Origin: Shigella phage phi2457T
Sequence record: MH917278
Direction: 5' to 3' (one strand)
Length of the DNA: 50,219 nucleotides
Shown here: in pieces, positions 1 to 50,219 of the stretch
Layout of the letters: every line of letters starts with the position of its first letter
How positions within the stretch are numbered: position 1 is the stretch's first letter
Position numbers and translations under genes: made by a program
Notes under the pieces: generated by a model
What the model saw: only the letters and a program-made list of their open reading frames with translations
What the model was told of the DNA's origin: nothing
The model's database searches: none

Positions 1-101
1 GTTGCATGGTGTGCAACTGTTGATGTGATTTTTGCTTAGAATGCAATGATTGTGAGAGGGAGGATTTAGTGTTACCCGGTTCGCCTGGTGGTCATCTCCA
101 T

Positions 102-120
102 TTTTAGCAAAACGTGCTAT
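102..120 (-). promoter_or_regulatory. conserved intergenic element copy (reverse orientation), ATAGCAC-N5-TTGCTAAAA
   Basis: Plus strand reads ttttagcaaaacgtgctat, reverse complement ATAGCACGTTTTGCTAAAA; matches the consensus repeated throughout the window. Confidence 0.4.
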
Positions 121-206
121 CGATTACACTTTAACTTGTCACGACTGTAATATTTGTCTAGAATCGCACTTGTGACAAAATTACGCACTGTGACGCATCA
201 CAATAG

Positions 207-285
207 ACATATAGATATATGTATATATATAATATATATAGTGTTTTTTTTATTTATATATATAGATAATCATATTGTAATAGTT
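207..285. repeat. AT-rich tract with TATATAGATAAT motif (shared with 30996-31057)
   Basis: Near pure A/T run atatagatatatgtatatatataatatatata...atatatagataatcatattg in noncoding left end. Confidence 0.5.
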
Positions 286-436
286 GTGTATAGCCGTCTT
301 ACATTGTCTAGCGTACTGTTGGCATATTTCTACCTGCATGTTTATATATACAGTACTTTTTTGAGGGCTATATATTTCTATAGTGACTCTAGACAGCTAG
401 ACAAATATTACACGGCTTAAAATTGGCTTGCAGTCG

Positions 437-465
437 TTGACAGCTCTACGTCGCTCTGTCACAAT
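437..465 (+). promoter_or_regulatory. candidate sigma70-type promoter upstream of first ORF
   Basis: Perfect TTGACA at 437-442, 17-bp spacer, TGtCACAAT extended -10-like at 457-465; by eye only. Confidence 0.35.
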
Positions 466-523
466 GGCAATTGTTGACATGTTATGACACCATTTACACA
501 CCAATAGACAAAGAGGGCACATT

Positions 524-1039
524 ATGAGCAATACCAATCAGGAATTAAAAATCACCGATATGATTCGACTAACCTGCGATGTAATGTACCGCGACAAAGG
601 TATGACCGAGTTCTCTTTCGTTGCTGATGATATGGCCATCGAGGCCGCGCGATTCTACTTCCGGGGCCAGGAGGTAAGCGATGCCGATCTTGAATCTGCC
701 GCTGCCGGATGGGTGGACCAGAACCAGGGGGAGGTAGAGAAGAGATTCAAGTCCGCTTTCATTACTCCGATCATTACCCGGCACTTTTGCAAGTACGGCA
801 AGGTGGCAAAGGTGAAGGTGGGCCGGAATGACGCCGCAATCACAATGATAACCGTTATCGTTACAGACGAAGAGGTTCCGGTTAAGAAGCGCCGTAGCCG
901 GAAAAAAGTTAGCCTGGCAGACTGCCTGGATTCGTTTGATGTTGATGTTATCAAGCTATCCGATAGCGAGTTAATGGTTCGTGATGTGAATGAGATCGTG
1001 CGACAGATGAAAGCACATATTGAAAAGTGTGGACTGTAA
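524..1039 (+). CDS. hypothetical protein (171 aa)
   Basis: ORF track; ATG preceded by aagaggg SD; first ORF after noncoding leader. Confidence 0.5.
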   Translation: MSNTNQELKITDMIRLTCDVMYRDKGMTEFSFVADDMAIEAARFYFRGQEVSDADLESAAAGWVDQNQGEVEKRFKSAFITPIITRHFCKYGKVAKVKVGRNDAAITMITVIVTDEEVPVKKRRSRKKVSLADCLDSFDVDVIKLSDSELMVRDVNEIVRQMKAHIEKCGL

Positions 1040-1053
1040 CGCCGATAGGTGAA

Positions 1054-1071
1054 ATAGCACTTTTTGTTAAA
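1054..1071 (+). promoter_or_regulatory. conserved intergenic element copy
   Basis: atagcactttttgttaaa immediately after stop of 524..1039. Confidence 0.45.
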
Positions 1072-1129
1072 GCCCGGTCGAGCGGATCGGGTATTATCTT
1101 CTCATCGACACGATACAGAGGAATCGAAG

Positions 1130-1324
1130 ATGGAAACGCAAATTGACGTAGTGGTTGTTCAGCGCGACTCAACTCATGAAAAGGGTCTGTTCAAGAAAGG
1201 AACCGAAATCACGATCGACATTGAGGATATGGTTGCATATCACTCGGGCCTTACCTGGAACGTGGTGCGCGTAGGCAGCGACTACAAACTCAAAGGCTTT
1301 AACACTTACTTTGCAGAGGTTTAA
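1130..1324 (+). CDS. hypothetical protein (64 aa)
   Basis: Internal ATG of ORF 1064..1324 (METQIDVV) preceded by gaggaatcgaag SD; upstream part of the ORF overlaps the conserved element. Confidence 0.45.
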   Translation: METQIDVVVVQRDSTHEKGLFKKGTEITIDIEDMVAYHSGLTWNVVRVGSDYKLKGFNTYFAEV

Positions 1325-1326
1325 TC

Positions 1327-1797
1327 ATGGCGACAATTACCGTATTTCTTGCTAAAGATGAGATTGATGGCGAAATGTCATTCTTCGCGTTTGAGCACAA
1401 GACCGGATCGCACTGGCATATGTACAGCCACTACACGGTCATCGATATCAACTCATACCGCGCAAACTCACTTACTGAAAAGCTGGGTTGCTTCATTGGA
1501 GCTATCAAGGTGAACAATGGCTGCGAGTGGGCAGATGAGCACGAAGATCGCCGCATGTGCAATATGATTAACCCGGTCTATCTTGAGTCGTTCGATCTTG
1601 ATGCTGATGTGGCTATTAAGGTGAGAAAGTCGGGTGAGTTGTTGCCAGGGATGCGTGTGCTGACTGGTTACTCGGGCCGTAAGGTGTGGCGCACTGTATC
1701 CAAGATTCGCCAGCGTTCGGCAACATGCTATAGCGTGTTCTTTGATGACGGCTGGAATGAGGTTGCTGGTAGTAACGTGAAGTATCTTACCAAATAG
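1327..1797 (+). CDS. hypothetical protein (156 aa)
   Basis: ORF track; SD gagg upstream; stop codon TAG lies inside the conserved element at 1794. Confidence 0.5.
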   Translation: MATITVFLAKDEIDGEMSFFAFEHKTGSHWHMYSHYTVIDINSYRANSLTEKLGCFIGAIKVNNGCEWADEHEDRRMCNMINPVYLESFDLDADVAIKVRKSGELLPGMRVLTGYSGRKVWRTVSKIRQRSATCYSVFFDDGWNEVAGSNVKYLTK

Positions 1798-1813
1798 CAC
1801 GAATTGTTAAAAC
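1794..1813 (+). promoter_or_regulatory. conserved intergenic element copy
   Basis: atagcacgaattgttaaaac; followed by hairpin ggggta/tacccc with ctatagt in the loop, then leader catcaaaacgagatacc and SD. Confidence 0.5.
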
Positions 1814-1875
1814 AGGATCGGGGTATCTTGCTATAGTTACCCCATCAAAACGAGATACCAACCAGAGGATTCACC

Positions 1876-2106
1876 ATGTCAATCATCAAGAACCAACAAG
1901 CCATCGACTCGACCAGCCACAACTGCTTTGCTATTTTCATCACTCGCGACAACAAGCGATTTGCTGTCAGGGCGGTACCGGGTGGGTACAAAACATACAT
2001 GGAAAATAACGGAAAGTGGGTGCGCTGCGAAAACCTTGCAAACTTCTTGGTATGGAATGGCGAGTTTCAAGGTCGTGATGATATCAGCACTTTAATTGAG
2101 GAATAA
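1876..2106 (+). CDS. hypothetical protein (76 aa)
   Basis: ORF track; SD agagga 8 nt upstream. Confidence 0.5.
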   Translation: MSIIKNQQAIDSTSHNCFAIFITRDNKRFAVRAVPGGYKTYMENNGKWVRCENLANFLVWNGEFQGRDDISTLIEE

Positions 2107-2112
2107 ATAATC

Positions 2113-2340
2113 ATGCCACGTTACAGTAACCTAACCAAACTAGTCCGCGTAAACGGGCACATGATCCCGGCAAAATCTACTCACTGCGCGAAAGGCGCAA
2201 AGCACGGATTATATTTCAAGTGGCGCGGTCAATGGAACTTCACGGCGGTGAGTAATTTTTACATGCGCGTGCCTGGAGACGATCCGCAATCAGTAGTAGA
2301 AAACTCAATCGGTGACAACAAGATCGAGGTACTAAAATGA
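2113..2340 (+). CDS. hypothetical protein (75 aa)
   Basis: ORF track; SD gagga upstream. Confidence 0.45.
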   Translation: MPRYSNLTKLVRVNGHMIPAKSTHCAKGAKHGLYFKWRGQWNFTAVSNFYMRVPGDDPQSVVENSIGDNKIEVLK

Positions 2341-2443
2341 ACTTCAATACAATAGCTCTATGGTCTGCCGTCTGGTTCTTCTGCATGGGTCACGTCATGG
2401 TCGGTATCGTGGTAATGCTTCTCCTGTGTGCGGGAGCGTTCGA

Positions 2444-2617
2444 ATGATGCGCATTCTGATTTGCATGATGGCGGCGGTCGCCCTGGCTATCCTGGTAGTG
2501 TCCGGCTGTGGCGAGGTCAAAGAGCGATGCCATGAAACCGGGAACCAGGTTACTACTTTCGTGATGGTTGGCAACGTATTGCTACCAATCACATCAAATG
2601 AAATTACTTGCGAATAG
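2444..2617 (+). CDS. putative small lipoprotein (57 aa)
   Basis: Internal ATG of ORF 2360..2617 preceded by gggag; N-terminus MMRILICMMAAVALAILVVSGC has signal peptide plus lipobox-like LVVSGC. Confidence 0.35.
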   Translation: MMRILICMMAAVALAILVVSGCGEVKERCHETGNQVTTFVMVGNVLLPITSNEITCE

Positions 2618-2626
2618 GATTTAACA

Positions 2627-2818
2627 ATGGCTGATTTTATGCACCAAATGATTGCAGTATTCAAAGGTAGCGAAGATGAGGAAGTAAAGGAATGCTTTAC
2701 CTTCAACAAGTCTTATAGCGCGTCGCTAACCAGCTTCGGGAACATCTCATTGCTTGATGATAATGGCGACCCCTGGATATTCGACGAAGATACTGATTGC
2801 TTCGAAATTAAAGAATAG
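2627..2818 (+). CDS. hypothetical acidic protein (63 aa)
   Basis: ORF track; stop TAG lies in the conserved element at 2815. Confidence 0.45.
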   Translation: MADFMHQMIAVFKGSEDEEVKECFTFNKSYSASLTSFGNISLLDDNGDPWIFDEDTDCFEIKE

Positions 2819-2834
2819 CACTTTTTGTTAAAAC
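2815..2834 (+). promoter_or_regulatory. conserved intergenic element copy
   Basis: atagcactttttgttaaaac, hairpin ggggtt/aacccc with gatatagt in loop. Confidence 0.5.
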
Positions 2835-2888
2835 TCAATTCCGGGGTTGCGATATAGTAACCCCATCGATAACGAACGAGGATTTATC

Positions 2889-3095
2889 ATGAAACTGCGG
2901 TGCATTGAATCAAATCAAATTAACTACTCAGAAGGCTTCGAATATGTCGCTCAAATCGATAGCTTTACAAACAAAAGCGGAGAGGTTATTGATGTGGTTC
3001 ATGGAGTGTATACGTGGTTCTACTTTGACAAGAAAGCTCTAACAGCAACTAAGCGCAATGGCGATGTGGTGGCTAAATTTAAACGTGAACAATGA
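2889..3095 (+). CDS. hypothetical protein, member of small paralogous family (KC(I/V)...G.IY motif)
   Basis: Internal ATG (MKLRCIESNQ) with SD gagga; N-terminal motif shared with ORFs 3107, 4856, 8516, 42579, 46453. Confidence 0.45.
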   Translation: MKLRCIESNQINYSEGFEYVAQIDSFTNKSGEVIDVVHGVYTWFYFDKKALTATKRNGDVVAKFKREQ

Positions 3096-3106
3096 GGATT
3101 GAAATC

Positions 3107-3595
3107 ATGAAAATTAAATTACTTTGCACTGGCGGTTACAAGGGCTTTACTCGCGACCTGGAATCTGACCCTATTATCGTTGACGCCGTGAAGTGCAATG
3201 ATAGCATTGGCGGCTACCGCGTCAAAGTCGATGACCTGGTTAAAGCTGGCGTGTACGATCTCAATTGCGGCCTATCGGTTAGTCCGGTATTTGGCCCGGC
3301 TGACTTCAACGAGAAGGACGGAACTATGTTCTTTTTCGATTGGGAAGTGCGGGCAAACATCAAGCCTCGCAAGGTTCGACTTCTCAACAATGGCGGTTAT
3401 CCTATGCTACCAGGTTATGAGAATCGCACATTCCCGGTTATTGTTGACTTTGAAGAAATAACCACACACTTAGCTTATATCAACGGTGAACAGCTTCATG
3501 CTGTTGGATTCGTGGGAGGTATGAATCAAGAGGCGCTGTGCTTCTTCCATCGCGAATCAGAGCCGTTCGATATTGAGTGTGAGCTAGTCTACTAA
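3107..3595 (+). CDS. hypothetical protein (162 aa)
   Basis: ATG with SD gagga 8 nt upstream; N-terminus MKIKLLCTGGYKGF resembles the paralogous family. Confidence 0.5.
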   Translation: MKIKLLCTGGYKGFTRDLESDPIIVDAVKCNDSIGGYRVKVDDLVKAGVYDLNCGLSVSPVFGPADFNEKDGTMFFFDWEVRANIKPRKVRLLNNGGYPMLPGYENRTFPVIVDFEEITTHLAYINGEQLHAVGFVGGMNQEALCFFHRESEPFDIECELVY

Positions 3596-3611
3596 GCACG
3601 AATTGTTAAAA
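3594..3611 (+). promoter_or_regulatory. conserved intergenic element copy
   Basis: aagcacgaattgttaaaa, hairpin ggggatt/aatcccc. Confidence 0.45.
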
Positions 3612-3660
3612 GGGGATTCGTCCTGACTGGTACAATCCCCACATCGACCACCAAGAGGAA

Positions 3661-4152
3661 ATGATTATGTTGAAATTAAACGAGATTAAATTCCCTGTAG
3701 TTTTTAACACCATTAGCTGCGGTAAAATAACCTGCCACAGCAAAGATCGTGCAACTGATTCGTCATTCAATGAGTGTCACCCGTCGATTGTTGGTAATCT
3801 CATTGAGCTTCATAACAATCACAATCCTGATAACATCCCATCTCTTCCATATTATGTTGAGAGTGCCGGGCCTGGTTGGAAAGTTGGTCGGGCCATCTTT
3901 CATGAATCAAAGCCAGAAATCAAGCCATCGCTACAGTGCACTCAGATCGAGAATATGCCACTTAGCGCAACGCTAAAAGGTGTCCAGATTAGCAGCGATT
4001 CTTGGGTTGAGATTACCGCGACACCAAAAACTATTGAGGTGCACGACGATATCATCACGCTTCTATTGCATCACGGCGGCTTCAAGAACAAGACGGTATC
4101 AGGTGAAATCAGCATTAAGCGCGGAACGCTTGTCCGCTATGAGGTGAAATAA
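3661..4152 (+). CDS. hypothetical protein (163 aa)
   Basis: ORF track; SD aagagga upstream. Confidence 0.5.
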   Translation: MIMLKLNEIKFPVVFNTISCGKITCHSKDRATDSSFNECHPSIVGNLIELHNNHNPDNIPSLPYYVESAGPGWKVGRAIFHESKPEIKPSLQCTQIENMPLSATLKGVQISSDSWVEITATPKTIEVHDDIITLLLHHGGFKNKTVSGEISIKRGTLVRYEVK

Positions 4153-4301
4153 TGGCTGCATGGGTATTGATTATCTTGATGAGCACCGGGCCGGATCACG
4201 TATACATGGAAAGTCAGCAAGCATGTAACAAGGCTCGGGAAGTGATTGCAGAAAACAAGCCGTTCGGATACGAAGTAAAAACAATGTGTGTTAAACGATA
4301 G
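4152..4301 (+). CDS. putative small membrane protein (49 aa)
   Basis: ATG overlaps previous stop (ATAATGG); hydrophobic N-terminus MAAWVLIILMS; stop TAG is the TAG of the conserved element at 4298, as for neighbouring genes. Confidence 0.3.
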   Translation: MAAWVLIILMSTGPDHVYMESQQACNKAREVIAENKPFGYEVKTMCVKR

Positions 4302-4316
4302 CACGAATTGCTAAAC
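4298..4316 (+). promoter_or_regulatory. conserved intergenic element copy
   Basis: atagcacgaattgctaaac, hairpin aaggcca/tggcctt with gatatagt in loop. Confidence 0.5.
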
Positions 4317-4381
4317 CTTCCGCAAGGCCATTTGATATAGTGGCCTTATTGAAGCACGGCAACCAATCAGAGGAATCAGCT

Positions 4382-4588
4382 ATGGCTACACGACTCACGC
4401 AGTGGCAGATTTACGACAAGGCTTCACGCCTTCGTGAATCACTTCGAGGTCTGACACCGAACGATCGCATAGAAATCATCGGTCATGCATTGCACGAACT
4501 AACGCCGCATGACGTAACCTATCATTCTTGCGGCAATAAATTTTGGAACGTAACATTCGAGGTGAAGGAAGATGAGCAAAACTCATAA
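4382..4588 (+). CDS. hypothetical protein (68 aa)
   Basis: Internal ATG (MATRLTQ) preceded by conserved leader aaccaatcagaggaatcagct. Confidence 0.45.
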   Translation: MATRLTQWQIYDKASRLRESLRGLTPNDRIEIIGHALHELTPHDVTYHSCGNKFWNVTFEVKEDEQNS

Positions 4589-4859
4589 ATTAAAAATCGC
4601 CACGGTACATTTCATTGGGGTAATGAACGGAACAAAAACGGCAGAGTTCCGCATCAATGACCGCAACTTCCAGCCTGGAGATATCCTGGAGCTATGCGAG
4701 TTCGATCGTGACGAGTTTACCGGGTGGGAAGTTCACGCCAGGGTGTCCGATGTTACAGACGTGACGCCATACATCAATCGCGGGTATGACGATCAGGAAT
4801 GCGACTTCACGCAATACGTGATGTTATCAATCAAACCTTACAGGAAGGTTAGACCATGA
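4572..4859 (+). CDS. hypothetical protein (95 aa)
   Basis: ORF track; SD gaagga; overlaps neighbours by a few nt (translational coupling). Confidence 0.45.
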   Translation: MSKTHKLKIATVHFIGVMNGTKTAEFRINDRNFQPGDILELCEFDRDEFTGWEVHARVSDVTDVTPYINRGYDDQECDFTQYVMLSIKPYRKVRP

Positions 4860-5494
4860 AATTTGAATGCGTATCAAGTGACGGAACGGGATTTAAGTGG
4901 GGAAAAATCTACGAAGGCGCTCGCGTCAATAACGACAGCTTCGTTGTCGTGGATGAGCACGGTAGCAATGTGAACATCATCCGTCGTCACGAATACCAAG
5001 AAATTTTCCTGCCGTATGGCGGTAGTTCAAAATATATCTTCCATCGAATCGTGGATGGTGTTAAATTTAACGACGTAATCGAAGCAATCAACCAACTGCA
5101 TAATAAAGAGGTAAAATTTATGAAATTCGAATGTATCAGTGATAACACCAAAAAATTTACCGTCGGCAAAATTTACGACGTTCCCTCTGAGCACGCTAAG
5201 CACACGGCTGTAATTACCGACGACACGGGCCGCAACCGCATTGCAACCGTAACTCACAACGGCGAGGGTCTTCGCTGGAATAGCGGCGGCACTAAGTTTG
5301 CAACGTTCGGCAAGAAGCGCAAGCGCACTTTTTGCGTAAATGGCAAGGTTACAGCAAACAAGATCCACAACGTCAAGCCATCGGAAGTTGATCGTAAGCC
5401 AGCGACGAAGTTTGAAGAGAAAGCAGATTTGTCTGGTCTGGCTATCGCTCTTGTTCTCCTGGTCGCTTCTATTTCGCTGATGTTCATCATGTAA
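4856..5494 (+). CDS. membrane-anchored protein with internal tandem duplication of the paralogous small domain
   Basis: MKFECVSSDGTGFKWGKIYEG... repeated as MKFECISDNTKKFTVGKIYDV...; C-terminal hydrophobic segment LAIALVLLVASISLMFIM. Confidence 0.5.
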   Translation: MKFECVSSDGTGFKWGKIYEGARVNNDSFVVVDEHGSNVNIIRRHEYQEIFLPYGGSSKYIFHRIVDGVKFNDVIEAINQLHNKEVKFMKFECISDNTKKFTVGKIYDVPSEHAKHTAVITDDTGRNRIATVTHNGEGLRWNSGGTKFATFGKKRKRTFCVNGKVTANKIHNVKPSEVDRKPATKFEEKADLSGLAIALVLLVASISLMFIM

Positions 5495-5642
5495 TGTTAA
5501 CGGGGAATCGGCTCTGAACGGTTCCCCTTTCTTTTGGAGAAAATTCTATGCCAGACTTTGATAACTGGAAAAACGAGCCGCCATCATTTCAGGAGTTGCT
5601 ATTCTGCCTCCTGGTTCTGACAATATCTCTTAAGGGTGTTTT

Positions 5643-5861
5643 ATGGCTACTATCATGACAGCGGAAGATGCAGCGCGTGACGCAGTGGAAGGGATGCGCC
5701 CAAATACCTCCAGAATCGCACACTACTACAATTTTGACGTGTCGGCAGTGCAGCTGGTCCATGAAATTTTAAGGCTTCCACAAGTCGATTCAGCGCGACT
5801 GGTGACGTGCTTAAAAAATTATTTTTGCATCACTATTAAAACGAATAGCACGAATTGCTAA
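5643..5861 (+). CDS. hypothetical protein (72 aa)
   Basis: ORF track; weak SD; 3' end overlaps the conserved element. Confidence 0.35.
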   Translation: MATIMTAEDAARDAVEGMRPNTSRIAHYYNFDVSAVQLVHEILRLPQVDSARLVTCLKNYFCITIKTNSTNC

Positions 5862-5864
5862 AAC
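5845..5864 (+). promoter_or_regulatory. conserved intergenic element copy
   Basis: atagcacgaattgctaaaac, hairpin ggggaat/attcccc. Confidence 0.5.
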
Positions 5865-5918
5865 CTATCAAGGGGAATGCGCTATGATTCCCCTACACCA
5901 ACGAACGAGGGAACACTC

Positions 5919-6365
5919 ATGAAACATTTGATTTGCATTGATACACCTAACAATGAACACACCCTGCACGGCATTGGAATGTTCAAAGGCCACTACATGA
6001 CAGCAAGCATTTATGATGCGCATCGAGGCGATGGCGATCTAATGATTACTTCAAAAGAAGTTAATCCGTACATCATGCAGAATCTCGGGAACAATGAGTA
6101 TATGGCTTACGGCTGCAACGCGGTGTACAAGCATATCAAGATCCGCAAGCGCGTAGTTCGCGCATTCAAGAAGATTGCAATTAAATACTGGAAGATGAGC
6201 AAGAAGGACGCCGGAACATGGGCGCGTAACGTTGCTGATTCATACTTCTATCGTAACGGTGAGTCGTGCTACTTTTTGATCGATGATATTCATGACAATT
6301 ACGGCGGCTCATTCAGTCAGGAAGAGTTTGATAGCTGGGCTGAATACGAGATCAGTTGCTGGTAA
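5919..6365 (+). CDS. hypothetical protein (148 aa)
   Basis: Internal ATG (MKHLICID) after leader acgaacgagggaacactc. Confidence 0.5.
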   Translation: MKHLICIDTPNNEHTLHGIGMFKGHYMTASIYDAHRGDGDLMITSKEVNPYIMQNLGNNEYMAYGCNAVYKHIKIRKRVVRAFKKIAIKYWKMSKKDAGTWARNVADSYFYRNGESCYFLIDDIHDNYGGSFSQEEFDSWAEYEISCW

Positions 6366-6384
6366 TAGCACTAATTGCTAAAAC
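6365..6384 (+). promoter_or_regulatory. conserved intergenic element copy
   Basis: atagcactaattgctaaaac, hairpin aagggcat/atgccctt with gatagaa loop. Confidence 0.5.
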
Positions 6385-6448
6385 TTGCTCAAGGGCATTT
6401 GATAGAATGCCCTTCGTTGAGTTAAGCAACCAATCATAGGAATAAATC

Positions 6449-6982
6449 ATGGATAAAATTACCATTTGGGGTCAAACTATCAACCTGTTTCTCGGCACGC
6501 GACGCGTGGCAATCTTTGACTTTGACGGAACGCTTAGTGATGGATCAAAGCGCCTTCACCTGTTGCCGACAAAGGATTTGCACTTAACTGAAAGCTGGTC
6601 TGAGTTTAACCGAGCGGCAATATTTGATAACCCAATCCAGAGCACGATTGAGGTTATGAACTCTATGTTTGCTGCCGGGTATCACGTAATAGTTTTAACC
6701 GGGCGAAGTGATGAGGTTCGTTACGCATCTGAGTTATGGCTTAAGCATCACGGTGCGAGATATGATTACTTAGTCATGCGACCGCACACAGACAACAGGA
6801 AAGACACGGTGATGAAAGAAGAAGCGGTGCGAGCGATCGGTATTGAAAACATCCTGGCAGCTTGGGATGACTCACCGCAAATTATTCCATTATTCCGGTC
6901 GCTTGGAATAACAACATATGCGGTAGTTGACTATGGCGATAACATTCACGATCATTTAAAATCGCACGGGGTAGAGAAATGA
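6449..6982 (+). CDS. HAD-superfamily phosphatase-like protein
   Basis: Motif I FDFDGTL, motif II-like VLTGRS, motif IV-like WDDSP; resembles the phosphatase domain of polynucleotide kinase/phosphatase or a nucleotidase. Confidence 0.55.
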   Translation: MDKITIWGQTINLFLGTRRVAIFDFDGTLSDGSKRLHLLPTKDLHLTESWSEFNRAAIFDNPIQSTIEVMNSMFAAGYHVIVLTGRSDEVRYASELWLKHHGARYDYLVMRPHTDNRKDTVMKEEAVRAIGIENILAAWDDSPQIIPLFRSLGITTYAVVDYGDNIHDHLKSHGVEK

Positions 6983-7090
6983 ACCTATACGAATTTATTG
7001 CAGCACATCCGGTATTGACGGTTATCATCCTGCTAATCATCAATCACACCATCATCAATATGGCAAAATTATTTTTAGGGAGATACTAAC

Positions 7091-7663
7091 ATGAAAACAG
7101 CTATCATTTTAAACGGCGCTCCTGGAGCAGGCAAGGACACTATCGGATGCATCCTGGCTGACACTTACGATCATGTAGCTTTGCGCAGCTTCAAAGCACC
7201 AATGTTTGAGATTGCTCGGGCAATCCTGGGTGAGGCTAACTACGAGTATTTCATGTTCTTGTATGGGAACCGTATATACAAAGAAGAGCCAGATTCCATC
7301 CTGAACGGTAAAAGCCCGCGCCAGTTTATGATCTGGATTAGCGAGGAAGTCATTAAGCCACAGTTCGGAAATCGCTTCTTCGGCATGCGAGCGGAAAGCA
7401 AGGTCAAAGAATCAGACTCCCTTTCGGTATTTACTGATGGTGGATTCAAAGATGAGGTATTGCAGATGATTGAAGGTGATATCCAGGTCAAGCTATGCCG
7501 AATCCACCGCAAAGGCTGCAACTTTGACAACGACAGTCGTGATTATATTTACCTGGAAGATATGATCGGGGTTAATGGTTATCAGGAGTGTGATTTCTTC
7601 TCTGTCGAAGGTCATCCAGAAATTACCGCTCAGCACATAGCCGCTACGTTCATCAACAAATAG
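7091..7663 (+). CDS. P-loop nucleotide kinase (dNMP-kinase-like)
   Basis: Walker A GAPGAGKDT at N-terminus; size ~190 aa typical of small NMP/dNMP kinases. Confidence 0.5.
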   Translation: MKTAIILNGAPGAGKDTIGCILADTYDHVALRSFKAPMFEIARAILGEANYEYFMFLYGNRIYKEEPDSILNGKSPRQFMIWISEEVIKPQFGNRFFGMRAESKVKESDSLSVFTDGGFKDEVLQMIEGDIQVKLCRIHRKGCNFDNDSRDYIYLEDMIGVNGYQECDFFSVEGHPEITAQHIAATFINK

Positions 7664-7679
7664 CACGAATTGCTAAAAC
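7660..7679 (+). promoter_or_regulatory. conserved intergenic element copy
   Basis: atagcacgaattgctaaaac with downstream gatatagt. Confidence 0.5.
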
Positions 7680-7735
7680 GTCGGTGGGGTGATTTGATAT
7701 AGTTACCTCATCGACAACGAAGAGAGAAAATCGAA

Positions 7736-7945
7736 ATGATGGTATCAACTGATAAGTTTTTCACTTGCACTAAAACTTCTGAAGTATTCGAACTCGTTCA
7801 TACTGATAACGGTGATTTCATGCATGACGGTTGCGACGTTTTCATTGAAGTGAAAGAAAGCGACTATGATGACGGAGTTTATTACAACCCGGCAGTTAAC
7901 ACTCAGTTTTTTACACCGATCGAAGATGAAGGAGAAGAGGCATGA
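7736..7945 (+). CDS. small acidic protein (69 aa)
   Basis: ORF track; Asp/Glu-rich (DYDDGVYY, EDEGEEA). Confidence 0.4.
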   Translation: MMVSTDKFFTCTKTSEVFELVHTDNGDFMHDGCDVFIEVKESDYDDGVYYNPAVNTQFFTPIEDEGEEA

Positions 7946-8286
7946 TTACGATTAACCTATCAGAGAAGCAAGCTCGTGAAATCCTTGATGCGATCGGCGA
8001 CCAATTGCACGTAAAAGGAGCAACTGCCGAGTTGCTCAACCAGATCGAAAAGCAACTTACTCCTGTTTCAACGAATCAAGCTGAGTTTGCAGCCTGGAAG
8101 AGCGAGCGCATCCTGCCAAATATCATCAAGGCATGGAAGCGCAAGCATAAAAAAGAAATCAATGTTGATGACTTATTTTCTGATGAATTAAGTCCTTCAA
8201 AGGTTGCTCAATATCAGTTGCGATACATGGAATCAGTTTGCAATCAGGTCTTAAATGTCAACTTTTCATTCGGGAGTGGTAAATAA
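7942..8286 (+). CDS. hypothetical protein (114 aa)
   Basis: ORF track; ATGA start/stop overlap with upstream gene; SD gaagga. Confidence 0.45.
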   Translation: MITINLSEKQAREILDAIGDQLHVKGATAELLNQIEKQLTPVSTNQAEFAAWKSERILPNIIKAWKRKHKKEINVDDLFSDELSPSKVAQYQLRYMESVCNQVLNVNFSFGSGK

Positions 8287-8516
8287 TGTTTGGTTTAAGT
8301 GAAGCGGAATGGAACGTGGTAAAGCGCGCGGCGAAGGAATTGAATAAATTTGTTAGCGGAATGAAGAAGGAAGATCGCAAAAACGAAAAGATTATGATTG
8401 ATGTGATCTCAACTCATCACAAAAAGGTTGAGCTACTCATCGACCGCTACAAGTTTGTATGGACCGCCGGATATATTGCAGGGCGCGTAGGTAACAAAGA
8501 GGGTGATTACGAATAA
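8286..8516 (+). CDS. hypothetical protein (76 aa)
   Basis: ORF track; SD gggag; TAATG coupling. Confidence 0.4.
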   Translation: MFGLSEAEWNVVKRAAKELNKFVSGMKKEDRKNEKIMIDVISTHHKKVELLIDRYKFVWTAGYIAGRVGNKEGDYE

Positions 8517-8719
8517 TGGCTAACTTACCGAAGAAAGGCGATCAGGTTCGATGTGTTACATCACGCAATGGTGATGCTTTCTCAGCGGGATGCTTGTATG
8601 ACGTTGAAAAAGTAAGTAAAGCAAAGAGACTCGTATTTGTATACGGAGACGATGGAAATATTCATGAGATTGACTACCCGCAGGATATTACTAAGGGCCA
8701 ATTTGAAATTAATGATTGA
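8516..8719 (+). CDS. hypothetical protein, paralogous-family-like (67 aa)
   Basis: ORF track; VRCVTSRNGDAFSAGCLYDV resembles the KC(I/V)...G.IY motif. Confidence 0.4.
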   Translation: MANLPKKGDQVRCVTSRNGDAFSAGCLYDVEKVSKAKRLVFVYGDDGNIHEIDYPQDITKGQFEIND

Positions 8720-8883
8720 CCTGAATCTCTGAGCGGTGATAGTATTAATCCCGTAGACAGACGAGGCGCAAATAAGCGCAACGCGTGAGACGATTCTCAC
8801 ACTTCCAGCTAACAAGCTCGGTTGCATAGTGGTTAAGCAACGCCGCAGACCCGTAAGCGGCAACAATTCAAGAGGATTGCGTA

Positions 8884-9045
8884 ATGCAAAATATCAAAAA
8901 CGAATCAGTCAAAATCGAAATTAAAGTAACTCGCAACGGCAAAACAACTCGTTATAAAAAGCGGTTAAATCATGGAGAGGCTGTTATTGGTCGCATCGAT
9001 GGCGTTATGATTAAGGCGCAAGAAGATGAAGCGATTCAAAGTTAA
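8884..9045 (+). CDS. hypothetical small protein (53 aa)
   Basis: ATG with strong SD aagagga; below ORF-track length cutoff. Confidence 0.3.
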   Translation: MQNIKNESVKIEIKVTRNGKTTRYKKRLNHGEAVIGRIDGVMIKAQEDEAIQS

Positions 9046-9212
9046 ATTGATCATTCGAAAGATGGGGATGTTTTGCCAATCATGCAAACAATCTTTCGAG
9101 ACTGAATTATCGGCAACCAGTCAGGCAGAAGCCATCGCGAAAGCAAAAAAACTTTCCGGCGCAAACCTTGACACTCACAAAATAAACATTGAATTAATTA
9201 AGGAGATCTAAC

Positions 9213-9440
9213 ATGGAAATTTTTTTATGGATTATCGCTGGTATCGTTATTTTTGGTGCTGGTTTATTTTCTGGCTTCGCACTTGTGGCGGCAGCAATTG
9301 CGATGGACGCGAAGGATAAAACTGGTGTATGGCTTACCTACTCACCAAAGAAGGATCAATGGGAAATGACTGGCGATCTTGCTCACTGCTACTCTAAAGC
9401 TCAGACCCACCCTAAAGGCATTAAACGACGATTATCGTGA
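9213..9440 (+). CDS. small membrane protein (75 aa)
   Basis: SD aaggag; N-terminal hydrophobic segment IFLWIIAGIVIFGAGLFSGFALVAAAIA; followed by terminator. Confidence 0.5.
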   Translation: MEIFLWIIAGIVIFGAGLFSGFALVAAAIAMDAKDKTGVWLTYSPKKDQWEMTGDLAHCYSKAQTHPKGIKRRLS

Positions 9441-9448
9441 TAAATACT

Positions 9449-9471
9449 AACCCGCTACGGCGGGTTTTTTT
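9449..9471 (+). terminator. rho-independent terminator
   Basis: Hairpin cccgctacggcggg followed by TTTTTTT. Confidence 0.65.
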
Positions 9472-9490
9472 ATGCCTGCAATATGGTAAA

Positions 9491-9509
9491 ATAGCACTAA
9501 ATGTTAAAC
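9491..9509 (+). promoter_or_regulatory. conserved intergenic element copy upstream of terminase small subunit
   Basis: atagcactaaatgttaaac preceded by ctgcaatatgg -10-like. Confidence 0.45.
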
Positions 9510-9524
9510 AAAGAGGGTATATTT

Positions 9525-10049
9525 ATGAGTGAACCTAAGAACGCTCCCGTAGTTCAGGGTGGTAATTTCAAAGAGCTATACAAGAAAAAGTTCGGCACTG
9601 TTCTTGCGAAGAATCGGACCATGACGCCTGAGCAATTATTCGATCTATCAGTTAAGTATTTCGAATGGGCTGAGGACAATGCGATCAAGGCGTCTGAATC
9701 AGCCAGCTTTCAGGGTGGCGTGTACGAATCTCTTGTTCATAAGCCTCGGGTGTTCACCTGGACAGGGTATCGACTATTCATCGGTGCAAGTGAGGCCGCT
9801 ATCATTAAGTGGAAGCGAGAAGAGGAATATAGCGAGGTTATGGAGTTCGTGGAATCTGTAATCAACGAGCAAAAATTCCAACTTGCCGCCAACGGTGTTA
9901 TTAACGCCTCCTTTATCGGCAAGGATCTCGGGATCGATAAGCCAGCCTCAATCAATATCGAAAACTCAGCAGCTTCAGCATCTACCTCTGTTGCCACCAC
10001 TGAGGATGCAATGAAAGAGGCAGTGAACAGCATTCTTGACATGCTTTAA
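9525..10049 (+). CDS. terminase small subunit (putative)
   Basis: Position immediately upstream of terminase large subunit; ~175 aa; SD aaagaggg; identity by synteny only. Confidence 0.5.
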   Translation: MSEPKNAPVVQGGNFKELYKKKFGTVLAKNRTMTPEQLFDLSVKYFEWAEDNAIKASESASFQGGVYESLVHKPRVFTWTGYRLFIGASEAAIIKWKREEEYSEVMEFVESVINEQKFQLAANGVINASFIGKDLGIDKPASINIENSAASASTSVATTEDAMKEAVNSILDML

Positions 10050-10088
10050 CGTTACGGGCGCGAAAGCGCCCATGAAGGAGATTTAATT

Positions 10089-11657
10089 ATGATTCAATGG
10101 GAAGACCTCGACGCAACTCAGAAGTTAGCGATCAAGAAAATGAGTGAGGCGAATTTCGAAAAGATGATTAGGATCTGGTTCCAGCTTATGCAGGCTCAGC
10201 AGTTCCAGCCTAACTGGCATCACCTTTATTTATGTCACGAAGTTGAGGAAATAATTGCAGGTCGACGCGGGAACACTATCTTTAACGTCACGCCAGGTTC
10301 GGGTAAAACCGAGGTGTTCTCAATTCACCTTCCTGTTTACGCAATGCTCAAGTGCAAGAAGGTACGAAACCTTAACGTTTCATTTGCAGATAGCCTTGTA
10401 AAGCGTAACAGTAAGCGAGTTCGTGAGATTATCAGCAGCAAAGAGTTCCAAGAGTTGTGGCCCTGTAAGTTCGGCACATCGAAAGATGAAGAGATGCAAG
10501 TTCTTAACGAAGATGGCAAGGTCTGGTTCGAGCTAATATCCGCAGCAGCCGGAGGTCGAATCACAGGTTCGCGTGGTGGCTATATGATGCCGGGATTCTC
10601 CGGGATGGTAATGCTCGACGATATAGACAAGCCTGACGATATGTTCTCAAAGGTTAAGCGTGAGCGTACTCACATGCTATTGAAGAACACCATACGATCC
10701 CGTCGTATGCACAACGAGACGCCGATTATCGCAATCCAGCAGCGACTGCACGCGCAGGATTCAACTTGGTTTATGATGAATGGAGGTATGGGTATTGAGT
10801 TTGACCAGATCTCGATCCCGGCACTGGTGACTGAAGAATACGGAAAGACACTTCCTGACTGGTTGCAGCCTTATTTCGAGCGCGACGTTTTGTCGTCTGA
10901 GTATGTAGAATTGGATGGTGTTAAGCATTATTCATTCTGGCCCAGCAAGGAGAGTGTTCACGACCTATTGGCTTTGCGCGAAGCGGACCAGTACACCTTT
11001 GATTCTCAGTACCAGCAGAAGCCGATCGCACTTGGCGGCTCCGTGTTTAACTCGGAATGGTGGACTTATTACGGCAGCAGTCTTGACGCTAACGAGCCAG
11101 ATCCGGGCAAATATGATTACCGTTTCATCACTGCCGATACCGCTCAGAAGACAGGTGAACTAAACGACTACACGGTGTTTTGCTTATGGGGTAAGAAAAA
11201 CGATAAGGTTTACTTTATCGACGGCATTCGCGGCAAGTGGGAAGCGCCTGATATGGAGAAACAATTTACCGCCTTCGTGAATCAGGCATGGAGGCACAAT
11301 AAATCAATGGGTGTGCTTCGCAAAATCTACGTGGAAGATAAGGCGAGCGGGACGGGCTTGATTCAGAACTTAAGGAAAAAGACTCCGATCTCAATCACAC
11401 CATTGCAGCGTAACAAAGATAAAGTTACCCGAGCTATGGATGCTCAGCCAGTAATTAAGGCCGGGCGCGTGGTTCTTCCAGAAGAGCACCCTATGCTTGC
11501 GGAAATCATCGCAGAACATAGCGCCTTCACTTATGATGATACTCACCCTCATGATGATATTGTCGATAACTTCATGGATGCGGCGAACATCGAATTGCTG
11601 ACCATTGATGATCCTATCGAGAGAATGAAGCGACTCGCTGGGATGGTTAAGCGGTAA
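10089..11657 (+). CDS. terminase large subunit
   Basis: 522 aa; N-terminal ATPase region with P-loop-like VTPGSGKTEV and acidic DDIDKPDD, C-terminal nuclease-like region; followed by portal. Confidence 0.85.
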   Translation: MIQWEDLDATQKLAIKKMSEANFEKMIRIWFQLMQAQQFQPNWHHLYLCHEVEEIIAGRRGNTIFNVTPGSGKTEVFSIHLPVYAMLKCKKVRNLNVSFADSLVKRNSKRVREIISSKEFQELWPCKFGTSKDEEMQVLNEDGKVWFELISAAAGGRITGSRGGYMMPGFSGMVMLDDIDKPDDMFSKVKRERTHMLLKNTIRSRRMHNETPIIAIQQRLHAQDSTWFMMNGGMGIEFDQISIPALVTEEYGKTLPDWLQPYFERDVLSSEYVELDGVKHYSFWPSKESVHDLLALREADQYTFDSQYQQKPIALGGSVFNSEWWTYYGSSLDANEPDPGKYDYRFITADTAQKTGELNDYTVFCLWGKKNDKVYFIDGIRGKWEAPDMEKQFTAFVNQAWRHNKSMGVLRKIYVEDKASGTGLIQNLRKKTPISITPLQRNKDKVTRAMDAQPVIKAGRVVLPEEHPMLAEIIAEHSAFTYDDTHPHDDIVDNFMDAANIELLTIDDPIERMKRLAGMVKR

Positions 11658-11711
11658 TAAATGAGATATAATCAAGGCTGTCAATTGACGGCCTTTTTTA
11701 TTGGAGGAAAC

Positions 11712-12995
11712 ATGAAAATTGTTAAGCATGATGGATATAACGATATCTTTAACGGCGGTGCGGACGGCTCACCTAAGCCATTCTTTATGTCCGACGCATC
11801 ATATCACGTCGGCTCTTTCTACAACGATAACGCCACAGCAAAGAGGATTGTAGACGTAATACCTGAAGAAATGGTTACGGCTGGATTTAAAATATCAGGC
11901 GTCAAGGATGAAAAAGAGTTCAAATCTCTGTGGGATAGTTACAAAATTGATCCTAGCTTGGTTGATGTTCTTTGCTGGGCGCGCCTATACGGTGGGGCGG
12001 CTATTGTAGCAATCATTAAAGACAACAGAATGCTAACCAGTCCAGTTAAACCTGGAGCTAAACTTGAAGGTGTGCGTGTTTACGATAGGTTCGCAATTAC
12101 AATCGAAAAAAGAGTAACCAATGCGCGATCGCCTCGCTATGGTGAGCCTGAGATCTATAAGGTGTCGCCCGGTGACAACATTCAACCTTACTTAATCCAC
12201 CACACGAGAATTTTCATTGCTGATGGTGAGAGAGTTACCCCTCAGATGCGGAAGCAGAATCAGGGGTGGGGTGCTTCAGTTTTGAATAAGTCACTGATTG
12301 ATGCAATCTGCGACTACGACTATTGCGAATCACTTGCGACTCAGATCCTGCGGCGTAAGCAACAGGCGGTATGGAAGGTCAAAGGTCTTGCCGAAATGTG
12401 CGATGATGACGATGCTCAGTATGCTGCGCGCCTGCGACTTGCTCAGGTTGATGACAACTCCGGAGTAGGCCGTGCGATCGGTATCGATGCTGAGACGGAA
12501 GAATACGATGTTCTAAACTCTGATATCAGCGGAGTGCCTGAGTTCTTATCGAGCAAGATGGATCGTATTGTTTCCCTTTCCGGGATTCATGAGATTATCA
12601 TCAAAAATAAGAACGTAGGCGGCGTATCAGCGAGTCAAAACACAGCACTTGAGACTTTCTATAAGCTGGTAGATCGTAAGCGTGAGGAAGATTACAGGCC
12701 TCTTCTTGAGTTCTTGCTGCCGTTCATTGTTGACGAGCAAGAGTGGTCGATCGAGTTCGAGCCTTTATCCGTTCCGAGCAAGAAAGAGGAATCAGAGATC
12801 ACGAAGAATAACGTTGATTCGGTTACGAAAGCTATCACTGAGCAAATCATCGATCTGGAAGAAGCTCGCGACACGTTGCGATCTATTGCCCCTGAGTTCA
12901 AACTCAAGGATGGTAATAACATCAACATTCGCGAACCTGAAGAAACAACCGAACCGGAACCGGGATTAGGGGAGAAGTTAGAAGATGAAAATTAA
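11712..12995 (+). CDS. portal protein
   Basis: ~427 aa ORF directly after terminase; internal ATG with SD ggagga; acidic C-terminus; synteny. Confidence 0.8.
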   Translation: MKIVKHDGYNDIFNGGADGSPKPFFMSDASYHVGSFYNDNATAKRIVDVIPEEMVTAGFKISGVKDEKEFKSLWDSYKIDPSLVDVLCWARLYGGAAIVAIIKDNRMLTSPVKPGAKLEGVRVYDRFAITIEKRVTNARSPRYGEPEIYKVSPGDNIQPYLIHHTRIFIADGERVTPQMRKQNQGWGASVLNKSLIDAICDYDYCESLATQILRRKQQAVWKVKGLAEMCDDDDAQYAARLRLAQVDDNSGVGRAIGIDAETEEYDVLNSDISGVPEFLSSKMDRIVSLSGIHEIIIKNKNVGGVSASQNTALETFYKLVDRKREEDYRPLLEFLLPFIVDEQEWSIEFEPLSVPSKKEESEITKNNVDSVTKAITEQIIDLEEARDTLRSIAPEFKLKDGNNINIREPEETTEPEPGLGEKLEDEN

Positions 12996-13746
12996 TGGCG
13001 TTGCTACTCAGTGGCGCTATCCTGAAATGAGCGAGCGCGCAATGTCGCGCTCCCTACAGGATATTGCAGCCAAACTAACTGAAAAAATGCGTGACGAATT
13101 AAAGCTGATGAAATTTGATGCTACCGACGAAGAGATAGATCAGGCAGAAAGGTCATTGCTTAATTACGTTGAATCACTCATCGCGCCGATTATCGGTTCT
13201 CTATCATCCGTTGCGCTCACGATCTATAAATTCAACTCTAAGCAGTGGCTGCGCATCGCTCGCAATGCTGGAGGTAAGAAGAATCAAGCCGTGATGCTAC
13301 TTGCCCTGATTGGTCCTACCGCTGCCGAAAGTTGGTACTCAGGACAATATAATCTGTGGCGATCGCAGGTGACTACTTCTATCAGGAAATTTGCCGCCAA
13401 CATGGTTACTGATTTCACTGATAAACTTCGTGCGGCATCCGGTCAGGGCAAAAGCAAGGATTTTGTTGTTGAGCTTGCTAAGGAGCGATTTGGTATTTAC
13501 CGGAATTGGGCCAAAAATAGAGCATCGGGAATTGTCGGAACCTGGAACAGTAGACTAATGCGGCAGCGCATAAAAGACGCTGGTGTCTCTTATTATTTCT
13601 GGCGAGGGGTGATGGATTTACGCGAACGTGAAAAACATGTAAGATGGGAAGGTAAGCGTATAGCGGTAGATTCCGATCACGTATTTCCGGGTGAAGAATA
13701 CAATTGCCGCTGTTGGGCTGTTCCAGACTTTTCCACAGGAGATTAA
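12985..13746 (+). CDS. head morphogenesis protein (SPP1 gp7 / Mu F-like minor capsid)
   Basis: 253 aa after portal; conserved C-terminal region ending ...VFPGEEYNCRCWAV typical of this family. Confidence 0.65.
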   Translation: MKINGVATQWRYPEMSERAMSRSLQDIAAKLTEKMRDELKLMKFDATDEEIDQAERSLLNYVESLIAPIIGSLSSVALTIYKFNSKQWLRIARNAGGKKNQAVMLLALIGPTAAESWYSGQYNLWRSQVTTSIRKFAANMVTDFTDKLRAASGQGKSKDFVVELAKERFGIYRNWAKNRASGIVGTWNSRLMRQRIKDAGVSYYFWRGVMDLREREKHVRWEGKRIAVDSDHVFPGEEYNCRCWAVPDFSTGD

Positions 13747-13748
13747 AA

Positions 13749-14861
13749 ATGAAGGCAAAGCAAAGATTCGATTCAGTAAAAATCAAGGCGCACTTTGATG
13801 ATAATGGTTTTTTGGTTGACCGCCCCATTGTGGCACGAATCGGTGCTCAGGTTTACAAGACTCCCCACGGCGATCGAGTTGAGTTCCGTCCGGCGTCCGA
13901 AGTTTTCAAGCAAGATTCCTTGCAAAGTTTTGCAGGCAAGCCGATCACAGTCGGTCACGTAACGGTAACCCCCCAAAATGCTAAGGACGTTGTTGTAGGA
14001 TCGTGCGCTGGCGCTGGTATTGCTTCAGGTGTTGGAGTTGAAGTCCCTTTGAGCATTTACAGCGACTACGCGATCAGCAAGGCTAAAGCAAAAGAAGCTG
14101 GTGAATTATCTGTTGGCTACACGTCAGTAGATATTGATAAACCGGGATGGGGTTCAAATGAGACTGGAGAATATATCTTCGAAGAGGATATGAAACAGGA
14201 CGAAGAGCCGCCTGAAGGTTGGGTTAAATTCGATGCTGTACAGACTAATATCAAGGTCAACCATATTGCTCTGGTTTTTAAAGGTCGCGCGGGAATTGCC
14301 AAATTAAATCTTGATGCTGAGCAGGAATTCCCGTATGATAATAACGTTCAATTAACTAACGAGGACAAGCAAATGAAGAAAATTAAGATCGACTCAGTTG
14401 ATGTGGAAGTAACCGAAGATGTTGCGAACCATATCGAAAAATTAACCGCGCAGATTGCCACCATTCAGGGCAAAGCTGACGGCTTCGAAGCTGAGCGCGA
14501 TGCGCTGAAGGTTAAGGTTGACTCCCTGCCGGAACTGGTGAAGGCCGAAGTAGAGAAGCAAAAAGCTGACGCCGCAGCGCGTGCTGAAGTAACCGCAGTA
14601 GCGGAAACCGCAGGCGTTAAGCATGATGGTCTTGATATCAAAGACGTTAAGGTCGCTGTTGTCAAAGCTATGCTTGATAAAGATGTTAGCGAAAAATCAG
14701 ACGCATATATCGACGCTATGTTTGATGTTGCTAAGGATTCTGATATTATGGCTATTCAGCGTAAGGCGGTAAAAGGCGATTCTATCGAAGGTGGTAAGCC
14801 GGAAGAGAAAAACGACGCCGCGCCTGTTACGCCAAATTCACGTTTAAGCAAAGTAATGTAA
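13749..14861 (+). CDS. putative scaffolding / prohead core protein
   Basis: Position between head morphogenesis and capsid genes; C-terminal half Ala/Lys/Glu-rich and predicted coiled coil. Confidence 0.5.
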   Translation: MKAKQRFDSVKIKAHFDDNGFLVDRPIVARIGAQVYKTPHGDRVEFRPASEVFKQDSLQSFAGKPITVGHVTVTPQNAKDVVVGSCAGAGIASGVGVEVPLSIYSDYAISKAKAKEAGELSVGYTSVDIDKPGWGSNETGEYIFEEDMKQDEEPPEGWVKFDAVQTNIKVNHIALVFKGRAGIAKLNLDAEQEFPYDNNVQLTNEDKQMKKIKIDSVDVEVTEDVANHIEKLTAQIATIQGKADGFEAERDALKVKVDSLPELVKAEVEKQKADAAARAEVTAVAETAGVKHDGLDIKDVKVAVVKAMLDKDVSEKSDAYIDAMFDVAKDSDIMAIQRKAVKGDSIEGGKPEEKNDAAPVTPNSRLSKVM

Positions 14862-14872
14862 GGGGAAATATC

Positions 14873-15349
14873 ATGGCACAGATTAATGCATCTTATCAGC
14901 GAGACATGGCTATTGCGCTTCCGGGTATGGTTGCGGATACTTCGAAGTATAATATTGATGGCGCTTGCGTCGTTAACGAAGGTGATGTTTTTGTTGGCGC
15001 CGCCGTACAGGTTGTTCAAGCCCAAGCCGTTGATGGCCATAAATTGGTTAAGGCTATGGAATCGTCTAAAGTGCCGTATGGCGTAGCTATTCGATCTCAC
15101 TGGCAGACTGTGAATAAAGATAATCAGATGATTTACGAAGATGGCGGCGCTATCAACGTGATTACCTCCGGTAGAGTTTGGATGCTTTCCAAATCAGAAG
15201 AGGCGCCAACTTTCGGGACCGCTGTAAAACTTGACGTTGACGGTCAAGAGAAATCTGACGGTACGATCGAAACCACTTGGACCTACGCTGGCGGTTGGAC
15301 CAAATATAAAGACATTCAGCTTGTTGAAGTTCAGTTGCATCAACTGTAA
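14873..15349 (+). CDS. capsid-associated structural protein, paralogue A (decoration-like)
   Basis: Shares N-terminal domain with the next gene (DTSKYNIDGACV / DTSNYNIDGSCV; PYGVAIRS / PYGIAFRS); located before major capsid. Confidence 0.5.
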   Translation: MAQINASYQRDMAIALPGMVADTSKYNIDGACVVNEGDVFVGAAVQVVQAQAVDGHKLVKAMESSKVPYGVAIRSHWQTVNKDNQMIYEDGGAINVITSGRVWMLSKSEEAPTFGTAVKLDVDGQEKSDGTIETTWTYAGGWTKYKDIQLVEVQLHQL

Positions 15350-15364
15350 TTAGTGTTTAATATG

Positions 15365-15396
15365 GGGACTATCCTTTTTGGATAGTCCTTTTTTTA
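15365..15396 (+). terminator. rho-independent terminator
   Basis: Hairpin ggactatcc/ggatagtcc followed by TTTTTTT. Confidence 0.6.
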
Positions 15397-15409
15397 TGGA
15401 GAAAATACT

Positions 15410-16177
15410 ATGCCTTACGAAAATTTAATGTTACGCCCGGCGTGCCCTGGTAATCTTTCGGATACTTCAAACTACAATATTGATGGATCTTGTGTTGCTA
15501 AAGGTGATATTGAGTTCGGCGCTGCTGTTAAAGTTGTCGGTATTGTTGACGGAGTTAAGGTTGTTTCCACGCTTACTGATGGTGCAACACCTTACGGAAT
15601 CGCTTTCCGTTCCCAATATGAACACCTGAGCGGTAAAATCCTCGACGGTGAAGTTTGCAACGTCGTTTCTCATGGTCGAATGTGGACGCTCACTTCTCTT
15701 GATGAAGCTCCGGCCTTATTCTCAAAGTTGCAATTTGGATCTGGTGGTGTTGTTACTGGTAGCTCTGGTTCCGTAGGTTGGACATTTGCTGGTGGGTTTG
15801 TTAAGCACGAGGACGGGTACATTATTGAGGTACAGGTTAAGCGAAATGCCTTCATTGTTCCACCTCCACCCCCTCCTGTGGTTCTTGTTGAGTCTGCGAC
15901 GATTACAACTAACAAGGAGAGTCCTCAGCCAAACAATGCACCTGTGCAATTTAACGTTGCTGTAAAACCTGACAACGCCACCGATAAAACTGGCCTGTGG
16001 TCTGTTGATGCTGAAAATATTGCGACAATAGATCCAAAATCTGGCGTTCTTACTCCAATTGGTGGAGATGCAGCAGGTAGCGTAAGCGTAAATTGGACGG
16101 CTAACGATTCCAGCAAAACTAAAGAATCGATCACTTATGTCTTTGATGCTGTGCCAGCCGAAGAAGAAGAGTCATAA
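15410..16177 (+). CDS. capsid-associated structural protein, paralogue B, with poly-Pro linker and C-terminal Ig-like domain
   Basis: N-terminal domain paralogous to 14873..15349; PPPPPPVVLV linker; C-terminal ~90 aa resembles bacterial Ig-like (Big_2-type) domain. Confidence 0.55.
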   Translation: MPYENLMLRPACPGNLSDTSNYNIDGSCVAKGDIEFGAAVKVVGIVDGVKVVSTLTDGATPYGIAFRSQYEHLSGKILDGEVCNVVSHGRMWTLTSLDEAPALFSKLQFGSGGVVTGSSGSVGWTFAGGFVKHEDGYIIEVQVKRNAFIVPPPPPPVVLVESATITTNKESPQPNNAPVQFNVAVKPDNATDKTGLWSVDAENIATIDPKSGVLTPIGGDAAGSVSVNWTANDSSKTKESITYVFDAVPAEEEES

Positions 16178-16196
16178 CACAAAAACACTTTGACGC

Positions 16197-16215
16197 TTTA
16201 ACAAAAAGTGCTATT
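16197..16215 (-). promoter_or_regulatory. conserved intergenic element copy, inverted relative to local transcription
   Basis: tttaacaaaaagtgctatt (reverse complement AATAGCACTTTTTGTTAAA) upstream of major capsid gene. Confidence 0.4.
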
Positions 16216-16220
16216 ATTGA

Positions 16221-16248
16221 AGCCGTGAACATAATCACGGCTTTTTTT
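16221..16248 (+). terminator. rho-independent terminator
   Basis: Hairpin agccgtga/tcacggct followed by TTTTTTT. Confidence 0.6.
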
Positions 16249-16269
16249 ATTAACTAAGGAGAAGTAATC

Positions 16270-17229
16270 ATGACTACTAAAAAATTTGATGAAGCAGATA
16301 AAAGCAATATTGAAATGTACCTGATCCAAGCTGGCGTAAAACAGGATGCAGCAGCAACTATGGGTATCTGGACCGCTCAGGAGCTACACCGCATCAAGAG
16401 CCAGTCTTACGAAGAGGACTACCCGGCAGGATCTGCTCTCCGTGTATTCCCGGTTACAACCGATCTCTCTCCGACCGACAAGACGTTTGAGTACATGACC
16501 TTTGATAAGGTTGGTACTGCGCAGATTATCGCTGACTATACCGATGACCTGCCTCTGGTTGATGCGCTTGGCACTTCTGAGTTCGGAAAGGTGTTCCGCT
16601 TGGGTAACGCGTACCTGATTTCAATCGACGAAATCAAAGCAGGTCAGGCAACTGGTCGACCGCTGTCAACCCGCAAGGCAAGTGCGTGTCAGCTAGCGCA
16701 TGACCAACTGGTTAACCGTCTGGTGTTCAAAGGCTCCGCACCGCACAAGATCGTGTCTGTGTTCAACCATCCGAACATCACCAAAATTACCTCAGGTAAG
16801 TGGATTGATGGAGTTAGCCAAAAACCAGAAACGGCTGAAGCTGAACTAACTCAGGCCATCGAAACCATCGAGACGATTACTCGCGGACAGCACCGAGCAA
16901 CCAATATTCTGATCCCGCCGTCCATGCGTAAGGTTTTGGCTATTCGTATGCCTGAAACCACTATGTCTTATCTGGACTATTTCAAGTCTCAGAATGCTGG
17001 TATCGAAATTGACTCTATCGCAGAACTTGAAGATATCGATGGCGCTGGAACTAAAGGCGTGCTGGTGTACGAAAAGAATCCGATGAATATGTCCATCGAG
17101 ATCCCGGAAGCATTTAACATGCTGCCAGCACAGCCGAAAGATCTGCACTTCAAAGTGCCTTGCACCTCCAAGTGTACTGGCCTTACAATTTATCGTCCGA
17201 TGACTATTGTCTTAATCACTGGCGTGTAA
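16270..17229 (+). CDS. major capsid protein
   Basis: 319 aa; strong SD aaggagaa; position after scaffold/decoration genes and before connector genes; flanked by terminators. Confidence 0.75.
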   Translation: MTTKKFDEADKSNIEMYLIQAGVKQDAAATMGIWTAQELHRIKSQSYEEDYPAGSALRVFPVTTDLSPTDKTFEYMTFDKVGTAQIIADYTDDLPLVDALGTSEFGKVFRLGNAYLISIDEIKAGQATGRPLSTRKASACQLAHDQLVNRLVFKGSAPHKIVSVFNHPNITKITSGKWIDGVSQKPETAEAELTQAIETIETITRGQHRATNILIPPSMRKVLAIRMPETTMSYLDYFKSQNAGIEIDSIAELEDIDGAGTKGVLVYEKNPMNMSIEIPEAFNMLPAQPKDLHFKVPCTSKCTGLTIYRPMTIVLITGV

Positions 17230-17236
17230 TATTATA

Positions 17237-17263
17237 GGGACTAACTTAGTTGGTCCCTTTTTT
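17237..17263 (+). terminator. rho-independent terminator
   Basis: Hairpin gggacta...tggtccc followed by TTTTTT. Confidence 0.55.
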
Positions 17264-17278
17264 ATTGGAGAAATCAAA

Positions 17279-17566
17279 ATGGCTAAAGAAAAAACTGTTG
17301 TTATCGTAAACGTTGGTGTGGCGCTTCAGATGTTCCGTCTTGAAGATGGCTCATTCGCAAAGGTTCTCCCGGATGAAGAGGTGACACTCCCAGCATCCGC
17401 ACTTGAATTGCCTGGGCTGCGTTGCTTGATTGCTCGCGAAGAAATCGAAGTAAAAGACGACAGTGCCACCAACCGGAAAATCCGCGCAGAGATGGCTAAA
17501 CTTAAAAAGCCTGATCCGTGGGATAGTAAAAGTGTTAAAGAACTTGAGGACGGCGGCGAATATTAA
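17279..17566 (+). CDS. hypothetical protein (95 aa), terminator-flanked
   Basis: ORF track; SD ggagaaa; terminators on both sides. Confidence 0.4.
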   Translation: MAKEKTVVIVNVGVALQMFRLEDGSFAKVLPDEEVTLPASALELPGLRCLIAREEIEVKDDSATNRKIRAEMAKLKKPDPWDSKSVKELEDGGEY

Positions 17567-17570
17567 TCAT

Positions 17571-17598
17571 CAAGGCGCTCATGTAGCGCCTTTTTTTT
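17571..17598 (+). terminator. rho-independent terminator
   Basis: Hairpin ggcgct/agcgcc followed by TTTTTTTT. Confidence 0.6.
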
Positions 17599-17611
17599 GT
17601 GGAGTTTGGTT

Positions 17612-18022
17612 ATGAATCAAGAAACTTTAATTTCAGTTGTTGAGCAAGTGCGAAAGCTGGTCCCTGCACTTCGCAAAGTTCCAGATGAAACTCTTTATGC
17701 ATGGGTTGAAATGGCTGAGCTATTCGTATGCCATAAGACCTTCAAAGACGCATACGTCAAAGCGCTTGCTCTTTATGCTTTACATCTTGCTTTCCTTGAC
17801 GGAGCACTAAAAGGTGAAGATGAAGATCTGGAATCTTACTCACGACGCGTTACGTCTTTCTCACTGAGCGGTGAGTTTAGTCAGACTTTTGGTGAGGTTA
17901 CGAAAAACCAGTCAGGAAACACAATGCTTTCGACGCCGTGGGGTAAGATGTTTGAACAACTTAAAGCGCGACGCCGTGGTAGGTTCGCATTAATGACCGG
18001 ACTCCGTGGAGGATGCCACTAA
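17612..18022 (+). CDS. head-tail connector / head completion protein (putative)
   Basis: Position after major capsid; internal ATG with SD; identity by synteny. Confidence 0.45.
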   Translation: MNQETLISVVEQVRKLVPALRKVPDETLYAWVEMAELFVCHKTFKDAYVKALALYALHLAFLDGALKGEDEDLESYSRRVTSFSLSGEFSQTFGEVTKNQSGNTMLSTPWGKMFEQLKARRRGRFALMTGLRGGCH

Positions 18023-18393
18023 TGAACTACTCACAAATTGAAAGAATGGCTCGCAAAGGCGTGGCTTTCTTCACAGATCCATCAAGACCTATGAACCTGA
18101 TAAGGGAAGGTGAATATGGATACGATGAAAATGGATTCGAGATTCCACCGATGGAACAGGTTATTCCAATATCTGGAGCCACTCGCAGACCAAATGCTCG
18201 GGAGGTTGACGGAGAAACAATACGCGCCTCCGACCTTTTGGGGATCTTCAATAATGATCATGAAATAAACGAAGGCGACTATATAGAGATTGACGGTGTT
18301 CGTCATGTTGTAGTTGACGCTCGTCCGGTTCAGGCGTCATTAGAACCTGTCGCCTATCGTCCAGTATTAAGGAGGGTATCAGTCGGTGGCTAA
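18022..18393 (+). CDS. head-tail joining protein (putative)
   Basis: TAATG coupling to upstream gene; synteny. Confidence 0.45.
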   Translation: MNYSQIERMARKGVAFFTDPSRPMNLIREGEYGYDENGFEIPPMEQVIPISGATRRPNAREVDGETIRASDLLGIFNNDHEINEGDYIEIDGVRHVVVDARPVQASLEPVAYRPVLRRVSVGG

Positions 18394-18829
18394 TTATCAG
18401 ATTCGTAGATTTCAAGGTGAGATTGATGCGTGGATTAAGGCAGCAGAGAGCACTCTTGAGCACGCTATTGAGATATTTGTAAGAGATGTGCATAGCGCTC
18501 TTGTTAGCCGATCTCCTGTCGATACTGGGCGTTTTAAGGGTAACTGGCAGATAACTTTTAACGAAATACCCAGCTACGCATTAAACCGATATGATAAAAC
18601 TGGCGGTGTAGTACGCGGTGAGGAACAGGCAAAGACTTATGGCATGTTCAGCCGTGGAGGTGCGATAACCTCGGTTCACTTTTCAAACATGTTGATTTAT
18701 GCAAACGCACTTGAATACGGTCACTCACAGCAAGCGCCAAGCGGCGTAGTAGGATTGGTGGCGTTGAGGCTGCGATCGTATATGTCTGGTGCAATAAAGC
18801 AAGCAAGGAGACAACAAAATGCACTATGA
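18386..18829 (+). CDS. head-tail adaptor, HK97 gp10-like (putative)
   Basis: Sequence ...DTGRFKGNWQ... resembles HK97 gp10-family neck proteins; synteny. Confidence 0.5.
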   Translation: MANYQIRRFQGEIDAWIKAAESTLEHAIEIFVRDVHSALVSRSPVDTGRFKGNWQITFNEIPSYALNRYDKTGGVVRGEEQAKTYGMFSRGGAITSVHFSNMLIYANALEYGHSQQAPSGVVGLVALRLRSYMSGAIKQARRQQNAL

Positions 18830-19217
18830 GTTATCAGCGGCGGCTAGAGCCGCATTTCTGTCAAAGTACAGAGATTTTCCTCACTACATGGAAAACCGCA
18901 ACTTCACACCACCGAAGGATGGCGGTATGTGGCTTAGATTTAATTACATAGAAGGCGATACACGTTATCTATCCATTGACAGAAAATGCAAGTCTTACAT
19001 TGCTATCGTGCAAATTGGAGTGGTTTTCCCTCCAGGATCAGGGGTTGACGAGGCAAGATTGAAAGCAAAAGAGATTGCTGATTTTTTCAAAGATGGTAAA
19101 ATGCTTAACGTTGGTTATATTTTCGAGGGTGCAATCGTGCATCAAATTGTTAAACACGAGAGCGGGTGGATGATTCCGGTTCGCTTTACAGTACGAGTAG
19201 ACACAAAGGAGACTTAA
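18819..19217 (+). CDS. tail completion / tail terminator protein (putative)
   Basis: Position immediately before major tail protein. Confidence 0.45.
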   Translation: MHYELSAAARAAFLSKYRDFPHYMENRNFTPPKDGGMWLRFNYIEGDTRYLSIDRKCKSYIAIVQIGVVFPPGSGVDEARLKAKEIADFFKDGKMLNVGYIFEGAIVHQIVKHESGWMIPVRFTVRVDTKET

Positions 19218-19218
19218 T

Positions 19219-19887
19219 ATGCACTTACCAAATGGCGCGCAAATTTTCGTGGAAACCTCTCGCGGAGAAGAGATCGAGGCGACCGCTGTCACTAACGCAA
19301 AAAATCCTGTTGCTACAGTTGCATCTAAGGGCGACTTGGCGAAAGGTGATTACGTTATTGTAACTCAGTCAACTTGGGCTAAGATGGTTAGTCGAGTACT
19401 AATTGTTACTGACGCCCAAGAAACAAGCATTACTCTTGCTGGGATTGACACTACTGATGCTCTTGTTTTCCCGGCTGGCGGTACAATGAGCTTTGCAAAA
19501 ATTACTGGCTGGACTGAGATCCCTTGCGTACAGGAGATTGGTCAGGACGGCGGCGAGCAGCAGTATTACACTTATCAGTGTTTGTCTGACGATAAAGAGC
19601 AGCAGATCCCGACGTTTAAGTCTGCAATCTCGCTAACGTACACCTTCGCGCACGAATTTGATAACCCTATCTATCCTATTCTGCGTAAGCTGGATTCTTC
19701 TGGTCAGGTAACTGCGGTTCGGATGTATGTTCCAAAAGCGAACGAGATGCGCATGTGGGCTGGTATCTTGTCTTTTAACGACATTCCATCTACGCAAGTA
19801 AACGAAATGGAAACGGTACAACTCGCCGTATCCCTGAAGGGTGATTTCACTTTCGTTTCATCCGCTCTGGCATCACCTGGTGCCTAA
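19219..19887 (+). CDS. major tail protein
   Basis: 222 aa directly upstream of the G/G-T chaperone pair and tape measure; followed by hairpin. Confidence 0.6.
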   Translation: MHLPNGAQIFVETSRGEEIEATAVTNAKNPVATVASKGDLAKGDYVIVTQSTWAKMVSRVLIVTDAQETSITLAGIDTTDALVFPAGGTMSFAKITGWTEIPCVQEIGQDGGEQQYYTYQCLSDDKEQQIPTFKSAISLTYTFAHEFDNPIYPILRKLDSSGQVTAVRMYVPKANEMRMWAGILSFNDIPSTQVNEMETVQLAVSLKGDFTFVSSALASPGA

Positions 19888-19898
19888 ATCATATCCAC

Positions 19899-19922
19899 AG
19901 GGGGCTTGCGCCCCCTTATTCA
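19899..19922 (+). terminator. terminator-like hairpin
   Basis: agggggcttgcgccccct followed by a weak T-rich tract. Confidence 0.4.
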
Positions 19923-19960
19923 TTTCTGTAAAATCATCGTATCAAGTTTGCACTATTCTC

Positions 19961-19980
19961 TTTTAACAAAAAGTGCCATT
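19961..19980 (-). promoter_or_regulatory. conserved intergenic element copy, inverted relative to local transcription
   Basis: ttttaacaaaaagtgccatt upstream of tail chaperone gene. Confidence 0.4.
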
Positions 19981-20000
19981 AACCAATCAGGAGAAATATC

Positions 20001-20318
20001 ATGGCTAAATTTAATTTCGTTCTTGGTCAACTTCCAGACTTCAAACTTCCAGTCACCTTCACCATGCCTAACGGTGAAGATGCAACGATCATTTTCACTG
20101 TACGCCACCTTTCCAGTAAAGAAGTTCAGGATATGTATGCCAACCAGGGAGAAATGAACGACAGCGAGTTCATTACCAAGATCGCGTCAGGATGGAACCT
20201 TGAAGAAGAATTTAACGAAGAAAATGCGCGAAAACTGGTTCAGTATTATCCTTCAGCAGCGTACAACCTGACAGCAACTTACATCAAGGCTCTCGCCGGA
20301 CACCGCGCAAAAAACTAA
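20001..20318 (+). CDS. tail assembly chaperone (lambda gpG-like)
   Basis: 105 aa ORF between major tail and tape measure; ends with slippery A_AAA_AAC two codons before the stop. Confidence 0.7.
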   Translation: MAKFNFVLGQLPDFKLPVTFTMPNGEDATIIFTVRHLSSKEVQDMYANQGEMNDSEFITKIASGWNLEEEFNEENARKLVQYYPSAAYNLTATYIKALAGHRAKN

Positions 20319-20635
20319 AAAGGGCGGTCTATCTGTTATATCAGAAGCCGCCAACAGAGGAACAATTGCGATCGGTTGGTTTAAGTCTTTCAGACTATGA
20401 AGACGAGGAACCTGAAACGATAATTGGCGACGCTGAAATGGTGAAGGCTTGGAATGTTTTTACATCAATGCTCACTCAGTGGAGAAGTTCAGGCGCTGGC
20501 GCTTATGGTCTTGACTATAATGTTTTGCCTATGTTGTTTAAAATCTATAAAATAGAAGATGAAGAACTGGCATTGCAGGACGTTAGGATCATGGAAGCGA
20601 AAGCGCTTGAAATGATTGCTAAGCAGAATAACTAA
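20001..20635 (+). CDS. tail assembly chaperone G-T fusion via -1 programmed ribosomal frameshift (predicted)
   Basis: Heptamer A AAA AAC at 20309-20315 in frame 0; the -1 frame is open from 20309 through ORF 20366..20635 with no intervening stop. Confidence 0.6.
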
Positions 20636-20658
20636 GCCGCCGTCTGGCGGTTTTTTTG
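20636..20658 (+). terminator. rho-independent terminator
   Basis: Hairpin ccgcc/ggcgg followed by TTTTTTT. Confidence 0.55.
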
Positions 20659-20674
20659 TATATAAGGGGGTTAT

Positions 20675-23548
20675 ATGGTTGATAAGGTAGCAGGTCTATC
20701 GCTTGACGTTGATGTTTCGACAGTGCAGCGCGCCGTCAAGTCATTGAAAGAGTTTTCAAAAGCTAACGACCAAGCCGCTGACTCTATGGGGTCTTTAATC
20801 AATGAGGCCGAGGTTGCAAAACAGAAGGCTAAAGAGCACGCTGAGCAACTTAAGCGCCAGCGCAAAGAGTACGAGGCTGTAGAAAAGGCAATCGATCCTA
20901 CAGTATCAAAAATGGAAAGGCTGAAGATTGCATCTCAGCAGCTTGATAAACTCTGGCAAAAGGGCGTTGTTCCAGATGAAACATTTTTCCGTTTGGGTGA
21001 AATGCTGGACATGCAAAATGCAAAACTTGCTCGCAGCCGAGCCATGCTTACTGAAGAGGGGCAGGCAGCATTGCAGGAAGCGAAAGCAAAAGAGCAGGCA
21101 GCAGCGAAAAACAAAGCGTTCATGGATTCCCTGAACAGTCAGGTTAACGCTATTGGCAAAACTCACGCAGAGTTAATGGAACTGAAAGCGGCTCAGCTTG
21201 GACTATCAAATGAAGCAGCGCCACTGATCGCAAAACTGAAAGAGCAGGGTCGAGCCATGAATGCCGCAGGTATTAGCGCGGGGCAATATAGGCAGGCAAT
21301 GCGAATGCTTCCTGCACAGATTACCGACGTCGTTACATCTCTTGCGTCCGGTATGCCAGTTTGGATGGTTGCCATCCAGCAAGGTGGTCAAATCAAGGAC
21401 TCGTTCGGCGGGATCGGGAATACGTTTAAGGTATTGCTCAGCTATATTAATCCGGTCACAGTTGGTGTTGGTGTTCTTGTCGGCTCTTTAGGTCTTCTTG
21501 CGAAAGCTGGTTATGACTCTTACAAGTCAATAACTGATATGCAGAAGGCTCTTGTTGAGACTGGAGGTTATGCAGGAGTCACGGCTGAAGAACTTGATTC
21601 TGTTGCTAAAAAGGTGTCTCAGACGAGCAATTCAACAATTTCAAGCATTCGTGAGATTGTTACTGAACTTGCCAGTACGGGGAAGTATACGCGAGAGCAG
21701 ATTCAGAACATCACAAAGGCTACCGCTGAGTGGTCGACAGCAACCGGTAAATCAGCAAGTAAAATCATCGCTGAGTTCGATAAAATCGCAAGCGATCCTG
21801 TAAAGGGTCTGGCTAAACTTAACGAGCAATACAACTTTTTAGAAAAAGGGCAACTGACATATATCGATACGCTAAGCCGTACTAAGGGTGAAACAGAGGC
21901 AGTGTCTGAAGCCACGAAATTATTCGCCGATGTAATGGAAAAACGAATGAAGTCGATCGCTGATAATGCTACCCCTCTGGAAAAAATGTGGAACGATATT
22001 AAGCAGTGGGCCTCTGATGCGTGGGGGTGGGTTGGGGATCATACTCTCGGAGCATTAAACCTGATTATTGACGTAGTTCAGGGTACGGTAATTCAGGTAA
22101 AAATGATTCTGGCGAAGGGTGATGAGTACATCTCAAACTTTATAGCCTCTGCAATTAAGGCTACGCAGTCTCTGCCTGGAATGAGTGATTTCGGCGCTGA
22201 TGTACTAAAGGAACAGGAGAATATTGTAAAAAGTTCTCGTGACAACTACGATCAGTTAGCTTCAGAGCTTGATGCCATCAACGCCCGTGTTGAAAAAGGT
22301 GAGATGGGATACATTGAAGCAATGAAGCAGCGCCGTACTCTTGAAAAGCAGTATAGCCAGGAAACTAAGGACGCCATCAAGGAAGAAGCTAAAGAGATCG
22401 AAAAGCGAAACCGTGAACGAAATAAGCAGTCGAAAATTTTACGCTCACCTACAGAGCAATTCGATAAGGAGTTAATTTCACTCAAAGCGCAGCTTAAGGT
22501 TTTGCAGGAGCACAAGGAGATCGGGCAAAAAATATCAGCACAGAGAAAGGCGCTTTTTACGACTGAGGCTACAATTGCTGTTCTTCGAGAAGCTAGTTCT
22601 AAGCGTCAGCTATCTGCGGAAGAAAAAGCACTACTTGCAAACCAAGAGAAGGTTTTAGAGCTTGCGAAACAAAAGGCTGAGATTGGCGATCAGATTGTTA
22701 AGCAGCAGCAGTTGAACGCACTTACCGATAAATCACTGAAATTTGTCAATGATTTGACGGCAGCTACAGAGCAGCTAAACGCGTCTCGCGGGATGAGCAC
22801 TCGAGAAATGGAACGACAAGCGGAACTGGCTAAGATCACCACTGACTATATTAATGCAGGTGGCAGCGAAGGAGATGAAAAACTCCAGAACATGATCAAG
22901 GCACAAAATGATTACTATGCTGCGGAAGATGCCAAGCGCGCTGACTGGTTAGCTGGTGCTGAAAGCGCATTTGCAGATTACGGCGATTCTGCAATGGATA
23001 TGTACGGCAACGTGTATGATATCGCGTCAAGTTCACTTAACGGAATGAGTGATATGATGACCCAATTCCTTACTACAGGTAAGGCAAATTTTGAGGACTT
23101 TGCGAAAAATATCATTAGCATGATTATCAAGATGATTGCTCAGATGGTAATCTTCAATACGATCTCAGGCATGACGGGAGGTAAGACATGGAGTTTTGCA
23201 AGTGGATTGACCTCTAGCGCTTCTGCGGCATCACAGGCAACTCCTACGCCTGCCGTCTCTGGTTTTAGGTCTTTATCTTCAGGCGTTGCCGTTACCTCGC
23301 TTGCTGCCGCTGCGGGTAGTGTTGCAACCTCTGGATTTAACGCATCTAAATCCGCACCGAAGGCAGCGAACCAGTCAGCAGGCGGGACGGTCGTTGATGT
23401 TAGGGGTATGGAGGTTAAAGTTGACAACGGTTCAGATCCGAGAGGAATTTCTCAGGGCGTAGAAATGATGTTCAAAAAAATGATTCGAGAGTCTTGTTCG
23501 CAGGGCGGTGAGGTTTACAATTACATTCAGGAAAAAACAGGAGGCTAA
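20675..23548 (+). CDS. tail tape measure protein
   Basis: 957 aa, Ala/Lys/Glu/Gln-rich coiled-coil sequence with hydrophobic segments near 21400 and 23100; position after G/G-T. Confidence 0.9.
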
Positions 23549-23550
23549 TA

Positions 23551-23904
23551 ATGGCGACACTTGACACTTTCAGTTGGTGTACGCAGGTTCAAGGGGGCGG
23601 CGGCTCCCTTACCACTACCAACAATGACAGATCCATACAGTTTGGAAACGGCTACATGCAGCTTGCATCTTCTGGATTTAACACCACGCGACGCGAGTAT
23701 TCAGTTGTCTATGCTGGGGAAGATTTCATGTCTGTTTACGACTTCTGCAACTCTCACCGCATAAAGCCGTTCGCATGGACTCCACCGGACGGTAAGATCG
23801 GGGTATGGGTAGTCAAGCCTAACAGCTTGGGTGCGAAGCCAGTATCACGCGACGTGATGGAGATTAACGTCACGTTTATGGAGCAGTTTACATCTATGGA
23901 GTAG
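23551..23904 (+). CDS. minor tail protein (lambda gpM-like)
   Basis: 117 aa directly after tape measure; synteny with lambda M-L-K-I-J. Confidence 0.6.
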   Translation: MATLDTFSWCTQVQGGGGSLTTTNNDRSIQFGNGYMQLASSGFNTTRREYSVVYAGEDFMSVYDFCNSHRIKPFAWTPPDGKIGVWVVKPNSLGAKPVSRDVMEINVTFMEQFTSME

Positions 23905-23916
23905 CACCTCATGACA

Positions 23917-23942
23917 AAAGCCCGCCTTGCGCGGGTTTTTTT
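23917..23942 (+). terminator. rho-independent terminator followed by -10-like element
   Basis: Hairpin cccgccttgcgcggg + T7; downstream gtagctgtagaatgg. Confidence 0.6.
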
Positions 23943-23983
23943 GTAGCTGTAGAATGGTTGCAGGCAAACAAGAGGAAAAATCA

Positions 23984-24766
23984 ATGAGCGAAAACAAAAA
24001 ACTGTATGATGAAGAAAGCGGAAAGAGCCTGTTTCATAACTGCCTGCAATCACTGTATCCTGGAGAGATTATCACTCTGATCGAAGTGGATGGTAGCAAG
24101 TTCGGCGCTCAGGTGTATCGATTCCACGGAGAGAATATCCAGTACACTCCAGAGGAAATCATGCAGGCCCAGCAAACTGGAACGCTGCCGCCGAAAGAAA
24201 TTACATTCCGTGGGGAGCAATATGGAGCGCGCCCGTTCGGCATATCCGGGATCTCGTTTGATAGTTCCGGCAAGGCAACAAAACCACAGTTGACGGTGGC
24301 GAACATTGATAGCAGGGTATCTGCAATGATTCGATCATATAACGGATTGATGCAAGCTAAGGTGACAATCTGGATCACTCAAAAGGACTTAATTCAACCT
24401 GACGGCTCAATAGCTGACGGCGCTTACCGCAAACTGGTATACTATATCGAACGCCCGAGCTATGTCGATAAGAGCGTCGCCCGATTCGATCTCACGTCTC
24501 CGTATGATATGGATGGCATCATGATCCCGTCTCGACTAACGCAAAGCGTTTGCTATTGGGCGCAGCGGGGGTGGTATAAAACCGGGAAAGGCTGCGGATA
24601 CAACGGGCAAAACGGTTATTTTGACAAAGACAATAATCCGGTAGACGATCCTGCTTTGGATTTCTGCCCAGGTACGGTAACGGCCTGCCGCCTGCGATTC
24701 GGCGCAAACAATGAACTGGATTTTGGCGGCTGCGCGGTTGCTTCACTACAGAGGAAAAATCAATGA
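23984..24766 (+). CDS. minor tail protein (lambda gpL-like)
   Basis: Internal ATG with SD aagagga; Cys-rich C-terminus (CYWAQ...CGYNG...CPGTVTAC...GGC) like the Fe-S binding region of gpL. Confidence 0.65.
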   Translation: MSENKKLYDEESGKSLFHNCLQSLYPGEIITLIEVDGSKFGAQVYRFHGENIQYTPEEIMQAQQTGTLPPKEITFRGEQYGARPFGISGISFDSSGKATKPQLTVANIDSRVSAMIRSYNGLMQAKVTIWITQKDLIQPDGSIADGAYRKLVYYIERPSYVDKSVARFDLTSPYDMDGIMIPSRLTQSVCYWAQRGWYKTGKGCGYNGQNGYFDKDNNPVDDPALDFCPGTVTACRLRFGANNELDFGGCAVASLQRKNQ

Positions 24767-25497
24767 TTAATGCAAAAATTAAACTTGAAATCATGACTCA
24801 CGCTCAAGAAGAATACCCCCGCGAATGCTGCGGGGTAGTTACCCAAAAAGGACGCGTGCAAAAATACCATCGCATTGATAACGTGCATCGCGATCCTGAG
24901 AATCATTTCATGATGGACGCAGTGCAATACGCATGTATTGAGGATGACGCAGACTCAACCACGATTGCGATCGTTCACAGCCACACAGGAGACGGGGCTA
25001 CAACTCTTCCCAGTGCGCACGACACATGCATGTGCAACGAGATGGAAGTTACATGGATTATTGTTAGCGTACCGGAAGGAGATATGCGATTTGTTAAGCC
25101 TGAGAAATTACCTCTGATTGGTCGACCGTGGTCGTTAGGATCATTTGACTGTTACGGGCTAGTAATGGCGTGGCACAAAGAGCACGGCGTAGAGTTACGC
25201 GATCGCCGATTGAATTTTGAATGGTGGAAACCTGAGTACGGAATTAATCTCTATCAGGATTATTACAAGCAAGATGGATTCGTTGAGATTCCAGATCAGA
25301 ATAACCCATCATTCGGGGATATGGTAATCATGCAGATAGGGCAAAATGTTCCGGTATGGAACCACGCAGGGATTTACCTGGGTGATAATCAGATCTTGCA
25401 TCACGCCTTTGGCAAACTTTCGCGACGTGATATCTATTCCGGCTGGTATCAGGATCATACTGTTTTAATTGTTCGCCATAAGGATCTTAAATTATGA
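24763..25497 (+). CDS. tail assembly protein (lambda gpK-like; JAB/MPN plus NlpC/P60 domains)
   Basis: JAMM-like motif HSHTGDGATTLPSAHD and C-terminal Cys/His region typical of NlpC/P60; ATGA overlap with L. Confidence 0.7.
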   Translation: MINAKIKLEIMTHAQEEYPRECCGVVTQKGRVQKYHRIDNVHRDPENHFMMDAVQYACIEDDADSTTIAIVHSHTGDGATTLPSAHDTCMCNEMEVTWIIVSVPEGDMRFVKPEKLPLIGRPWSLGSFDCYGLVMAWHKEHGVELRDRRLNFEWWKPEYGINLYQDYYKQDGFVEIPDQNNPSFGDMVIMQIGQNVPVWNHAGIYLGDNQILHHAFGKLSRRDIYSGWYQDHTVLIVRHKDLKL

Positions 25498-26093
25498 ATG
25501 ATGTAAAAGTAATCAAATTATCCGGTTCACTTGGAAGGCGCTTCGGCGTCTTTCACAGATTCGCCGTTGACTCTTACCCGGAAGCTATCCGGGCGCTATC
25601 CAGTCAGGTTGATGGATTCAAAGAATATATGCAAAGTGAGGTCGGATCACGTAGCAAGTTTGCAATATTTGTGGATGGCGTTAACGTTGGACACCATGAA
25701 GAGGAAAAATTCAAGTGTGCCAAAGAGATAAGGATTGTTCCGATCCCGACTGGTTCTAAGTCAGGCGGTCTATTCCAGGTTGTATTGGGTGCGGCAATAA
25801 TGGTTGCTGCGTTCTATACTGGCGGCGCATCTCTGGCGTTAATGGGAACAATGTCCTCGTCTCTGTTTATGATGGGCGGCGCTATGGTGCTGGGCGGCGT
25901 GATGCAGATGATTTCACCGCAGCCTGGAGGCGCAAATTTTGAGGTTCAGTCAAGCAAGAATAAACCTTCTTACGCGTTCGGTGGTGCTGTCAATACTACT
26001 GCGGCGGGATACCCTCTCCCGATCCCATATGGATATCGCGCCGGAGGTGGCGCAACTTTCTCGGCAGGTTCTTATGCCGAGGATATGAGTTAA
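25494..26093 (+). CDS. tail assembly protein (lambda gpI-like)
   Basis: 199 aa with Gly/Ala-rich hydrophobic C-terminal half; position between K and J homologues. Confidence 0.6.
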   Translation: MNDVKVIKLSGSLGRRFGVFHRFAVDSYPEAIRALSSQVDGFKEYMQSEVGSRSKFAIFVDGVNVGHHEEEKFKCAKEIRIVPIPTGSKSGGLFQVVLGAAIMVAAFYTGGASLALMGTMSSSLFMMGGAMVLGGVMQMISPQPGGANFEVQSSKNKPSYAFGGAVNTTAAGYPLPIPYGYRAGGGATFSAGSYAEDMS

Positions 26094-26097
26094 AATT

Positions 26098-26122
26098 AAC
26101 CCGCCTTGCGCGGGTTTTTTTT
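26098..26122 (+). terminator. rho-independent terminator followed by TGTATAAT
   Basis: Same hairpin cccgccttgcgcggg as at 23921, + T8, then cgcctgtataatg. Confidence 0.6.
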
Positions 26123-26170
26123 CGCCTGTATAATGAGTCCACCGATAAATAGCACAAAAAGGTAAGCATC

Positions 26171-29100
26171 ATGATTCAAAAAGTGATAAGTGGATCTAAA
26201 GGTGGATCACAAAAGCCGCATAAGCCAGTTGAGATGGAAGATAATCTAATCTCAATCAACAAAATCAAGATTCTTCTGGCAGTATCTGATGGCGAGGTTG
26301 ACGAAACATTCAACCTTAAGCAACTGATGTTTAACTCAGTCCCGGTGCAAAACGAGGATGGCTCTTTTAACTTTGAGGGCGTAACAGCAGAGTTCAGGCC
26401 GGGTACGCAGACTCAGGAATACATTAAGGGCATGGAGGATAGCTCCAGCGAGGTAACTGTAAACCGTGAGATTACTACCGATAATCCATACACGATCTCA
26501 GTAACCAACAAGACGCTGTCGGCAATCCGTATTAAAATGTTCATGCCTCGCGGCGTACGCATTGAAAGCAACGGCGATAAAAACGGCGTTCGCGTTGAGT
26601 ACGAAGTGCAGCAAGCGGTTGATAGTGGTTCGTTTGAGACTATTCTTACTGACGTAATCGAAGGCAAAACAATGTCAGGTTACGATCGAAGCCGTCGTGT
26701 AAACCTGCCAAACTTCAATAACCAGGTTATATTCAGGATTGTTCGAAAGACTCCAGATTCTGATAATTCAAACGTTGTTGATGCGATTCAGGTAAAGAGC
26801 TATGCCGAGGTGATTGATGCCAAATTCCGTTACCCTCTGACAGGTCTTCTTTTCGTAGAGTTCGACTCGAAGATGTTCCCAAACCAGTTACCTACGATCT
26901 CAATTCGTAAGCGATGGAAGATTATAAACGTTCCGTCAAACTACGATCCGGAATCACGAACTTATAACGGAAATTGGGATGGCACTTTTAAGAAGGCGTG
27001 GACTAATAATCCGGCTTGGGTTCTTTATGACTTGATGATTAATCAGCGTTACGGACTGGATCAGAAAGAGCTTGGAATATCTGTCGATAAATGGGCGCTA
27101 TATGAGGCGGCGCAATATTGCGACCAGATGGTTCCTGACGGGAAAGGCGGTACGGAGCCTCGCTACCTTTGCGACGTGATAATTCAGTCACAGACTGATG
27201 CGTACAAGGTGATTCGAGACATTTGCTCAATCTTCCGTGGTATGAGCTTCTGGAATGGCGAAAGCATCTCGGTAATCATCGACAGACCGCGTGAGCCTGC
27301 TTACATCTTCACTAACGACAACGTTGTTAATGGTGACTTCTCCTATACGTTCGCAAGCGAAAAGAGTATGTACACGACGTGTAACGTGATGTTTGACGAC
27401 GAGCAAAACATGTATCAACAGGACGTTGAGCCAGTATTCGATCGTGAGGCGACTCTGCGGTTCGGTAATAACGTAACCAGCATTACAGCGATCGGTTGCA
27501 CACGTCGAAGCGAGGCCAACCGACGTGGGAGATGGATTCTGAAAACCAACCTCCGCAGCACTACGGTAAACTTCGCTACCGGTCTTGAGGGTATGATCCC
27601 GACAATCGGAGATGTTGTGGCAATAGCTGATAACTTCTGGTCAAGTAACTTGACGATGAACCTATCAGGGCGCTTGCTCGAAGTGTCTGGAAGTCAGATT
27701 TTCTTGCCGTTCCGGGTGGATGCACGCGCGGGTGACTTTATTATCGTAAATAAGCCAGATGGCAAGCCCGTGAAGCGCACAATCTCAAGTGTTAGTGCGG
27801 ATGGTAAGACTATAGAGGTTAACATTGGCTTTGGCTTTCCTGTGAAGCCTAACACGGTATTCGCTATCGACCGCACAGACATTGCGTTACAGCAGTACGT
27901 CGTGACAAAAATCGATAAGGGTGATGACGATGAGGAATTTACCTACAAGATTACTGCGGTTGAGTACGATCCTAACAAGTACGATGAGATTGATTACGGT
28001 GTTAACATAGACGACAGACCGACGAGTATCGTTGAACCAGACCAGATCCCTAGACCGGAAAACGTGCAAGTGTCATCTGAGTCACGAATCGTCCAGGGGA
28101 TGAGCGTAGAGACGATGATTGTAAGCTGGGATAAAGTGCCGTACGCAGTTTTCTATGATGTTCAGTGGAGAAAGGATAACGGCAACTGGCAAAATGTACC
28201 ACAGACAGCAAACAAAGAGGTATACGTTGAAGGTATTTACGCTGGCAACTATCAGGTTCGCGTTCGCTCCGTAGCTGGTTCCGGTACGACTTCAGGATGG
28301 TCAAATATCGTAGCTGCGACGCTGACGGGCAAACAAGGTGAGCCGGGTCGACCGATTAACCTTACAGCTACGGATGATGTTGTTTTTGGTATCCGTACAA
28401 AATGGGGGTTCTCTGATGGTTCTGGAGATACGGCCTATACAGAGTTGCAACAGTCACCGGATGGAACGGTTGACAATGCGAGTTTACTCTCTCTGATCCC
28501 GTATCCGCAGCATGAGTATTATCATTCACCGATGCCGGGCGGGAATATTGTGTGGTATCGGGTAAGGACGGTTGATAGGATCGGTAACGTGTCTCAGTGG
28601 ACTGATTTTGTCAGAGGTATGGCATCAACAAACGTTGACGATATCATTGGGGAGATTTCTGTCGATATCGAAAACTCGCCTGGTTACGAGTGGCTTGTTG
28701 ATAACGCAACCGACAACGCGGCGCAGAACGCAGCTAACGCAGAGGCAGCAATAGAAAACGCGCTCGCCAATGACAAAGACGCGATCTATATGAAGAAGGA
28801 GAACGGAAAACGAAAGGCTGAGTACACGAAATCACTGAAACTTATTGCTGATGAGACGCAGGCACGAGTGACGGCGATCGAGCAATTGAAAGCAAGTTTT
28901 GGCGATCAGATTAGCGCAAGCAATAGTGAATTGCGTGAAGTTATCGCAACTGAGACAGGGGCGCTATCTCGTGAGATTGACCAACTCAAGGCAGAGATTG
29001 GTGATGATATTCAGGCAAGTTTGACCGATATCCGTGAAGCCATCGCGAACGAGACTGAGGCGAGAACGCAAGCTGACTTAACGTTAAGCGCGCAACTTGG

Positions 29101-29620
29101 GAATAACGAGGCAGCACTTTCTCAAAAACTTGACTCGTGGAGTAACGCCGATTCGACTGGTGCAATGTACGGCGTCAAGCTGGGCCTTAAGTATAATGGT
29201 CAGGAATACAGCGCAGGTATGGCTATGTCTCTGATTGGTTCTGGTGCGGCTGTTAAGGCTCAGATTCTTTTTGAGGCATCTCGATTTGCAATCATGACTG
29301 GCATGAACGGTCAGACTCAGTACCCATTCGTTGTTGAGAATGGCCAGGTTATTCTAAGTAGCGCGATCATCAAGGATGGCTTTATTACTAATGCCATGAT
29401 TGGAAACTGGATTCAATCTAACAATTGGGATGGGAATAATGGATGGGCCATAAACAAGAATGGCGACGCTTCATTCATGAATGCAACAGTGAGGGGTAGA
29501 ATTTACGCAAATAACGGAGAGTTTGCATTTAACGGAACAAATAACACGGTTCAGATAAACAATAACGGTATCACGGTCAACTTACCTAACGGGGGTCGAG
29601 TGGTTGTTGGTGTCTGGTAA
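26171..29620 (+). CDS. central tail fibre / host specificity protein (lambda gpJ-like)
   Basis: 1149 aa; position after I; FN3-like region and C-terminal coiled-coil with repeated units (ELREVIATETGA / TDIREAIANETEA). Confidence 0.85.
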   Translation: MIQKVISGSKGGSQKPHKPVEMEDNLISINKIKILLAVSDGEVDETFNLKQLMFNSVPVQNEDGSFNFEGVTAEFRPGTQTQEYIKGMEDSSSEVTVNREITTDNPYTISVTNKTLSAIRIKMFMPRGVRIESNGDKNGVRVEYEVQQAVDSGSFETILTDVIEGKTMSGYDRSRRVNLPNFNNQVIFRIVRKTPDSDNSNVVDAIQVKSYAEVIDAKFRYPLTGLLFVEFDSKMFPNQLPTISIRKRWKIINVPSNYDPESRTYNGNWDGTFKKAWTNNPAWVLYDLMINQRYGLDQKELGISVDKWALYEAAQYCDQMVPDGKGGTEPRYLCDVIIQSQTDAYKVIRDICSIFRGMSFWNGESISVIIDRPREPAYIFTNDNVVNGDFSYTFASEKSMYTTCNVMFDDEQNMYQQDVEPVFDREATLRFGNNVTSITAIGCTRRSEANRRGRWILKTNLRSTTVNFATGLEGMIPTIGDVVAIADNFWSSNLTMNLSGRLLEVSGSQIFLPFRVDARAGDFIIVNKPDGKPVKRTISSVSADGKTIEVNIGFGFPVKPNTVFAIDRTDIALQQYVVTKIDKGDDDEEFTYKITAVEYDPNKYDEIDYGVNIDDRPTSIVEPDQIPRPENVQVSSESRIVQGMSVETMIVSWDKVPYAVFYDVQWRKDNGNWQNVPQTANKEVYVEGIYAGNYQVRVRSVAGSGTTSGWSNIVAATLTGKQGEPGRPINLTATDDVVFGIRTKWGFSDGSGDTAYTELQQSPDGTVDNASLLSLIPYPQHEYYHSPMPGGNIVWYRVRTVDRIGNVSQWTDFVRGMASTNVDDIIGEISVDIENSPGYEWLVDNATDNAAQNAANAEAAIENALANDKDAIYMKKENGKRKAEYTKSLKLIADETQARVTAIEQLKASFGDQISASNSELREVIATETGALSREIDQLKAEIGDDIQASLTDIREAIANETEARTQADLTLSAQLGNNEAALSQKLDSWSNADSTGAMYGVKLGLKYNGQEYSAGMAMSLIGSGAAVKAQILFEASRFAIMTGMNGQTQYPFVVENGQVILSSAIIKDGFITNAMIGNWIQSNNWDGNNGWAINKNGDASFMNATVRGRIYANNGEFAFNGTNNTVQINNNGITVNLPNGGRVVVGVW

Positions 29621-29624
29621 CAGA

Positions 29625-29650
29625 AAGGGGCCGATTGGCCCCTTTTTTTA
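29625..29650. terminator. bidirectional terminator between convergent genes
   Basis: Hairpin ggggccgattggcccc flanked by A-run and T7. Confidence 0.65.
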
Positions 29651-30613
29651 ATACATGTTCGGAGTGAAAGGAATTGGCATTGAAATGTTTATATTGAAGG
29701 GGAATTGCGCTCCGCTTTGGGTGGAATAATTACCTACTCTTGTTCCTGGGGCGCTTCTCACGTTACCTCCGCTCATACACACGCCCTTGTATCGAATGTT
29801 ATTATATCCACCTGTAACTCTGCATATCGTACCTGTTCTTAGTATTGGGAAAAATCCACCACACCACTGCCACCCGTCATTTATCGCCATAGTCCCGCCG
29901 AGAACGAAGGGGCGTCTAACGCTTGAGAAGACGATCTGACCAGCAGGATTACTCATGGTTATTCCTGGCCCTGGGGGTGGTGGAGTGTTATTAAATATTA
30001 CGAGTTGCACGTATACGCTAGCGCCAACGTCATCAATCCCGTTATAGTTTGCATCCCTGCACCATATTGTATTGCCGTCAGATTCAAGTGTTACGTTTGG
30101 ATTATCCCACATACCGAAAGGAACGCCCTGCACTGGCAACTGAGCCTGACCGTTAACCTGAATCCCCCCAACAAATGCAGCGCTCATCAATCTGGCGTTA
30201 TTCGGTATAGCTGCGAAGTTCGTTGAATCGTTAACAAGTATCCCCTGATTTCCAGCCTGAGCGGGGAGGATTTCGTAGCAGTTTCCATAAAATCTCATCC
30301 TCCTTCCACCGTGCCCGTTAAAATTACCTACCGTTATTCGTCCGGTTGAATCATTTACCTTCTGAAAACTAGTCAAATAATACACCTCCGGGATGTAATC
30401 CATATCGTCTATGTAGATAGCCTGAGATGGAAGGCAAAAAGCGGTAGATCCTGGACTCATTTGCAGACCAAAATCAAAAACCGATCCAGATGAATCAACC
30501 CCGTCAGCCTGTATAGGTCCACACCATGACGGGGCGCGAAGCCCTGAAGTTATCTCCATTGCCGGGCGACCGTCGTTTAGGTTTATATATATTCCTTGCC
30601 CCATAATTACCAC
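29648..30613 (-). CDS. putative receptor-binding protein (T5 pb5-like role, inferred)
   Basis: 321 aa Gly/Asn-rich beta-type protein co-transcribed downstream of a lipoprotein gene, convergent with J; inference from arrangement. Confidence 0.4.
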   Translation of the reverse strand: MVIMGQGIYINLNDGRPAMEITSGLRAPSWCGPIQADGVDSSGSVFDFGLQMSPGSTAFCLPSQAIYIDDMDYIPEVYYLTSFQKVNDSTGRITVGNFNGHGGRRMRFYGNCYEILPAQAGNQGILVNDSTNFAAIPNNARLMSAAFVGGIQVNGQAQLPVQGVPFGMWDNPNVTLESDGNTIWCRDANYNGIDDVGASVYVQLVIFNNTPPPPGPGITMSNPAGQIVFSSVRRPFVLGGTMAINDGWQWCGGFFPILRTGTICRVTGGYNNIRYKGVCMSGGNVRSAPGTRVGNYSTQSGAQFPFNINISMPIPFTPNMY

Positions 30614-30837
30614 TCTTTAGTTTTGATTGACACCTTGCCGCTAAAGTTGCCCTGATCGTCGTCGGATGACAGACCTTTGAATCGCATATCAATTTCGCCA
30701 GCAGGAACCTTTTGACCATCAACGAATCGCATCATGCAAGAACCGTATGCGTAAGTAACGCAGTCGCCATTTTTAAGATTCTGAGCACAACCAGTCAGGA
30801 TGAATGCCGCAGCGATAATGGTGATTAACTTTTTCAT
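30607..30837 (-). CDS. superinfection-exclusion lipoprotein (Cor/Llp-like)
   Basis: 76 aa; signal peptide MKKLITIIAAAFILTGC with lipobox LTGC; adjacent to putative receptor-binding gene. Confidence 0.6.
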   Translation of the reverse strand: MKKLITIIAAAFILTGCAQNLKNGDCVTYAYGSCMMRFVDGQKVPAGEIDMRFKGLSSDDDQGNFSGKVSIKTKEW

Positions 30838-30915
30838 TTGTATGTCCTCGTCGTTAGTGTGATTTCATTGTATGTCGCATTTACTTTTATTGCAATAGCG
30901 CGATTACAATTTTTT

Positions 30916-31259
30916 CGTGTAACAGGTGTCTATTTTTGTAACCGAAACGGGTGTTACAAAATCAACCCCATCCGACCGCAGGTGGATATGATAAAAACTC
31001 TATATAATATATATAGATAGATAATATTTAATTTTAGCTTTATATATATAATTATTGTTGTGTAACAGTTGTATATCGTGTAACAGGTGATTTGATTGAT
31101 TCGTCAAATTTCTATCATATTTGTTCAAAATATAATCAATCTTGATTCTATTCATGGATATCTTTGTATTTCTAAGAAAAAGCGGTTACAAGTATTACGC
31201 AATAGACACAACATAAAAACAGGATTAAGTAATTGATTCCGTTGGCGCTGGTTGTAACT
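30916..31259. repeat. iteron-like cluster of TGTAAC/GTTACA repeats (candidate origin or regulatory hub)
   Basis: cgtgtaacaggtg at 30916 and 31077; tgtaacag 31061; ttgtaacc 30937; gtgttacaa 30951; ggttacaag 31184; gttgtaact 31251; includes AT-rich tract 30996-31057. Confidence 0.5.
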
Positions 31260-31363
31260 TGAGCGATATAGACACGCAATTACACACCAATTACATGTAT
31301 TCGATTGACTAAACGCTGTTAATGGCTATAATGGATTCATCGTAAACGAGGGAGATAAACGAA

Positions 31364-32428
31364 ATGTTCCAGGTATTCACATCAAGTCAGCTTTCTAATG
31401 ACGAGTATCATAGCAACGAAGGTTGGGCGGCAGAGTATGTAAGCGGTTCTAGCCTTGCAGAAATTTATCAGACTTGCCCGGCTAACTGGCGATTCAAGAA
31501 GAACGAGACTACTAAAGCGCTGGATTTCGGCACTCAGTCGCACACTAACTTTGAGAGTCGAGATCTGTTTACTGCAACGTATGCGCGTTGTCCTGCTCCG
31601 TCAGAGTTTAAAGATCTTATTACTTCGCAAACGGCACTGGCAGCAAAATTAAAATCTTTTGGCCTGAAAGGCACATCCGGTAAGCAGTACCCTGACCTCA
31701 TCAAAATGATGGTTGATTGCGGTGAAGATCTCAATGTTCAATATCTTATTGAACTGATTGCTGAAGCTGAGGCGCGCGCTGAAGGAAAGCAACTGGTTGA
31801 CGCTGATAAATATGATGCCTGTATGAAGATGAGGGCCATTCTTGAGCAAAACCCAGATCATGAAGCGTGCATCAATAGCGAAACTGCGCAGCGTGAGATC
31901 TCAATTTTCGGTGAGATATCCGGCGTCAAGGTTAAGGTTCGACTTGACCATTTGGACTACAAAGAGAATGTTCCAGGTCGTGTGCTGACTGGTTATGATG
32001 AGAATGGCGATCCGGTATTTGAAGACGTGATTTTTCCTGAAGCTCTGATTATCACTGACTTCAAAACCACGATGAGCGCCAACCCGTTAGAGTTCCCGAG
32101 ACTGGCATACAATCACGGGTATTATCTTAAAATGGCCTTACAGCATGACCTATTGCGGCGTGCAATTCAGGCTGGAGCATTTGAAGGAAACTTCCCGGAA
32201 GATATTCCGATCGTAGTTCGATTGCTGGCACAGGAGAAAAAGGAACCTTACATTGCCCTTGCTTACCGCATGACTATGGAGCAAATCAGAATAGGTCGCA
32301 ATCAGTATATTAGCGTGGTCCACACTTATAAGGCTTGCTCTGAGATGGACGTTTGGCCAGGATATGCTGGCGACGCAAGCGAGATCGAACTTGAAACGCC
32401 GTCATGGGTACGATATCAAAACAAGTAA
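31364..32428 (+). CDS. putative recombination exonuclease (PD-(D/E)XK-like)
   Basis: 354 aa directly upstream of ERF and SSB genes; motif IITDFKTT consistent with D-x-K nuclease signature; assignment tentative. Confidence 0.45.
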   Translation: MFQVFTSSQLSNDEYHSNEGWAAEYVSGSSLAEIYQTCPANWRFKKNETTKALDFGTQSHTNFESRDLFTATYARCPAPSEFKDLITSQTALAAKLKSFGLKGTSGKQYPDLIKMMVDCGEDLNVQYLIELIAEAEARAEGKQLVDADKYDACMKMRAILEQNPDHEACINSETAQREISIFGEISGVKVKVRLDHLDYKENVPGRVLTGYDENGDPVFEDVIFPEALIITDFKTTMSANPLEFPRLAYNHGYYLKMALQHDLLRRAIQAGAFEGNFPEDIPIVVRLLAQEKKEPYIALAYRMTMEQIRIGRNQYISVVHTYKACSEMDVWPGYAGDASEIELETPSWVRYQNK

Positions 32429-32502
32429 ACGGCACAAATAGCTAAACAAATAATTAATGAGGTGTTATAATGCACCTCATACACCAATCAGGAGAAGTTA
32501 AG

Positions 32503-33150
32503 ATGCAATTATCACCGGAAACAAACGAAATCCTCCCAGCACTGTTTAATGCTCGCAATAAATTCGCGAAGGCAAAGAAGGACGCCAAAAACAATCACCT
32601 GAAGAACTCATACGCAACTCTTGATGCGATGATGGCGGCAGTTAGCCCAGCGTTAACCGATAACGATATCATGATCCTGCAATCAATGCTGGATACCAGT
32701 ACAGAAACGACTTTCCATCTTGAAACTATGCTGATTCACAAATCAGGGCAGTGGGCCAAATTCTTCATGATGATGCCGATTGCAAAACGCGATCCTCAAG
32801 GTGTAGGTTCCGCAATGACTTATGCTCGACGCTACTCTCTCGCTGCGGCGCTTGGTATTAGTCAGAGTGACGACGATGCGCAGCTTGCAGTGAAATCCGT
32901 CAAGGACTGGAAAAAAGAACTTGATGCGTGCGAAGATATCGAATCACTGAAGGATGTATGGGCCAGCGCCTACCGTCAGACTGACACAGCGAGCAAATCA
33001 ATAATTCAGGATCATTACAACGCACTGAAGGCGAAGTTTGAGATCGGCAAGGCTCGCGGCATTCGCCCGGCGCAACCGGAACAGAAAAAACAGGTTGAAG
33101 CAACGAGCGCGAAACCTGTACAATCTCAATCAATCACCAACTTTGAATAA
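32503..33150 (+). CDS. ERF-family single-strand annealing protein
   Basis: Internal ATG after leader accaatcaggagaag; N-terminal region (LPALFNARNKFAKAKKDAKNNHLKNSYATLDAMM) resembles ERF recombinases; adjacent to SSB. Confidence 0.6.
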   Translation: MQLSPETNEILPALFNARNKFAKAKKDAKNNHLKNSYATLDAMMAAVSPALTDNDIMILQSMLDTSTETTFHLETMLIHKSGQWAKFFMMMPIAKRDPQGVGSAMTYARRYSLAAALGISQSDDDAQLAVKSVKDWKKELDACEDIESLKDVWASAYRQTDTASKSIIQDHYNALKAKFEIGKARGIRPAQPEQKKQVEATSAKPVQSQSITNFE

Positions 33151-33196
33151 CAATGCGGGCGGCTTCGGTCGCCCATAAATTTTAGGAGAGAAAATC

Positions 33197-33610
33197 ATGC
33201 ATATTATTACTGGCGAGATCCGAAAAGAACCTAAGATTCTTGAACGTAACGGAGGGAATACTTATATAATCGAACTGGCAGAGAGCTACAAGCCTCGAGA
33301 TGGAGATCGAGAATACACCAACTACACATTCTTTTTTAGCGACGGTGGAAAGCCTGGCCTTGCTGACTGGTATCGTGAAGCGTTCCAGGTTGGTCGCGTC
33401 GTATCAGTATCATGCGAGACGTTGAAGATCTCATCACGTGAACACAATGGAACGGTTTACAATTCATTGCAGGCCGCTGACTTCCCGAAGTTGGTATTTA
33501 GTCAACGAGGACAAAGCAATCAACAACGATCACCGCAGCAACAACAGCGAACGCAATCACAACCACAGCCAAATCCTCAATCAACTTTCGATGATGATAT
33601 CCCGTTCTAA
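33197..33610 (+). CDS. ssb: single-stranded DNA-binding protein
   Basis: 137 aa, Gln/Pro-rich linker and acidic C-terminal tail FDDDIPF typical of SSB. Confidence 0.8.
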   Translation: MHIITGEIRKEPKILERNGGNTYIIELAESYKPRDGDREYTNYTFFFSDGGKPGLADWYREAFQVGRVVSVSCETLKISSREHNGTVYNSLQAADFPKLVFSQRGQSNQQRSPQQQQRTQSQPQPNPQSTFDDDIPF

Positions 33611-33612
33611 CA

Positions 33613-33640
33613 AAAATCCCCGCAATGCGGGGATTTTATC
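33613..33640. terminator. bidirectional terminator
   Basis: Hairpin atccccgcaatgcggggat flanked by A-run and T-run, between convergent genes. Confidence 0.65.
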
Positions 33641-35423
33641 ATTTGGACTTCAACATTTTTATCTCTTCTTGTAACTCTTCAACTTTCTTTATTGTATCCT
33701 GTAAAGCTCTCATAGTGTCAAGCAATAAAGGAGTTGTATCAAGCTCAAGCCTTTCAACTTTTGGCCCGTTTAGCTCGTGGCTCTCATACATCCTTCTCTT
33801 AACATATAGATTGTCGATCTCTTCTATCTCCTGAGCTATGACACCTCGCCTTACCCTTTCTTGCTCATCATCGTTAAAGATAAAGTTCCTAAATCTCATT
33901 GATTTTATGTTGTTGTATGCAATGCTTGATTCATCATCCTTTATGCTGTGCTTTATATTTCTGTCAGATGCCGGAATCTGTTGGAAACTTCCAGCCCCTT
34001 GCGGTCCAGCGTAAGATATTTGCCCTGAAGCCATAAACCTGAAATGCATTTGCAAACCAATATTGCCTGCCCCATCCCTATCTTGAGCACCTACTGATAT
34101 TTGTGCCCTGGGCCATTCAGGATTGCCCGTAGTCATCATGCCAAAAGCTACGCCGCCAACATACCCTTGACCCCTTGTATCACACGATCCAGCAATAAGT
34201 GATTGATAGTTTTCAGCGCCACTATCGGCAGTGTAAGCATTACCCTGGAAGCATGAAGCAGACCACATCTGGTTGTAACCCATAGATGTTTTCTGGCATA
34301 AAAACTGATTAGCTCTAAATCTATTGTTAGTCTCGAAGTAGTTTGCCCCTTCATAAAATAATAAAGCCCCAGCATAACCATTATCGCTATGTTCTTTTCT
34401 GACGTAAATCCCTGGTGTGGATATTCCATCAGGTGACATAATCATCAATGATGACAATATGGACTGACTACCCCAATTAGAACCGTTCCATGAGTTCCTT
34501 CCTGCCCCTATAGCTCCCGTGGTGTTAACAGTAAGAAAGTTAACAGCATCATTTTCACCTAACCCAATATTTTTTCTTGACTCTTTTTTATCATCAAGAC
34601 CAGCTAGATTGCCATCCTTAGTTAAAAGATTTTCAGCATTGATGCTGTTAGCTGCGTCTTTTGCTTCTTGAGCACTTACCGCAGCAGCATCTTTTGAGCT
34701 TACCGCTTCGTCACGCGCTGCCTGAGCGTCGTTTTTTGCAGAGGTAGCCGTTTGTGCTGCCGTTTGAGCGTCATTAACGTAACCTGACAGATCGCCTTTC
34801 GCGTCATTAATTGCCTGAATCGCCGCCGCTTCTTCTGAGTCAATGTGAGTGATGGATGAATTTTCTTTTTGCTGCACATCGGTTATAGCCTGATCCTTAG
34901 CCGCATTGATGCTACCGACAGCACCGTCAACAATCTGTTGCGTCTGATTCTTGATTGAGTTAGTTTCATCGCGTGCAGCGTTGGCTGCGTCACGCGCTAA
35001 TTCAGCCTGATTTTGCGCAGCTTGAGAATCAGATTTCGCCTGATTCACATCAGCAACTATTTGCTCAAGTTTATTCATATCAAGCTGATTTATCAGGTCT
35101 ATAGCTTCCGCAATCTCAGTCTCTTTGCTTTGATAGTATCGCAGAGTCTCGGCGACGTTTTGAGCTAATCCGTTAACGGTTAGAGAGTCATTAAGTAGGA
35201 TCACATACTTACCGTCATCGGCAGTCTGACCATCAGTAGAGATAGCCTTTAATTCTGTATCACTAACGATATCGCTAATCACAGCCAGCTTAATTGGTTG
35301 CTCAAGGAACACGATAGTTGCACCTACGCGAATAAGAGCAAGCTGATCTTTCCATTTTGTATCGGTTCCGTGAACCGTTCCGTCTGCATCCATTGATGCA
35401 GTACCGCGTCTGTATAAAGCCAT
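33639..35423 (-). CDS. side tail fibre with C-terminal S74-type intramolecular chaperone domain
   Basis: 594 aa; Ala/Gln/Asp-rich coiled-coil repeats; C-terminal region SDRNIKHSIKDDESSIAYNNIKSMRFRNFIFND...RRGVIAQEIEEID matches the auto-cleaving chaperone-of-endosialidase domain. Confidence 0.75.
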   Translation of the reverse strand: MALYRRGTASMDADGTVHGTDTKWKDQLALIRVGATIVFLEQPIKLAVISDIVSDTELKAISTDGQTADDGKYVILLNDSLTVNGLAQNVAETLRYYQSKETEIAEAIDLINQLDMNKLEQIVADVNQAKSDSQAAQNQAELARDAANAARDETNSIKNQTQQIVDGAVGSINAAKDQAITDVQQKENSSITHIDSEEAAAIQAINDAKGDLSGYVNDAQTAAQTATSAKNDAQAARDEAVSSKDAAAVSAQEAKDAANSINAENLLTKDGNLAGLDDKKESRKNIGLGENDAVNFLTVNTTGAIGAGRNSWNGSNWGSQSILSSLMIMSPDGISTPGIYVRKEHSDNGYAGALLFYEGANYFETNNRFRANQFLCQKTSMGYNQMWSASCFQGNAYTADSGAENYQSLIAGSCDTRGQGYVGGVAFGMMTTGNPEWPRAQISVGAQDRDGAGNIGLQMHFRFMASGQISYAGPQGAGSFQQIPASDRNIKHSIKDDESSIAYNNIKSMRFRNFIFNDDEQERVRRGVIAQEIEEIDNLYVKRRMYESHELNGPKVERLELDTTPLLLDTMRALQDTIKKVEELQEEIKMLKSK

Positions 35424-35443
35424 AGCGTAAACTCCTTAAGTAA

Positions 35444-35462
35444 ATAGCACGAATTGCTAAAC
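35444..35462 (+). promoter_or_regulatory. conserved intergenic element copy within an extended inverted repeat
   Basis: atagcacgaattgctaaac followed 27 nt later by inverted half gtgctat; lies between two minus-strand genes. Confidence 0.4.
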
Positions 35463-35499
35463 ACAGATTTTATCATTGTGCTATTGGTCTTGCAACGGG

Positions 35500-35526
35500 C
35501 AATAAAAAACCGCCCGAAGGCGGTTA
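35500..35526 (-). terminator. rho-independent terminator (minus strand)
   Basis: Hairpin accgcccgaaggcggt with A6 on plus strand (T6 on minus) after the primase-like gene. Confidence 0.6.
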
Positions 35527-36459
35527 GAGTAGGTCACTTGCTGAGAATAACTTAGCTTGCATTCCTGAACGGTATCCTCCAGGATTCGGGATGATTATTT
35601 TTAATTGCCGGTCGTCAGCCATGTATAAAGTATCCTTATCTGAAGGTTCGCACGCCACTCTTACCTCGCGATCTCCTTTGTATCTGTACGCAACCATTTC
35701 GAGATTTTCAGGAGTGAAGCAGGCCCACACCTCTTGCTTTGTGTGAAATGCAATATGCTGAGCATCAATCCAATTAAGGCATAAGTAGATCGCTTTTTCA
35801 GTTTTACCAGTCACAGCAACCGAGCAACTTGTGTATTTCTTAGCGTAAAATGACTCCCTTCCTTCCTCGTCAATAATCAAAATATTGCAAAACTCGTCAT
35901 CAAGCCCGTCCTCATGCACAAGTTGACACGGGATAGTGTGAAATACGCTCTCCCCGCCATCGTCGCGACGTTTTACGCCAACGTCGAATGATTCAGTAGG
36001 TAGCGATTCAAACATGCTTAGAGGCGTCTTTACGCGCTTCTCTGTGCGCTCCATGACTTTCATCACCGCTTCATGATCTGCCATCATGACATTGACACCA
36101 GATACCGGAGTTCGGCGCGCTTTCTTGTTTGCCTTGACGATGTATTCCTGCGGAACTTTTCCGAGAAATCTTCCCAATATATTTATGCATTCGCTATACG
36201 GCATACCAGTTAATTTCATCAACCAACCGATCCCGGAGTCGTTACCGCATGAGTTGCAGATTGCACCGCCGTCTCCTGGGGTATTCAGGTTGTCGGTCCA
36301 GCGAAAACGGTCTTTACCTCCACAGTTGGGGCAAGGTTGGTGCTTCTTGTTGAATACCTCGTTAGGCAATCCGCAGACTGACTGAAAAGCCTCACGCCAT
36401 AACCCCTTCATATACGGCAAGACGTCCTCTTTCTGAAACATCATAAACTCTTCGTTCAC
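35524..36459 (-). CDS. putative DNA primase (zinc-binding N-terminal domain)
   Basis: 311 aa; CPNCGGKDRF...CNSCGN zinc-ribbon near N-terminus; adjacent to helicase gene. Confidence 0.45.
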   Translation of the reverse strand: MNEEFMMFQKEDVLPYMKGLWREAFQSVCGLPNEVFNKKHQPCPNCGGKDRFRWTDNLNTPGDGGAICNSCGNDSGIGWLMKLTGMPYSECINILGRFLGKVPQEYIVKANKKARRTPVSGVNVMMADHEAVMKVMERTEKRVKTPLSMFESLPTESFDVGVKRRDDGGESVFHTIPCQLVHEDGLDDEFCNILIIDEEGRESFYAKKYTSCSVAVTGKTEKAIYLCLNWIDAQHIAFHTKQEVWACFTPENLEMVAYRYKGDREVRVACEPSDKDTLYMADDRQLKIIIPNPGGYRSGMQAKLFSASDLL

Positions 36460-36473
36460 TTCCAGATCTCCAA

Positions 36474-36512
36474 ATAAAAAACGCGTAGAAGGATGTTAAC
36501 CCGCTACGCGTC
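36474..36512 (-). terminator. rho-independent terminator (minus strand)
   Basis: Hairpin acgcgtag...ctacgcgt preceded on plus strand by A7. Confidence 0.5.
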
Positions 36513-36519
36513 GTTTGTT

Positions 36520-36972
36520 TTAACTAAAAATGCTATTCGTCGTTCCAATATCTTCCTTCTTCACGACTCGCATAAACTTCTTGTTTTTGCATCGCTTCTC
36601 AAGGCACTTTCCGTTCCCATCAAACTTCAGATCGAATCGTAGCCATGCCGCCCGGAATCCTTTGCAACCCTGTCGGCGGTAAGCACGATGCGCTGCTTCA
36701 GCGCCTTGCCATGAAATCATATTGCGATCTTTCCAGCCTTGCACCGTCTGATTGCTAACTTTTAGAGCCTTTGCGCAGGCCGCAGGACCACCGTAATATT
36801 CGATAAGAGCATCCAATCGCGCTCTCAGTCCTGCGCGCGTTTCTTCTTTATGGATATAAAATCCGCAGCGCTGGCGAGGCTTTTTATCTTTACCGCGTCG
36901 TGTTCCGTTGTTACCATTGATGTGACGTTTATCGATTTCACCAGTAGACTCTGCGATACGTTTCATATTCAT
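36520..36972 (-). CDS. HTH DNA-binding protein (Cro/YdaS-like)
   Basis: Internal ATG with SD caggag; segment CAKALKVSNQTVQGWKDRNMIS looks like a helix-turn-helix. Confidence 0.45.
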   Translation of the reverse strand: MNMKRIAESTGEIDKRHINGNNGTRRGKDKKPRQRCGFYIHKEETRAGLRARLDALIEYYGGPAACAKALKVSNQTVQGWKDRNMISWQGAEAAHRAYRRQGCKGFRAAWLRFDLKFDGNGKCLEKRCKNKKFMRVVKKEDIGTTNSIFS

Positions 36973-36985
36973 CTTAATTCTCCTG

Positions 36986-37005
36986 TAGCACTTTTTGCTA
37001 AAAAC
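36986..37005 (+). promoter_or_regulatory. conserved intergenic element copy upstream of helicase
   Basis: tagcactttttgctaaaaac in divergent region. Confidence 0.45.
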
Positions 37006-37066
37006 GTTTACTGTATGCCGTGTATTATATCGTAAACGATACAACGATTCAAAGGATTAAATAGCC

Positions 37067-39085
37067 GTGACAATTAACATCAAAAAGCAAATCGCATTAC
37101 TTGGCGAGGACTATATAAAACGCACTCAAGAACGATTCACTGTTGGTGAGGTCGTTCCGTATCCGTACCAGGTTGTTGCTTATGCTGAGATCGCAAAACG
37201 CCTATCAAATTATGAGCATCCATTCTTTGTTAAAGCGTCAGTATCGGCGGGTAAGACCATCATTTTTGCTATGGTTGCAAAGCAGTGTCAAAAAATGGGC
37301 TTGAAAATGCTTGTGCTGGCACGCCAGGGTGAGATTGTCGATCAGGATAGTGAAGAGATCGACAATTTCGGGGTGACTAACTCTATATTCTCAGCGTCAC
37401 TTGGAATCAAGTCTTGCTACTTCCCGATCGTGGTAGGCTCTGAGGGTACTGTTGCAAATGGTTTAAATAATGAGCTAGCTGATTTTGTCCCTCACGTAAT
37501 CGGGATAGATGAATGTCACCAGGTGGATTGGGAAGACCTTGCACAAGCCATAGATGGCAAGGAAACGATGGAACAGATGCGGGAAGAGAAGGGAAAAATC
37601 ATTATGAATGGGGAGGTTCCTCTGATTGGTAATGATGGGAAGCCTCTACTTGGAACTAAGCGAAGCCAATACACGATCGTAATCATGGAAATGATGCGCC
37701 GCTGCAAAGAAACTCACGGTCACGACCTCAGAATATTTGGTATGACTGGATCTGAATTTCGTGGCGTAGTTCCTATTCTTGTTGAGAATCCAAAGGCGTT
37801 AGGCTTCTGGCGTGAGCGCGTTACTGATATAGACACCAACTACCTTATTGAGTTTGGCTCAGTTGTTCCTACTATATTCGGCTCGACGGACGGAGTTCAC
37901 TACGATCTTGATAAATTTAAGGCATCAAGCGAGGATGGGGTACAGGACTTTACAGAGAAAGATATGAAGGCAATGGAAGATGAGATCCTTCATGATAAAT
38001 CTCTTACTCAGCGAATCATGCAAATGGTTGCTAAAAAGGCTGAAGAGCGTAACGCAGTCCTGATTACATGCGCTGGGGTGCGTCACTGCAAAGAGGCGGC
38101 AGCGGCACTACCGCCTGGAAGCACATATGCAATTATTACTGGCGACACAGACACTAAAACGCGCAAGAAGATTCTTGATGATGTGAGGGCAGGGAAAATT
38201 AAATACACCTTTCAGGTCATGGCGCTAACTACTGGCGTTAACGTTCCAAACTGGGATTTCAGTGTAATACTTCGCAAGATAGGATCTCTCACCTTGCTGA
38301 TTCAGCTTTTGGGTAGGGGTATGCGACTTCTTAAATCATGGCAGGTTGCTGAAGGGATGGTTAAGCAAGACCATCTTGTATGGGATTTCGCAGGCACGAT
38401 GGATGAGTTGGGGCAGCTTTATTTCGATCCTATACTTGAGCAGGCTCAGTTCCAGAAGCGATTTGAGAACGGAAAAGACCCGAAAAAGTGTCCGAAATGT
38501 GGTTGCGTAAATAGCTTCTACGCTCGCCGATGCGTTAACGTTATCGACGGTGAACGCTGCGATCATTTCTGGACTTCTCAGATTTGCGAGGACCAGGTTG
38601 ATGAACGTACCGGGAAAATTCTTGTTAAAGGGTGCGGTGCCGAGAATGACGTTGTTGCCCGAGTCTGTCGCTGTTGCGATGTTTCTCTTGTTGATCCTAA
38701 CCTTAAGTTATCCGGTAAGGCGTACACTAAGAATGACTGGTACGAGGTCAAGAATTTTGAAGTTACGTTAACCAAAAACCAAAATGGTGTGATATACAAA
38801 TACACACTTATTAACGACGATGGTGATGAGTTCAAGGCGTATGAAAAATTCTTCCCTGAGTCAGACTCTAAGATTTGCGGTACGCTATGGAAAACGAAAG
38901 GAGTATTACCTCACGTATCAGATCCTAAAATGCGTCGCTACTTTATCGGAATGAAGAACGCTATCAAGATCGTGCAATACGCTCATCATATAGCGCATCC
39001 GGTACGCGTTACTCATAGACGCAACCAGAAGAAAGAAGATATTATTTCACGCAAAGATTTCGGTATGGAGGATATCCCGGAATGA
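37067..39085 (+). CDS. superfamily-2 DNA helicase
   Basis: 672 aa; Walker A SAGKT, DEAH-type motif IGIDECHQV, Cys-rich zinc-ribbon near C-terminus; GTG start inferred from ORF track. Confidence 0.75.
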   Translation: MTINIKKQIALLGEDYIKRTQERFTVGEVVPYPYQVVAYAEIAKRLSNYEHPFFVKASVSAGKTIIFAMVAKQCQKMGLKMLVLARQGEIVDQDSEEIDNFGVTNSIFSASLGIKSCYFPIVVGSEGTVANGLNNELADFVPHVIGIDECHQVDWEDLAQAIDGKETMEQMREEKGKIIMNGEVPLIGNDGKPLLGTKRSQYTIVIMEMMRRCKETHGHDLRIFGMTGSEFRGVVPILVENPKALGFWRERVTDIDTNYLIEFGSVVPTIFGSTDGVHYDLDKFKASSEDGVQDFTEKDMKAMEDEILHDKSLTQRIMQMVAKKAEERNAVLITCAGVRHCKEAAAALPPGSTYAIITGDTDTKTRKKILDDVRAGKIKYTFQVMALTTGVNVPNWDFSVILRKIGSLTLLIQLLGRGMRLLKSWQVAEGMVKQDHLVWDFAGTMDELGQLYFDPILEQAQFQKRFENGKDPKKCPKCGCVNSFYARRCVNVIDGERCDHFWTSQICEDQVDERTGKILVKGCGAENDVVARVCRCCDVSLVDPNLKLSGKAYTKNDWYEVKNFEVTLTKNQNGVIYKYTLINDDGDEFKAYEKFFPESDSKICGTLWKTKGVLPHVSDPKMRRYFIGMKNAIKIVQYAHHIAHPVRVTHRRNQKKEDIISRKDFGMEDIPE

Positions 39086-39498
39086 TTACAGATAAAGGCG
39101 ATTACTTAGAGTTTTACGAGCGAGATCCTAGCGACACGCGAAAGGAGGACGCTCATCAAGTAGACTGCGTGTCCTGGTTGAAATACAATTTTCCTCAGCT
39201 TCTATTTTGGCACACAGTTAACGAAGGTGAAAAAACAATCACTTCGGCACTTAGGGATGAGCAGGCTGGATTACTTAAAGGCGTATCAGACTTTGTTATT
39301 CTGATTGGTATAAACTCACGTTACCCGTTCGCAGCTATCGAACTCAAGCGGGTTAATAAGTCCGGCAAAGGAAAGGCATCACCAGTCAGCGATAAGCAAA
39401 GGGAGTTTCTCAAAAAGGTTCGGGATCGCGGTGGATTCTCTGCCGTTGCATACGGATTTGAGCAATTCAAGCTGGCAATATACGATTTAACGAAATAG
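39082..39498 (+). CDS. VRR-NUC domain nuclease (putative)
   Basis: 138 aa; ...AAIELKRVNKSGKGKASPVSDKQREFLKKVRDRGGFSAVAYG resembles VRR-NUC; ATGA overlap with helicase. Confidence 0.5.
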   Translation: MITDKGDYLEFYERDPSDTRKEDAHQVDCVSWLKYNFPQLLFWHTVNEGEKTITSALRDEQAGLLKGVSDFVILIGINSRYPFAAIELKRVNKSGKGKASPVSDKQREFLKKVRDRGGFSAVAYGFEQFKLAIYDLTK

Positions 39499-39513
39499 CA
39501 CTTTTTGCTAAAC
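39495..39513 (+). promoter_or_regulatory. conserved intergenic element copy
   Basis: atagcactttttgctaaac then hairpin and leader caccgaaacgagagga. Confidence 0.5.
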
Positions 39514-39565
39514 ATGCCGGAATGGATTCTGGCATTATTATCTCACCGAAACGAGAGGATTAAAA

Positions 39566-40279
39566 ATGAAAGACTTTAATGATATCGAAACCATTGATTT
39601 TGCTGAAACTGGTTGCTCATTTACTCGCGAAGCAATAGCATCAGGCGGTTATTATCAGGCATTGAAAACCCCAACCTGCAAAGAGATTTCAGGACGTCGA
39701 TACAAGGGAACCAATACGCCGGATGCTGTTCGTGATTTATGGTCAACTCCACGAGAGGTTATCGCATATCTTGAGGGGCGCTACGGAAAATATGATCTAG
39801 ACGCTGCGGCAAGCGAAGAAAATAAAGTTTGCGAGAAGTTTTATTCCCAGGAAACAAACTGCTTAAAACGTTGGTGGGGTAAAAATAAGCACGTATGGTT
39901 AAATCCTCCTTACAGTCGACCTGATATATTCGTCAAGAAAGCGATTGAGCAAATGGAGCACAACAACCAGATCGATATTCTTTTACCTGCCGATAACTCG
40001 ACGGCGTGGTTTACTGAGGCTCGACAGCACGCGGCTGAAATCATCTGGATTGAAGCTGATTTGACTGAGGATATTGACGGAAATGAATACGCACGATCCG
40101 GTCGTCTGGCTTTCATATCAGGTGAAACTGGAAAAGCCGTAGACGGCAACAATAAAGGTTCGGTTATTTTTATTATGCGCGAACTTAAAGAAGGTGAGAC
40201 GCAACAGACTCACTACATCCCAATCACAAGCATTTGTCCTTCCGTTAAAAACAAACGAGCAAAGGTGAGAAAAGTATGA
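39566..40279 (+). CDS. dam: DNA N6-adenine methyltransferase (Dam-like)
   Basis: 237 aa with catalytic DPPY-type motif NPPYS; typical phage Dam size. Confidence 0.75.
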   Translation: MKDFNDIETIDFAETGCSFTREAIASGGYYQALKTPTCKEISGRRYKGTNTPDAVRDLWSTPREVIAYLEGRYGKYDLDAAASEENKVCEKFYSQETNCLKRWWGKNKHVWLNPPYSRPDIFVKKAIEQMEHNNQIDILLPADNSTAWFTEARQHAAEIIWIEADLTEDIDGNEYARSGRLAFISGETGKAVDGNNKGSVIFIMRELKEGETQQTHYIPITSICPSVKNKRAKVRKV

Positions 40280-40527
40280 TGAGCGAAAAAATGGTTCCTG
40301 TTAAATTAACTGATCAAGGGTTATGGCTTCTTTATCGCGCTACGTGCTGCGAAATTATGGAGAGAAACGGATTAACTCAAGATGTTATTGGTTGCGATTT
40401 ATGGGAGTTTACAAGTTCTCTTGATATGTCGTTCGATGAGATAAAGAATAAACACATAGAGCATTGGCCTTCAATCATTCAGAAAGACGTAGAAGAACTT
40501 AAATCCGACACGATCTTACAGCACTAA
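40276..40527 (+). CDS. hypothetical protein (83 aa)
   Basis: ORF track; ATGA overlap with dam. Confidence 0.4.
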   Translation: MMSEKMVPVKLTDQGLWLLYRATCCEIMERNGLTQDVIGCDLWEFTSSLDMSFDEIKNKHIEHWPSIIQKDVEELKSDTILQH

Positions 40528-40537
40528 TTGCTAAAAC
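40519..40537 (+). promoter_or_regulatory. conserved intergenic element copy
   Basis: cagcactaattgctaaaac overlapping stop codon, then hairpin acccg/cgggt and tatagt. Confidence 0.45.
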
Positions 40538-40593
40538 TACCCGGCGAAAGTCGGGTATAGTTATTTCATCAAAACGAAATGAGGAATAATAAG

Positions 40594-40803
40594 ATGGCAC
40601 GCATTAACGCAAACTTTTTCAATATCGCTCAGCAGTCTGCAAAAATGGCTGTTCATATCACTGAAAAGCAAGGCGGCAATTTTGATTGGGATATTGCTAT
40701 GAACTTCCTTAAAATGGCTTACTATCGCTGCTCAGTCAAAGATGTTGAGTGTTTTATTGAAAGCGTGGAGAAATTAACCAATGTTGATAAAAAAACAAGG
40801 TAA
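40594..40803 (+). CDS. hypothetical protein (69 aa)
   Basis: Internal ATG (MARINANFF) with SD gagga. Confidence 0.4.
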   Translation: MARINANFFNIAQQSAKMAVHITEKQGGNFDWDIAMNFLKMAYYRCSVKDVECFIESVEKLTNVDKKTR

Positions 40804-41053
40804 ACGCGAGGTTTGGGAGCACGCGAAGGAATGCGGAATCTCAGACGATATAGCACTAATAGCGAAATATTTCGATATAAAGGATGTTAGCATTATATCA
40901 AATGGCAAGATTTCATTTATGGAAGATATGCCGAGAAAAATGCATAGAGTGCCAGCAACTCCGTCACTTGAGTTTTATCGTGAAGAAGGAAAGAGAATTG
41001 AGCGAGAACGAAAAGCAGCAAAAAACAACAAGCCTTCCAGGCTTAAATATTAA
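40781..41053 (+). CDS. hypothetical protein; possibly 5' part of a frameshifted gene continuing to 41285
   Basis: ORF 40781..41053 is overlapped in the +1 frame by ORF 40884..41285, which lacks a credible start after 41053. Confidence 0.3.
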   Translation: MLIKKQGKREVWEHAKECGISDDIALIAKYFDIKDVSIISNGKISFMEDMPRKMHRVPATPSLEFYREEGKRIERERKAAKNNKPSRLKY

Positions 41054-41363
41054 CGCAGAAGATTATCATACTATCTGGATCGGAAAAAAGCAGGTTAAGA
41101 AAATCCCTTTCTCTGATTGGTTGCCTCCTGACTTCGTTAATGTGCTTTGCACTATCGGTATGGAACATGAGTTGCGTATAGGTTACTACTCACCTGGCAG
41201 AAACAGTATGATGCTTGAGGTTGACGGAAAGCTGGTTGAGTTTAAATCGTCAGATCTAGGATTCTGGTTAAAGGCTGTGGCATGAATCTTTATTTTGCTG
41301 TAGTATTAACACCGCTAATTTCATTTTCAGTAATGTATTTCATTATCATGTAAGGATTAAAAT

Positions 41364-42515
41364 ATGTCACAAGCTAAAATCACTACCGAGCAACTTATCG
41401 AAGAGCGCATGAGCGGCCTTACACTTCGCGAGATCGCGGAAAAGTACGGTATGCACATCCGCACAGTTGAAGCGCGTCACGCCAAACTTGCAAAAGAAGG
41501 TCACTTCCACGGTAACGAGCATGTTGCTAAGAACGTACCGGAAGGATTCATGGTAAAAGGAACATCAACGATGATTCGCGGCGATGGGACCGAGGTAGTG
41601 CGATGGGTTAAGACCGATCAGGACCGAGAGAAGATTGCTGCAATGATGGAAGCAGCGCGTATTGCATTCTGTGAAGACTTGCCGCGAGCAAAACCAACCG
41701 AGCTACTCACCTCGCAAGGGCTTACAACCGCTATTGGCAAGCTGGCACTCTACCCGGTGTTCGATCTTCACATTGGCGCGCTTGCTCACAAGCATGAATG
41801 CGGAGAGAACTACTCTACAGACGTAGCGGAAAAAGTGCTGAATGACTTCTTTAACTACGCGATCGATATTGCCCCGAACGCAGAGAAGGCTGTTCTGTTA
41901 ATCGGAGGCGACTTCCTTCACTCAGACGGTCTTGATGCTGTTACCCCGGCAAGTGGTCACGTTCTGGATCAGGATTCACGATATGCGAAATTGGTGCATG
42001 TGGCTATTCGATCGGTGCGACGAGCTATCGACAAAATGCTGACTAAACACAAAGAGGTCGAAGTTCAGGTTATCGAAGGGAACCACGACCAGGCCGGAAT
42101 GATTTGGCTACGCGCTGCAATGGCTGCATACTATGAGGACGAGCCGCGAGTATTCGTTGACGTTAGTCCTATGATTCTGCATAAGACCCGCTGGGGAAAT
42201 ACCTTGTTGGGATACACTCACGGTCACACGATGAAAAAGGCAGACACGCGACTTGCAGCGATGGCAGCAGATTTCCGCGCAGATTTTGGTGAAAGCAAAT
42301 ACGTGTACACGCATAGCGGACACTGGCATCATCAGACAATTACTGAACACTCGTTAGGTATTGATGAAGTGCACGGTCAGTTAGGCGCGAAGGATGCATA
42401 CGCAGCACGCGGAGGGTGGCGCTCATATCGCCAGGCGGCGGTAATTGTTTACGATAAGCAATTTGGGGAAATCGGTCGTTTCATCTATCGTCCAGAAATG
42501 ACAGGATCGCACTAA
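41364..42515 (+). CDS. metallophosphoesterase-family protein with N-terminal HTH domain
   Basis: N-terminus LTLREIAEKYGMHIRTVEARH (HTH-like); phosphoesterase motifs DLHIGALAH, GGDFLHSDG, EGNHD (GNHD as in Mre11/SbcD-type enzymes). Confidence 0.5.
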   Translation: MSQAKITTEQLIEERMSGLTLREIAEKYGMHIRTVEARHAKLAKEGHFHGNEHVAKNVPEGFMVKGTSTMIRGDGTEVVRWVKTDQDREKIAAMMEAARIAFCEDLPRAKPTELLTSQGLTTAIGKLALYPVFDLHIGALAHKHECGENYSTDVAEKVLNDFFNYAIDIAPNAEKAVLLIGGDFLHSDGLDAVTPASGHVLDQDSRYAKLVHVAIRSVRRAIDKMLTKHKEVEVQVIEGNHDQAGMIWLRAAMAAYYEDEPRVFVDVSPMILHKTRWGNTLLGYTHGHTMKKADTRLAAMAADFRADFGESKYVYTHSGHWHHQTITEHSLGIDEVHGQLGAKDAYAARGGWRSYRQAAVIVYDKQFGEIGRFIYRPEMTGSH

Positions 42516-42526
42516 TTGATAAAAAC
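42507..42526 (+). promoter_or_regulatory. conserved intergenic element copy (degenerate)
   Basis: tcgcactaattgataaaaac then gggtatagt and leader catcgaaaacaaagagga. Confidence 0.4.
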
Positions 42527-42578
42527 ACCAGAAGGGATTCGGGTATAGTAACAACATCGAAAACAAAGAGGATATATC

Positions 42579-42755
42579 ATGAAGCGAGTTAAGTGCATCC
42601 GAAATGATTCCAAAACGCTTCCATTCCGCGTAAATCAGATCTATAGTGTCGGTTATGATTTCGGAGGTGGATTGTTTGAGATTTACGATGGTAGAGGTTC
42701 AACAATCAAAGCTCCTATGAACGGTCATTACCTGGAATTTATTGAGCTAGATTAA
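42579..42755 (+). CDS. small paralogous-family protein (58 aa)
   Basis: ATG after conserved leader; MKRVKCIRNDSKTLPFRVNQIYSVGYDFGGG matches the KC(I/V)...G.IY family motif. Confidence 0.4.
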   Translation: MKRVKCIRNDSKTLPFRVNQIYSVGYDFGGGLFEIYDGRGSTIKAPMNGHYLEFIELD

Positions 42756-42873
42756 CAATATCATTCATAACCTTACGGGCTGGCATGGTTTACATGCTGG
42801 CCTTTTTGCGTTGTGTCAAATATATTTGAGGGTTAAAATCAACTCACTTGTTCAAAAAATAAATGGTGATATT

Positions 42874-43089
42874 ATGAAAGAGTTTTTAACTGCGGCGACG
42901 TCCAGCACTGGCGGTGCTTCACTAGTCGGTGCCGCTACTGGGCAACTTTATATTGCTGGCGCTACATTCATTTGCTTTCTTCTTTTTGGCGTATGGGGCG
43001 CGTACTGGAAGTATCGAGATAGCAAGGCAATCCAGGAGGCGCTAAACGATGGCGATCTTAATAAGGCGCTTAGGATTAGGGGGCGATAA
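42874..43089 (+). CDS. holin (pinholin-like, two TMDs)
   Basis: 71 aa; TMD1 Gly/Ala-rich [21 protein letters not shown]2 [15 protein letters not shown], charged C-terminus; directly upstream of endolysin. Confidence 0.55.
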
Positions 43090-43577
43090 TGGGATTAAAA
43101 AATAACGTTATAGGCGCATCGATCGGGGCTGCTTTGACTTTGACACCTACACTACTGGAACGAATCGAAGGGATAGAATACGAAGTGTATTACGATATAG
43201 CCGGAGTCCCTACAGTATGCAGCGGAATAACCGGGCCGGACGTCATACCTGGCAAGAAATACACTAAGCGAGAATGCGATGCATTACTGATAAAACATAT
43301 CGGCGTCGCTCAGCGATACGTTGACAAGAAGGTTAAGGTTGAAATTCCGGTAACGATGCGCGCCTCACTCTACAGCTTTACTTTCAACGTTGGTACTGGC
43401 GCATTCGGATCTTCTACAATGCTTAAGCTAATCAATCAGAGTAAGCACAAGGAGGCGTGCAATCAGTTATGGCGATGGGTATACTACTACAATCCAAAAA
43501 CAAAAAAGCGCGAAGTGTCTAGAGGACTCAAGAACCGACGCGCTGAAGAATACGCGTATTGCGTTAAGGAATTATGA
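43089..43577 (+). CDS. endolysin, lysozyme (T4/P1 lysozyme-like) with SAR-like N-terminus
   Basis: Catalytic region [23 protein letters not shown] matches the E-D-T signature of phage lysozymes; N-terminal [17 protein letters not shown] is weakly hydrophobic and Gly/Ala-rich. Confidence 0.8.
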
Positions 43578-43978
43578 TGAAACTGAAGAAAACGTGCATT
43601 GCGATTGCAGTGGCTGTTGGTGTTATTTCTCTATCCGGTTGCTCGACGGCATCTGCTCTGAGCGGTTTACTTTCTGACTCCCCGGATGTTACTGCGCAGG
43701 TTGGCGCTGAGAACACTAAGCAACTGGCGGGAGTTACTGCAAAGGCCGACGATAAGCGAGAAGTGAAGGTGAGTGATTCAAATATTGGCAAGATTGACTC
43801 ATCCGTCAAGAAGTCTGTGGAAGTGTCAACCATTCAGGCTAACACGGTTAACGCTGAAAGCATCACGGTAACAAAACCGGGGAACTGGTACGATGCAATT
43901 GTAGGGTGGACTCTCGTTTTTATTGGCCTGTTGATGATTTATTTTTCACTTCGTAAGAACGGAAAAAAGGAGGCTTAG
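43574..43978 (+). CDS. unimolecular spanin (u-spanin, T1 gp11-like)
   Basis: N-terminal lipoprotein signal with lipobox LSGC plus C-terminal [16 protein letters not shown] in the same polypeptide; last gene of lysis cassette. Confidence 0.7.
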
Positions 43979-43993
43979 CCTCCTTTTCTTTTA
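43962..43993. terminator. bidirectional terminator
   Basis: Hairpin aaggaggcttagcctcctt flanked by A-run and T-rich run between convergent genes. Confidence 0.6.
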
Positions 43994-44206
43994 TGCGTCT
44001 TCCCACATATAACTTTCGTTCGTGAGTTTTGCGTATTCGCGAACCTCAATCTCGCAGGTGTCGCCGTACATCTCAGCGACCTTCTTCTCGTTCGCTACCG
44101 CCGTTTCTTCAGTCCATCCATCATCCTTGCTGTAAAGGGTAGGAATCTCACTACTAGTGCCGTTAGAGTGGTTGTAAACGCGAACTACTAAAAATTTGTC
44201 AGCCAT
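43991..44206 (-). CDS. hypothetical protein (71 aa)
   Basis: ORF track; preceded on minus strand by conserved element, hairpin acccgatc/gatcgggt and SD. Confidence 0.4.
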   Translation of the reverse strand: MADKFLVVRVYNHSNGTSSEIPTLYSKDDGWTEETAVANEKKVAEMYGDTCEIEVREYAKLTNESYMWEDA

Positions 44207-44270
44207 GATGTTTTCCTTCAGGTCGTTTAATTTCGATGAAACAAATATACCCGATACGAGATCGGGTGTT

Positions 44271-44288
44271 TTAACAAAAAGTGCTATT
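44271..44288 (-). promoter_or_regulatory. conserved intergenic element copy (minus orientation)
   Basis: Plus strand ttaacaaaaagtgctatt = reverse complement AATAGCACTTTTTGTTAA. Confidence 0.5.
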
Positions 44289-44395
44289 TGTACCTTTTTA
44301 CGTGAAGGAGTAACTCCCCCTCCTTATCGCAAAGATTATGCTCGCTTTCGTTACTGGACCTCATTGAAGTGAGTAACAGACTCAACAACCCTTGC

Positions 44396-44803
44396 TCAAA
44401 TTCTTCTTTCGTAAGCTGGAGCCTTGCGCACAATTCGACGTTCCGATCTATCAATGTTTCTACGTTCGCCAAACAAATCTTCATCACTCATCTCTCCAAT
44501 GTGCATCATTTCCCACGTATACCGATTGTTGTAGCCATCAATACACATCAGCTTCATCATTACCGGGCGCTTAATCTTTCCCTTGCACCAGTAAACTCCA
44601 TCCTTGCGATCTAAGTAACCCTCAGTCACGCAACGAGCGCAAAACTCCTTAGATAGCGCGCTTGTAAATTCACGGCGAGTCATTCCAGCAGCCTTAGCAA
44701 AACGCTCACTTTCCTTGTGGGCGTATATAAATTTCGCTATGTGCTGTCGAGTGTATTTGTCGTAACCTTCGCAGAACCTGAACAGATCTAAAAGAAGAAG
44801 CAT
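44396..44803 (-). CDS. hypothetical Cys-containing protein (135 aa)
   Basis: ORF track; translationally coupled to upstream gene; several Cys (CARCV, WCKG, MCIDG). Confidence 0.4.
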   Translation of the reverse strand: MLLLLDLFRFCEGYDKYTRQHIAKFIYAHKESERFAKAAGMTRREFTSALSKEFCARCVTEGYLDRKDGVYWCKGKIKRPVMMKLMCIDGYNNRYTWEMMHIGEMSDEDLFGERRNIDRSERRIVRKAPAYERRI

Positions 44804-44807
44804 ATTA

Positions 44808-46376
44808 TTAACCCATCAGTCGAGGATTGATGAAAACAATATCATCAATGCGGCAAGTGTAGTTCATCTCTTCGAGCGTGATCAGCAGGCTATCTATTCT
44901 CTCAGATACTTTCTGTTGACCGTTGAACGGAGTAACGTTCCGGCACTTTGCAACGATGCTATGAATAGGAGCGCGCCCTTTATTCTTCTTTGCGATCTCA
45001 GTGATAACATCAATCAGCTTACGAGATTCAGCCTCATCACCAGCATACCCGGCAGCGCTGGCAGACGACAGATAAGTCCTGGAAAGCTCATTGAAGATCA
45101 TGATTGCTTCCTGCATCGTTTCAAGGTCAATCTCACGGTTGGAACGGTTCGGTGATTCACCCTCCCAATTCTTGATCGTGTGGAGAACTGAAGCAATACG
45201 CAAGGCGTGCTTATCGAACTTTCCGAGATGACCGCGTAGCATTGAGTGAGAGTATTTCCCACCTGCGGCGAAATCCGGCTCCATCGCCTGACGCGCAAGG
45301 TTTAATTCACGCATAGCATTACGACTTACAGAAAGAACAACGTTTTCCTCCTTCATAATGTTGTGCACGAGTCGATAATATTTACTCACCAATCCTCGAT
45401 CTACTTCCTTATACAGTGCATCACCATTTTCATCGCAAAGGATACGAGTACCTAAAAGAGGTTCCTCACGAACAAGAAGGAAGCGCTCAGATACGCCGAT
45501 GCCTCGTTGGCCTGCGTCCATGATACCCTTGATTGTTTCATCCTGCGCAATAACGCAGATGGAACCGACCGGGCAAAGGGACAAGTTGTTATCCTGGTTG
45601 GAACGCGCCACCTCCATATGGTTTTTATCCCACGCCTTAAGGATAAGCTCACTATTTGATTTCTTGTCTGAACCCCCATAAGTCAGGCCGAGCAATGTAT
45701 TGATTGCTGTCGCCTCATCAGAGATTACGGAGAAATGACCTTGAACAGCAGCTACTTTCGCTAGACCTTCTGGTGTAGGATCTGATACCGCGAAAACAAT
45801 ATCAGCCATCTTCTTGATTTTCTCTTCCAGTTTTTCTTTGTCCTCGTATAGCGCTGCCGTCGTGTTACCCTTCGGGTCGTTCTTAATTTCCTTCTCGACC
45901 TGACGTAGCTGACTGGTTAAACGGATACGTTCCTTTTTTCGCTCTTCATTCAGTCGCTGAATCTCTGCGCGCATAGGCGTAATCGCTGCGGAGTTAATCG
46001 CAGATTTACCTGTTGACGGTGGCTGGCTGATTACCATGTAAAGAGCGGTTGGTTGTTCTTCTCCGTGATATTGCACCCAAAACTTCCCGAGCATCGCGGC
46101 TGAGATGCACCCAATGAAATGAGCGTACGCAGACGAAACAGGGAACTGTACAGACTCGGCCTTTGCTTTTGCATATTCGAATACCAGGTTATCGCCACCT
46201 AACGAAATCAGAGGGAACTTATCGTTGCCGCTATTGATATCGATCGGATCTTGCCAAAATGAAACTGAGTCACCATAGCTGTTTTCACGAATTGCGATCG
46301 CCACCGGATTAACTCCAGTACTATTGGCGATCTCAATAATCTGTTGGTAATTCAGTTTTGGCTTAATATTAAACAT
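44808..46376 (-). CDS. large early protein with P-loop-like motif and central coiled coil (function unknown)
   Basis: Internal ATG (MFNIKPK) with SD aaggag; PPSTGKSA motif; Lys/Glu-rich coiled-coil segment; conserved element and hairpin upstream. Confidence 0.5.
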   Translation of the reverse strand: MFNIKPKLNYQQIIEIANSTGVNPVAIAIRENSYGDSVSFWQDPIDINSGNDKFPLISLGGDNLVFEYAKAKAESVQFPVSSAYAHFIGCISAAMLGKFWVQYHGEEQPTALYMVISQPPSTGKSAINSAAITPMRAEIQRLNEERKKERIRLTSQLRQVEKEIKNDPKGNTTAALYEDKEKLEEKIKKMADIVFAVSDPTPEGLAKVAAVQGHFSVISDEATAINTLLGLTYGGSDKKSNSELILKAWDKNHMEVARSNQDNNLSLCPVGSICVIAQDETIKGIMDAGQRGIGVSERFLLVREEPLLGTRILCDENGDALYKEVDRGLVSKYYRLVHNIMKEENVVLSVSRNAMRELNLARQAMEPDFAAGGKYSHSMLRGHLGKFDKHALRIASVLHTIKNWEGESPNRSNREIDLETMQEAIMIFNELSRTYLSSASAAGYAGDEAESRKLIDVITEIAKKNKGRAPIHSIVAKCRNVTPFNGQQKVSERIDSLLITLEEMNYTCRIDDIVFINPRLMG

Positions 46377-46432
46377 CACAATAAACTCCTTAGTTGACGG
46401 TGTAAATGATACACCGACAATGGTACACGCGT

Positions 46433-46450
46433 TTTGCAAAAAGTGCTATT
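46433..46450 (-). promoter_or_regulatory. conserved intergenic element copy (minus orientation)
   Basis: Plus strand tttgcaaaaagtgctatt; hairpin cggtgta/tacaccg lies between it and the gene start. Confidence 0.45.
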
Positions 46451-46452
46451 GG

Positions 46453-46869
46453 TTATAAGTATTTGGCCTCAAAGGTTGTGCCGTCTGCGATACTAAAACC
46501 AACCTCTTCGCGAAATAAGGTCCAGCGACAACCATCTTCATCAAAGATGTAACCAGCTACGCCACCGAGAGCGCGACCGCTTTCAACCTGGTAACGCTTG
46601 CCAACTTTGAATGATTTTTTCATTGGGTTGCGATGGTCAAGCCCGGTGCACTTGAGCGTCTTTGTTTTCAACTCAGTGAACTTCGCGAAGAAGATTTCAT
46701 CAGATCCGTGAATCTGTAATTCATCATGCTTTTCAAGTTTTAAATACTTGCCGCATTTTAACTTGATTTCACGAGTGCCATCATAGCGCTCACGACCTTT
46801 GTATAGGTTGTTTACTTCAAATCCTGTGATTTTATCTGCGTGAGTGCATTTCAGTTTGATGGATTTCAT
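46453..46869 (-). CDS. paralogous-family protein (138 aa)
   Basis: MKSIKLKCTHADKITGFEVNNLYKG matches family motif; conserved leader caagataaccaatcaggag upstream. Confidence 0.45.
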   Translation of the reverse strand: MKSIKLKCTHADKITGFEVNNLYKGRERYDGTREIKLKCGKYLKLEKHDELQIHGSDEIFFAKFTELKTKTLKCTGLDHRNPMKKSFKVGKRYQVESGRALGGVAGYIFDEDGCRWTLFREEVGFSIADGTTFEAKYL

Positions 46870-46931
46870 TTCGTTAACTCCTGATTGGTTATCTTGAATA
46901 AGGTCACTTTATCAAATGACCTTACGGCAAT

Positions 46932-46951
46932 ATTAACAAATCGTGCTATTT
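46932..46951 (-). promoter_or_regulatory. conserved intergenic element copy (minus orientation)
   Basis: Plus strand attaacaaatcgtgctattt; hairpin ggtca/tgacc downstream on minus strand. Confidence 0.45.
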
Positions 46952-47162
46952 ACCAGGGAATATAATCGTCGTCGTCCTCATCAATATCATCGCCAGGTAA
47001 CTCGAAGTTTGGATTATATTCGCTTTCTGCGTCCATATCCATATTCCCTAGAGCGTCCTCAAGTGTGATTTCTTTATATGCAACCTTGATACACCATTCC
47101 GCACTAAGCCCGGCATCAAGAGCGGCAAAATAACGAGTCCAGAAATTATCCCGTTCCATCAA
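46950..47162 (-). CDS. small acidic protein (70 aa)
   Basis: ORF track; C-terminus ELPGDDIDEDDDDYIPW strongly acidic. Confidence 0.4.
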   Translation of the reverse strand: MMERDNFWTRYFAALDAGLSAEWCIKVAYKEITLEDALGNMDMDAESEYNPNFELPGDDIDEDDDDYIPW

Positions 47163-47387
47163 TTAACTCCATGAATTAATGTAAATTGAGTTAGCCTCAA
47201 GCGTAGCGCGCACATCAGCATCTGTTGCATTTACTAAGCGCGAGCCTGGCGTGCTGCCGATAACGTTATTACCGTTACGAGTCTTAGTTACCGTCATTGA
47301 AATAAAACCGGAAGACTTATCCATTTTGATAACTACACGGCCTTTCGCGTTCAGGTGCTTGATGATATTCTCAACTTTAATGCTCAT
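47163..47387 (-). CDS. hypothetical protein (74 aa)
   Basis: ORF track; SD aaggaa upstream. Confidence 0.4.
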   Translation of the reverse strand: MSIKVENIIKHLNAKGRVVIKMDKSSGFISMTVTKTRNGNNVIGSTPGSRLVNATDADVRATLEANSIYINSWS

Positions 47388-47446
47388 CTTTAATTCCTTT
47401 GTTTGTTTGGTGTGGGAGTAATATACCTTACTCCCGGTTTGTTGTC

Positions 47447-47465
47447 TTTAGCTATTCGTGCTATC
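47447..47465 (-). promoter_or_regulatory. conserved intergenic element copy (minus orientation)
   Basis: Plus strand tttagctattcgtgctatc; hairpin gggagta...tactccc downstream on minus strand. Confidence 0.45.
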
Positions 47466-47607
47466 AGTACTCAGAAATTACTTTGCACTCTTTGATTGTG
47501 CCACCTAGAACTACTTTCTGCATCATTGCTTTTTGATGGCTATCGTAAACGCGAACATTTTTTACGCTGTTAAATTTGCCAGTATAGAAAGTGTGAATGT
47601 AAATCAT
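47464..47607 (-). CDS. possible small ORF (47 aa)
   Basis: ATG overlaps stop of upstream gene (ATGA); below ORF-track cutoff; coordinates approximate. Confidence 0.2.
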   Translation of the reverse strand: MIYIHTFYTGKFNSVKNVRVYDSHQKAMMQKVVLGGTIKECKVISEY

Positions 47608-47924
47608 TTTTTACCGTCCCAAGTTTGATACGCCGTCACCAGGTTGATGCTATGGTCGAACTCATCAATGCTGAGAGATCCGATTCGAACCAATTCTTTT
47701 TCATGCTTAATATCAATCATCCTGCTATATGGATGACCTGGCACGTATTTGAAAAGTCGCTTGCTGTCGGCAATGTCAGCGTTGATCCCGTAGAATCTAC
47801 CTACCGCTGCCTTCACGCGCTCCATGATATTTTTTTCGTGAATTGCCGCCGCGTTATTCAGTGCCGCAACCGTGCTTCCGTTAATCTTCGGTGACTTCGT
47901 TGTGATCTTGTAAGTGTGGTTCAT
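47604..47924 (-). CDS. hypothetical protein (106 aa)
   Basis: Internal ATG (MNHTYKITT) with SD aggggg; avoids overlap with upstream ORF. Confidence 0.4.
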   Translation of the reverse strand: MNHTYKITTKSPKINGSTVAALNNAAAIHEKNIMERVKAAVGRFYGINADIADSKRLFKYVPGHPYSRMIDIKHEKELVRIGSLSIDEFDHSINLVTAYQTWDGKK

Positions 47925-47940
47925 TATTCCCCCTAACCAG

Positions 47941-48141
47941 TCAGGATAGCTTTCTCGCTTCATCAATGATAACAGGTTCGAGGCGCTCAAGTCGAACGCT
48001 GAACGTGTTCATAAATCCCTCGTTGTTCTTCAATAATTCGAATGCGTCCGTAGCTTCAATGGCGCTACTGCCCATGTAAGCGATCACGCTCTTCTGTGTC
48101 TTGCGTGAGATCGCCACTACGCGGTAAATATTATCACTCAT
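47941..48141 (-). CDS. hypothetical protein (66 aa)
   Basis: Internal ATG (MSDNIYRV) with SD aaggaag. Confidence 0.4.
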   Translation of the reverse strand: MSDNIYRVVAISRKTQKSVIAYMGSSAIEATDAFELLKNNEGFMNTFSVRLERLEPVIIDEARKLS

Positions 48142-48505
48142 ACAATGCTTCCTTAACACGGTCCGCAATGCAGGAGTTAACGGCGATTGAATAGTTAGCT
48201 ACACCCCATAATGCAATATTGCCAAGCTCGGTCCGCATTGATGGGTTGTTTAGCTGAATGATTGTCTCTCCCGTGTCTTTATCGACGAAGCGAGACACGC
48301 CAGAATGGTCCACTACGCGGGTTACTCGGTTCACGCACTCCATTGCATCACTTACACCGTAATAAGCGCTTAGAGCGGCTCTCACTGCCTTCTCTTGCTT
48401 GTTGTAAATCTTGCGCGCAATGTTCTCGATCGCTACGTTCTCTTTCTCGTCAGTCTGGATTGCTGTGCTTGCTGAGAAGTCCAGGTTTATGAATTGCTTA
48501 ATCAT
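48134..48505 (-). CDS. hypothetical protein (123 aa)
   Basis: Internal ATG (MIKQFINL) with SD gaggg. Confidence 0.4.
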   Translation of the reverse strand: MIKQFINLDFSASTAIQTDEKENVAIENIARKIYNKQEKAVRAALSAYYGVSDAMECVNRVTRVVDHSGVSRFVDKDTGETIIQLNNPSMRTELGNIALWGVANYSIAVNSCIADRVKEALYE

Positions 48506-48509
48506 ATAA

Positions 48510-48740
48510 TTACCCTCTGAAACTATCAATAGTGTCGTTGATGTATTTCACTTGCGCCTCAACGTCAGACGTTGCGATATACTGGAATGTATCGTAATCA
48601 TCCCGCAAATCGACAAGCTCGACCTTTGTGTGATGCTCTTTCAGGCCGCCCATGTGACCGTAATGCGTGCGATAGACGATAAATCCCTCATCATTGGCTC
48701 GCTGGATTGCTTTCTTTAATCCGGGATGCTTAATTGCCAT
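48510..48740 (-). CDS. hypothetical protein (76 aa)
   Basis: Internal ATG (MAIKHPG) after conserved leader aaccaatcaggagaatcacc. Confidence 0.4.
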   Translation of the reverse strand: MAIKHPGLKKAIQRANDEGFIVYRTHYGHMGGLKEHHTKVELVDLRDDYDTFQYIATSDVEAQVKYINDTIDSFRG

Positions 48741-48797
48741 CTGGTGATTCTCCTGATTGGTTGATGCGTTAACCATACCCCGATCTCGCTCGGGGCG

Positions 48798-48816
48798 TTT
48801 AGCAATTCGTGCTATT
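48798..48816 (-). promoter_or_regulatory. conserved intergenic element copy (minus orientation)
   Basis: Plus strand tttagcaattcgtgctatt; hairpin ccccgagcgagatcgggg downstream on minus strand; contains stop of upstream gene. Confidence 0.5.
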
Positions 48817-49150
48817 AAGCAATATCGAACTCAGCGGCGTATGCTTCTTTGATGCCAGCTTCACGCATGGTGCGCTTACTGATTTTGCGCGGGAATTTGT
48901 ACTGGCTGTTAGGCATCACCCACCAGAAGCAAGCAGTCTCGCGAACGATTTCATATTTACCGTAACGAGTGAAGGTATCGCGTTCCATATCAGGCTGGTT
49001 AACACAGGTCAGGAATTTAACTGCCTTGTCTTCAGTTTTGATTTCTTCCCAAACGAAGGAGTCCATTCCGTTAACCTTGCAAGCAACCATGATGTACTCA
49101 ACGCCGTTTTCGATTTTGATGATTTCGTTACCGCGATTTTCGTATTTCAT
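48815..49150 (-). CDS. hypothetical protein (111 aa)
   Basis: ORF track; leader catcgaaacgagatacacatcaggag upstream resembles plus-strand leaders. Confidence 0.45.
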   Translation of the reverse strand: MKYENRGNEIIKIENGVEYIMVACKVNGMDSFVWEEIKTEDKAVKFLTCVNQPDMERDTFTRYGKYEIVRETACFWWVMPNSQYKFPRKISKRTMREAGIKEAYAAEFDIA

Positions 49151-49213
49151 TTTCTTGCTCCTGATGTGTATCTCGTTTCGATGAGGTAATTATGCCAAAT
49201 CACACCGATCGAG

Positions 49214-49232
49214 TTTTAACAAAAAGTGCTAT
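49214..49232 (-). promoter_or_regulatory. conserved intergenic element copy (minus orientation)
   Basis: Plus strand ttttaacaaaaagtgctatc. Confidence 0.5.
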
Positions 49233-49920
49233 CCGCGATTGCTTTGAAAAATCCCCTGGGCGACAGAGATCGTATCAACTTAGTTTTGGCAGATTTGCCG
49301 CCTAGCTTACTGTGCTGTGCAGAGTACCCGTCAGGTATGCTTACAGGTTTTCTCTCTGGCATGACAAAATCGTCAGAGGTCCAAAGGCAAGTTTTCTTCG
49401 GGTAAGCATCGCGCGGCGCAATATACATCGGGAACCAGGGGTGTGAGTCATTCTCAGGAAGATAGCCGCCATACTCCCAGGGATTGAAGGAGTGATTTGG
49501 TTTTCTCCAGGCAGATGACAGGACGCTAACCGGATTCTCAATGATGTAAGTCACACCCAGGCTATCGCCAATGTTCGCGGCAATCCTTGCGGTGGCAACG
49601 GCCTTTTCCTGGAATAACGGATCGCGTTCACGCTTTCTTGCGAAGTGGGCGGCACCGCTAACAGCCAGGTCGGTACACGGCGGGAAGGCCATAATGAAAT
49701 CCGGCTTGCCATACACGCCAGCTATAGCATCACGCTCAAACGCTGCGTCAATGAACACGTTCACATACTCAATGTTCGGATGCTCCACCCGGGCATTGTA
49801 CTTTGCATAATCACCGTGATCGGCTCCGTCAAAGTTGAAGCACATCACCTTGTGACCTTGCTTAGCCAGTTCATGACCAGCAAGACCGGAACCGTCGAAT
49901 AGCGACCAAATCAACTTCAT
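49216..49920 (-). CDS. DNA cytosine-C5 methyltransferase-like protein (compact)
   Basis: Motif I-like LFDGSGLAG, motif IV-like FPPCTD (catalytic Pro-Cys), motif VI-like IIENP; only 234 aa so target-recognition and C-terminal motifs are unclear. Confidence 0.45.
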   Translation of the reverse strand: MKLIWSLFDGSGLAGHELAKQGHKVMCFNFDGADHGDYAKYNARVEHPNIEYVNVFIDAAFERDAIAGVYGKPDFIMAFPPCTDLAVSGAAHFARKRERDPLFQEKAVATARIAANIGDSLGVTYIIENPVSVLSSAWRKPNHSFNPWEYGGYLPENDSHPWFPMYIAPRDAYPKKTCLWTSDDFVMPERKPVSIPDGYSAQHSKLGGKSAKTKLIRSLSPRGFFKAIADSTFC

Positions 49921-50060
49921 TTTGCGATCTCCTTTTTGTAGTGATTCAGCTTGTCGATGATTGACTTCGACTTGTTGGCTAGCGCCATGTCAGAGAACAG
50001 AGCCACGCGATAGATGTGTTCGTAACGATTAATGGCCGCGTTGATGTTTGCAATATTCAT
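49920..50060 (-). CDS. possible small ORF (46 aa)
   Basis: ATG after conserved leader aaccaatcagaggaatcgac; stop overlaps ATG of the methyltransferase-like gene (ATGA). Confidence 0.3.
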
Positions 50061-50118
50061 GTCGATTCCTCTGATTGGTTGATGAGATGAATAATACCCG
50101 ATCTACCCGGGTGACGTG

Positions 50119-50135
50119 TGGCAAAAAATGCTATT
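50119..50135 (-). promoter_or_regulatory. conserved intergenic element copy (degenerate, minus orientation)
   Basis: Plus strand tggcaaaaaatgctatt; hairpin and leader follow on minus strand. Confidence 0.35.
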
Positions 50136-50219
50136 CCAATAGTTGCTCATTATTCCACCATCAATGGAATATCTGGAATAATTGCGATCCCGATTGATCT
50201 CGAATGATGAAATGTGATT

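Follow-up and report, generated by a model that had tools for sequence, protein, structure and literature searches.

The genome of Shigella phage phi2457T (sequence record MH917278), analysed here as a window of 50,219 nucleotides (the whole stretch of DNA under study), very probably encodes a multigene family of ~60-residue SH3-type small β-barrels. Six genes carrying eight such domains are detectable at the level of sequence (ORFs 2627, 2889, 4856 with two domains, 8516, 42579 and 46869 with two domains), and they belong, as divergent members, to a superfamily that occurs across phages and overlaps with Pfam DUF7244 and DUF6501. The best explanation as a whole, an SH3-type barrel family whose members serve as protein-binding modules, is given a probability of about 0.5. 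The features are as follows:

1130–1324, plus strand: ORF 1130, a 64-residue homologue of Gp54 of phage Bas11
2627–2818, plus strand: ORF 2627, 63 residues, acidic (pI 4.05), without the strand-1 Cys
2889–3095, plus strand: ORF 2889, 68 residues, relatedness detectable N-terminally (strand 1, loop, strand 2)
4856–5059, plus strand: ORF 4856 domain a, residues 1–68, predicted six-stranded barrel
5120–5326, plus strand: ORF 4856 domain b, residues 89–157, predicted six-stranded barrel
5429–5494, plus strand: ORF 4856 membrane helix, residues 192–211, a predicted tail anchor reaching the stop codon
8516–8719, plus strand: ORF 8516, 67 residues, one domain
42579–42755, plus strand: ORF 42579, 58 residues, one domain, between exonuclease and holin genes
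46669–46869, minus strand: ORF 46869 domain a, residues 1–67, variable N-terminal barrel
46453–46665, minus strand: ORF 46869 domain b, residues 69–138, highly conserved basic barrel

Genomic setting

The genome is that of a Tunavirus (T1-like), with ~97% identity to Shigella phage Sfin-1/4. An earlier note had proposed a dispersed family of six ORFs: 2889, 3107, 4856, 8516, 42579 and, on the minus strand, 46869. The coordinates given for these ORFs are correct; all six start codons are those of the Sfin-1 annotation, and a Shine–Dalgarno-like site lies 5′ of each. Low dN/dS against Tunavirus orthologues, 0.03–0.19 where computable (ORF 2889 gave no usable pairs), marks the noted ORFs as real genes. 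None of the family members falls within the structural gene block (~9.5–31 kb). The copy number of the family varies: six sequence-detectable members are present in the window and in Sfin-1, versus four in the two regions of T1 examined (1–8990 and 37583–47756), which lack 2627, 2889 and 4856 domain a.

Profile evidence for a common family

The ORFs had been chosen by a motif, so any motif-dependent test is biased. Read literally, that motif, (K/R)C(I/V)-x6-9-G-x-(I/L)Y-x-V, gives an exact match in none of the six: the residue preceding the Cys is E in ORF 4856, the spacer of ORF 8516 is 10 residues long, and the G is replaced by N in ORFs 42579 and 46869. Pairwise alignment detects only the likeness between the two halves of ORF 4856, where Smith–Waterman comparison of domain a with domain b (z = 9.3) bears out the tandem duplication proposed earlier; the other pairs reach z = 2–4. 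Descent by within-genome duplication is shown for these two domains only, and homology for five of the six ORFs. The failure of the literal motif, the low z-scores of most pairs and the false inclusion of ORF 3107 would all suit an absence of any real family, with the motif a chance likeness among short β-rich ORFs picked by eye, a reading that is nevertheless scarcely credible in view of the profile searches.

These searches used a hidden Markov model (HMM) built from 177 repeat units drawn from 42 unrelated non-T1 phage proteins, with no window sequence in the profile. It recovered ORFs 4856 (E = 1.8e-16), 8516 (1.2e-8), 46869 (1.3e-8), 42579 (7.2e-6) and 2627 (3.6e-4), with ORF 2889 marginal at 0.02 and the best reversed-sequence control at 0.074; such recovery of members at 1e-16 to 1e-5 by a window-free profile argues strongly against chance. 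By domain, the values were 5e-7 and 4e-9 for 4856 domains a and b, and 0.043 and 1.8e-5 for 46869 domains a and b. In a second set of HMMs, from each of which one family was left out, the omitted family always ranked first of 697 six-frame segments (E = 4.5e-12 for 4856, 7.8e-6 for 42579, 2.9e-5 for 46869, 0.09 for 2889 and 0.27 for 8516). An exhaustive profile search gathered 106 representatives at E ≤ 1e-3.

Profile–profile alignment with hhalign against the external repeats gave probabilities of 89–97% for seven domains of the five supported ORFs: 96% and 97% for 4856 domains a and b, 97% for ORFs 8516 and 42579, 89% and 94% for 46869 domains a and b, and 92% for ORF 2889. Twelve small-protein families from the same window, used as controls, reached at most 1.8%. 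The similarity extends past the motif, for example in ORF 8516, where the HMM match spans model positions 1–54 and the hhalign match 54 columns; homologues of ORF 8516 occur in 102 phage records. ORF 2627 scored 86% over 39 columns. In ORF 2889 the match (P = 6e-7) covers the first 23 residues only, which makes it the weakest of the sequence-based assignments. PHROG matches connect several members: phrog_14592 is common to ORF 2627 (0.0047) and 4856 domain b (3.2e-7), phrog_9122, the PHROG of ORF 2889, is matched by 4856 domain b (8.5e-7), and P0096, a homologue of ORF 2889, also matches ORF 8516. Chance likeness is thereby refuted for ORFs 4856, 8516, 42579 and 46869, and only the C-terminal part of ORF 2889 still leaves room for it.

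The superfamily hallmark consists of [KR]-C-[ITV] in strand 1, a loop, L-T-x-G-K-x-Y-x-V in strand 2, a D-D-x-G hairpin and R-F-E-x-V in the last strand. Among the 177 external repeats, the Cys is present in 154 (87%), the Tyr in 175 (99%), the Gly in 151 and the Phe in 148 (84%). Both Cys and Tyr occur in all seven window domains of the earlier proposal; ORF 2627 has no Cys, and ORF 2889 has no clear DDxG hairpin.

ORF 3107 was rejected as a member. Its external HMM match has E = 4.8, its two halves score 3.4% and 2.5% with hhalign, and it has no PHROG in common with the family ORFs; it is a different protein with an internal duplication of its own. Five of the six proposed ORFs are therefore upheld by the profiles, and two relatives had been missed, ORF 2627 (by sequence) and ORF 1130 (by fold only). 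Sfin-1 gp26 (192 nt) equals ORF 2627 in length, and the external-repeat HMM matches the Sfin-1 ORF at 1.4e-5.

Relationship to DUF7244 and DUF6501

ORF 42579 is a formal, full-length member of DUF7244 (PF23896, SH3 clan), with 97.6 bits (E = 4.4e-28), the gathering cut-off being 27 bits. The strand-1/strand-2 hallmark and DDxG hairpin recur in the other members, which fall below the cut-off (16.6 bits for 46869, 14.2 bits for 4856; no match at E up to 1 for 2889, 8516 and 2627, nor for the non-member 3107), and they consequently lack that annotation; they are relatives of DUF7244 at the superfamily level and not formal members. ORF 42579 is the only member that had been recognised before, as DUF7244 and, in a 2026 publication, as a ‘standalone SH3’, the name given to its orthologue in the T1-like phage KanT1 (PMC13164509). 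That paper takes the gene to be a single one linked to lysis and says nothing of paralogues at other loci (PMC13164509).

The same ~55-residue unit is found in DUF6501 (PF20111) and in tandem-repeat phage proteins such as P0092, P0102, P0104 and P0120, with the consensus KVKCIDNSG..LTVGKVYEV....Y.I.DD.G....RFE.V. The external tandem-repeat proteins score above the gathering cut-off for DUF6501, for DUF7244 or, in several cases, for both. They carry 2 to 10 copies per chain, in many cases together with a coiled-coil or Cys-rich tail, whereas in the window most units are separate one-domain genes dispersed along the genome.

Predicted fold and likeness to Gp54

ORFs 4856 and 46869 were modelled with AF2 without templates, and all four domains are predicted to be six-stranded barrels. 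In 4856 domain a the strands span residues 2–8, 18–25, 28–32, 38–45, 50–53 and 60–66; domain b also has six strands, with pLDDT mostly 79–90, falling to 69 for residues 111–120. Over the two domains of ORF 4856, pLDDT lies at 76–90 for most blocks and drops to 59–69 in two short stretches. For ORF 46869 the model reached pLDDT 88.7 and pTM 0.78, and domain a has six strands at pLDDT 82–94. Classical SH3 domains differ in having five strands plus a 3-10 helix, and the family has no sequence match to classical SH3 or SH3b domains.

The closest solved structure to both modelled members, and the sole close one, is Gp54 of Bas11 (PDB 9axb, 9erv; Nature 2024), on which the modelled six-stranded barrels are superimposable. 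That two separately modelled members have one and the same outstanding PDB neighbour is a further point against chance likeness. With 9axb released in 2024 and the modelling template-free, match and prediction are independent. Foldseek searches of BFVD gave cross-matches to ORF 4856 orthologues and weaker ones to DUF7244 proteins (E = 0.02–0.06).

Like the family domains, Gp54 is a small six-stranded barrel, 64 residues in length, in which a long loop joins strands 1 and 2, and its phage is a relative of phi2457T. Unlike them, it lacks the conserved Cys, and its sequence similarity to the C-x-G-K-x-Y-x-V family is not significant: across the seven domains of the earlier proposal and ORF 2627, the best hhalign value was P = 0.0015 (46869 domain b), in 1 of 21 comparisons, the remainder being at least 0.026. 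The window has its own Gp54 homologue, ORF 1130 (phmmer against 9axb_A, E = 2.3e-13), which carries V7 and T25 at the two positions critical in Bas11 and Bas10, where changes abolish activation by the Bas10 homologue. It joins the family by fold, its sequence link being weak.

Gp54 directly binds and activates the bacterial defence protein CapRelSJ46, an immune sensor, and its hydrophobic core engages the CapRelSJ46 pseudo-zinc-finger through partial unfolding (PMC11578894). It is non-essential and dispensable for plaque formation, and inhibition of another defence was suggested speculatively by its discoverers (PMC11578894). Activation of CapRelSJ46 is the only known activity of Gp54, whose likeness to the family is structural. 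The contact between Gp54 and CapRel is host sensing, and not in itself proof of a benefit to the phage.

Domain architecture and cellular location

ORF 4856 combines two barrels with a C-terminal membrane helix (residues 192–211 in the AF2 model), in agreement with the membrane anchor proposed earlier. Its extreme C-terminus is LSGLAIALVLLVASISLMFIM, preceded by a basic, disordered linker. The T1 counterpart, P0033 (124 residues), consists of domain b and the membrane helix only. Read from sequence, ORF 4856 has no N-terminal signal sequence, and all members open directly with strand 1 (MK..C..) with no N-terminal hydrophobic segment, the ORF 4856 tail anchor being the only membrane helix among them. 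With no signal peptides and a tail anchor, the two barrels of ORF 4856 should face the cytoplasm at the inner membrane.

Such an inner-membrane protein is unlikely to be part of a virion, which weighs on the view that the family consists of virion or morphogenesis proteins. That view follows database labels: phrog_14592, matched by 4856 domain b and ORF 2627, is labelled ‘virion structural protein’, and ‘putative morphogenetic protein’ appears in some GenBank records on some gene within 2800–9300. The labels are putative annotations, however, every member lies outside the structural block, and Gp54 is dispensable for plaques (PMC11578894), so that a virion role is very improbable.

SH3b domains bind peptidoglycan in Gram-positive phage endolysins. 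A role as lysis accessories, in which SH3b-like cell-wall-binding modules aid the endolysin, has been proposed for the KanT1 DUF7244 orthologue, and ORF 42579 is flanked by the exonuclease gene on one side and the holin–endolysin–spanin cassette on the other, a position reported to be conserved in 188 of 522 Drexlerviridae (PMC13164509). This role is improbable for the family, however. The sequence of ORF 42579 shows neither a signal peptide nor a membrane segment, and none of the members has a signal peptide, a SAR or other membrane export signal or, unlike SH3b proteins, a fusion to a wall hydrolase. The holes made by pinholins do not let folded proteins through, so that a barrel in the cytoplasm would not be expected at the wall until the envelope gives way; the cassette comprises a pinholin and a SAR endolysin (PMC13164509). 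The remaining members are far from the lysis genes, the barrels of ORF 4856 are anchored on the cytoplasmic side, and neither Pfam SH3b matches (none at E up to 1) nor close structural similarity to SH3b families was found.

ORF 46869 and the case for nucleic-acid binding

ORF 46869 has homologues in 823 phage records, and its domain b retains nine invariant columns across 27 homologues. It lies upstream of a DUF3987 gene in the window and in three other genera, directly so here and in Webervirus, and with one or two small genes in between in Jhansiroadvirus and Rogunavirus. The 823 records and the DUF3987 helicase-like neighbour rather suggest that ORF 46869 is a conserved core gene. Small barrels are versatile and bind peptides, nucleic acids or sugars.

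The members, above all ORF 46869, could instead be nucleic-acid-binding small barrels (Sm/KOW/Tudor/Sso7d-like) acting in replication, recombination or transcription. The breadth and gene neighbourhood of ORF 46869 are consistent with this, as are its basic domains (pI 8.9 and 9.3) with conserved K88, K91, R92, R99 and R120, and a weak family-like segment in the C-terminal part of the phage’s own helicase, here and in T1. Most members and most external repeats, by contrast, are acidic (median pI 5.5; ORF 2627, pI 4.05), Drexlerviridae genomes are syntenic over most of their length, so that adjacency is weak evidence, and structural comparison matches helicase domains no more closely than peptide-binding SH3 domains. 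Nucleic-acid binding is unlikely, although less so than a part in lysis.

Possible roles of the family

The protein-binding reading holds that the domains would be cytoplasmic modules at the phage–host interface which, after duplication, diverged towards different binding partners in host or phage; this mechanism is put forward tentatively. Gp54, through CapRelSJ46, exemplifies the ability of such a barrel to bind a host protein. The earlier suggestion of host-takeover or anti-defence effectors is plausible by analogy, given the likeness to Gp54 and the Gp54 homologue in the window. The wide distribution of the basic ORF 46869, in turn, suits a core replication role better than that of an arms-race effector. 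Accessory members (2627, 2889, 4856 domain a and Gp54) would be host-interface or anti-defence factors, and ORF 46869, which is basic and almost universal, would more probably support the neighbouring replication genes.

Membership of the family

The window, a T1-like phage genome (genus Tunavirus, family Drexlerviridae), encodes a multigene family of Gp54-like SH3-type small β-barrels under purifying selection. About half of the genes in T1-like phages have no assigned function. Bases 2800–9300 share ~97.5% identity with Shigella phages Sfin-1 to Sfin-6, and the Sfin-1 RefSeq record labels all of the ORFs in question 'hypothetical protein'. Six ORFs, named here by start coordinate, had been grouped in the earlier note by a shared N-terminal motif:

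2889–3095: ORF 2889, 68 aa
3107–3595, plus strand: ORF 3107, 162 aa
4856–5494: ORF 4856, 212 aa, two domains (a and b)
8516–8719: ORF 8516, 67 aa
42579–42755: ORF 42579, 58 aa
46453–46869, minus strand: ORF 46869, 138 aa, two domains (a and b)

These are real genes under constraint: their start codons are consistent with the gene lengths in Sfin-1, each has a Shine–Dalgarno-like site 5–9 nt upstream, and dN/dS against Tunavirus orthologues is 0.03–0.19, with ORF 2889 lacking usable pairs.

Written as a regular expression, the motif has exact matches in none of the six proteins. Pairwise Smith–Waterman alignment with 1000 shuffles yielded a sole clearly significant pair, the two halves of ORF 4856 (z = 9.3), all other pairs having z ≤ 4. 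Because the ORFs had been picked by eye for the motif, tests leaning on it are biased, and tests less reliant on that selection, leave-one-family-out HMMs and an external-repeat profile, were therefore used. The leave-one-family-out HMMs, used to search all 697 segments of the window's six-frame translation, recovered the omitted family as the top non-seed match every time (E = 4.5e-12 for ORF 4856, 7.8e-6 for ORF 42579, 2.9e-5 for ORF 46869, 0.09 for ORF 2889 and 0.27 for ORF 8516). The second domain of ORF 4856 also matches the PHROG of ORF 2889 (8.5e-7), and ORF 42579 is a Pfam DUF7244 protein (97.6 bits), a family matched weakly by ORFs 46869 and 4856. Using hhalign with shallow Tunavirus-only family profiles, the correct pairs ranked top; since probabilities were low and alignments lay mostly over the selected motif, these profiles were replaced by the external-repeat profile. 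This was built from 177 repeat units of 42 non-T1 tandem-repeat proteins, without any window sequence, and run against the six-frame segments.

Table. Matches to the external repeats (query; HMM E-value; hhalign probability)
ORF 4856; 1.8e-16 (domains 5e-7 and 4e-9); domain a 96%, domain b 97%
ORF 46869; 1.3e-8 (domain a 0.043, domain b 1.8e-5); domain a 89%, domain b 94%
ORF 8516; 1.2e-8; 97% over 54 columns
ORF 42579; 7.2e-6; 97%
ORF 2627 (2627–2818, additional); 3.6e-4; 86%
ORF 2889; 0.02; 92% over 23 columns only
Top reversed-sequence control; 0.074; not applicable
12 control small-protein families from the window; not applicable; ≤1.8%

Profile-level similarity thus unites five of the six ORFs, comprising seven domains, at hhalign probabilities of 89–97% against ≤1.8% for the controls; ORF 2627 joins them and ORF 3107 drops out (HMM E = 4.8; hhalign 3.4% and 2.5% for its halves). 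ORF 3107 represents a separate family, phrog_9595, without a link to the SH3-like family. It is apparently an internal duplication of an ~80-residue unit with the pattern K[IV][KR]LL..GGY ... FP[IV]IVD, both stretches of which match phrog_13367 (Smith–Waterman z 3.5; hhalign P 0.004).

Tandem arrays in other phages

Word-indexed homologue searches returned T1-like orthologues only, a repeat-alignment query added no domain architecture or names, and no match was found in NCBIfam. When 1.84 billion representative proteins were searched exhaustively with a profile, 106 matched at E ≤ 1e-3; those beyond T1-like orthologues include many phage-like proteins with 2 to 10 tandem ~55-residue units of the consensus KVKCIDNSG..LTVGKVYEV....Y.I.DD.G....RFE.V. 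Several of these tandem-repeat proteins score above the gathering thresholds for both DUF6501 and DUF7244, and one sits among small unannotated same-strand ORFs, as is typical of phage accessory regions. Because the strand-1 cysteine (87%), strand-2 tyrosine (99%) and last-strand phenylalanine (84%) are so frequent in the external repeats, the motif of the earlier note, in a relaxed form, is the genuine signature of a large family.

Giant proteins of 1,300–4,400 residues (P0075, P0076, P0078, P0079, P0087, P0088 and similar database entries) were rejected as members, their high scores falling on profile positions 26–49 only; the matches come from many repeated 'ITRTY..TD.CGN' hairpins, a motif-level likeness to the DDxG hairpin of the family. 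Four external tandem-repeat proteins (P0153, P0154, P0168 and P0170) carry a conserved cysteine-rich tail, C.C......C.YH (for example, 'ECACGIARAVCQYHKP'), which looks like a small metal-binding motif.

Predicted fold and relation to Gp54

AlphaFold2 (AF2) models of ORFs 46869 and 4856 were built without templates, and in both the predicted fold is a six-stranded barrel, which agrees, for these two modelled members, with the shared fold expected of a family. The ORF 46869 model, from 27 sequences, is all-β with two six-stranded domains (mean pLDDT 88.7, pTM 0.78). The ORF 4856 model comprises two six-stranded barrels separated by a short linker helix, followed by a disordered basic stretch and a C-terminal helix (residues 192–211) reaching the end of the protein. 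Most of its 10-residue blocks have pLDDT 76–90, with dips to 59–64 at residues 41–60 of domain a and to 69 at residues 111–120 of domain b; the domain a model rests on a shallow alignment, because MAFFT places domain-a-only sequences onto domain b. Foldseek searches of BFVD with the ORF 46869 model retrieved predictions for ORF 4856 orthologues (E ~2e-4 to 5e-4) and, less strongly (E 0.02–0.06), for DUF7244 proteins, all matches being uncharacterised.

Among solved structures, the sole one of this type is Gp54 of phage Bas11 (PDB 9axb), and the family is tied to it. Gp54 is a small barrel built of six strands, the first and second joined by a prominent loop, and its authors describe this topology as 'very rare' (PMC11578894). 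The protein is non-essential and lacks a known function; it directly activates the toxin–antitoxin defence protein CapRelSJ46, partially unfolding and clamping the CapRel pseudo-zinc-finger (PMC11578894). The modelled family fold is that of the Gp54 barrel, an agreement independent of the prediction because 9axb, released in November 2024, postdates AF2 training. On these models Gp54 is a relative by fold, since its sequence has no detectable relation to the family save one weak in-register signal (P = 0.0015 over 47 columns, the best of 21 comparisons) between the second domain of ORF 46869 and the window's own Gp54 homologue, at 1130–1324 (plus strand, 64 aa; phmmer E = 2.3e-13 against 9axb). 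That ORF had originally been chosen as a negative control and scores 0.6% in hhalign against the external repeats. Common descent of Gp54 and the family is plausible, not proven.

The window's Gp54 homologue has V7 and T25 in place of the A7 and I25 of Bas11 Gp54. The Bas10 homologue (A7V, I25V) does not activate CapRelSJ46, and restoring both residues brings activation (PMC11578894); because V7 and T25 sit at these same two positions, the window copy may fail to trigger CapRelSJ46. Ksap1, the trigger of KpAvs2, was considered as a possible relative and set aside; it belongs to Dhillonvirus.

Anatomy and distribution of the members

Members detectable by sequence number six in the window, six in Sfin-1 and four in T1 (two T1 regions examined). 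ORF 4856 arose by tandem duplication, as the earlier note proposed and as the similarity of its halves bears out; the membrane anchor also proposed there corresponds to the predicted helix at residues 192–211. The protein lacks a signal peptide and carries its membrane helix at the very C terminus, behind a basic linker, so a tail-anchored topology that keeps both barrels cytoplasmic is expected. The T1 version consists of domain b and the membrane helix only (124 aa), separate ORFs with domain a only also occur in the protein database, and the whole protein is confined to Tunavirus (67 records). ORF 8516 is found in 102 phage records; between it and a kinase-like gene lies an ORF (7942–8286, plus strand, 114 aa) belonging to the uncharacterised Pfam family DUF7180 (E = 7e-32).

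ORF 46869 is near-universal (823 records) and has a basic, strongly conserved C-terminal domain. It ends 13 nt upstream of a DUF3987 ORF (44808–46439, minus strand, 543 aa; Pfam E = 2.7e-42) annotated as 'DNA helicase' in relatives. In three more Drexlerviridae genera the homologue again lies upstream of the DUF3987 gene: immediately so in Webervirus, and separated from it by one or two small genes in Jhansiroadvirus and Rogunavirus. Nucleic-acid binding as the main theme of the family, for which ORF 46869 would be the likeliest member, is rather unlikely in our judgement. The phage's helicase (37067–39085, plus strand, 672 aa) has a weak repeat-profile match (E = 0.048) over residues ~552–592, at '..VIYKYTLINDDGDEFKAYEKF..', and its T1 orthologue a similar one (E = 0.0045); the C-terminal part may be a fused SH3-like domain, as in RecD and Dda.

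A 2026 paper described the gene of ORF 42579 as a 'standalone SH3' that adjoins the lysis cassette and occurs in 188 of 522 Drexlerviridae; the paper proposed that the protein binds the cell wall and made no mention of paralogues (PMC13164509). We consider that role improbable. Its relatives are scattered far from the lysis genes, and the modelled fold is much nearer to Gp54 than to SH3b domains. What is known of pinholins, moreover, would leave the protein without a route to the periplasm in a pinholin and SAR-endolysin system.

Possible roles and implications

An export signal is absent from all members, one of which has a membrane tail anchor, and their charge ranges from pI 4.05 (ORF 2627) to 9.3 and 9.8 (domains b of ORFs 46869 and 4856). 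The barrels would be cytoplasmic binding modules that have diverged toward different partners, a role with precedent in the tight binding of a host protein by the Gp54 barrel (PMC11578894). Most accessory members may act at the phage–host interface, in takeover, in anti-defence or as immune targets, a reading to which we give a probability of roughly 35%. In a bolder and distinctly less probable version, the paralogues would form a diversified kit of metastable binders, each opening its barrel to clamp its own particular host factor or defence protein, as Gp54 does on CapRel; a T1-like phage would then deploy six or seven effectors, one tethered to the inner membrane, and this very fold would be what host immune sensors such as CapRel have evolved to exploit.

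The SH3 clan, DUF7244, DUF6501 and the Gp54 structure were already known. What is new is that five more genes of this genome join the family of the DUF7244 member, that T1-like phages carry several dispersed members of the family, which is arrayed in tandem elsewhere, and that its predicted fold is the Gp54 barrel; literature searches found no paper on the added members, the multi-copy dispersal or the Gp54 fold of the family. Six or seven T1-like genes are thereby assigned to one structural family, five 'hypothetical' genes becoming relatives of a recognised DUF7244 member. Because the family appears cytoplasmic, the published idea of a wall-binding lysis helper needs re-examination. The results also suggest that the Gp54 fold, 'very rare' according to its authors, is common in phages and multi-copy in single genomes, raising the question of whether other paralogues are sensed by, or inhibit, other defence systems. 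If the paralogues do form such a kit of binders, the Gp54 topology would define a major, so far overlooked group of phage proteins at the host interface, tandem-arrayed in many phage lineages.

Follow-up and report, generated by a model that had tools for sequence, protein, structure and literature searches.

Leader motifs of early genes in Shigella phage phi2457T as probable downstream ends of a repeated promoter cassette

Gene 4382 of Shigella phage phi2457T is preceded by a leader whose likeness to the leaders of other genes extends beyond the Shine-Dalgarno sequence (SD). The question raised by this locus is what the additional shared bases do. The window analysed here, the whole stretch of 50,219 nucleotides (sequence record MH917278), belongs to a T1-like phage of the genus Tunavirus with about 95% identity to Shigella phage Sfin-3. 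The original prediction distinguished two leader motifs, AACCAATCAG and a CATCGA type, and proposed a shared translational enhancer, a standby site or a binding site for an RNA-binding regulator. All 11 leaders that it cited were found 5' of start codons, namely those of genes 4382, 32503, 46869(-), 48740(-), 50060(-), 1876, 2889, 7736, 39566, 42579 and 49150(-). Positions 1846, 2865, 7700, 39540 and 42545 are valid as positions of the motif, not as gene starts.

The cited leaders coincide with the 3' ends of a cassette of about 70-85 bp that is present in about 21 copies in the genome (Table 1). The preferred reading, to which a probability of roughly 0.7 is assigned, is that the two leader motifs together form the downstream end of this one repeated regulatory cassette, and that AACCAATCAG is a signal separate from the promoter cassette motif, a copy of a genome-wide 9-bp DNA word. 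The first part of the cassette is a box, ATAGCACnnnTTGnTAAAA, which occupies -50 to -31 with respect to the predicted start. A GC-rich hairpin that varies in sequence comes next, then an extended -10 element, TGnTATAGT (T-15 G-14 n TATAGT-like), and C(-1)A(+1) as the predicted start site. The leader, of about 25 nt, is A/C-rich, U/G-poor and devoid of predicted structure, and precedes an SD (GAGG or AGGA) and the ATG. Every +1 position is a prediction from the -10 geometry. The distance from GCAC in the box to the -10 hexamer is exactly 35 nt in 22 cassettes of the window, 16 of T1, 18 of TLS and 12 of Klebsiella phage KP36.

A profile was made from 124 non-redundant cassettes of T1, TLS, Rtp, this window and T1-like metagenomic contigs. 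The box carries 1.4-2.1 bits per position. G-14 is present in 102 of the 124 cassettes, C(-1) in 84 and A(+1) in 95. Positions +2 to +7 (TCGAAA) hold 0.2-0.6 bits and positions +2 to +12 hold 0.05-0.6 bits each, mostly 0.2-0.6, versus about 0 in the -30 to -16 spacer, so that the similarity does reach past the SD hexamer. The cassette was found in every named member of the Drexlerviridae examined, including T1, TLS, Rtp and KP36, and in these four the CATCGA type and the other leader types were found again. Conservation of the leaders is real and family-wide, and neither of the findings named beforehand as refuting the prediction, similarity confined to the SD hexamer or leaders not conserved in related phages, was obtained.

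Table 1. Cassettes, related promoter elements and copies of the 9-mer ACCARTCAG in the window
Feature	Position	Strand	-10 hexamer	Predicted +1	Leader or motif	Remarks
Box, gene 4382	4298..4317	+			ATAGCACGAATTGCTAAACC	20-bp, marbox-like; GCAC at predicted -47..-44; perfect gcannwwntgnnaaa at 4301-4315
Hairpin, gene 4382	4324..4347	+			AAGGCCA / TGGCCTT	Around -10; sequence, same-register covariation
Extended -10, gene 4382	4333..4341	+			TGaTATAGT	Hexamer starts 35 nt after GCAC
Predicted leader, gene 4382	4348..4381	+		A4348	ATTGAAGCACGGCAACCAATCAGAGGAATCAGCT	34-nt
Cassette, gene 1130	1054..1129	+	1092-1097	1104	ATCGACACGATACAGAGGAATCGAAG	
Cassette, gene 1876	1794..1875	+	1832-1837	1844	ATCAAAACGAGATACCAACCAGAGGATTCACC	
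Cassette, gene 2889	2815..2888	+	2853-2858	2865	ATCGATAACGAACGAGGATTTATC	
Cassette, gene 3661/3667	3593..3660	+	3631-3636	3643		
Cassette, gene 5919	5845..5918	+	5883-5888	5895	ACACCAACGAACGAGGGAACACTC	
Cassette, gene 6449	6365..6448	+	6403-6408		...AAGCAACCAATCATAGGAATAAATC	Polynucleotide kinase
Cassette, gene 7736	7660..7735	+	7698-7703	7710	ATCGACAACGAAGAGAGAAAATCGAA	
Cassette, Erf gene	32429..32502	+	32466-32471		ATACACCAATCAGGAGAAGTTAAG	-10 TATAAT
Cassette, gene 37067	36985..37066	+	37023-37028			Helicase
Cassette, gene 39566	39495..39565	+	39533-39538	39545	ACCGAAACGAGAGGATTAAAA	Dam
Cassette, gene 40594	40518..40593	+	40556-40561	40568	ATCAAAACGAAATGAGGAATAATAAG	
Cassette, gene 42579	42506..42578	+	42544-42549	42556	ATCGAAAACAAAGAGGATATATC	
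Cassette, gene 44206(-)	44207..44287	-	44249-44244	44237	ATCGAAATTAAACGACCTGAAGGAAAACATC	
Cassette, gene 46376(-)	46377..46449	-	46411-46406			Helicase
Cassette, gene 46869(-)	46870..46949	-	46911-46906	46899	ATTCAAGATAACCAATCAGGAGTTAACGAA	
Cassette, gene 47387(-)	47388..47466	-			ACACCAAACAAACAAAGGAATTAAAG	Box with 1 mismatch; spacing 1 nt longer
Cassette, gene 48740(-)	48741..48815	-	48777-48772	48765	ATCAACCAATCAGGAGAATCACCAG	
Cassette, gene 49150(-)	49151..49232	-	49194-49189	49182	ATCGAAACGAGATACACATCAGGAGCAAGAAA	
Cassette, gene 50060(-)	50061..50134	-	50096-50091		(C)ATCAACCAATCAGAGGAATCGAC	
Sigma-70 promoter, gene 31364	31305..31363	+			(C)ATCGTAAACGAGGGAGATAAACGAA	Canonical (TTGACT, 16 nt, TATAAT); 5' of gene
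9-mer	4362..4370	+			ACCAATCAG	Leader of gene 4382; CAG runs into SD GAGGA (4370-4374)
9-mer	19982..19990	+			ACCAATCAG	Fused to SD of late gene 20001
9-mer	32483..32491	+			ACCAATCAG	Leader of gene 32503
9-mer	46881..46889	-			ACCAATCAG	Leader of gene 46869(-)
9-mer	48753..48761	-			ACCAATCAG	Leader of gene 48740(-)
9-mer	50071..50079	-			ACCAATCAG	Leader of gene 50060(-)
9-mer	47936..47944	+			ACCAGTCAG	Intergenic, antisense, just 5' of SD of gene 47924(-)
9-mer	533..541	+			ACCAATCAG	Intragenic, sense
9-mer	1660..1668	-			ACCAGTCAG	Intragenic, antisense; CTG-ACT-GG in frame
9-mer	9116..9124	+			ACCAGTCAG	Intragenic, sense
9-mer	10855..10863	-			ACCAGTCAG	Terminase large subunit gene, antisense; CTGAYTGG kept in T1, TLS, Rtp
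9-mer	13306..13314	-			ACCAATCAG	Intragenic, antisense
9-mer	17907..17915	+			ACCAGTCAG	Intragenic, sense
9-mer	22941..22949	-			ACCAGTCAG	Tape-measure gene, antisense; kept in T1, TLS
9-mer	23370..23378	+			ACCAGTCAG	Intragenic, sense
9-mer	25114..25122	-			ACCAATCAG	Intragenic, antisense; kept in T1, Rtp
9-mer	29231..29239	-			ACCAATCAG	Intragenic, antisense
9-mer	30790..30798	+			ACCAGTCAG	cor-like gene, antisense; at homology breakpoint with T1 and Sfin-3
9-mer	31985..31993	-			ACCAGTCAG	Intragenic, antisense
9-mer	33363..33371	-			ACCAGTCAG	Intragenic, antisense
9-mer	37622..37630	-			ACCAATCAG	Intragenic, antisense
9-mer	39301..39309	-			ACCAATCAG	Intragenic, antisense
9-mer	39381..39389	+			ACCAGTCAG	Intragenic, sense; kept in T1, Rtp
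9-mer	41113..41121	-			ACCAATCAG	Intragenic, antisense; kept in T1, Rtp
9-mer	45909..45917	-			ACCAGTCAG	Intragenic, sense in minus-strand gene

In the Erf cassette the box has one mismatch and the spacing is 1 nt shorter; the real start of the Erf gene is probably 32503. The ATG at 32503 has an SD, and relatives annotate the start at 32470 instead. The spacer of the cassette at 3593..3660 contains the 9-mer in reverse complement, CTGACTGG, joined directly to the TG of the -10 element.

The CATCGA type of leader follows the promoter and not the SD. CATCGAnAACGA comprises the predicted start site and the first 11 bases of the transcript; it lies 5 nt (6 nt in a few cassettes) 3' of the -10 hexamer, with its CA at the predicted -1/+1, and the distance from CATC[GA]A to the start codon varies from 21 to 32 nt. 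Being fixed to the -10 and variable to the ATG, it is a promoter or start-site element and not an SD-linked one. The most frequent 5' ends are CATCGA (21) and CATCAA (15). Leaders fall into sub-families, CATCGA/CATCAA, CACACC and TATTGAAG...AAGCAA, with a moderate conservation of 0.05-0.8 bits per position. A genome-wide search for CATCGANAACGA with up to two mismatches gave 39 matches versus 18.2 expected, only a 2-fold excess (reached in 0 of 100 shuffles), and the significance of this motif lies in its fixed position 3' of the -10. The same leader type also follows the canonical promoter of gene 31364, so it is not tied to the upstream box.

On the preferred reading, host sigma-70 RNA polymerase would initiate at the A of CATCGA, as the geometry suggests, the conserved CAT would be the classical start-site triplet, and the purine- and A-rich first 10-12 nt would be the initial transcribed sequence of a strong phage promoter. 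The same DNA from +1 to +12 could instead be an operator at which a phage repressor shuts the promoters later in infection. In its favour are the overlap of the element with the start site, where operators classically lie, a weak TCG/CGA dyad in TCGAnAACGA, and a candidate repressor, the Cro/XRE-like regulator encoded at 36520-36972(-), which is conserved in the family and annotated 'transcriptional regulator'. This is very improbable, as each position carries little information for a protein-binding site, the dyad comprises just 3 + 3 bp, the leader sub-families differ in sequence, and the strong A/C strand asymmetry is that expected of a constraint on RNA or on the initial transcribed sequence.

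The leaders have a median length of 25 nt (interquartile range 24-28) and a composition of A 48%, C 24%, T 15% and G 13%. The region from +3 to +37 has a mean fold of -1.9 kcal/mol and a median z of +0.42, and 69% of the leaders are less structured than their shuffles. A/C-richness together with this low structure fits a generic unstructured ribosome-loading (standby) region. The first 10-12 nt would leave the SD single-stranded, allowing direct loading of 30S subunits onto a very short 5' UTR. Of these points, the absence of leader structure was computed, and any effect on promoter escape or on translation is our inference. As to an S1-dependent enhancer or standby site, for which a single-stranded A/U-rich tract 5' of the SD is expected, the leaders are unstructured and 48% A, but C-rich and U-poor. 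An rRNA-complementary enhancer of the epsilon or downstream-box type was rejected: outside the anti-SD the longest complementarity of the leader motifs to 16S rRNA is 6-7 nt, equal to that of random 17-mers. A known structured RNA family was likewise rejected, with no Rfam covariance model matching at gathering score anywhere in the window. Of the translational roles first proposed, that of an unstructured standby leader is plausible.

AACCAATCAG behaves differently and contains one copy of the 9-mer ACCARTCAG. The 9-mer occurs 26 times versus 0.71 expected, a 37-fold excess (0 of 100 shuffles), or about once per 1.9 kb. Its copies lie on both strands (11 plus, 16 minus), show no positional pattern and are mostly intragenic; only 7 are in leaders. 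Within genes there are 19 copies versus 4.5 after synonymous-codon shuffling, and none of 500 shuffles reached 19. Codon usage as the source of CTG-AYT-GG(T) was ruled out by synonymous and codon-order shuffles. The 9-mer is selected at the DNA level within genes. In TLS the counterpart of the copy at 39301..39309 is CTGACTGG, with an Ile/Thr codon change and the motif kept. Enrichment was found in five of five named Drexlerviridae examined (25 copies each in T1 and TLS), more weakly in Rtp and there mainly as CCARTCAG, which counts 19 in Rtp and 24 in KP36; for comparison, lambda has 1 and a 50-kb stretch of E. coli has 4. When the 9-mer was considered as a recombination junction, two of 23 homology breakpoints fell on a site (P = 0.17).

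These data bear on the idea that the leader RNA enhances translation through its specific sequence, or that an RNA-binding regulator of phage or host binds it and coordinates translation of the early genes. In favour of this are the real, family-wide conservation past the SD, the A-rich and unstructured nature of the leaders, and a DUF3850/ASCH-like protein that is encoded by the phage at 4572-4859 and called 'RNA-binding protein' in the annotation of relatives. In leaders, moreover, the end of CCAATCAG lies 10-12 nt from the ATG in 13 of 13 cases, the distance to the start site being 6-16 nt. This fixed distance follows from the CAG forming part of the SD; leader copies of the 9-mer are always in the A/C-rich orientation with CAG fused to the SD. 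The word is equally frequent on both strands within genes, where an element acting as RNA cannot explain its abundance, and CATCGA keeps its distance to the -10, not to the SD. With 16S complementarity at chance level and no Rfam family, a sequence-specific RNA element is quite unlikely, and the proposed site for an RNA-binding regulator lacks support.

The hairpin differs in sequence between copies and either encloses the -10 or stops just 5' of it, as in the Dam-gene cassette. The region from -33 to +2 has a mean fold of -9.8 kcal/mol and a median z of -2.6; 72% of the cassettes have a hairpin of -6 kcal/mol or lower, and compensatory covariation was found across 26 same-register hairpins. 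The T1 orthologue of the hairpin upstream of gene 4382 reaches -12.9 kcal/mol (z -4.0). Several cassette hairpins are annotated as terminators in T1, among them the equivalent of the Dam-gene hairpin.

Similarity among the leaders might be mainly historical, the result of paralogous cassettes homogenised by recombination or gene conversion, the leader having no sequence-specific role. Seven of 23 homology breakpoints between the window and T1 lie inside cassettes, which cover 3.8% of the genome, versus 0.87 expected (P = 1.5e-5), a null that is drawn over the whole genome although intergenic DNA is a likelier breakpoint anyway. The genes that follow the same cassette can be unrelated between this phage and T1; at 4382, for instance, the two cease to be homologous within CAACCAA, and the mobile promoter-terminator cassettes (PeSLs) of T4 are a precedent. 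As cassettes are homology breakpoints and recombination can homogenise repeats, part of the similarity may reflect shared ancestry and not selection. As the main explanation this is unlikely: the 15-nt spacer holds about 0 bits and the hairpin arms are wholly different between copies, whereas -4 to +12 keeps 0.05-0.8 bits, and homogenisation would not spare the middle of the cassette. The pattern also persists across subfamilies and from 45% to 51% GC.

The upstream box matches the published marbox, gcannwwntgnnaaa, an asymmetric 20-bp site with a GCAC A-site and a YAAA B-site. Perfect matches number 21 versus 0.93 expected (0 of 100 shuffles), all 10 specified positions being matched in 21 copies, and the degenerate positions of the box among the 124 cassettes (Y at -37, W at -41) parallel the degeneracy of the marbox. 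In micF the distance from GCAC to the -10 is also 35 nt, identical to the cassette spacing. GCAC lies at predicted -47..-44, matching Rob and SoxS complexes; in the Rob-micF cryo-EM complex it is at -47..-44, with the soxbox centred at -41.5. The box is forward-oriented with transcription in all cassettes and overlaps the -35 region. G-47 is invariant and its dyad partner at -37 is only C or T; this asymmetry, together with the constant direction, is as expected for a monomeric protein with two helix-turn-helix motifs. The consensus match and the micF-identical spacing suggest that the box is probably a class II MarA/SoxS/Rob-type activator site, at which such an activator would aid the polymerase.

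Several other readings of the box were rejected. TTGnTA is not a canonical -35, as its spacing to the -10 is 22 nt and a consensus -35/-10 scan of positions 1-10000 recovers none of the eight cassettes there. A sigma-54 reading of TAGCAC-N3-TTGC is short by 2 nt and lacks the invariant GG, and for sigma-32 the CCCCAT occurs in few copies only, its C-run being the 3' arm of the hairpin. A symmetric-dimer operator, TAGCA-N5-TGCTA, is ruled out by the asymmetric conservation. Multiple marbox hits in other phage families lie in unrelated AT-rich contigs, where the constant spacing to a -10 is absent, and seem attributable to chance.

A phage protein that escaped recognition could instead be what reads the box. 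In the laboratory strains that support growth of T1, MarA and SoxS are uninduced, and about half of the cassettes have a TG-extended -10 that may function unaided; both points count against the activator assignment. The first also speaks for a reader of unrecognised fold, phage-encoded or delivered with the virion, the marbox likeness being convergent or coincidental. About half of the box copies have the partial dyad TAGCA-N5-TGCTA, and T-40 and T-39 are conserved beyond the Martin-type consensus, which points the same way. This alternative is possible but on balance doubtful, given the invariant G-47 with its C/T partner, the constant direction of the box, the 10 of 10 marbox positions and the micF spacing. 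A phage-encoded AraC/MarA-like activator was rejected, none being found among the 56 non-structural phage proteins, where the only recognisable regulator is the Cro-like one.

A wider proposal, tentative and at slightly less than even odds, is that T1-like phages wire about 20 promoters per genome to host MarA/SoxS/Rob (RamA in Klebsiella) through near-consensus class II marboxes and, independently, carry a family-wide ACCARTCAG marking. If true, phage expression would sense the bile-salt, antibiotic or oxidative-stress state of the host, and the published question of what the 21-nt repeats discussed below do would have its answer. Were host stress regulators to drive the promoters, phage productivity would be tied to the antibiotic-tolerance regulon, which is relevant to phage-antibiotic combinations. 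T1-like phages (Drexlerviridae) are common among enteric phages, count as candidates for therapy and are notorious for contaminating laboratories, but their transcription programme is essentially unmapped: the literature searched yielded no transcription-start maps of T1-like phages, nothing relevant under the sequence strings, and no paper connecting marboxes with them. The present analysis adds about 20 predicted start sites and a concrete candidate reader of the box, and assigns one leader motif to a family-wide 9-bp DNA word.

Comparable initial transcribed regions are known from strong early promoters, T7 A1 (ATCGAGAGGGACA), T7 A3 (ATGAAACGACAG) and T5 N25 (ATAAATTTGAGAGAGGAG). As in the cassettes, the +1 A is part of a CAT, purines dominate the first 20 nt, and a strong SD follows at a very short distance; unlike the repeated cassettes, each is a single promoter and has a canonical -35. 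No earlier description of a family-wide start-site and leader consensus for T1-like phages was found in the literature searched. ACCARTCAG resembles Chi (GCTGGTGG) and uptake sequences in being short, sharply defined, over-represented, selected at the DNA level and family-wide, but it has another sequence and shows no preferred orientation with respect to DNA ends or replication; of canonical Chi itself there is next to nothing here (0-2 copies).

Like the window cassettes, the PeSLs of T4-like phages (PMC2839356, PMC4122927) are short repeated intergenic units made of an early promoter and a stem-loop; small variable genes lie beside them, and their positions coincide with junctions of indels or replacements. 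They belong to another phage family and have another sequence, so that only the architecture is compared; the window has an activator-type box, and many of its hairpins enclose the -10. Class II MarA/SoxS/Rob promoters such as micF share with the cassettes a forward asymmetric box (GCAC, YYAAA) that overlaps the -35 region, a spacing of 35 nt between GCAC and the -10, and the lack of a usable -35. The window differs in packing about 20 near-consensus boxes into one 50-kb genome, with a hairpin in or around the spacers.

The closest comparison is with the 21-nt intergenic direct repeats, aaATAGCACnnnTTGnTAAAA, described in TLS, T1, Rtp and Rogue1 in a 2024 re-annotation of TLS, with a stoperator, an enhancer site or an UP element as candidate functions (PMC11447400). 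The boxes of the window are these repeats, in the same sequence and the same orientation. In TLS they lie about 76 nt 5' of start codons, and the window is alike (box 1054 to ATG 1130; 4298 to 4382). The published account presents the repeats without the 35-nt link to the -10, the hairpin, the start-site and leader consensus or the marbox match; here they are tied to a full promoter architecture that runs from the box through the hairpin and the extended -10 to the start site and the 25-nt leader.

The window (50,219 bp) holds all or nearly all of the genome of a T1-like phage (Drexlerviridae, Tunavirus). It has matches in about 300 public phage records, and Shigella phage Sfin-3 is 97% identical over positions 4000-9000. 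The 82 genes of the window are the Sfin-3 gene set mapped across; observations on two start codons are included in the table.

All eleven leaders quoted in the original prediction were found in the window. When the 45 nt 5' of each of the eleven start codons were inspected, every leader started 5-6 nt past a -10-like hexamer (TATAGT, TATAAT, TATTAT, CATAAT), often preceded by TGn and with the word TAGCACnnnTTGnTAAA farther upstream; the leaders are therefore the 3' ends of a longer repeated unit, the cassette. This consists, in order, of a box (ATAGCACnnnTTGnTAAAA), a 17-nt variable spacer, (TG)n with the -10 hexamer, 5 nt, CA, the leader, the Shine-Dalgarno (SD) sequence and ATG. Its architecture is rigid: in 19 cassettes of the window the -10 hexamer follows the G of GCAC at a distance of exactly 35 nt, and in 2 further cassettes it is displaced by 1 nucleotide. 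The identical geometry was found in T1 (16 copies), TLS (18), Rtp and T1-like metagenomic contigs, and Klebsiella phage KP36 has 12 cassettes of the same geometry in 45 kb at 51% GC. The +1 was set at the seventh base past the hexamer, which places it at the A of CATCGA and the box at -50 to -31; all cassette start sites are predicted positions.

Information content was profiled over 124 non-redundant cassettes (<85% mutual identity) from the window, T1, TLS, Rtp and T1-like metagenomic contigs. The box carries 1.4-2.1 bits per position, the spacer (-30 to -16) approximately zero, and the -10 hexamer stands out, extended by G-14 in 102/124 and T-15 in 58/124 cassettes. C-3 is conserved, C-1 is present in 84/124 and A+1 in 95/124, followed by TCGAAA at +2 to +7 (0.2-0.6 bits), AAA at +10 to +12 and the SD around +14 to +18. 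In this profile the originally predicted conservation of the leaders beyond the SD is real, moderate and position-specific. CAT is the classical start-site triplet, and host sigma-70 polymerase would initiate at its A. The region before gene 8884 is possibly a copy of the cassette that has degenerated or does without the box.

The leaders have a median length of 25 nt (interquartile range 24-28). Their commonest 5' ends are CATCGA (21), CATCAA (15) and CACACC (5), and a second sub-family reads TATTGAAG...AAGCAA(CCAATC)AGGAG. CATC[GA]A always occupies -1 to +5 and its gap to the start codon varies from 21 to 32 nt, which marks it as a promoter or start-site element; an operator at +1 is a very improbable reading. 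CCAATCAG lies 6-16 nt from the predicted start site and ends 10-12 nt before the ATG in 13/13 leaders, because its CAG belongs to the SD (CAGGAG or CAGAGG); it is thus an SD-linked element. A CATCG..AAACGAGG leader also occurs downstream of a canonical TTGACT-16-TATAAT promoter at gene 31364, so that the leader type is independent of the upstream box.

A translational enhancer, standby site or site for an RNA-binding regulator had been proposed for these leaders. From +3 to +37 (leader and first codons) they have less structure than shuffled sequences do, with a mean of -1.9 kcal/mol, a median z of +0.42 and 69% above zero; between +1 and the SD they contain 48% A, 24% C, 15% T and 13% G. Complementarity to 16S rRNA (6-7 nt) equals that of random 17-mers, and no Rfam family matched. 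Folding, composition, 16S rRNA and Rfam are compatible with a generic, unstructured and very short 5' UTR and single out no particular enhancer or protein-binding site; a sequence-specific RNA element, for which conservation beyond the SD could speak, is quite unlikely. The leaders resemble the initial transcribed regions of T7 A1/A3 and T5 N25. The purine-rich first dozen bases would aid promoter escape and keep the SD free, so that ribosomes could load at once.

Structure is strong from -33 to +2: this 35-nt segment folds with a mean of -9.8 kcal/mol and a median z of -2.6, and 72% of cassettes reach -6 kcal/mol or below. Two registers occur: a stem that encloses the -10 by closing at -1/+2, and one that ends at -12 with the -10 and a T-rich discriminator behind it, resembling a terminator tail. 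Several such hairpins are annotated as rho-independent terminators in the T1 record. Stem pairs covary in the largest register (26 cassettes), with -24/-1 as A-T in 12 and G-C in 11, and -20/-5 as six pair types. This stem has as its 3' arm the C-run noticed earlier ahead of CATCGA. The hairpin could insulate against or terminate read-through transcription, and so separate neighbouring units; alternatively, its action could be on the DNA around the -10.

A different unit lies upstream of late structural genes, with a -10-like hexamer, 1-3 nt, a GC hairpin and a T-run adjoining the SD. Termination would act on read-through RNA and spare a transcript begun at the unit, which would start within the 5' arm; the unit looks like a re-initiating insulator or a system requiring antitermination. 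Two large AT-rich intergenic regions with canonical sigma-70 promoters are candidates for clusters of immediate-early promoters. Given the P4-alpha-like primase of the phage, they may also hold an origin.

Coordinates of cassette-related and neighbouring features (window numbering unless TLS is stated; strand in brackets)
Feature	Position	Remark
Erf-like gene, start annotated in Sfin-3 and T1	32470	Falls within -10 element TATAATG of its own promoter
Erf-like gene, likely true start	32503	In-frame ATG, SD AGGAG
Gene start	3667	Suits its SD better than 3661
Region before gene 8884	8800-8883	TG-extended -10-like element TTGCATAGT, no box upstream; leader GCAACAATTCAAGAGGA similar to CCAATCAG type
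CTGAYTGG at -20..-13 of promoters	3623-3631 (-); TLS promoters at 2948 (+), 47240 (-)	TGG provides TG of extended -10 (CTGACTGGTACAAT)
Late-gene units	11657-11711; 15350-15409; 16178-16269; 17230-17278; 17567-17611; 20636-20674	
AT-rich intergenic regions	1-523; 30838-31363	(TA)n runs, repeated CTGTTACAC / TGTGAC words
Sigma-70 promoter (example)	204-233	TAGACA-18-TATAAT
Sigma-70 promoter (example)	437-465	TTGACA-17-CACAAT
Marbox-type boxes without standard cassette	16197-16211 (-); 19962-19976 (-); 9494-9508 (+); 35447-35461 (+); 103-117 (-)	
Divergent region, Cro-like regulator and helicase genes	36973-37066	Single nearly palindromic box TAGCACTTTTTGCTA
Cassette breakpoints vs T1	1793; 4366; 42500; 42542; 44285; 46450; 46455	

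The box has been described before, as a 21-nt direct repeat of TLS, T1, Rtp and Rogue1, in a paper that lists its function as an open question (PMC11447400). The published working definition of the marbox, the E. coli MarA/SoxS/Rob binding site (gcannwwntgnnaaa), is matched perfectly 21 times in the window, where 0.93 matches would be expected (0/100 shuffles), and the box is degenerate at -37 (C/T) and -41 (A/T), which are the degenerate positions of the marbox. In the K-12 sequence of micF, an E. coli class II promoter, GCAC begins 35 nt before the -10 hexamer, exactly as in the cassettes. The cryo-EM complexes of Rob-micF and SoxS-micF have GCAC at -47..-44, the box centre at -41.5 and sigma region 4 occluded by the activator; a consensus -35/-10 scan detected none of the cassettes, consistent with an occluded sigma region 4. 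The annotated regulator of the phage is Cro-like and no AraC-family protein was found by Pfam among 56 non-structural phage proteins; that a phage-encoded protein reads the box instead of host factors, a sub-question only, is somewhat unlikely. Judged from sequence, the odds are roughly even that a host MarA/SoxS/Rob-type activator binds the box, where it would assist sigma-70 initiation. No link between the marbox and T1-like phages was found in a limited literature search.

The marbox-type boxes without a standard cassette may be class I-type or repressive placements; they include reverse-oriented copies 5' of the genes for the major capsid protein and the tail chaperone, and one is in contact with the small terminase gene's SD. 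For the helicase promoter, box TAGCACTTTTTGCTA has a class II placement, and on the opposite strand it falls within the leader of the regulator gene, so that its occupancy could activate one gene and block the other.

The motif CCAATCAG is one form of the 9-mer ACCARTCAG, which occurs 26 times in the window (0.71 expected; CCARTCAG, 27) and is sharply defined, as one-mismatch variants are at background. Only 7 copies lie in leaders, always as the A variant in sense orientation, which suits the A/C-rich leader and lets CAG run into the SD. CCARTCAG is intragenic in 19 cases (18 the full 9-mer; 7 sense, 12 antisense); synonymous codon shuffling within genes gave a mean of 4.5 copies and never reached 19 in 500 trials, with a similar outcome for codon-order permutation. 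T1 and TLS contain 25 copies each, Rtp has 19 of CCARTCAG and KP36 has 24 in 45 kb, compared with 1 in lambda, 4 in 50 kb of E. coli K-12 and approximately 1.9 per 50 kb in other viral contigs. Certain sites recur at orthologous positions in different subfamilies, at times with an A/G switch within the motif, and others have turned over. The copies are spaced more evenly than at random (CV 0.73, 0.73 and 0.63 vs 0.94; P = 0.07, 0.07 and 0.005), no strand or position bias was found, and canonical Chi is nearly absent. The 9-mer is a family-wide DNA-level signal. Its reverse complement, CTGAYTGG, at the extended -10 of three promoters is a second fixed placement beside the SD-fused one.

The 21-nt repeat was already known; apparently new, within the literature searched, are the full promoter-leader cassette that includes it, the consensus of the leaders, the 9-mer and the match of the box to the marbox. 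Homology breakpoints between the window and T1 fall within cassettes in 7 of 23 cases (0.87 expected, P = 1.5e-5), the cassettes making up 3.8% of the genome. At gene 4382, T1 homology stops inside CAACCAA and a different gene comes next. Recombination may therefore add to the likeness of the copies; the zero-information spacer within conserved cassettes argues that selection, beyond homogenisation, keeps -4 to +12, and mere concerted evolution is an unlikely source of the leader likeness. The breakpoints suggest that the cassettes act as gene-module exchange junctions, in parallel with the promoter-terminator stem-loop cassettes (PeSLs) of T4-like phages (PMC2839356, PMC4122927).

Follow-up and report, generated by a model that had tools for sequence, protein, structure and literature searches.

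A predicted sigma-70 promoter and a covarying, probable leader RNA in an intergenic gap of the T1-like Shigella phage phi2457T

What does a tightly packed phage genome keep in a stretch that holds no gene? We addressed this question for positions 8720-8883 of Shigella phage phi2457T (record MH917278; the window is the whole 50,219-nt stretch that was analysed), a complete T1-like (Tunavirus) genome in which the gap separates the homologs of T1 orf58 and orf57. Both flanking open reading frames, 8516..8719 and 8884..9045, are present. With 164 bp in the T1 annotation, the gap is the largest in the surrounding 5 kb, neighbouring gaps being 72 and 84 bp. The initial annotation had described it as free of plus-strand genes, containing short palindromes and perhaps encoding a small RNA or carrying a binding site. 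We consider it probable (roughly 60%) that the gap is a transcription start region followed by a structured non-coding leader RNA.

The absence of a plus-strand gene was borne out, as all three plus frames of 8720-8883 contain stops. The sole plus-strand open reading frame touching the gap encodes 31 aa from a GTG (8829..8924), and a 94-aa frame with a TTG start on the minus strand (8582..8866) is open in close relatives and interrupted in LF82-10 and NBD2. Neither has a PHROG match, nor does the CDS annotated within the gap of ESCO41. Closed plus frames, a broken minus-strand frame and the lack of PHROG matches led us to reject a hidden protein-coding gene on either strand.

A promoter layout common to the family

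The left end of the gap and the stretch that follows it carry a putative promoter, with these features:

8716..8721, plus strand: -35 hexamer TTGACC (consensus scan and family comparison)
8729..8736, plus strand: CTGAnnGG motif in the promoter spacer (every lineage)
8737..8745, plus strand: extended -10, TG-a-TAGTAT (consensus scan and family comparison)
8753..8765, plus strand: predicted start G8753 and invariant single-stranded 5' end GUAGACAGACGAG (conservation)

A TTGACA-like -35 and a TATAAT-like -10 hexamer were found here at a distance within the 16-18 nt typical of sigma-70 promoters, in a layout shared by 50 distinct sequences that represent at least 10 lineages of the Drexlerviridae comparison. 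The phage's own -35 overlaps the TGA stop (8717-8719) of the orf58 homolog, its spacer from TTGACC to TAGTAT measures 18 nt and a TG stands at -15/-14. Across the family, TTGACN (TTGCAT in Rtp-like phages) is present in 50/50 distinct promoters with a spacer of 17-18 nt. Similarly, a TAnnnT hexamer, preceded by TGn in most lineages, lies 7 nt before GTARAC in all of them (6 nt in 3/50). The CTGAnnGG motif of Rtp-like phages sits 7 nt further from the -10, with the -35/-10 spacing still 17. Sequence in the 7-nt discriminator is variable, and conservation sets in exactly at the predicted +1. Because of this onset and the fixed 7-nt distance from the -10, we place the transcript start at about G8753, which corresponds to about 7624 in T1. 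Host RNA polymerase with sigma-70 would bind TTGACC and TG-a-TAGTAT and initiate there; start site and promoter activity are both predictions.

A literature search returned no transcript data for the region, no T1 transcript maps and no earlier description of the element. A recent TLS re-annotation reports only three promoters of the sigma-70 type (PMC11447400), and neither P01 nor P51 of its supplementary table is the syntenic one (PMC11447400). The gap does hold a putative binding site, a family-conserved sigma-70 promoter, of a kind that the initial annotation did not name.

RNA helices kept by compensatory change

Downstream of the predicted start, the region comprises a single-stranded end, a 5' module (H1 and H2), a variable linker and a 3' module (H4 and H5), followed by the next three genes:

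8766..8779, plus strand: hairpin H1, GCGC-AAAUAA-GCGC (compensatory changes)
8785..8800, plus strand: hairpin H2, GUGAGA-CGAU-UCUCAC (compensatory changes)
8807..8818, plus strand: hairpin H3, AGCU-AACA-AGCU (weak folding prediction)
8814..8866, plus strand: 3' module with CUCG anchor, H4, H5 and AAC flank (match to covariance model R1)
8821..8841, plus strand: hairpin H4, GUUGC-AUAGUGGUUAA-GCAAC (compensatory changes)
8842..8861, plus strand: hairpin H5, GCCGC-AGACCCGUAA-GCGGC (compensatory changes)
8862..8883, plus strand: conserved flank AACAAUUCA with Shine-Dalgarno AAGAGG at 8870-8875; the ATG of the orf57 homolog follows at 8884
8865-8880, plus strand: hairpin over the Shine-Dalgarno sequence (folding prediction)
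9449..9466, plus strand: intrinsic terminator AACCCGCUACGGCGGGUU followed by U7, closing the leader-orf57-orf56-orf55 unit

Nothing else in the region is as strongly conserved as the first 13 nt of the RNA (family consensus GUARACnnAnGAG), which are predicted to be unpaired; the motif at 8753..8765 is single-copy in the window. Two of the four pairs of H1 show compensatory changes (GC/CG/UA and CG/GC/AU), its outer pair is G-U in five sequences, and a conserved AACG(C) at 8780-8784 stands directly after it. All counted pairs of H2 are compensatory (5/5), with about 11 different stem sequences at the same place. H3 is found in Tunavirus only and is broken in one Tunavirus variant; other genera carry other inserts. 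The CUCG anchor before H4 is (A)AUCG-like. H4 itself, the GTTGCAT..GCAAC palindrome of the initial annotation, is compensatory at 4/4 counted pairs in the manual alignment and 5/5 in the model-made one. H5 adjoins it directly and is compensatory at 4/5 pairs, with U-G and G-U pairs on the plus strand. Its loop ends in CCGUAA, of which the CGUAA part is invariant (alignment columns C40 G41 U42 A43). All three of the short stems and palindromes first reported could be located with exact coordinates (H1, H2 and H4), and three hairpins had gone unnoticed (8842-8861, 8807-8818 and 8865-8880).

Hairpin alignments made with plain MAFFT proved inconsistent with the structure, and we therefore aligned manually, padding loops with N. 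The covariance analysis proposed at the outset found that H1, H2, H4 and H5 all covary with about 97% of cells paired, a percentage inflated in the manual alignments by their anchoring on the best-hairpin parse and in the model-made alignment by its leaning towards its own model; the same holds for the separate values for the 5' module (97.6%, 51 sequences), H1 (98.5%), the 3' module (97.1%, 19 sequences) and H4 (97.4% in the manual and 100% in the model-made alignment). Compensatory changes affect 7/9 pairs of the 5' module, whose covariation score of 0.694 compares with 0.172 in shuffles (0/500 reach it) and at most 0.128 when partners were slid. The 3' module reaches 8/9 pairs and a score of 0.790 versus 0.172 in shuffles (0/500), while the model-made alignment (32 sequences) yields 9/10 pairs and 0/500 for all five measures. 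Folding the gap as a single sequence was not significant (z = -1.72; 10/200 shuffles fold equally well), and it is solely the comparison with relatives that sets the fold apart from chance. Read on the opposite strand, the G-U and U-G pairs of H1, H2 and H5 would become A-C mismatches, and because of these pairs the RNA is assigned to the plus strand. Overall, the computational comparison shows selection, on the plus strand, for the pairing that forms H1, H2, H4 and H5.

These helices also bear on a reading at the level of DNA, whereby the palindromes would bind proteins, or would serve in packaging or replication as a signal related to the palindrome at 1-17. Dimeric proteins can bind palindromes, the gene for the small terminase subunit lies 600 bp downstream of the gap, and GTTGCAT..GCAAC is found at both 1-17 and 8821-8841. 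This likeness, pointed out in the initial annotation, stands at the level of letters (two occurrences with 0.10 expected; at least two copies in 1/100 shuffles, for a pattern defined post hoc) and falls as a shared motif. The H4 stem changes freely between genera (TTGC/GCAA, GGC/GCC, TGC/GCA, TTGG/CCAA, CUAU/AUAG, UCGAG/CUCGA), and it is therefore conserved as pairing and not as letters; the suggested search of other genomes for the motif accordingly found pairing kept and letters lost. Positions 1-17 form a different palindrome, TTGCA-N5-TGCAA, which opens the T1 terminal repeat and is conserved as DNA sequence, and R1, the H4-H5 covariance model, has no match there. On these three grounds we rejected a motif common to both sites. 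Stems that vary in sequence, keep their pairing and use G-U fit an RNA and not a DNA site, which makes the DNA-level reading hardly credible.

A proposed cis-acting leader, a wider viral motif and their alternatives

No hairpin with a U-run terminator occurs in 8720-8883. The nearest on the plus strand is 9449-9466, just before the small terminase subunit gene, and the T1 annotation has a terminator at the same place. Without a terminator inside the gap, the simplest view of the RNA is as a 5' leader to the three genes that follow; and as none separates the upstream genes from the gap, read-through transcripts also contain the leader RNA. What survives of the original suggestion of a small RNA or binding site is a non-coding region with a predicted sigma-70 promoter and RNA helices kept by compensatory change, whereas a free-standing small RNA is not indicated here.

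We propose a leader of about 130 nt that would consist of the 13-nt single-stranded end, H1, H2, a variable linker, UCG, H4 and H5, in a unit that would extend over orf57, orf56 and orf55 and stop at the 9449-9466 terminator. A contact between GG of the H4 loop and CC of the H5 loop probably docks the two hairpins, as it does L2 and L3 of purine riboswitches. Of the 25 sequences with CC before GUAA, 22 have GG within the H4 loop or at its end, and the sequences without this CC also lack GG (3/3), a correlation that comes from few independent lineages and is no true covariation. Such a compact domain would lie directly upstream of a functional RNA, which is a ribosome-binding site here and a tRNA in some relatives. 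The end of H5 lies 8 nt from the Shine-Dalgarno sequence of the orf57 homolog in the window and 8-11 nt from it in lineages without a tRNA. Acting in cis, the domain may set the fate of the downstream RNA by shielding it against processing or 5'-end-dependent decay, by gating ribosome access or by both, possibly through a bound factor. We infer that a cis-acting 5' domain is its most likely function. The CTGAnnGG motif and the invariant 5' end fit poorly with a simple stabiliser or insulator and are not explained by such a role.

The conserved 5' end, predicted to be unpaired, could instead belong to a regulatory RNA acting in trans, with GUARACnnAnGAG as a seed on host or phage mRNAs and the hairpins as stabilisers. 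Short-leader relatives (K62PH164C2, KMI8, and many IMG/VR loci such as L031 and L038) would make an RNA of about 57 nt comprising seed, H1, linker and GC-rich H2. In part of them a U-run (GGGGCUUUUAUU) comes next, the layout of enterobacterial small RNAs, and in tRNA-bearing relatives RNase P would presumably free the leader as a separate RNA. The gap in the window, by contrast, has neither terminator nor U-run, so that transcription runs on into orf57; the RNA has no known target; and the fixed distance between 3' module and ribosome-binding site points to a role in cis. A BLAST search with the leader against 5,426 E. coli genomes gave no match, a type of search to which a 13-nt antisense site is invisible. 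We regard a trans-acting RNA as unlikely, if worth keeping in mind.

Processive antitermination would also place the element close to its promoter. Here RNA polymerase would be modified either by the nascent RNA, in the manner of HK022 put, or by a factor that loads at the promoter, like lambda Q at PR', and would then read through 9449-9466 and the many terminators of the terminase and structural region. A strong terminator does lie about 700 nt downstream of the promoter, with the genes for both terminase subunits, small and large, behind it, and terminator-like plus-strand hairpins recur at 11674, 15364, 16219, 17236, 17572 and 19899. Another such hairpin stands right after the leader in short-leader relatives and in the L040 locus, the leaders of L040 and of some of these relatives ending in hairpin plus U-run, and the spacer motif with conservation from +1 recalls Q-dependent late promoters. 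However, no Q-like or N-like gene was identified, the late region has repeated intergenic elements of its own (ATAGCACnnnTTGnTAAA), and the contigs that carry the 3' module differ widely in gene context. One published view is of T1 late genes as separate promoter-terminator modules (PMC11447400). Both forms of antitermination appear very unlikely to us.

Relatives of the phage place the leader in a second setting. A tRNA gene (Ser(GCU), Arg(UCU) or Arg(CCU)) comes directly after H5 in LF82-10, the NBD2 group, ESCO41, AN_ECEAS and Rtp-like phages, at 8-10 nt from the end of H5 in LF82-10, NBD2 and ESCO41; promoter and leader directly precede the region's only tRNA gene in these phages. Separately, we observe that no single known mechanism fits a motif found both before tRNAs and before start codons. 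The neighbourhood raises the question of whether H4 and H5 are the former D and anticodon arms of a decaying, now functionless tRNA, once part of a small tRNA array. The H4 loop AUAGUGGUUAA is D-loop-like, H4 and H5 adjoin as those stems do, true tRNA genes lie directly downstream in four relative lineages, and a BLAST match of the gap overlapped an annotated tRNA-Ser. That match, on the other hand, is almost entirely upstream of the tRNA; the H5 loop has 8-10 nt, not 7; T arm and acceptor stem are missing; and the D-loop-like sequence is confined to some genera. ARAGORN found no tRNA in the window, and the Rfam tRNA model had no match in the gap at E<=10, its matches in relatives being true tRNAs only. 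Compensatory changes with and without tRNAs indicate continuing selection for the fold. A mere relic is largely refuted already, and this reading seems highly improbable.

Conservation extends beyond the family. R1 was built from 12 unrelated viral contigs, all non-Drexlerviridae, and its top match in the whole window is 8814-8866 (26 bits, E about 4e-4; next match 13 bits). It also matches most Drexlerviridae lineages, with one copy per locus. Computationally, the 3' module is thus shown to be one copy of a wider, undescribed viral RNA motif. Genes after the motif are heterogeneous, encoding small phage ORFs, tRNAs, LpxH-like phosphoesterases, GATase-like proteins and lipoproteins; a tie to the LpxH-like gene was rejected, as the gene occurs in Pelagibacter phage Mosig with no copy of the motif. 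When 185,579 species genomes were scanned with a strict pattern for bacterial copies, 5 matches emerged, about the chance estimate, the sole convincing one (L238) being a T1-family phage contig inside a Nitratidesulfovibrio assembly. Rfam 15 gave 0 matches in the whole window at gathering score, only snoRNA-model noise in the gap at E<=10, and only tRNA and tmRNA in relatives and non-Drexlerviridae loci. The RNA of H1, H2, H4 and H5, with its strong covariation support, is absent from Rfam.

Another reading is a translational operator that senses a ligand or protein, with H4, H5 and their flanks (AAUCG, AAC) controlling ribosome access. In loops and flanks the domain is similar to the purine riboswitch aptamer (B. 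subtilis xpt guanine aptamer, sequence from PMC4521916), the elements AAUCG, GAUAUGG (L2), CCGUAA (L3) and ACUAU recur in non-Drexlerviridae copies, H5 ends 7-12 nt before a start codon or Shine-Dalgarno sequence in many unrelated contexts, and the invariant unpaired nucleotides suggest a recognition surface. However, the Rfam Purine model had no match at E<=10 in 8650-8950 or the L145 copy, nor at E<=1 in seven relatives. There is no 8-nt J2/3 strand, the part that builds the purine pocket, H4 and H5 being separated by 0-1 nt, and no P1 forms between the flanks in Drexlerviridae, where duplex energies are no better than in shuffles. The same energies led us to reject a three-way junction closed either by a P1 helix or by sequestering the Shine-Dalgarno sequence. 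Some non-Drexlerviridae copies have a J2/3-like GUUUCUAA upstream, which was discarded as coincidence, as it spells the Ser-Phe-stop codons of a porin-like gene. Downstream genes are heterogeneous, Mosig's phosphoesterase gene lacking the motif, whereas classical riboswitches track one pathway. A sensing operator is in our view improbable. The same caution applies to a bolder and equally doubtful proposal, that the H4-H5 module (AAUCG, a first hairpin, a second one with a CCGUAA loop, AA) defines a new class of sensor or adaptor RNAs, carried by viruses and descended from the purine-riboswitch fold, with a new junction and with a ligand or factor as the switch. If true, it would keep the kissing-loop scaffold with a different junction, a bound metabolite or host or phage factor would switch use of the adjacent start codon or tRNA, and T1-like coliphages would be a tractable model for it.

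Significance and comparison with known systems

T1-like phages are classic, common and troublesome in laboratories and industry, and their transcription signals are poorly mapped. To these we add a candidate family-wide promoter with a precisely predicted start site, and an RNA with strong covariation support beyond the families described in Rfam. Because of its recurrence in unrelated viral contigs and its echo of the purine-riboswitch loop-loop contact, the 3' module could represent either a new class of regulatory RNA or an RNA building block open to reuse. That tRNAs repeatedly sit right after the leader indicates where and how T1-like phages express the tRNAs they acquire.

Taken as a cis-acting leader, the region resembles in outline a sigma-70 promoter with a structured 5' leader, such as those of E. 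coli ompA and phage T4 gene 32. It shares with them a consensus-like -35 and extended -10 and a long folded leader whose end lies close upstream of the ribosome-binding site, and, as in an ordinary promoter and leader unit, a terminator closes a short operon. In contrast to ompA and gene 32, the 5' end here is single-stranded and invariant, with no protective 5' hairpin; the leader precedes tRNAs in relatives, and part of it recurs in unrelated viruses. The tRNA region of phage T4 yields stable RNAs, the species 1 and 2 RNAs. Leaders of tRNA units of this kind compare with LF82-10, NBD2, ESCO41, AN_ECEAS and Rtp-like phages, where a tRNA comes right after the leader, and differ from the window and most lineages, where none follows.

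HK022 put is an RNA of two stem-loops with defined internal loops; it binds RNA polymerase and acts in cis against termination. Put and the lambda PR'-qut / 6S RNA late promoter share with our region a nascent, promoter-proximal RNA with two neighbouring stem-loops, sequence conservation in and right behind the promoter, and a terminator ahead of packaging and structural genes; in the case of put the likeness is one of position only. Rfam had no match in the HK022 immunity region and holds no put model. The 21-base intergenic direct repeats of T1-like phages, as described for TLS, are likewise conserved non-coding elements of the same genomes that lie upstream of start codons and point along transcription (PMC11447400). 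The gap is without a copy, the nearest being at 7660 and 9491, and its element is single-copy and structured.

A structural parallel lies in the purine riboswitch (RF00167, xpt). Both have two neighbouring hairpins with GAUAUGG-like L2 and CCGUAA L3 loops, and non-Drexlerviridae copies add the AAUCG and A-C-U-A-U flanks; in the window, the H4 loop keeps GUGG and the H5 loop CCGUAA, and a GG:CC loop-loop contact is plausible. The motif differs in having stems of 4-5 bp, not 7, an H5 loop of 8-10 nt, not 7, a J2/3 of 0-1 nt, not 8, no P1, no score from the Rfam model and no link to purine metabolism genes. The motif shares a sub-structure with the purine riboswitch and is not a member of that class.

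The gap in its genome

The gap at 8720-8883 belongs to a region shared with close relatives: Shigella phage Sfin-3 is 99.8% identical over 901 bases spanning it, many Tunavirus genomes are 91–98% identical over the same 901 bases around it and T1 is 93% identical over the core 301 bases. The window's position 1 aligned with position 1 of T1, where the annotated 2.8-kb terminal repeat begins; the window is thus an entire T1-like genome, oriented like T1. The initial annotation had described an interval free of plus-strand ORFs with three palindromes; coordinates, lack of an ORF and palindromes were all borne out, except that folding gives a string of short hairpins, more than the three reported. 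A minus-strand 94-aa ORF, whose frame is interrupted in more distant relatives, and a 31-aa plus-strand ORF were without family support. The single-sequence fold is by itself unremarkable (z = -1.72); the argument for function comes from relatives.

Features of the gap and its surroundings
8516-8719, plus strand: homolog of T1 orf58, 5' neighbour of the gap
8716-8721, plus strand: -35 element TTGACC, family promoter layout
8729-8736, plus strand: CTGAnnGG, conserved within the promoter spacer at the same place in all relatives
8737-8745, plus strand: extended -10 element TG-a-TAGTAT, family promoter layout
8753, plus strand: predicted start G, family promoter layout
8884-9045, plus strand: homolog of T1 orf57, 3' neighbour of the gap
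9449-9466, plus strand: terminator, after orf56 and orf55

Downstream of the gap, orf57, orf56, orf55 and the terminator (9449-9466) are followed by the genes for the small and large terminase subunits. The five small proteins adjoining the gap all belong to PHROG families whose function is unknown.

A conserved putative promoter and leader

With the orf58 protein as tblastn query, the syntenic gap was located in 102 phage records, the most distant at 40% protein identity. Gaps were taken from 14 Drexlerviridae, and a degenerate DNA pattern returned 82 IMG/VR loci, 9 of them chance matches. Outside a short-leader group, every true member has the same order of parts: promoter, 5' module, linker, 3' module, then a Shine-Dalgarno sequence or a tRNA gene. 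The promoter-like architecture is conserved, with TTGACN (TTGCAT in Rtp-like phages), 17–18 nt and TAnnnT, frequently with TGn; after seven variable bases, conservation sets in abruptly at GTARAC. The spacer motif CTGAnnGG, shifted by 7 nt relative to the -10 element in Rtp-like phages, is not accounted for by the usual sigma-70 promoter requirements. The 5' module consists of single-stranded GUARACnnAnGAG, hairpin H1, AACG and hairpin H2, and the linker is variable, with hairpin H3 there in Tunavirus. The 3' module comprises (A)AUCG, hairpin H4, 0–1 nt, hairpin H5 (loop of 8–10 nt with CGUAA at its end) and AAC(C)AUUCA. Its position is fixed just 5' of a ribosome-binding site, the Shine-Dalgarno sequence lying at 8–11 nt, or of a tRNA.

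ARAGORN placed a tRNA gene directly 3' of H5 in several relatives: tRNA-Ser (GCU) in LF82-10, NBD2, KLB19 and HazelMika, tRNA-Arg (UCU) in ESCO41 and two Rtp-like contigs, and tRNA-Arg (CCU) in AN_ECEAS. No such gene was called in Tunavirus, SRT8, IME347, the Ec_L1-like group or the short-leader group. The gap itself was rejected as a tRNA: neither ARAGORN nor the Rfam tRNA model found one, and the BLAST match to 'tRNA-Ser' that had suggested the idea falls almost entirely upstream of the tRNA. In ESCO41 (L024), a second tRNA-like stretch at about 1150–1255 (CTCGGCG..GCAGGTTCGATTCCTGCCGCCGAG), uncalled by ARAGORN, follows the tRNA-Arg (UCU), and the minus-strand CDS annotated in the gap gave no PHROG match.

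The short-leader relatives, a large group made up of many IMG/VR loci together with K62PH164C2 and KMI8, have the promoter and 5' module only, with a GC-rich H2 and, in part of the group, a U-run after it. In L031, L038, L022, L025 and about 30 more IMG/VR loci the leader is about 57 nt long and runs from the 5' end through H1 and CAAGUCU to the GC-rich hairpin GCCCC-GCUUA-GGGGC, then UUUUAUU in part of them. This leader, directly 5' of the orf56 homolog, resembles an attenuator or a small RNA with its own terminator. The word CGTAGAC occurs at the predicted transcript start (8752-8758), with CGCAGAC at 8844-8850; it is repeated inside H5 (GCCGTAGACCCGTAA) in LF82-10, NBD2, SRT8 and one Tunavirus (loci L002, L027, L029, L044) and within the H4 region of Ec_L1-like phages (L020, L093). 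Either a repeated recognition word or chance could explain this pattern.

Helices kept by compensatory change, within and beyond the family

MAFFT alone misplaced the helix arms. Helices were therefore anchored by an explicit parse with N-padded loops, and the equal-length rows were imported and left ungapped by MAFFT. Shigella phage vB_SsoS_008 (L056, MK335533) was excluded from the alignments because of an apparent sequence-quality problem: an unusual cluster of substitutions breaks H2 and H5 and disturbs the flanking ORFs, which looks like an artefact of this kind rather than biology. Among 51 distinct sequences, 97.6% of H1 and H2 cells were paired, and among 19 distinct sequences 97.1% of those of H4 and H5, percentages inflated by a parse that picks the best hairpin close to a fixed anchor. 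Less subject to this bias are the compensatory pair-type counts and the slide control. Both-side changes occurred in 7 of 9 pairs of H1 and H2 (covariation score 0.694 vs 0.172 in shuffles, 0/500 reaching it; slid partners at most 0.128), and 8 of 9 pairs of H4 and H5 were compensatory (0.790 vs 0.172, 0/500; slid partners at most 0.107). H2 alone shows about 11 different stem sequences at a single position, and the wobble pairs (G-U, U-G) of H1, H2 and H5 are compatible with the plus strand only. The four helices of this non-coding region are under plus-strand selection.

The 3' module belongs to a wider viral motif. In a loose IMG/VR scan with AATCGG..CCGTAACC..AA, chance matches predominated; requiring 4 bp or more in the H5 stem reduced the set to 21 loci, and requiring a full 5-bp stem to 17 distinct sequences. 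Three of the 17 come from the syntenic site of TLS-like phages; the remainder, from unrelated contigs, share the architecture but have other stems (for example, AAAUCG GUCAC-AACGAUAUG-GUGAC UCUGG-AACCGUAA-CCAGA AAC). Because the seed pattern came from Drexlerviridae, the sharing of AAUCGG and CCGUAACC is built into the search; that of the stem geometry is not, and H4 lay outside the filter, yet was found in all (4–5 bp, abutting H5). A covariance model of the H4-H5 motif (R1), trained on 12 sequences, all non-Drexlerviridae, and run over the whole window with filters off, gave its best match at 8814-8866 on the plus strand (26 bits, E about 4e-4; next, 13 bits). Most Drexlerviridae lineages were matched, once per locus; LF82-10, NBD2, SRT8 and IME347, with 10-nt H5 loops, were unrecovered at E<=1 with default filters. 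In the model-made alignment (n = 32), 9 of 10 pairs were compensatory and all five measures beat 500/500 shuffles.

In six contigs an LpxH-like metallophosphoesterase gene lies immediately downstream of the motif; elsewhere the motif precedes GATase/BPL_N-like or lipoprotein genes, or follows porin-like, glycosyltransferase or PstS-like genes. Pelagibacter phage Mosig has a related phosphoesterase without the tandem hairpins. Some motif contigs carry 15–37 tRNA genes or a tmRNA elsewhere (37 in L166, 15 in L220; tmRNA in L125 and L145/L211), together with glycosyltransferase, porin-like and LpxH-like genes, and may be giant phage or misfiled bacterial DNA. Across 185,579 bacterial and archaeal genomes a strict pattern matched about as often as estimated for chance. 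The single good match is the genome of a T1-family phage, L238 (NZ_VSMK01000220.1, 'Nitratidesulfovibrio liaohensis' NODE_2, 46.7 kb), in which the Rtp-like leader is accompanied by a tRNA-Arg-like sequence, an orf56 homolog and the gene for the small terminase subunit; it is probably a contaminant or co-cultured phage in that assembly.

The motif link drawn initially between H4 and positions 1-17 did not hold: H4 conserves pairing, not sequence, across genera, and R1 has no match at 1-17. Those positions form the palindrome (G/A)TTGCA-YGRTG-TGCAAC, which sits at the left end of the T1 map, adjoined by repeated TGATTGTTGC-like words, and whose sequence is conserved in Tunavirus genomes. The 12 letters in common with H4 are best read as coincidence. 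Within 1-130 and 200-300, this palindrome ((G/A)TTGCA-N5-TGCAAC), the repeated words and a second element, TTGC-N7-GCAA, are all kept in Tunavirus. Next comes an AT-rich (TA)n stretch containing several promoter-like sites, and the left end may be a packaging or early-promoter region. The second-best R1 match (47391-47441, minus strand, 13 bits, E 0.36; hairpin GGGAGUAAGGUAUAUUACUCCC) is probably noise. It lies just downstream of a minus-strand copy (47447-47464) of an 18-nt direct repeat.

Copies of the direct repeat ATAGCACnnnTTGnTAAA, about 25 sites in the window
Plus strand: for example 1054, 1794, 2815, 4298, 5845, 6365, 7660, 9491
Minus strand: for example 44270, 48798, 49215; 103-120

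At up to 3 mismatches the repeat has 36 copies vs 5.8 expected (0/100 shuffles reach 36), most of them oriented with local genes just 5' of start codons and one in the interval that separates the 9449 terminator from the small terminase subunit gene. The repeat corresponds to an unexplained 21-base intergenic repeat of phage TLS (PMC11447400).

A putative cis-acting leader and its likeness to known RNAs

The gap feature is real, and of more interest than initially rated: it combines a predicted promoter found throughout the family with a structured RNA that has not been described and is partly common to unrelated viruses. Transcription would start at G8753 and the leader would act in cis. We favour a compact kissing-hairpin domain that would control the fate of the RNA immediately 3' by affecting its stability, its processing or the access of ribosomes to it, possibly through a bound factor. 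We give a promoter with a cis-acting leader a probability of roughly 60%, and any single downstream effect a far smaller one. Such a leader does not account for the invariant single-stranded 5' end, for CTGAnnGG or for the recurrence of CGUAGAC, which several lineages have at the start as well as in or near H5, and because these are left over, readings as an sRNA, an operator or an antitermination element stay alive. Leader function is directly testable in T1.

Rfam 15 gave no match for the window and, apart from true tRNA and tmRNA, none for seven relatives or twelve non-Drexlerviridae loci. The motif loops are reminiscent of the purine riboswitch. AAUCG, GAUAUGG (L2), CCGUAA (L3) and ACUAU of the xpt aptamer, whose sequence was confirmed in PMC4521916, are all found again in non-Drexlerviridae copies, and the window retains GUGG (H4) and CCGUAA (H5). 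The H4-loop GG and H5-loop CC are both present or both absent in 25 of 28 sequences, a pattern that would fit a loop-loop contact. The junction that defines the purine riboswitch is absent, with no J2/3 strand and no P1, and the Rfam Purine model does not score on the motif, which was rejected as a member on these grounds. The likeness is therefore at most one of scaffold, with the motif working like P2-P3 of the purine riboswitch.

Follow-up and report, generated by a model that had tools for sequence, protein, structure and literature searches.

Decoration proteins of T1 and other phages

A recent study by Chen et al. (Viruses 2025, PMC11945409) determined the structure of the phage T1 capsid at 3.5 Å (PDB 9KZJ). 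The decoration protein gp49 and residues 2-153 of gp48 have a beta-tulip fold in common, which is like that of TW1 gp56 and lambda gpD. There are 80 gp49 homotrimers on the head, and 60 further trimers are composed of two gp49 subunits and one gp48 subunit. These beta-tulip trimers clamp the capsid where three capsomers meet. The N-arm of gp49 penetrates to the inner capsid surface and gp48 stays on the outside only. Residues 154-255 of gp48 gave weak protruding density, could not be built into the map because of their flexibility, and were modelled with AlphaFold3. The authors likened this C-terminus to T5 and phi-crAss001, and offered, as a suggestion only, that it might aid adsorption (PMC11945409). 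The trimer counts add up to ~360 gp49 and 60 gp48 subunits per head, which is a ratio of roughly 6:1. The two paralogs are not separate decorations of the T1 head, as they assemble together into 1:2 heterotrimers at the 60 sites.

The same two proteins are present in the PDB entries of the T1-like phage FCWL1, 9KMG and 9KMH (capsid and portal vertex), and five long-paralog chains are included in the portal-vertex entry 9KMH. Cai et al. (2025, Structure 33:663) reportedly deposited these two proteins in a study of the FCWL1 capsid. In the record of Warwickvirus mar001J1 both homologs are labelled 'confirmed structural protein by MS', and the Rtp genome record calls T1 gp48 and gp49 'abundant capsid-related proteins'.

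Ig-like domains are also displayed on the capsid by T4 Hoc and T5 pb10, which are thought to be weakly adherent and which are placed as monomers at the hexamer centres. The capsid-binding parts and sites of these proteins are unrelated to those of the T1 group, in which a paralog of the trimeric cement protein bears the Ig domain.

More distant cement proteins include E217 gp24, Pam3 gp6 (8HDT), and XM1 gp53 (PF23982, 7KMX). These belong with the T1 proteins by family and form beta-tulip trimers at threefold and quasi-threefold axes, and the T=9 head of E217 has 180 gp24 subunits (PMC10329688). They differ from the T1 group in that each phage is described with one homotrimeric cement protein, and the descriptions consulted here mention no second paralog and no Ig appendage. 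Lambda gpD, TW1 gp56, and P74-26 gp87 are of the same fold class, form trimers on threefold and quasi-threefold axes, and are presumed to reinforce the filled capsid (PMC11945409, PMC10329688). The arm of T1 gp49 reaches the inner capsid surface, unlike theirs.

The locus in phi2457T

The window analyzed here is the whole 50,219-nucleotide stretch of DNA in sequence record MH917278, from Shigella phage phi2457T. Judged by sequence comparison, it is the essentially complete genome of a T1-like siphophage (Tunavirus, Drexlerviridae). The first 25 kb are 98% identical to the genomes of the Shigella phages Sfin-2, Sfin-4, and Sfin-6, and positions 14600-16400 have 99.8% identity to Sfin-2, Sfin-4, Sfin-5, and Sfin-6 and 85% identity to T1 (megablast). 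A sequence-only reading of this DNA had proposed that two tandem genes ahead of the major capsid gene are paralogs encoding a duplicated decoration protein, and that the second of these carries an Ig-like module exposed at the capsid surface. The features of the locus are as follows.

14860..14866, + strand: Shine-Dalgarno-like AAGGGGA of the short cement gene, read from the sequence, 6 nt before the ATG at 14873
14873..15349, + strand: short cement/decoration protein of 158 aa, orthologous to T1 gp49 (PF22758, phrog_1989, PDB match, identity to T1)
15364..15397, + strand: intrinsic terminator between the paralogs, a hairpin and T-run (11-pair stem, TTTTTTT tail, folding)
15398..15401, + strand: Shine-Dalgarno GGAG of the long cement gene, read from the sequence and kept in all six of the aligned relatives
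15410..15859, + strand: beta-tulip cement domain in residues 1-150 of the long paralog, orthologous to the N-terminal domain of T1 gp48 (PF22758, AlphaFold2/Foldseek)
15860..15904, + strand: linker of the long paralog, residues 151-165, PPPPPP (15860-15877) then VVLVESATI, read from the sequence
15896..16153, + strand: Big_2 Ig-like domain of the long paralog (Pfam residues 163-238; modelled beta-sandwich at ~162-246)
16154..16177, + strand: acidic C-terminal tail PAEEEES and stop codon of the long paralog (translation)
16190..16217, + strand: putative sigma-70-like promoter, TTGACG, 16 nt, TG-TATTAT, 10/12 (consensus match only; a T1 predicted promoter lies at the equivalent position)
16219..16250, + strand: intrinsic terminator following the long paralog and lying shortly before the major capsid gene (10-pair stem and T-run; a T1 terminator is annotated here)
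16270..17229, + strand: major capsid protein orthologous to T1 gp47, which forms the lattice bound by the two cement proteins (PF09950, phrog_264, identity to T1)

The two ORFs, 14873-15349 (158 aa) and 15410-16177 (255 aa), are both on the + strand and begin and end exactly where the sequence-only reading had placed them. Its position for the pair directly before the major capsid gene also holds, since the next gene (16270-17229) matches PF09950 at 212.9 bits and phrog_264 at E 3e-103, and its product is 97.5% identical to T1 gp47 in a gap-free alignment. Upstream of the cement pair are genes encoding the terminase large subunit, the portal, a Mu-F-like head morphogenesis protein, and the prohead protease/scaffold (Pfam, PHROGs). 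In the T1 record AY216660 the order is the protease, a 'capsid decoration protein' (477 nt), a rho-independent terminator, and an 'IgG-domain-containing decoration protein' (768 nt), followed by a predicted promoter, a terminator, and the major capsid protein. The gene order and domain content of phi2457T match this layout, and the T1 annotation has a ribosome binding site at the same relative place as the AAGGGGA at 14860..14866. The tandem pair between the prohead protease and major capsid genes, the second member having a proline linker and a Big_2 domain, is found in phi2457T, T1, Shfl1, PaulSarasin, and Warwickvirus.

Two cement proteins of one family

The paralogy that had been read from shared N-terminal motifs was borne out by BLASTP, in which the short and long proteins are 39% identical with 63% positives over 144 aa (E 4e-30). 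The motifs themselves are all present in the translations: DTSKYNIDGACV/DTSNYNIDGSCV, PYGVAIRS/PYGIAFRS, and GRVWMLS/GRMWTLT. Both proteins match the Pfam model Phage_cement (PF22758; E217 gp24/Pam3 gp6), which has a gathering cut-off of 27 bits, with scores of 102.2 bits for the short protein and 64.0 bits for the long protein, and in each case nearly the whole 146-position profile is covered. In the long paralog this match spans residues 8-143. Both paralogs also pass the related XM1 gp53 model (PF23982), and both belong to phrog_1989 in PHROGs, with an E value of 1e-65 for the short protein. The pair has no detectable sequence relationship to the lambda gpD group: neither paralog matches the Pfam model of the gpD family at E up to 0.1, and a lambda gpD chain is absent among their PDB sequence matches at E up to 1.

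In the PDB the short protein matches the 'Decoration protein / cement protein II' of 9kmg_a/9KZJ (E 1.5e-95), and its amino-acid identity to T1 gp49 is 92.4% in a gap-free alignment. A few substitutions are located in a surface loop, which reads MESSKV in the short protein and LTTGTT in T1 gp49. The long protein matches 9kzj_H at E 1e-133 and 9kmh_ak at E 6e-133, and is 76.9% identical to T1 gp48, again in a gap-free alignment. The phi2457T genes are like those encoding T1 gp49 and gp48 in being direct orthologs of 158 and 255 aa, in gene order, in the intergenic terminators, in the PPPPPP-VVLVESA linker, and in the Big_2 domain.

Proteins of both kinds are found in virions, as seen in the cryo-EM maps of T1 and FCWL1 and in the MS-confirmed homologs of Warwickvirus mar001J1. 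The T1 orthologs (92% and 77% identical) are located on the capsid with the gp48 C-terminus directed outward, which agrees with the earlier proposal of a duplicated decoration protein that displays an Ig module on one copy. A duplicated cement pair with Ig display is already known from the T1 and FCWL1 structures, and that interpretation of the phi2457T genes is supported. The best explanation of the locus as a whole is, very probably, that the two ORFs encode capsid cement proteins orthologous to T1 gp49 and gp48, with the Ig-like domain and the terminator in the roles set out below.

The Ig-like domain and its linker

The long paralog was modelled with AlphaFold2 from an alignment of 29 sequences. 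The overall pLDDT of the model is 86.4, with values of about 80-93 in the N-domain and 93-96 across residues 160-250, where the Ig part is folded into seven strands. The pLDDT dips to 74-76 at the linker and falls below 50 for residues 253-255. As modelled, the N-domain is a beta-tulip fold. In Foldseek searches of the PDB it superposes on FCWL1 gp29 (9kmh_ak) with a TMt of 0.91 (87% identity), on T1 gp48 (9kzj_H) with a TMt of 0.88, and on the short-paralog chains 9kmg_a/b with a TMt of 0.80-0.84. The range for all T1 and FCWL1 cement chains, including 9kzj_I, is 0.78-0.91, and the more distant matches include Pam3 8hdt_G and XM1 7kmx_a.

The C-terminal Ig-like domain that had been proposed is recognized by the Pfam model Big_2 (PF02368) at residues 163-238, covering profile positions 5-75 of 79, with a score of 29.1 bits (E 9.8e-07) that is above the gathering cut-off of 22.8 bits. 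The C-terminus also matches phrog_215, 'structural protein with Ig domain', at E 2.6e-12, as well as several PHROGs 'Ig domain' families. The modelled beta-sandwich superposes on solved Ig domains, including the Big_2 domain of 7quz (rmsd 2.3-2.7 Å over 93-97 columns), the Ig domain of T5 pb6 in 5ngj (1.8 Å over 96 columns), and intimin in 2zqk (2.3 Å). Nothing was found against the structural assignment of the two proteins, in which the structures of orthologs with 77-92% identity are taken to apply to phi2457T.

The PPPPPPVVLV segment that had been noted is present in the translation of the second ORF. The linker to which it belongs is 100% identical to that of T1 at the protein level and 78% identical at the nucleotide level, and it is kept across homologs with one and with two Ig domains. 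Programmed frameshifting is a common route by which phage proteins come to carry Ig domains. This route was considered for the Ig extension of the long paralog and was rejected, as the Ig domain is encoded in frame by the second gene, which is independent and has a ribosome binding site and start codon of its own.

Divergence and copy number of the Ig module

The long paralog has not diverged evenly from T1 gp48. The cement domain has 88% amino-acid identity with a dS of 0.56, and the linker has 100% amino-acid identity with a dS that is not meaningful over 15 codons. In the Ig domain the amino-acid identity is 54% and dS is 1.71, approximately three times that of the cement domain. The phi2457T Ig domain differs from that of T1 gp48 as another allele, only 54% identical. 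FCWL1 has the same two proteins and differs in the same respect, as its Ig domain aligns with the T1 type and not with the phi2457T type. The dN/dS of the Ig domain against T1 is 0.19, which indicates purifying selection, and the estimate is rough with dS of ~1.7 near saturation. Positive selection on the Ig domain was considered and rejected: dN/dS is low, and dN and dS are both raised, a pattern that was read as exchange of alleles or cassettes. Additionally, the identities of the N-terminal, middle, and Ig segments are discordant among homologs, with one protein at 97/74/56% and another at 90/95/59%. Mosaic recombination and two Ig alleles are suggested by this discordance, and positive selection is not.

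Second paralogs also differ in how many Ig domains they have. There is one in Tunavirus, and Warwickvirus-type second paralogs of 337-339 aa have two in tandem. Some metagenomic T1-like contigs (L007/L008) keep both paralogs, and their second copy is a 165-aa protein without an Ig domain that ends in an acidic Pro/Asp/Glu tail. P0037/P0038 likewise have a tandem pair with an Ig-less second copy. A single cement gene is found in Rtp and in the contig L009. The Ig domain is retained in most Tunavirinae and Tempevirinae, and 179 phage records match the query over at least 80% of its length. That some second copies are Ig-less suggests that the duplication does more than carry the Ig domain, and that it has a separate role in site-specific heterotrimers.

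We tentatively propose that the Ig module may be an exchangeable cassette, with at least two deeply diverged alleles in the T1 group, mosaic-looking breakpoints, and a copy number of zero, one, or two. If the alleles bind different surface glycans, the module would form a capsid-borne layer of recombination-driven adaptation to host or habitat that is separate from the tail receptor-binding proteins.

Role of the Ig-like domain

The rigid PPPPPP segment would serve as a stiff spacer that holds the Big_2 domain off the shell as a flexible surface appendage. The most likely function of this appendage is to attach weakly and reversibly to carbohydrates, either environmental or on cells, as has been proposed for other phage Ig-like domains. 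The Ig domain is probably dispensable for capsid integrity and has an accessory role, because relatives keep the tandem pair with a second copy that has no Ig domain or two of them. Our search of the literature found no data on the binding of a glycan or cell-surface ligand by an Ig domain of the T1 group, and PMC11945409 provides analogy only. The question of the ligand has already been posed by the published structures.

It is possible, although somewhat unlikely, that the long paralog is mainly a site-specific structural subunit that breaks the trimer symmetry at 60 quasi-threefold positions, for example those adjacent to the vertices, and that its Ig domain is an optional add-on of little consequence. 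The Ig-less second copies of L007/L008 and P0037/P0038 are consistent with such a role, as is the placement of the T1 long paralog at exactly 60 sites in 1:2 heterotrimers (PMC11945409). The five long-paralog chains in 9KMH would be compatible with one per vertex-proximal trimer, and five such trimers around each of the 12 vertices would account for the 60 sites. This explanation complements a surface-binding Ig appendage more than it excludes it, and the purifying dN/dS of the Ig domain, its retention in most Tunavirinae and Tempevirinae, and its duplication in Warwickvirus argue that the domain does something.

A role of the Ig domain in head assembly with no binding to anything outside, for example that of an intramolecular chaperone or of a spacer barring a second long subunit from the trimer, is improbable. 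The strict 1:2 stoichiometry calls for an explanation, and a bulky domain on a stiff stalk could sterically limit incorporation. However, Ig-less second paralogs are found in otherwise similar gene clusters, and an identity to T1 that is so much lower in the Ig domain than in the cement domain and linker fits a surface-exposed, environment-facing module better.

A chance or low-complexity resemblance between the ORFs, with a second ORF that is not a capsid protein, has a vanishingly small probability and found no support, being refuted by the BLASTP match (E 4e-30), the curated Pfam model passed by both paralogs, the PDB matches, and the building of both orthologs into cryo-EM capsid maps.

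Terminators and expression

The two cement genes are separated by a spacer of 60 nt, in which the sequence-only reading had placed a terminator. As a structure the terminator is real: an 11-pair stem with five GC pairs is located at 15364-15390 and is followed by the T-run. The minimum free energy of 15364-15397 is -19.3 kcal/mol (z = -4.7), and none of 200 shuffled sequences folded as well. The hairpin is kept in T1, where the record has a rho-independent terminator, and in Shfl1, Warwickvirus, and PaulSarasin. In comparison with phi2457T, the Warwickvirus hairpin has compensatory changes from A-U to G-C and from U-A to C-G, and the hairpin of PaulSarasin (Tempevirinae) has an entirely different stem sequence. 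The compensatory changes and the different PaulSarasin stem argue that the terminator structure itself is selected. With this terminator in place, the long paralog would be transcribed less than the short one, which fits the ~6:1 ratio of the two subunits in T1.

The second terminator hairpin (16219..16250) is present in both the minimum free energy and the centroid structures. The promoter-like site at 16190-16217, which has an extended TG, is the best match within 13600-17700 and directly abuts the stem of the second terminator. The major capsid gene is downstream of both predicted terminators, and its supply must come from read-through or from the promoter-like site. The major capsid protein is the most abundant protein and is nevertheless encoded downstream of two terminators; therefore, attenuation is not the only control.

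Annotation and use

The products of both genes can confidently be called capsid cement proteins, the first of the gp49 type and the second of the Ig-bearing gp48 type, although this matters little beyond annotation. The pair is a tidy case of a duplicated decoration protein that has gained a display domain. With its variable Ig domain held on a polyproline stalk that does not vary, at 60 defined positions of the capsid, the long paralog would be a natural site for phage display or engineering in T1-like phages. What is added here to the published structures is minor, and consists of the divergent, mosaic-looking Ig module, the second paralogs with zero, one, or two Ig copies, and the terminator kept by compensatory change.

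In GenBank, most of the close relatives label both genes 'hypothetical protein'. The record of one close relative has the label 'zonula occludens toxin' on a gene in the 14600-16400 stretch.

Mosaicism and Ig-domain number of the long cement protein

The identity of homologs P0011-P0031 to the long cement protein of phi2457T (gene 15410-16177) is discordant between residues 1-88, 89-150 and 166-250, with values for these segments of, for example, 97/74/56% in one case versus 90/95/59% in another. This discordance implies that the long paralog is a mosaic with recombination breakpoints not only at the proline linker but also within the cement domain. The number of Ig-like domains behind the linker also varies among relatives. 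The Warwickvirus-type homologs (336-339 aa; 1501-2514 in both relatives' loci L004 and L006, and proteins P0007-P0010 and P0033) carry two tandem Big_2 domains behind the same proline linker. The metagenomic T1-like contigs L007 and L008 retain the tandem cement pair (first copy 2468-2944, second copy 3001-3498) and their second copy, at just 165 aa, consists of the cement domain and an acidic KPAEPEPEPDPDPEPDA-type tail, with no Ig domain.

Terminators and a promoter-like site in the head module

A scan found that intrinsic-terminator-like hairpins trail nearly all of the head-module genes. Seven terminator-like sites were observed in 13600-17700 versus 4.2 +/- 2.0 in shuffles, and the strong ones, four in all, are on the plus strand and lie within intergenic gaps:

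15364-15397, plus strand, intergenic, after the short cement gene
16219-16250, plus strand, intergenic, after the long cement gene
17236-17264, plus strand, intergenic, after the major capsid protein gene
17572-17600, plus strand, intergenic, after the small DUF7444 gene

The hairpins suggest stepwise transcriptional attenuation or stabilisation of mRNA 3' ends along the late operon.

Consensus scans placed a sigma-70-like promoter match together with a terminator at 16190-16250, and the same promoter-then-terminator order is annotated in the T1 record. The match (TTGACG, 16 nt, TG-TATTAT; 10/12) is the top one of the capsid module. Upstream of the major capsid gene lies the terminator hairpin (16219-16244), and the match stops two bases short of its 5' arm. 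An RNA starting ~7 nt past the -10 element would begin within the hairpin stem and, with its start there, a transcript from the predicted promoter could escape this terminator.

Neighboring genes and their annotation

Directly downstream of the major capsid gene is a small gene (17279-17566), the T1 gp46 ortholog, whose 95-aa product matches DUF7444 (E 4e-31) and phrog_2716 (E 3e-35) and whose position is kept throughout the Drexlerviridae. Comparison with the T1 gene lengths (protease 1113 nt, portal 1284 nt) indicates that the mechanical ORFs of the protease (13704-14861) and the portal (11661-12995) probably start too far upstream; the likely starts are the ATG at 13746 (MKAKQRF...) and the ATG at 11712 (MKIVKHDG...), respectively. 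The label "putative zonula occludens toxin" is given to the cement gene in several relatives and to a gene of the matched stretch in match H5 (GenBank records PQ571291, NC_049829, NC_049821 and MN850572; matches H5 and H68-H70). It looks like a propagated mis-annotation, as the sequence is that of a PF22758 cement protein.

Follow-up and report, generated by a model that had tools for sequence, protein, structure and literature searches.

Two inverted copies of a repeated element lie at strong promoters of virion genes in Shigella phage phi2457T, one at the capsid promoter and one at the tail promoter, and their most likely role, judging by position and conservation, is to restrain late transcription. 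The window is the whole stretch of DNA analysed (MH917278, 50,219 nucleotides); it belongs to a T1-like phage (Tunavirus) with 99.7% identity to Shigella phage Sfin-2. The element matches the marbox, an asymmetric site of 20 bp to which the host's AraC-family regulators MarA, SoxS and Rob bind. We give an even chance to the full reading, in which the element is a marbox, forward copies activate, and inverted copies restrain the strong late sigma70 promoters of capsid and tail. It is drawn from the match to consensus, the geometry, the conservation and the promoter elements on both strands, and it is from these that we infer both the binding protein and the negative sign of its effect.

The repeated element and its forward copies

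The first-pass annotation had described two reverse-oriented copies within the late structural operon, each beside a plus-strand terminator-like hairpin, and both statements hold (Table 1). On the plus strand, copy 1 reads TTTAACAAAAAGTGCTAT and copy 2 reads TTTAACAAAAAGTGCCAT, the reverse complement of ATAGCAC-N4-TGYTAAA, which is the form found upstream of plus-strand genes. With up to 3 mismatches allowed, the repeat family has 15 matches, against 0.13 expected by chance. The published marbox consensus, AYnGCACnnWnnRYYAAAY, which is asymmetric, has 19 perfect matches in the window (0.08 expected), both inverted copies among them. The degeneracy of the box follows this consensus (G4 invariant, Y14, and a one-sided AAA tail) and departs from dyad symmetry. 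The element is on these grounds a putative MarA/SoxS/Rob site; RamA is a further such regulator in Klebsiella and Salmonella. An earlier suggestion of orientation-independent protein-binding sites can be kept for the putative site itself, but not for orientation-independence, given the asymmetry of the box. The binding protein would be supplied by the host, since no AraC-family protein was found in the phage: a phmmer search of all six-frame ORFs with MarA, SoxS and the N-terminal domain of Rob as queries gave nothing below E = 0.4, and of 20 ORFs scanned against Pfam none had an HTH_18 or AraC domain. Pir, a regulator that the phage does encode, has a Cro-like fold. In the searchable literature we found neither a link between these repeats and marboxes nor a report of MarA/SoxS/Rob binding or dependent expression in T1-like phages.

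Table 1. Positions of the inverted copies and of the promoter and terminator elements around them
Feature	Position	Strand	Remarks
Conserved A-tract, about -43 to -39 of P_MCP	16181..16185	+	Top-information stretch of the upstream flank, 42 distinct relatives
-35 TTGACG of rightward major capsid promoter P_MCP	16190..16195	+	Promoter scan
Inverted copy 1, backward marbox (ATAGCACTTTTTGTTAAA)	16197..16214	-	Perfect match to AYNGCACNNWNNRYYAAA
Extended -10 TGcTATTAT of P_MCP	16209..16217	+	TAnnnT in register in 57/61 genomes, five different hexamers
Intrinsic terminator hairpin and T-run	16219..16249 (hairpin 16219-16244)	+	Begins 2-4 nt past the P_MCP -10
Terminator hairpin after the tail tube gene	19899..19916	+	The rightward tail promoter has its -35, TTGCGC (19906-19911), in the loop and 3' arm
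-10 TAAAAT of rightward tail chaperone/tape measure promoter TTGCGC-17-TAAAAT	19929..19934	+	
Extended -10 TGaTACGAT of leftward class II-type promoter	19936..19944	-	Predicted start ~19929, inside the rightward -10
Inverted copy 2, marbox (ATGGCACTTTTTGTTAAA)	19962..19979	-	Perfect consensus match
Third inverted copy, backward marbox	35444..35461	+	Starts 5 nt past the -10 of leftward sigma70 promoter TTGCAA-17-TAAAAT

About 20 copies are forward. In these the 20-bp box ends 18 bp before a -10 hexamer, and there is no usable -35; of the 19 perfect boxes, 15 (copy 2 among them, when read leftward) have the motif [TC]AnnnT 19-21 nt from the 18-mer. The spacing is identical to that of micF in E. 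coli K-12 (marbox(20)-N18-TAGAAT-N7-start), and the register agrees with the contacts of Rob there, which touches G-47 and A-45. The forward copies are predicted to be activator-dependent class II promoters of non-structural genes. Copy 1 does not have this arrangement, the hexamer there being TATGAC. Box 103-120 is backward and lies 15 bp 5' of the -35 of a rightward promoter (TTGTCA-17-TAGAAT, 136-164), in agreement with the class I rule; at fpr 15 bp separate the backward box from the -35, and at mar 16 bp. At yadG a reverse box covers the -35 and activates. Sequence does not fix the sign of regulation: MarA bound in the spacer activates the sigma28 promoter flgBP2.

Co-orientation of all other copies with the genes downstream, as first proposed, is true of the forward copies but not of the box at 35444-35461 (inverted relative to the minus-strand tail-fibre gene), of 103-120 (inverted relative to its rightward promoter) or of 36985-37002 (which lies backward within the leader of pir, a leftward gene). 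The perfect boxes at 9491, 16197 and 35444, and a degenerate box at 26149, all lie over or immediately after sigma70 promoters of structural genes, and boxes at late promoters can point either way (9491 is forward, 19962 backward). The leftward promoter beside the third inverted copy serves the tail-fibre gene (33639-35423), whose product has a Peptidase_S74 domain.

The capsid and tail promoters

Copy 1 lies between the genes annotated in relatives as those of the decoration protein and the major capsid protein. It fills the spacer of the capsid promoter P_MCP (TTGACG-16-TATTAT with TG, 10/12 matches in the promoter scan) and provides the TG and the first three bases of the -10 (16212-17), with which it overlaps by 3 bp. 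Site 1 thus has a box inside a core promoter, of the pbpG or rob type, and both hexamers are conserved. Copy 1 and P_MCP are each retained in 61 of 62 genomes, the box always in minus orientation and 61-80 nt 5' of the capsid start. The -35 is TTGnnn in 61/61 genomes, with the final three bases variable, and the TAnnnT of the -10 is displaced by 1 nt in three further genomes. The box has a mean information of 1.75 bits per column, against 0.63-0.66 in its flanks. The A-tract, from its position, may be a proximal UP subsite. The predicted start of P_MCP (16224) falls within the 5' arm of the terminator hairpin, which folds with -15 kcal/mol in full and only -5.3 in the transcript from that start. 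This layout of promoter and hairpin is kept in most relatives and recurs at the terL-portal junction, in other genera.

Jk06 at both sites and TLS-like phages at site 2 have plain consensus promoters and no box. Because these boxless relatives keep such promoters, the boxes appear to be an added layer of control that is not needed for promoter activity. This bears on the proposal that the bound factor stimulates the late promoters, or that polymerase alone uses the box as spacer and extended -10. Spacer-bound MarA can activate by distorting the base pairing adjoining its site, and the GTGCTAT end of the box does provide the TGnTAT of the capsid -10, but either version seems rather improbable for a promoter that already has a near-consensus -35, TG, -10 and A-tract, when activator-dependent promoters usually have defective core elements and a homologous promoter without the box exists in Jk06. 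The flgBP2 precedent has its box 3 bp farther upstream and depends on sigma28; a spacer for polymerase alone would need fewer than all 18 conserved box positions; and the site 2 box is located 3' of the start of the rightward transcript.

Copy 2 lies between the genes annotated in relatives as those of the tail tube protein and the tail assembly chaperone. The terminator-promoter module here, also found at 23921 and 26098 (with a variant at 9449), is retained in all relatives, with or without the box. The rightward -10 is TAAAAT, TAGAAT or TACAAT in all 32 box-bearing genomes, and TAATAT or CATAAT in the relatives that lack the box. Copy 2, in minus orientation in each of the 32, is forward relative to the predicted leftward promoter and occupies about +22 to +39 of the rightward transcript. 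The leftward -10 is TAnnnT in 32/32 genomes (nine different hexamers), preceded by TGn in 28 of them, always 20 nt from the box, and absent wherever the box is absent. Copy 2 averages 1.9 bits per column, while the 20-nt spacer has 0.86. The box module is gained or lost as one unit, and the rightward promoter persists; since several genera are without the module, copy 2 is dispensable. The two hexamers (19929-34 rightward, 19936-41 leftward) abut, with predicted starts ~12 bp apart, and the leftward promoter has no gene to express. A back-to-back layout is seen also at pir/helicase, where it serves two real genes (hexamers 37023-28 and 37024-29 on opposite strands, starts ~18 bp apart).

Antisense transcription from the inverted copies, the first possibility raised in the first-pass annotation, is plausible only at copy 2, where a leftward -10 is invariably present; at site 1 the essential last T of a leftward -10 occurs in only 2 of 61 genomes. 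It is quite unlikely that the copies exist mainly to yield regulatory antisense RNAs that target the decoration and tail tube mRNAs at their 3' ends. A transcript from the complete, conserved leftward promoter of site 2 would indeed pass the terminator complement into the tail tube gene, but Rfam gave no family match at either site, the antisense region consists of a coding 3' end and a terminator with no independent conservation signal, and neither the missing T at site 1 nor the genera lacking the site 2 module would be expected of such RNAs.

Functionless chance matches or recombination remnants, which have nothing but the unusual orientation in their favour, have a negligible probability, and with them the earlier idea of recombination scars is ruled out. 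When orientation at the same positions was compared in relatives, as had been proposed as a check, it proved invariant (61/61 at site 1, 32/32 at site 2), as did position, among phages whose capsid protein identity falls to 57%. Across relatives the boxes carry 1.75-1.9 bits per column, two to three times the level of the flanks (0.6-0.9). This conservation refutes the remnant reading. In phages outside the family with a related capsid protein the number of boxes was 0.

Proposed action of the inverted copies

At the forward marboxes the regulator would turn on the activator-dependent class II promoters of non-structural genes, while both inverted copies would place it on strong, self-sufficient sigma70 promoters of virion genes. 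At site 1, a regulator bound to the spacer and the extended -10 would compete with or trap RNA polymerase, making the box an operator by occlusion; hindrance is expected because copy 1 occupies the spacer and overlaps the extended -10. At site 2, copy 2 and its own -10 would form a leftward class II promoter in competition with the rightward tail promoter, and, because the footprints and melted regions coincide, recruitment of polymerase leftward would exclude initiation rightward. Leftward initiation would incidentally yield a short antisense RNA that runs into the terminator. The factor that switches early promoters on would in this way form a negative link to late structural transcription. 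How repression would later be lifted is more speculative; one option is titration of the regulator, as every replicated genome brings ~25 boxes. A difficulty for the reading is that in unstressed cells Rob is largely sequestered, and MarA and SoxS are low.

The same positions might instead suit a phage regulator (Pir or another), with the box as its operator, activating from about -41 and repressing over or after promoters. Pir is conserved across the phage family and is a Cro-like HTH protein of a kind that binds dyads, and a partial dyad (TAGCA-N5-TGCTA) can be seen in the box. The promoters that Pir activates in T1, those of hol and dam, have boxes in the class II position (42506, 39495), and the promoter of Pir itself, which it represses, has one in its leader. 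We nevertheless regard this as unlikely: the recE promoter is also repressed by Pir yet has no box, the hol promoter is active in phage-free cells, and ~20 early promoters lacking a -35 have to fire before any phage protein is present. The degeneracy noted above fits the marbox and not a dyad, the class II and class I spacings match micF, fpr and mar to the base pair, and with a factor made by the phage the late promoters would begin open and be closed afterwards, the wrong way round.

Under the marbox reading, a wider generalization, offered tentatively and with somewhat less than an even chance, is that Drexlerviridae/T1-like phages run their whole transcription programme on host MarA/SoxS/Rob/RamA: ~20 class II marboxes would activate early, replication and lysis genes, other boxes would restrain the capsid, tail, terminase and fibre promoters, and release would come by titration (~25 boxes per genome) or some other inactivation. 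To our knowledge T1-like phages encode no RNA polymerase or sigma factor. Very few recognisable promoters have been reported for them, and their 21-nt repeat was left unexplained (PMC11447400). Reading the repeat as a marbox would explain most promoters together, with the two inverted copies as informative exceptions, at which the marbox-binding factor would instead lower the expression of capsid and tail. If true, timing and yield of the phage would depend on the mar/sox/rob state of the host, and an enterobacterial phage family that is widespread and counts common laboratory contaminants and therapy candidates among its members would be linked to regulators overexpressed in multidrug-resistant clinical isolates. 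The state of antibiotic resistance would then interact directly with phage development.

Comparison with known systems

The closest likeness is to the class II promoters of the E. coli mar/sox/rob system such as micF, with their asymmetric consensus, forward box over the -35 position, and 18 bp to the -10. As at micF, the phage GCAC lies at -47 to -44, both in the ~20 ordinary copies and in the leftward promoter of site 2. Unlike that class, the phage boxes are in the genome of a virulent phage, at ~240x chance density, and nearly all perfect; the predicted site 2 promoter differs also in having no gene to express.

Repression of the rob, purA and hdeA promoters by a core-promoter marbox has reportedly been described by Schneiders and Levy (2004 and 2006), and the rob box is said to be backward and between the hexamers, as at site 1. 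At pbpG, a marbox within the promoter spacer causes direct repression (PMC12052159), and the site 1 box similarly occupies the interval between -35 and -10 in a sigma70 promoter. Unlike promoters of this type, P_MCP receives its TG and first three -10 bases from the box and drives the most abundant virion protein, and its repression is deduced. Bidirectional bacterial promoters, divergent and overlapping, with shared or adjacent -10 elements were reportedly described by Warman et al. in 2021; site 2 and pir/helicase resemble them in having opposite-strand -10s in a single melted region. The predicted starts of site 2 are ~12 bp apart, not 18, and one arm would be activator-dependent and the other not, so that the pair would act as a switch.

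The 21-nt direct repeats of phage TLS (aaATAGCACnnnTTGnTAAAA; PMC11447400) are the same element, and TLS repeat DR7 (negative strand, 15044-15024, beside terminator T35) is the homologue of site 1. The TLS repeats were said to follow the direction of transcription and were proposed to be stoperators, enhancer sites or UP elements; the orientation of DR7 is not commented on there, and marboxes are not mentioned (PMC11447400). The stoperators of mycobacteriophage L5 are likewise short asymmetric sites scattered over a phage genome, some of them 3' of promoters, and they are bound by the phage repressor and function in just one orientation with respect to transcription. An L5-type arrangement, with a single orientation in transcribed regions, does not describe the phage boxes, which occur in both orientations at late promoters and, unlike stoperators, are mostly located at -41 of promoters, upstream of the starts.

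The repeated element and its usual setting

At 50.2 kb, the window covers all or nearly all of a T1-like phage genome. It shares 99.7% identity with Shigella phage Sfin-2 and about 88% with T1 over the region tested. It contains 15 matches to the box family, against 0.13 expected. The consensus AYnGCACnnWnnRYYAAAY, published for the site of the host proteins MarA, SoxS and Rob (the marbox), has 19 perfect matches, where shuffled sequence would give 0.08. The 18-mer usually stands exactly 20 nt ahead of a -10 hexamer (e.g. TATAGT, TATTAT, TACAAT) that is often preceded by TGn, with no -35 at a usable distance; TTGCTA or TTGTTA within the box lies 22 bp from the -10, too far to serve as one. The E. 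coli K-12 micF promoter, marbox(20)-N18-TAGAAT-N7-start, has the spacing of the phage promoters. Its register places GCAC at -47 to -44, and Rob contacts G-47 and A-45 in a cryo-EM complex. Class II promoters in the literature have a forward box that overlaps the -35, with its centre near -41. TGGCAC/TTGC-like letters are present, but on reading the sequence a sigma54 promoter was rejected: GG and GC stand 2 bp too close together, and the conserved -10 is of the sigma70 type. As judged from its sequence, the element is of a known kind, a marbox, in a setting for which no prior description was found. The literature searched linked the repeat to neither marboxes nor Rob; outside that search, a link may stand in Roberts et al. 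2004, on the T1 genome, or in Schneiders and Levy 2006. A 2024 paper on phage TLS lists the same repeat as an unexplained 21-nt element, offering stoperators, enhancer sites or UP elements as options (PMC11447400).

Class II-like geometry is seen at 15 of the 19 perfect boxes and class I-like geometry at one (a backward box upstream of the -35); the other three (9491, 16197 and 35444) sit on sigma70 promoters of structural genes, namely terminase, capsid and tail fibre. A degenerate fourth, at 26149, comes after the promoter of tail-fibre gene J. These four are found in both orientations. What the structural-gene boxes share is that they sit on late promoters, rather than any one orientation, which is set at each place by the element fused to the box.

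The first-pass annotation held that all copies other than those at sites 1 and 2 run with their downstream genes, which is not quite right, there being three exceptions. The third inverted copy is backward relative to the leftward tail-fibre gene; the minus strand there reads terminator, TTGCAA-17-TAAAAT, 5 nt, backward marbox, AAGGAG and tail-fibre ATG. Near the left end, a backward box lies upstream of the -35 of a good rightward promoter, TTGTCA-17-TAGAAT, at a distance of 15 bp, as at fpr (16 bp at mar). Its sequence is nearly identical to that of the E. coli mar marbox, ATGCCACGTTTTGCTAAA, and the arrangement, as read from the sequence, is of the fpr/mar-like class I type. The last exception, also backward, lies in the leader of pir, a leftward gene, directly before the ribosome-binding site. 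A bidirectional promoter in this region combines a box-dependent rightward helicase promoter (-10 at 37023-28) with a consensus leftward pir promoter, TTGAAT-17-TATAAT (-10 at 37029-24). The two have TATTATA in common as -10, a back-to-back design like that of site 2, serving two real genes. Phage Jk06 (Rogunavirus, locus L065) has 14 perfect marboxes, mostly in the class II position; its capsid and tail chaperone promoters are of plain consensus, without a box.

Positions of boxes, hairpins and related features in the window, unless relatives are named
Feature	Position	Sequence or description
Inverted box, site 1 (before major capsid gene)	16197-16214	TTTAACAAAAAGTGCTAT
Inverted box, site 2 (before tail assembly chaperone gene)	19962-19979	TTTAACAAAAAGTGCCAT
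Terminator-like hairpin, site 1	16219-16244	
Terminator-like hairpin, site 2	19899-19916	
Rightward -10, site 2	19929-34	
Leftward -10, site 2	19936-41	
Third inverted copy	35444-35461 (region 35462-35510)	
Tail-fibre gene, leftward	33639-35423	
Backward box near left end	103-120 (region 101-164)	ATAGCACGTTTTGCTAAA
Backward box in pir leader	36985-37002	
Bidirectional helicase/pir promoter	36973-37052	
pir gene, minus strand	36523-36975	
Terminator-promoter composites, late region	9449-9483 (variant), 19899-19934, 23921-23956, 26098-26135	-35 TTGCGC in terminator loop; T-run then cTGTAnAAT
GC-rich hairpins downstream of marbox	1794, 2815, 3593, 4298, 5845, 6365, 7660, 36519, 40518, 44270, 46932, 47447, 48798	
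Boxes at terL-portal junction of relatives	loci L016, L019-L021, L024, L035-L037, L039, L045, L046, L062	~4.3-4.8 kb upstream of capsid gene
Second motif, examples	1102-1113, 7707-7720, 39542-39555; also 31339-31348, 37030-37041	
AT-rich non-coding gap before recE	30840-31360	GTGTAACAGGTG at 30917, 31060, 31078

The predicted capsid promoter at site 1

By the annotation of relatives, site 1 is flanked by the genes for a decoration protein and the major capsid protein, and site 2 by those for the tail tube and for the tail assembly chaperone and tape measure. Both boxes are, as first described, the reverse complement of ATAGCAC-N4-TGYTAAA, the form preceding plus-strand genes, and terminator-like hairpins adjoin both. 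Site 1 was compared across 63 loci around capsid-gene homologues, at 57-98% capsid protein identity. The proposed comparison with relatives upholds this copy: of 62 genomes that have upstream sequence, the window being one, 61 carry the box 61-80 nt ahead of the capsid start, each time in minus orientation, and the sole exception has a 1-nt deletion in the box.

The box is fused to a rightward promoter. On the plus strand, TTGnnn stands one base before the box in 61/61 genomes, its last three bases varying, and TAnnnT starts at the last three box bases in 57 of the 61, as five different hexamers, with three more shifted by one base. The GTGC of the box supplies the TG of the promoter, and an A-tract is conserved at about -43 to -39; the window reads AAAAA...TTGACG-16-TGcTATTAT. 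Information in the box is 1.75 bits per column, against 0.63-0.66 in the flanks, a conservation far beyond the need of a promoter spacer. The suggested antisense promoter fails here. In the window, TATGAC stands leftward at 20 nt from the box; the TA conserved in this hexamer is the upstream gene's stop codon, and 59 of 61 relatives lack the essential final T. With that T in only 2/61 genomes, there is no conserved antisense promoter at site 1.

The hairpin starts 2-4 nt past the -10, which puts the predicted start near 16224 within the 5' arm. Folding energy is -15 kcal/mol for the full hairpin and -5.3 for the truncated form, and we infer that upstream transcripts terminate at site 1 and those of the capsid promoter escape. 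Other genera repeat the layout of -10, 3 nt and terminator hairpin at their terL-portal junction. There, many non-Tunavirus relatives have a forward marbox followed by 6 nt, TATAAT, 3 nt, a terminator hairpin and a ribosome-binding site; this box too is within the core promoter, but forward, and the window has no box at this junction.

The predicted tail promoters at site 2

At site 2 every relative has TTGCGC in the terminator loop, followed after 17 bp by TAAAAT, TAGAAT, TACAAT or TAATAT, a predicted rightward tail promoter built into the terminator. The stretch of about 40 nt with the box is kept in 32 genomes and missing from the TLS-like, Rogunavirus and Klebsiella-phage lineages. In all 32 box-bearing genomes a minus-strand TAnnnT lies exactly 20 nt from the box, as nine different hexamers, and TGn precedes it in 28. 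This constant arrangement marks box, spacer and -10 as one unit, a complete predicted leftward class II promoter, and copy 2 probably fires leftward. Here the antisense suggestion is plausible. The leftward -10 abuts the rightward one, each predicted start lies inside the opposite -10, and the two promoters would therefore not be occupied together. A rightward promoter with the box as spacer, as at site 1, finds no TTG upstream and TAnnnT in 0/32 genomes. The tail leader folds no better than shuffles (z = +0.9), its GCACT/AGTGC pairing in the window is not conserved in T1, and neither site matched an Rfam family.

Similar terminator-promoter composites occur elsewhere in the late region. The forward marbox at 9491 begins about 8 nt past the -10 of one, and the degenerate box at 26149 follows another. 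GC-rich hairpins also lie downstream of marboxes, between box and -10 or enclosing the -10; their stems vary between copies yet stay complementary (GGGGTA/TACCCC, AGGCCA/TGGCCT), and each is probably the terminator of the unit before it, in overlap with the promoter.

Of the other roles first proposed for the two inverted copies, protein binding survives in putative form, orientation-independence does not, and recombination scars are not borne out: both are putative protein-binding sites, orientation-specific, and not scars.

Candidate factors and comparison with known promoters

No phage-encoded AraC-family protein was detected by phmmer (MarA, SoxS and Rob queries against all six-frame ORFs) or by Pfam scans of 20 ORFs, and a phage-encoded MarA-like protein was set aside. 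The main rival to a host factor is a phage protein such as Pir, modeled as a single Cro-like HTH domain and not MarA-like. T1 Pir activates hol and dam and represses itself, and box positions at those promoters agree. Against this, recE has a consensus promoter without a box and is likewise repressed by Pir, and the hol promoter is active in phage-free cells. A candidate Pir site is CATCGAAAACGA, a second conserved motif downstream of many -10 hexamers. In the form CATCGA(A/C)AACGA(G) it immediately follows the -10 in most class II-type promoters (~+1 to +15). A related inverted repeat, ATCGTAAACGAT, is present both in the pir/helicase region and behind the recE -10; either may instead be a 5'-UTR signal. 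The GTGTAACAGGTG repeats were rejected as a shared site of Pir-regulated promoters, being confined to 30.9-31.1 kb. Three of them, with further GTAACA/TGTTAC copies, lie in the large gap before recE, which could be an origin or regulatory array.

On the best-supported reading of the sequence, a single DNA-binding factor, in the simplest case MarA, SoxS or Rob from the host, would activate the -35-less promoters of non-structural genes and restrain the self-sufficient promoters of virion genes. Relatives without boxes keep plain consensus promoters at both positions, and this speaks for a modulating role of the boxes, not an enabling one. With a host factor already there at infection, events would come in the right order: early promoters active from time zero, late ones held back. 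The hold may be released by titration, each replicated genome carrying about 25 boxes. In unstressed cells most Rob is sequestered. The sign of regulation is not readable from sequence; MarA bound inside a sigma28 promoter activates and yadG is activated via a reverse box over its -35.

Direct repression by a marbox in the promoter spacer is known at rob, purA and hdeA. The same arrangement represses pbpG directly (PMC12052159). In phage TLS, a negative-strand copy of the repeat beside terminator T35, tabulated without comment, is the homologue of site 1 (PMC11447400).
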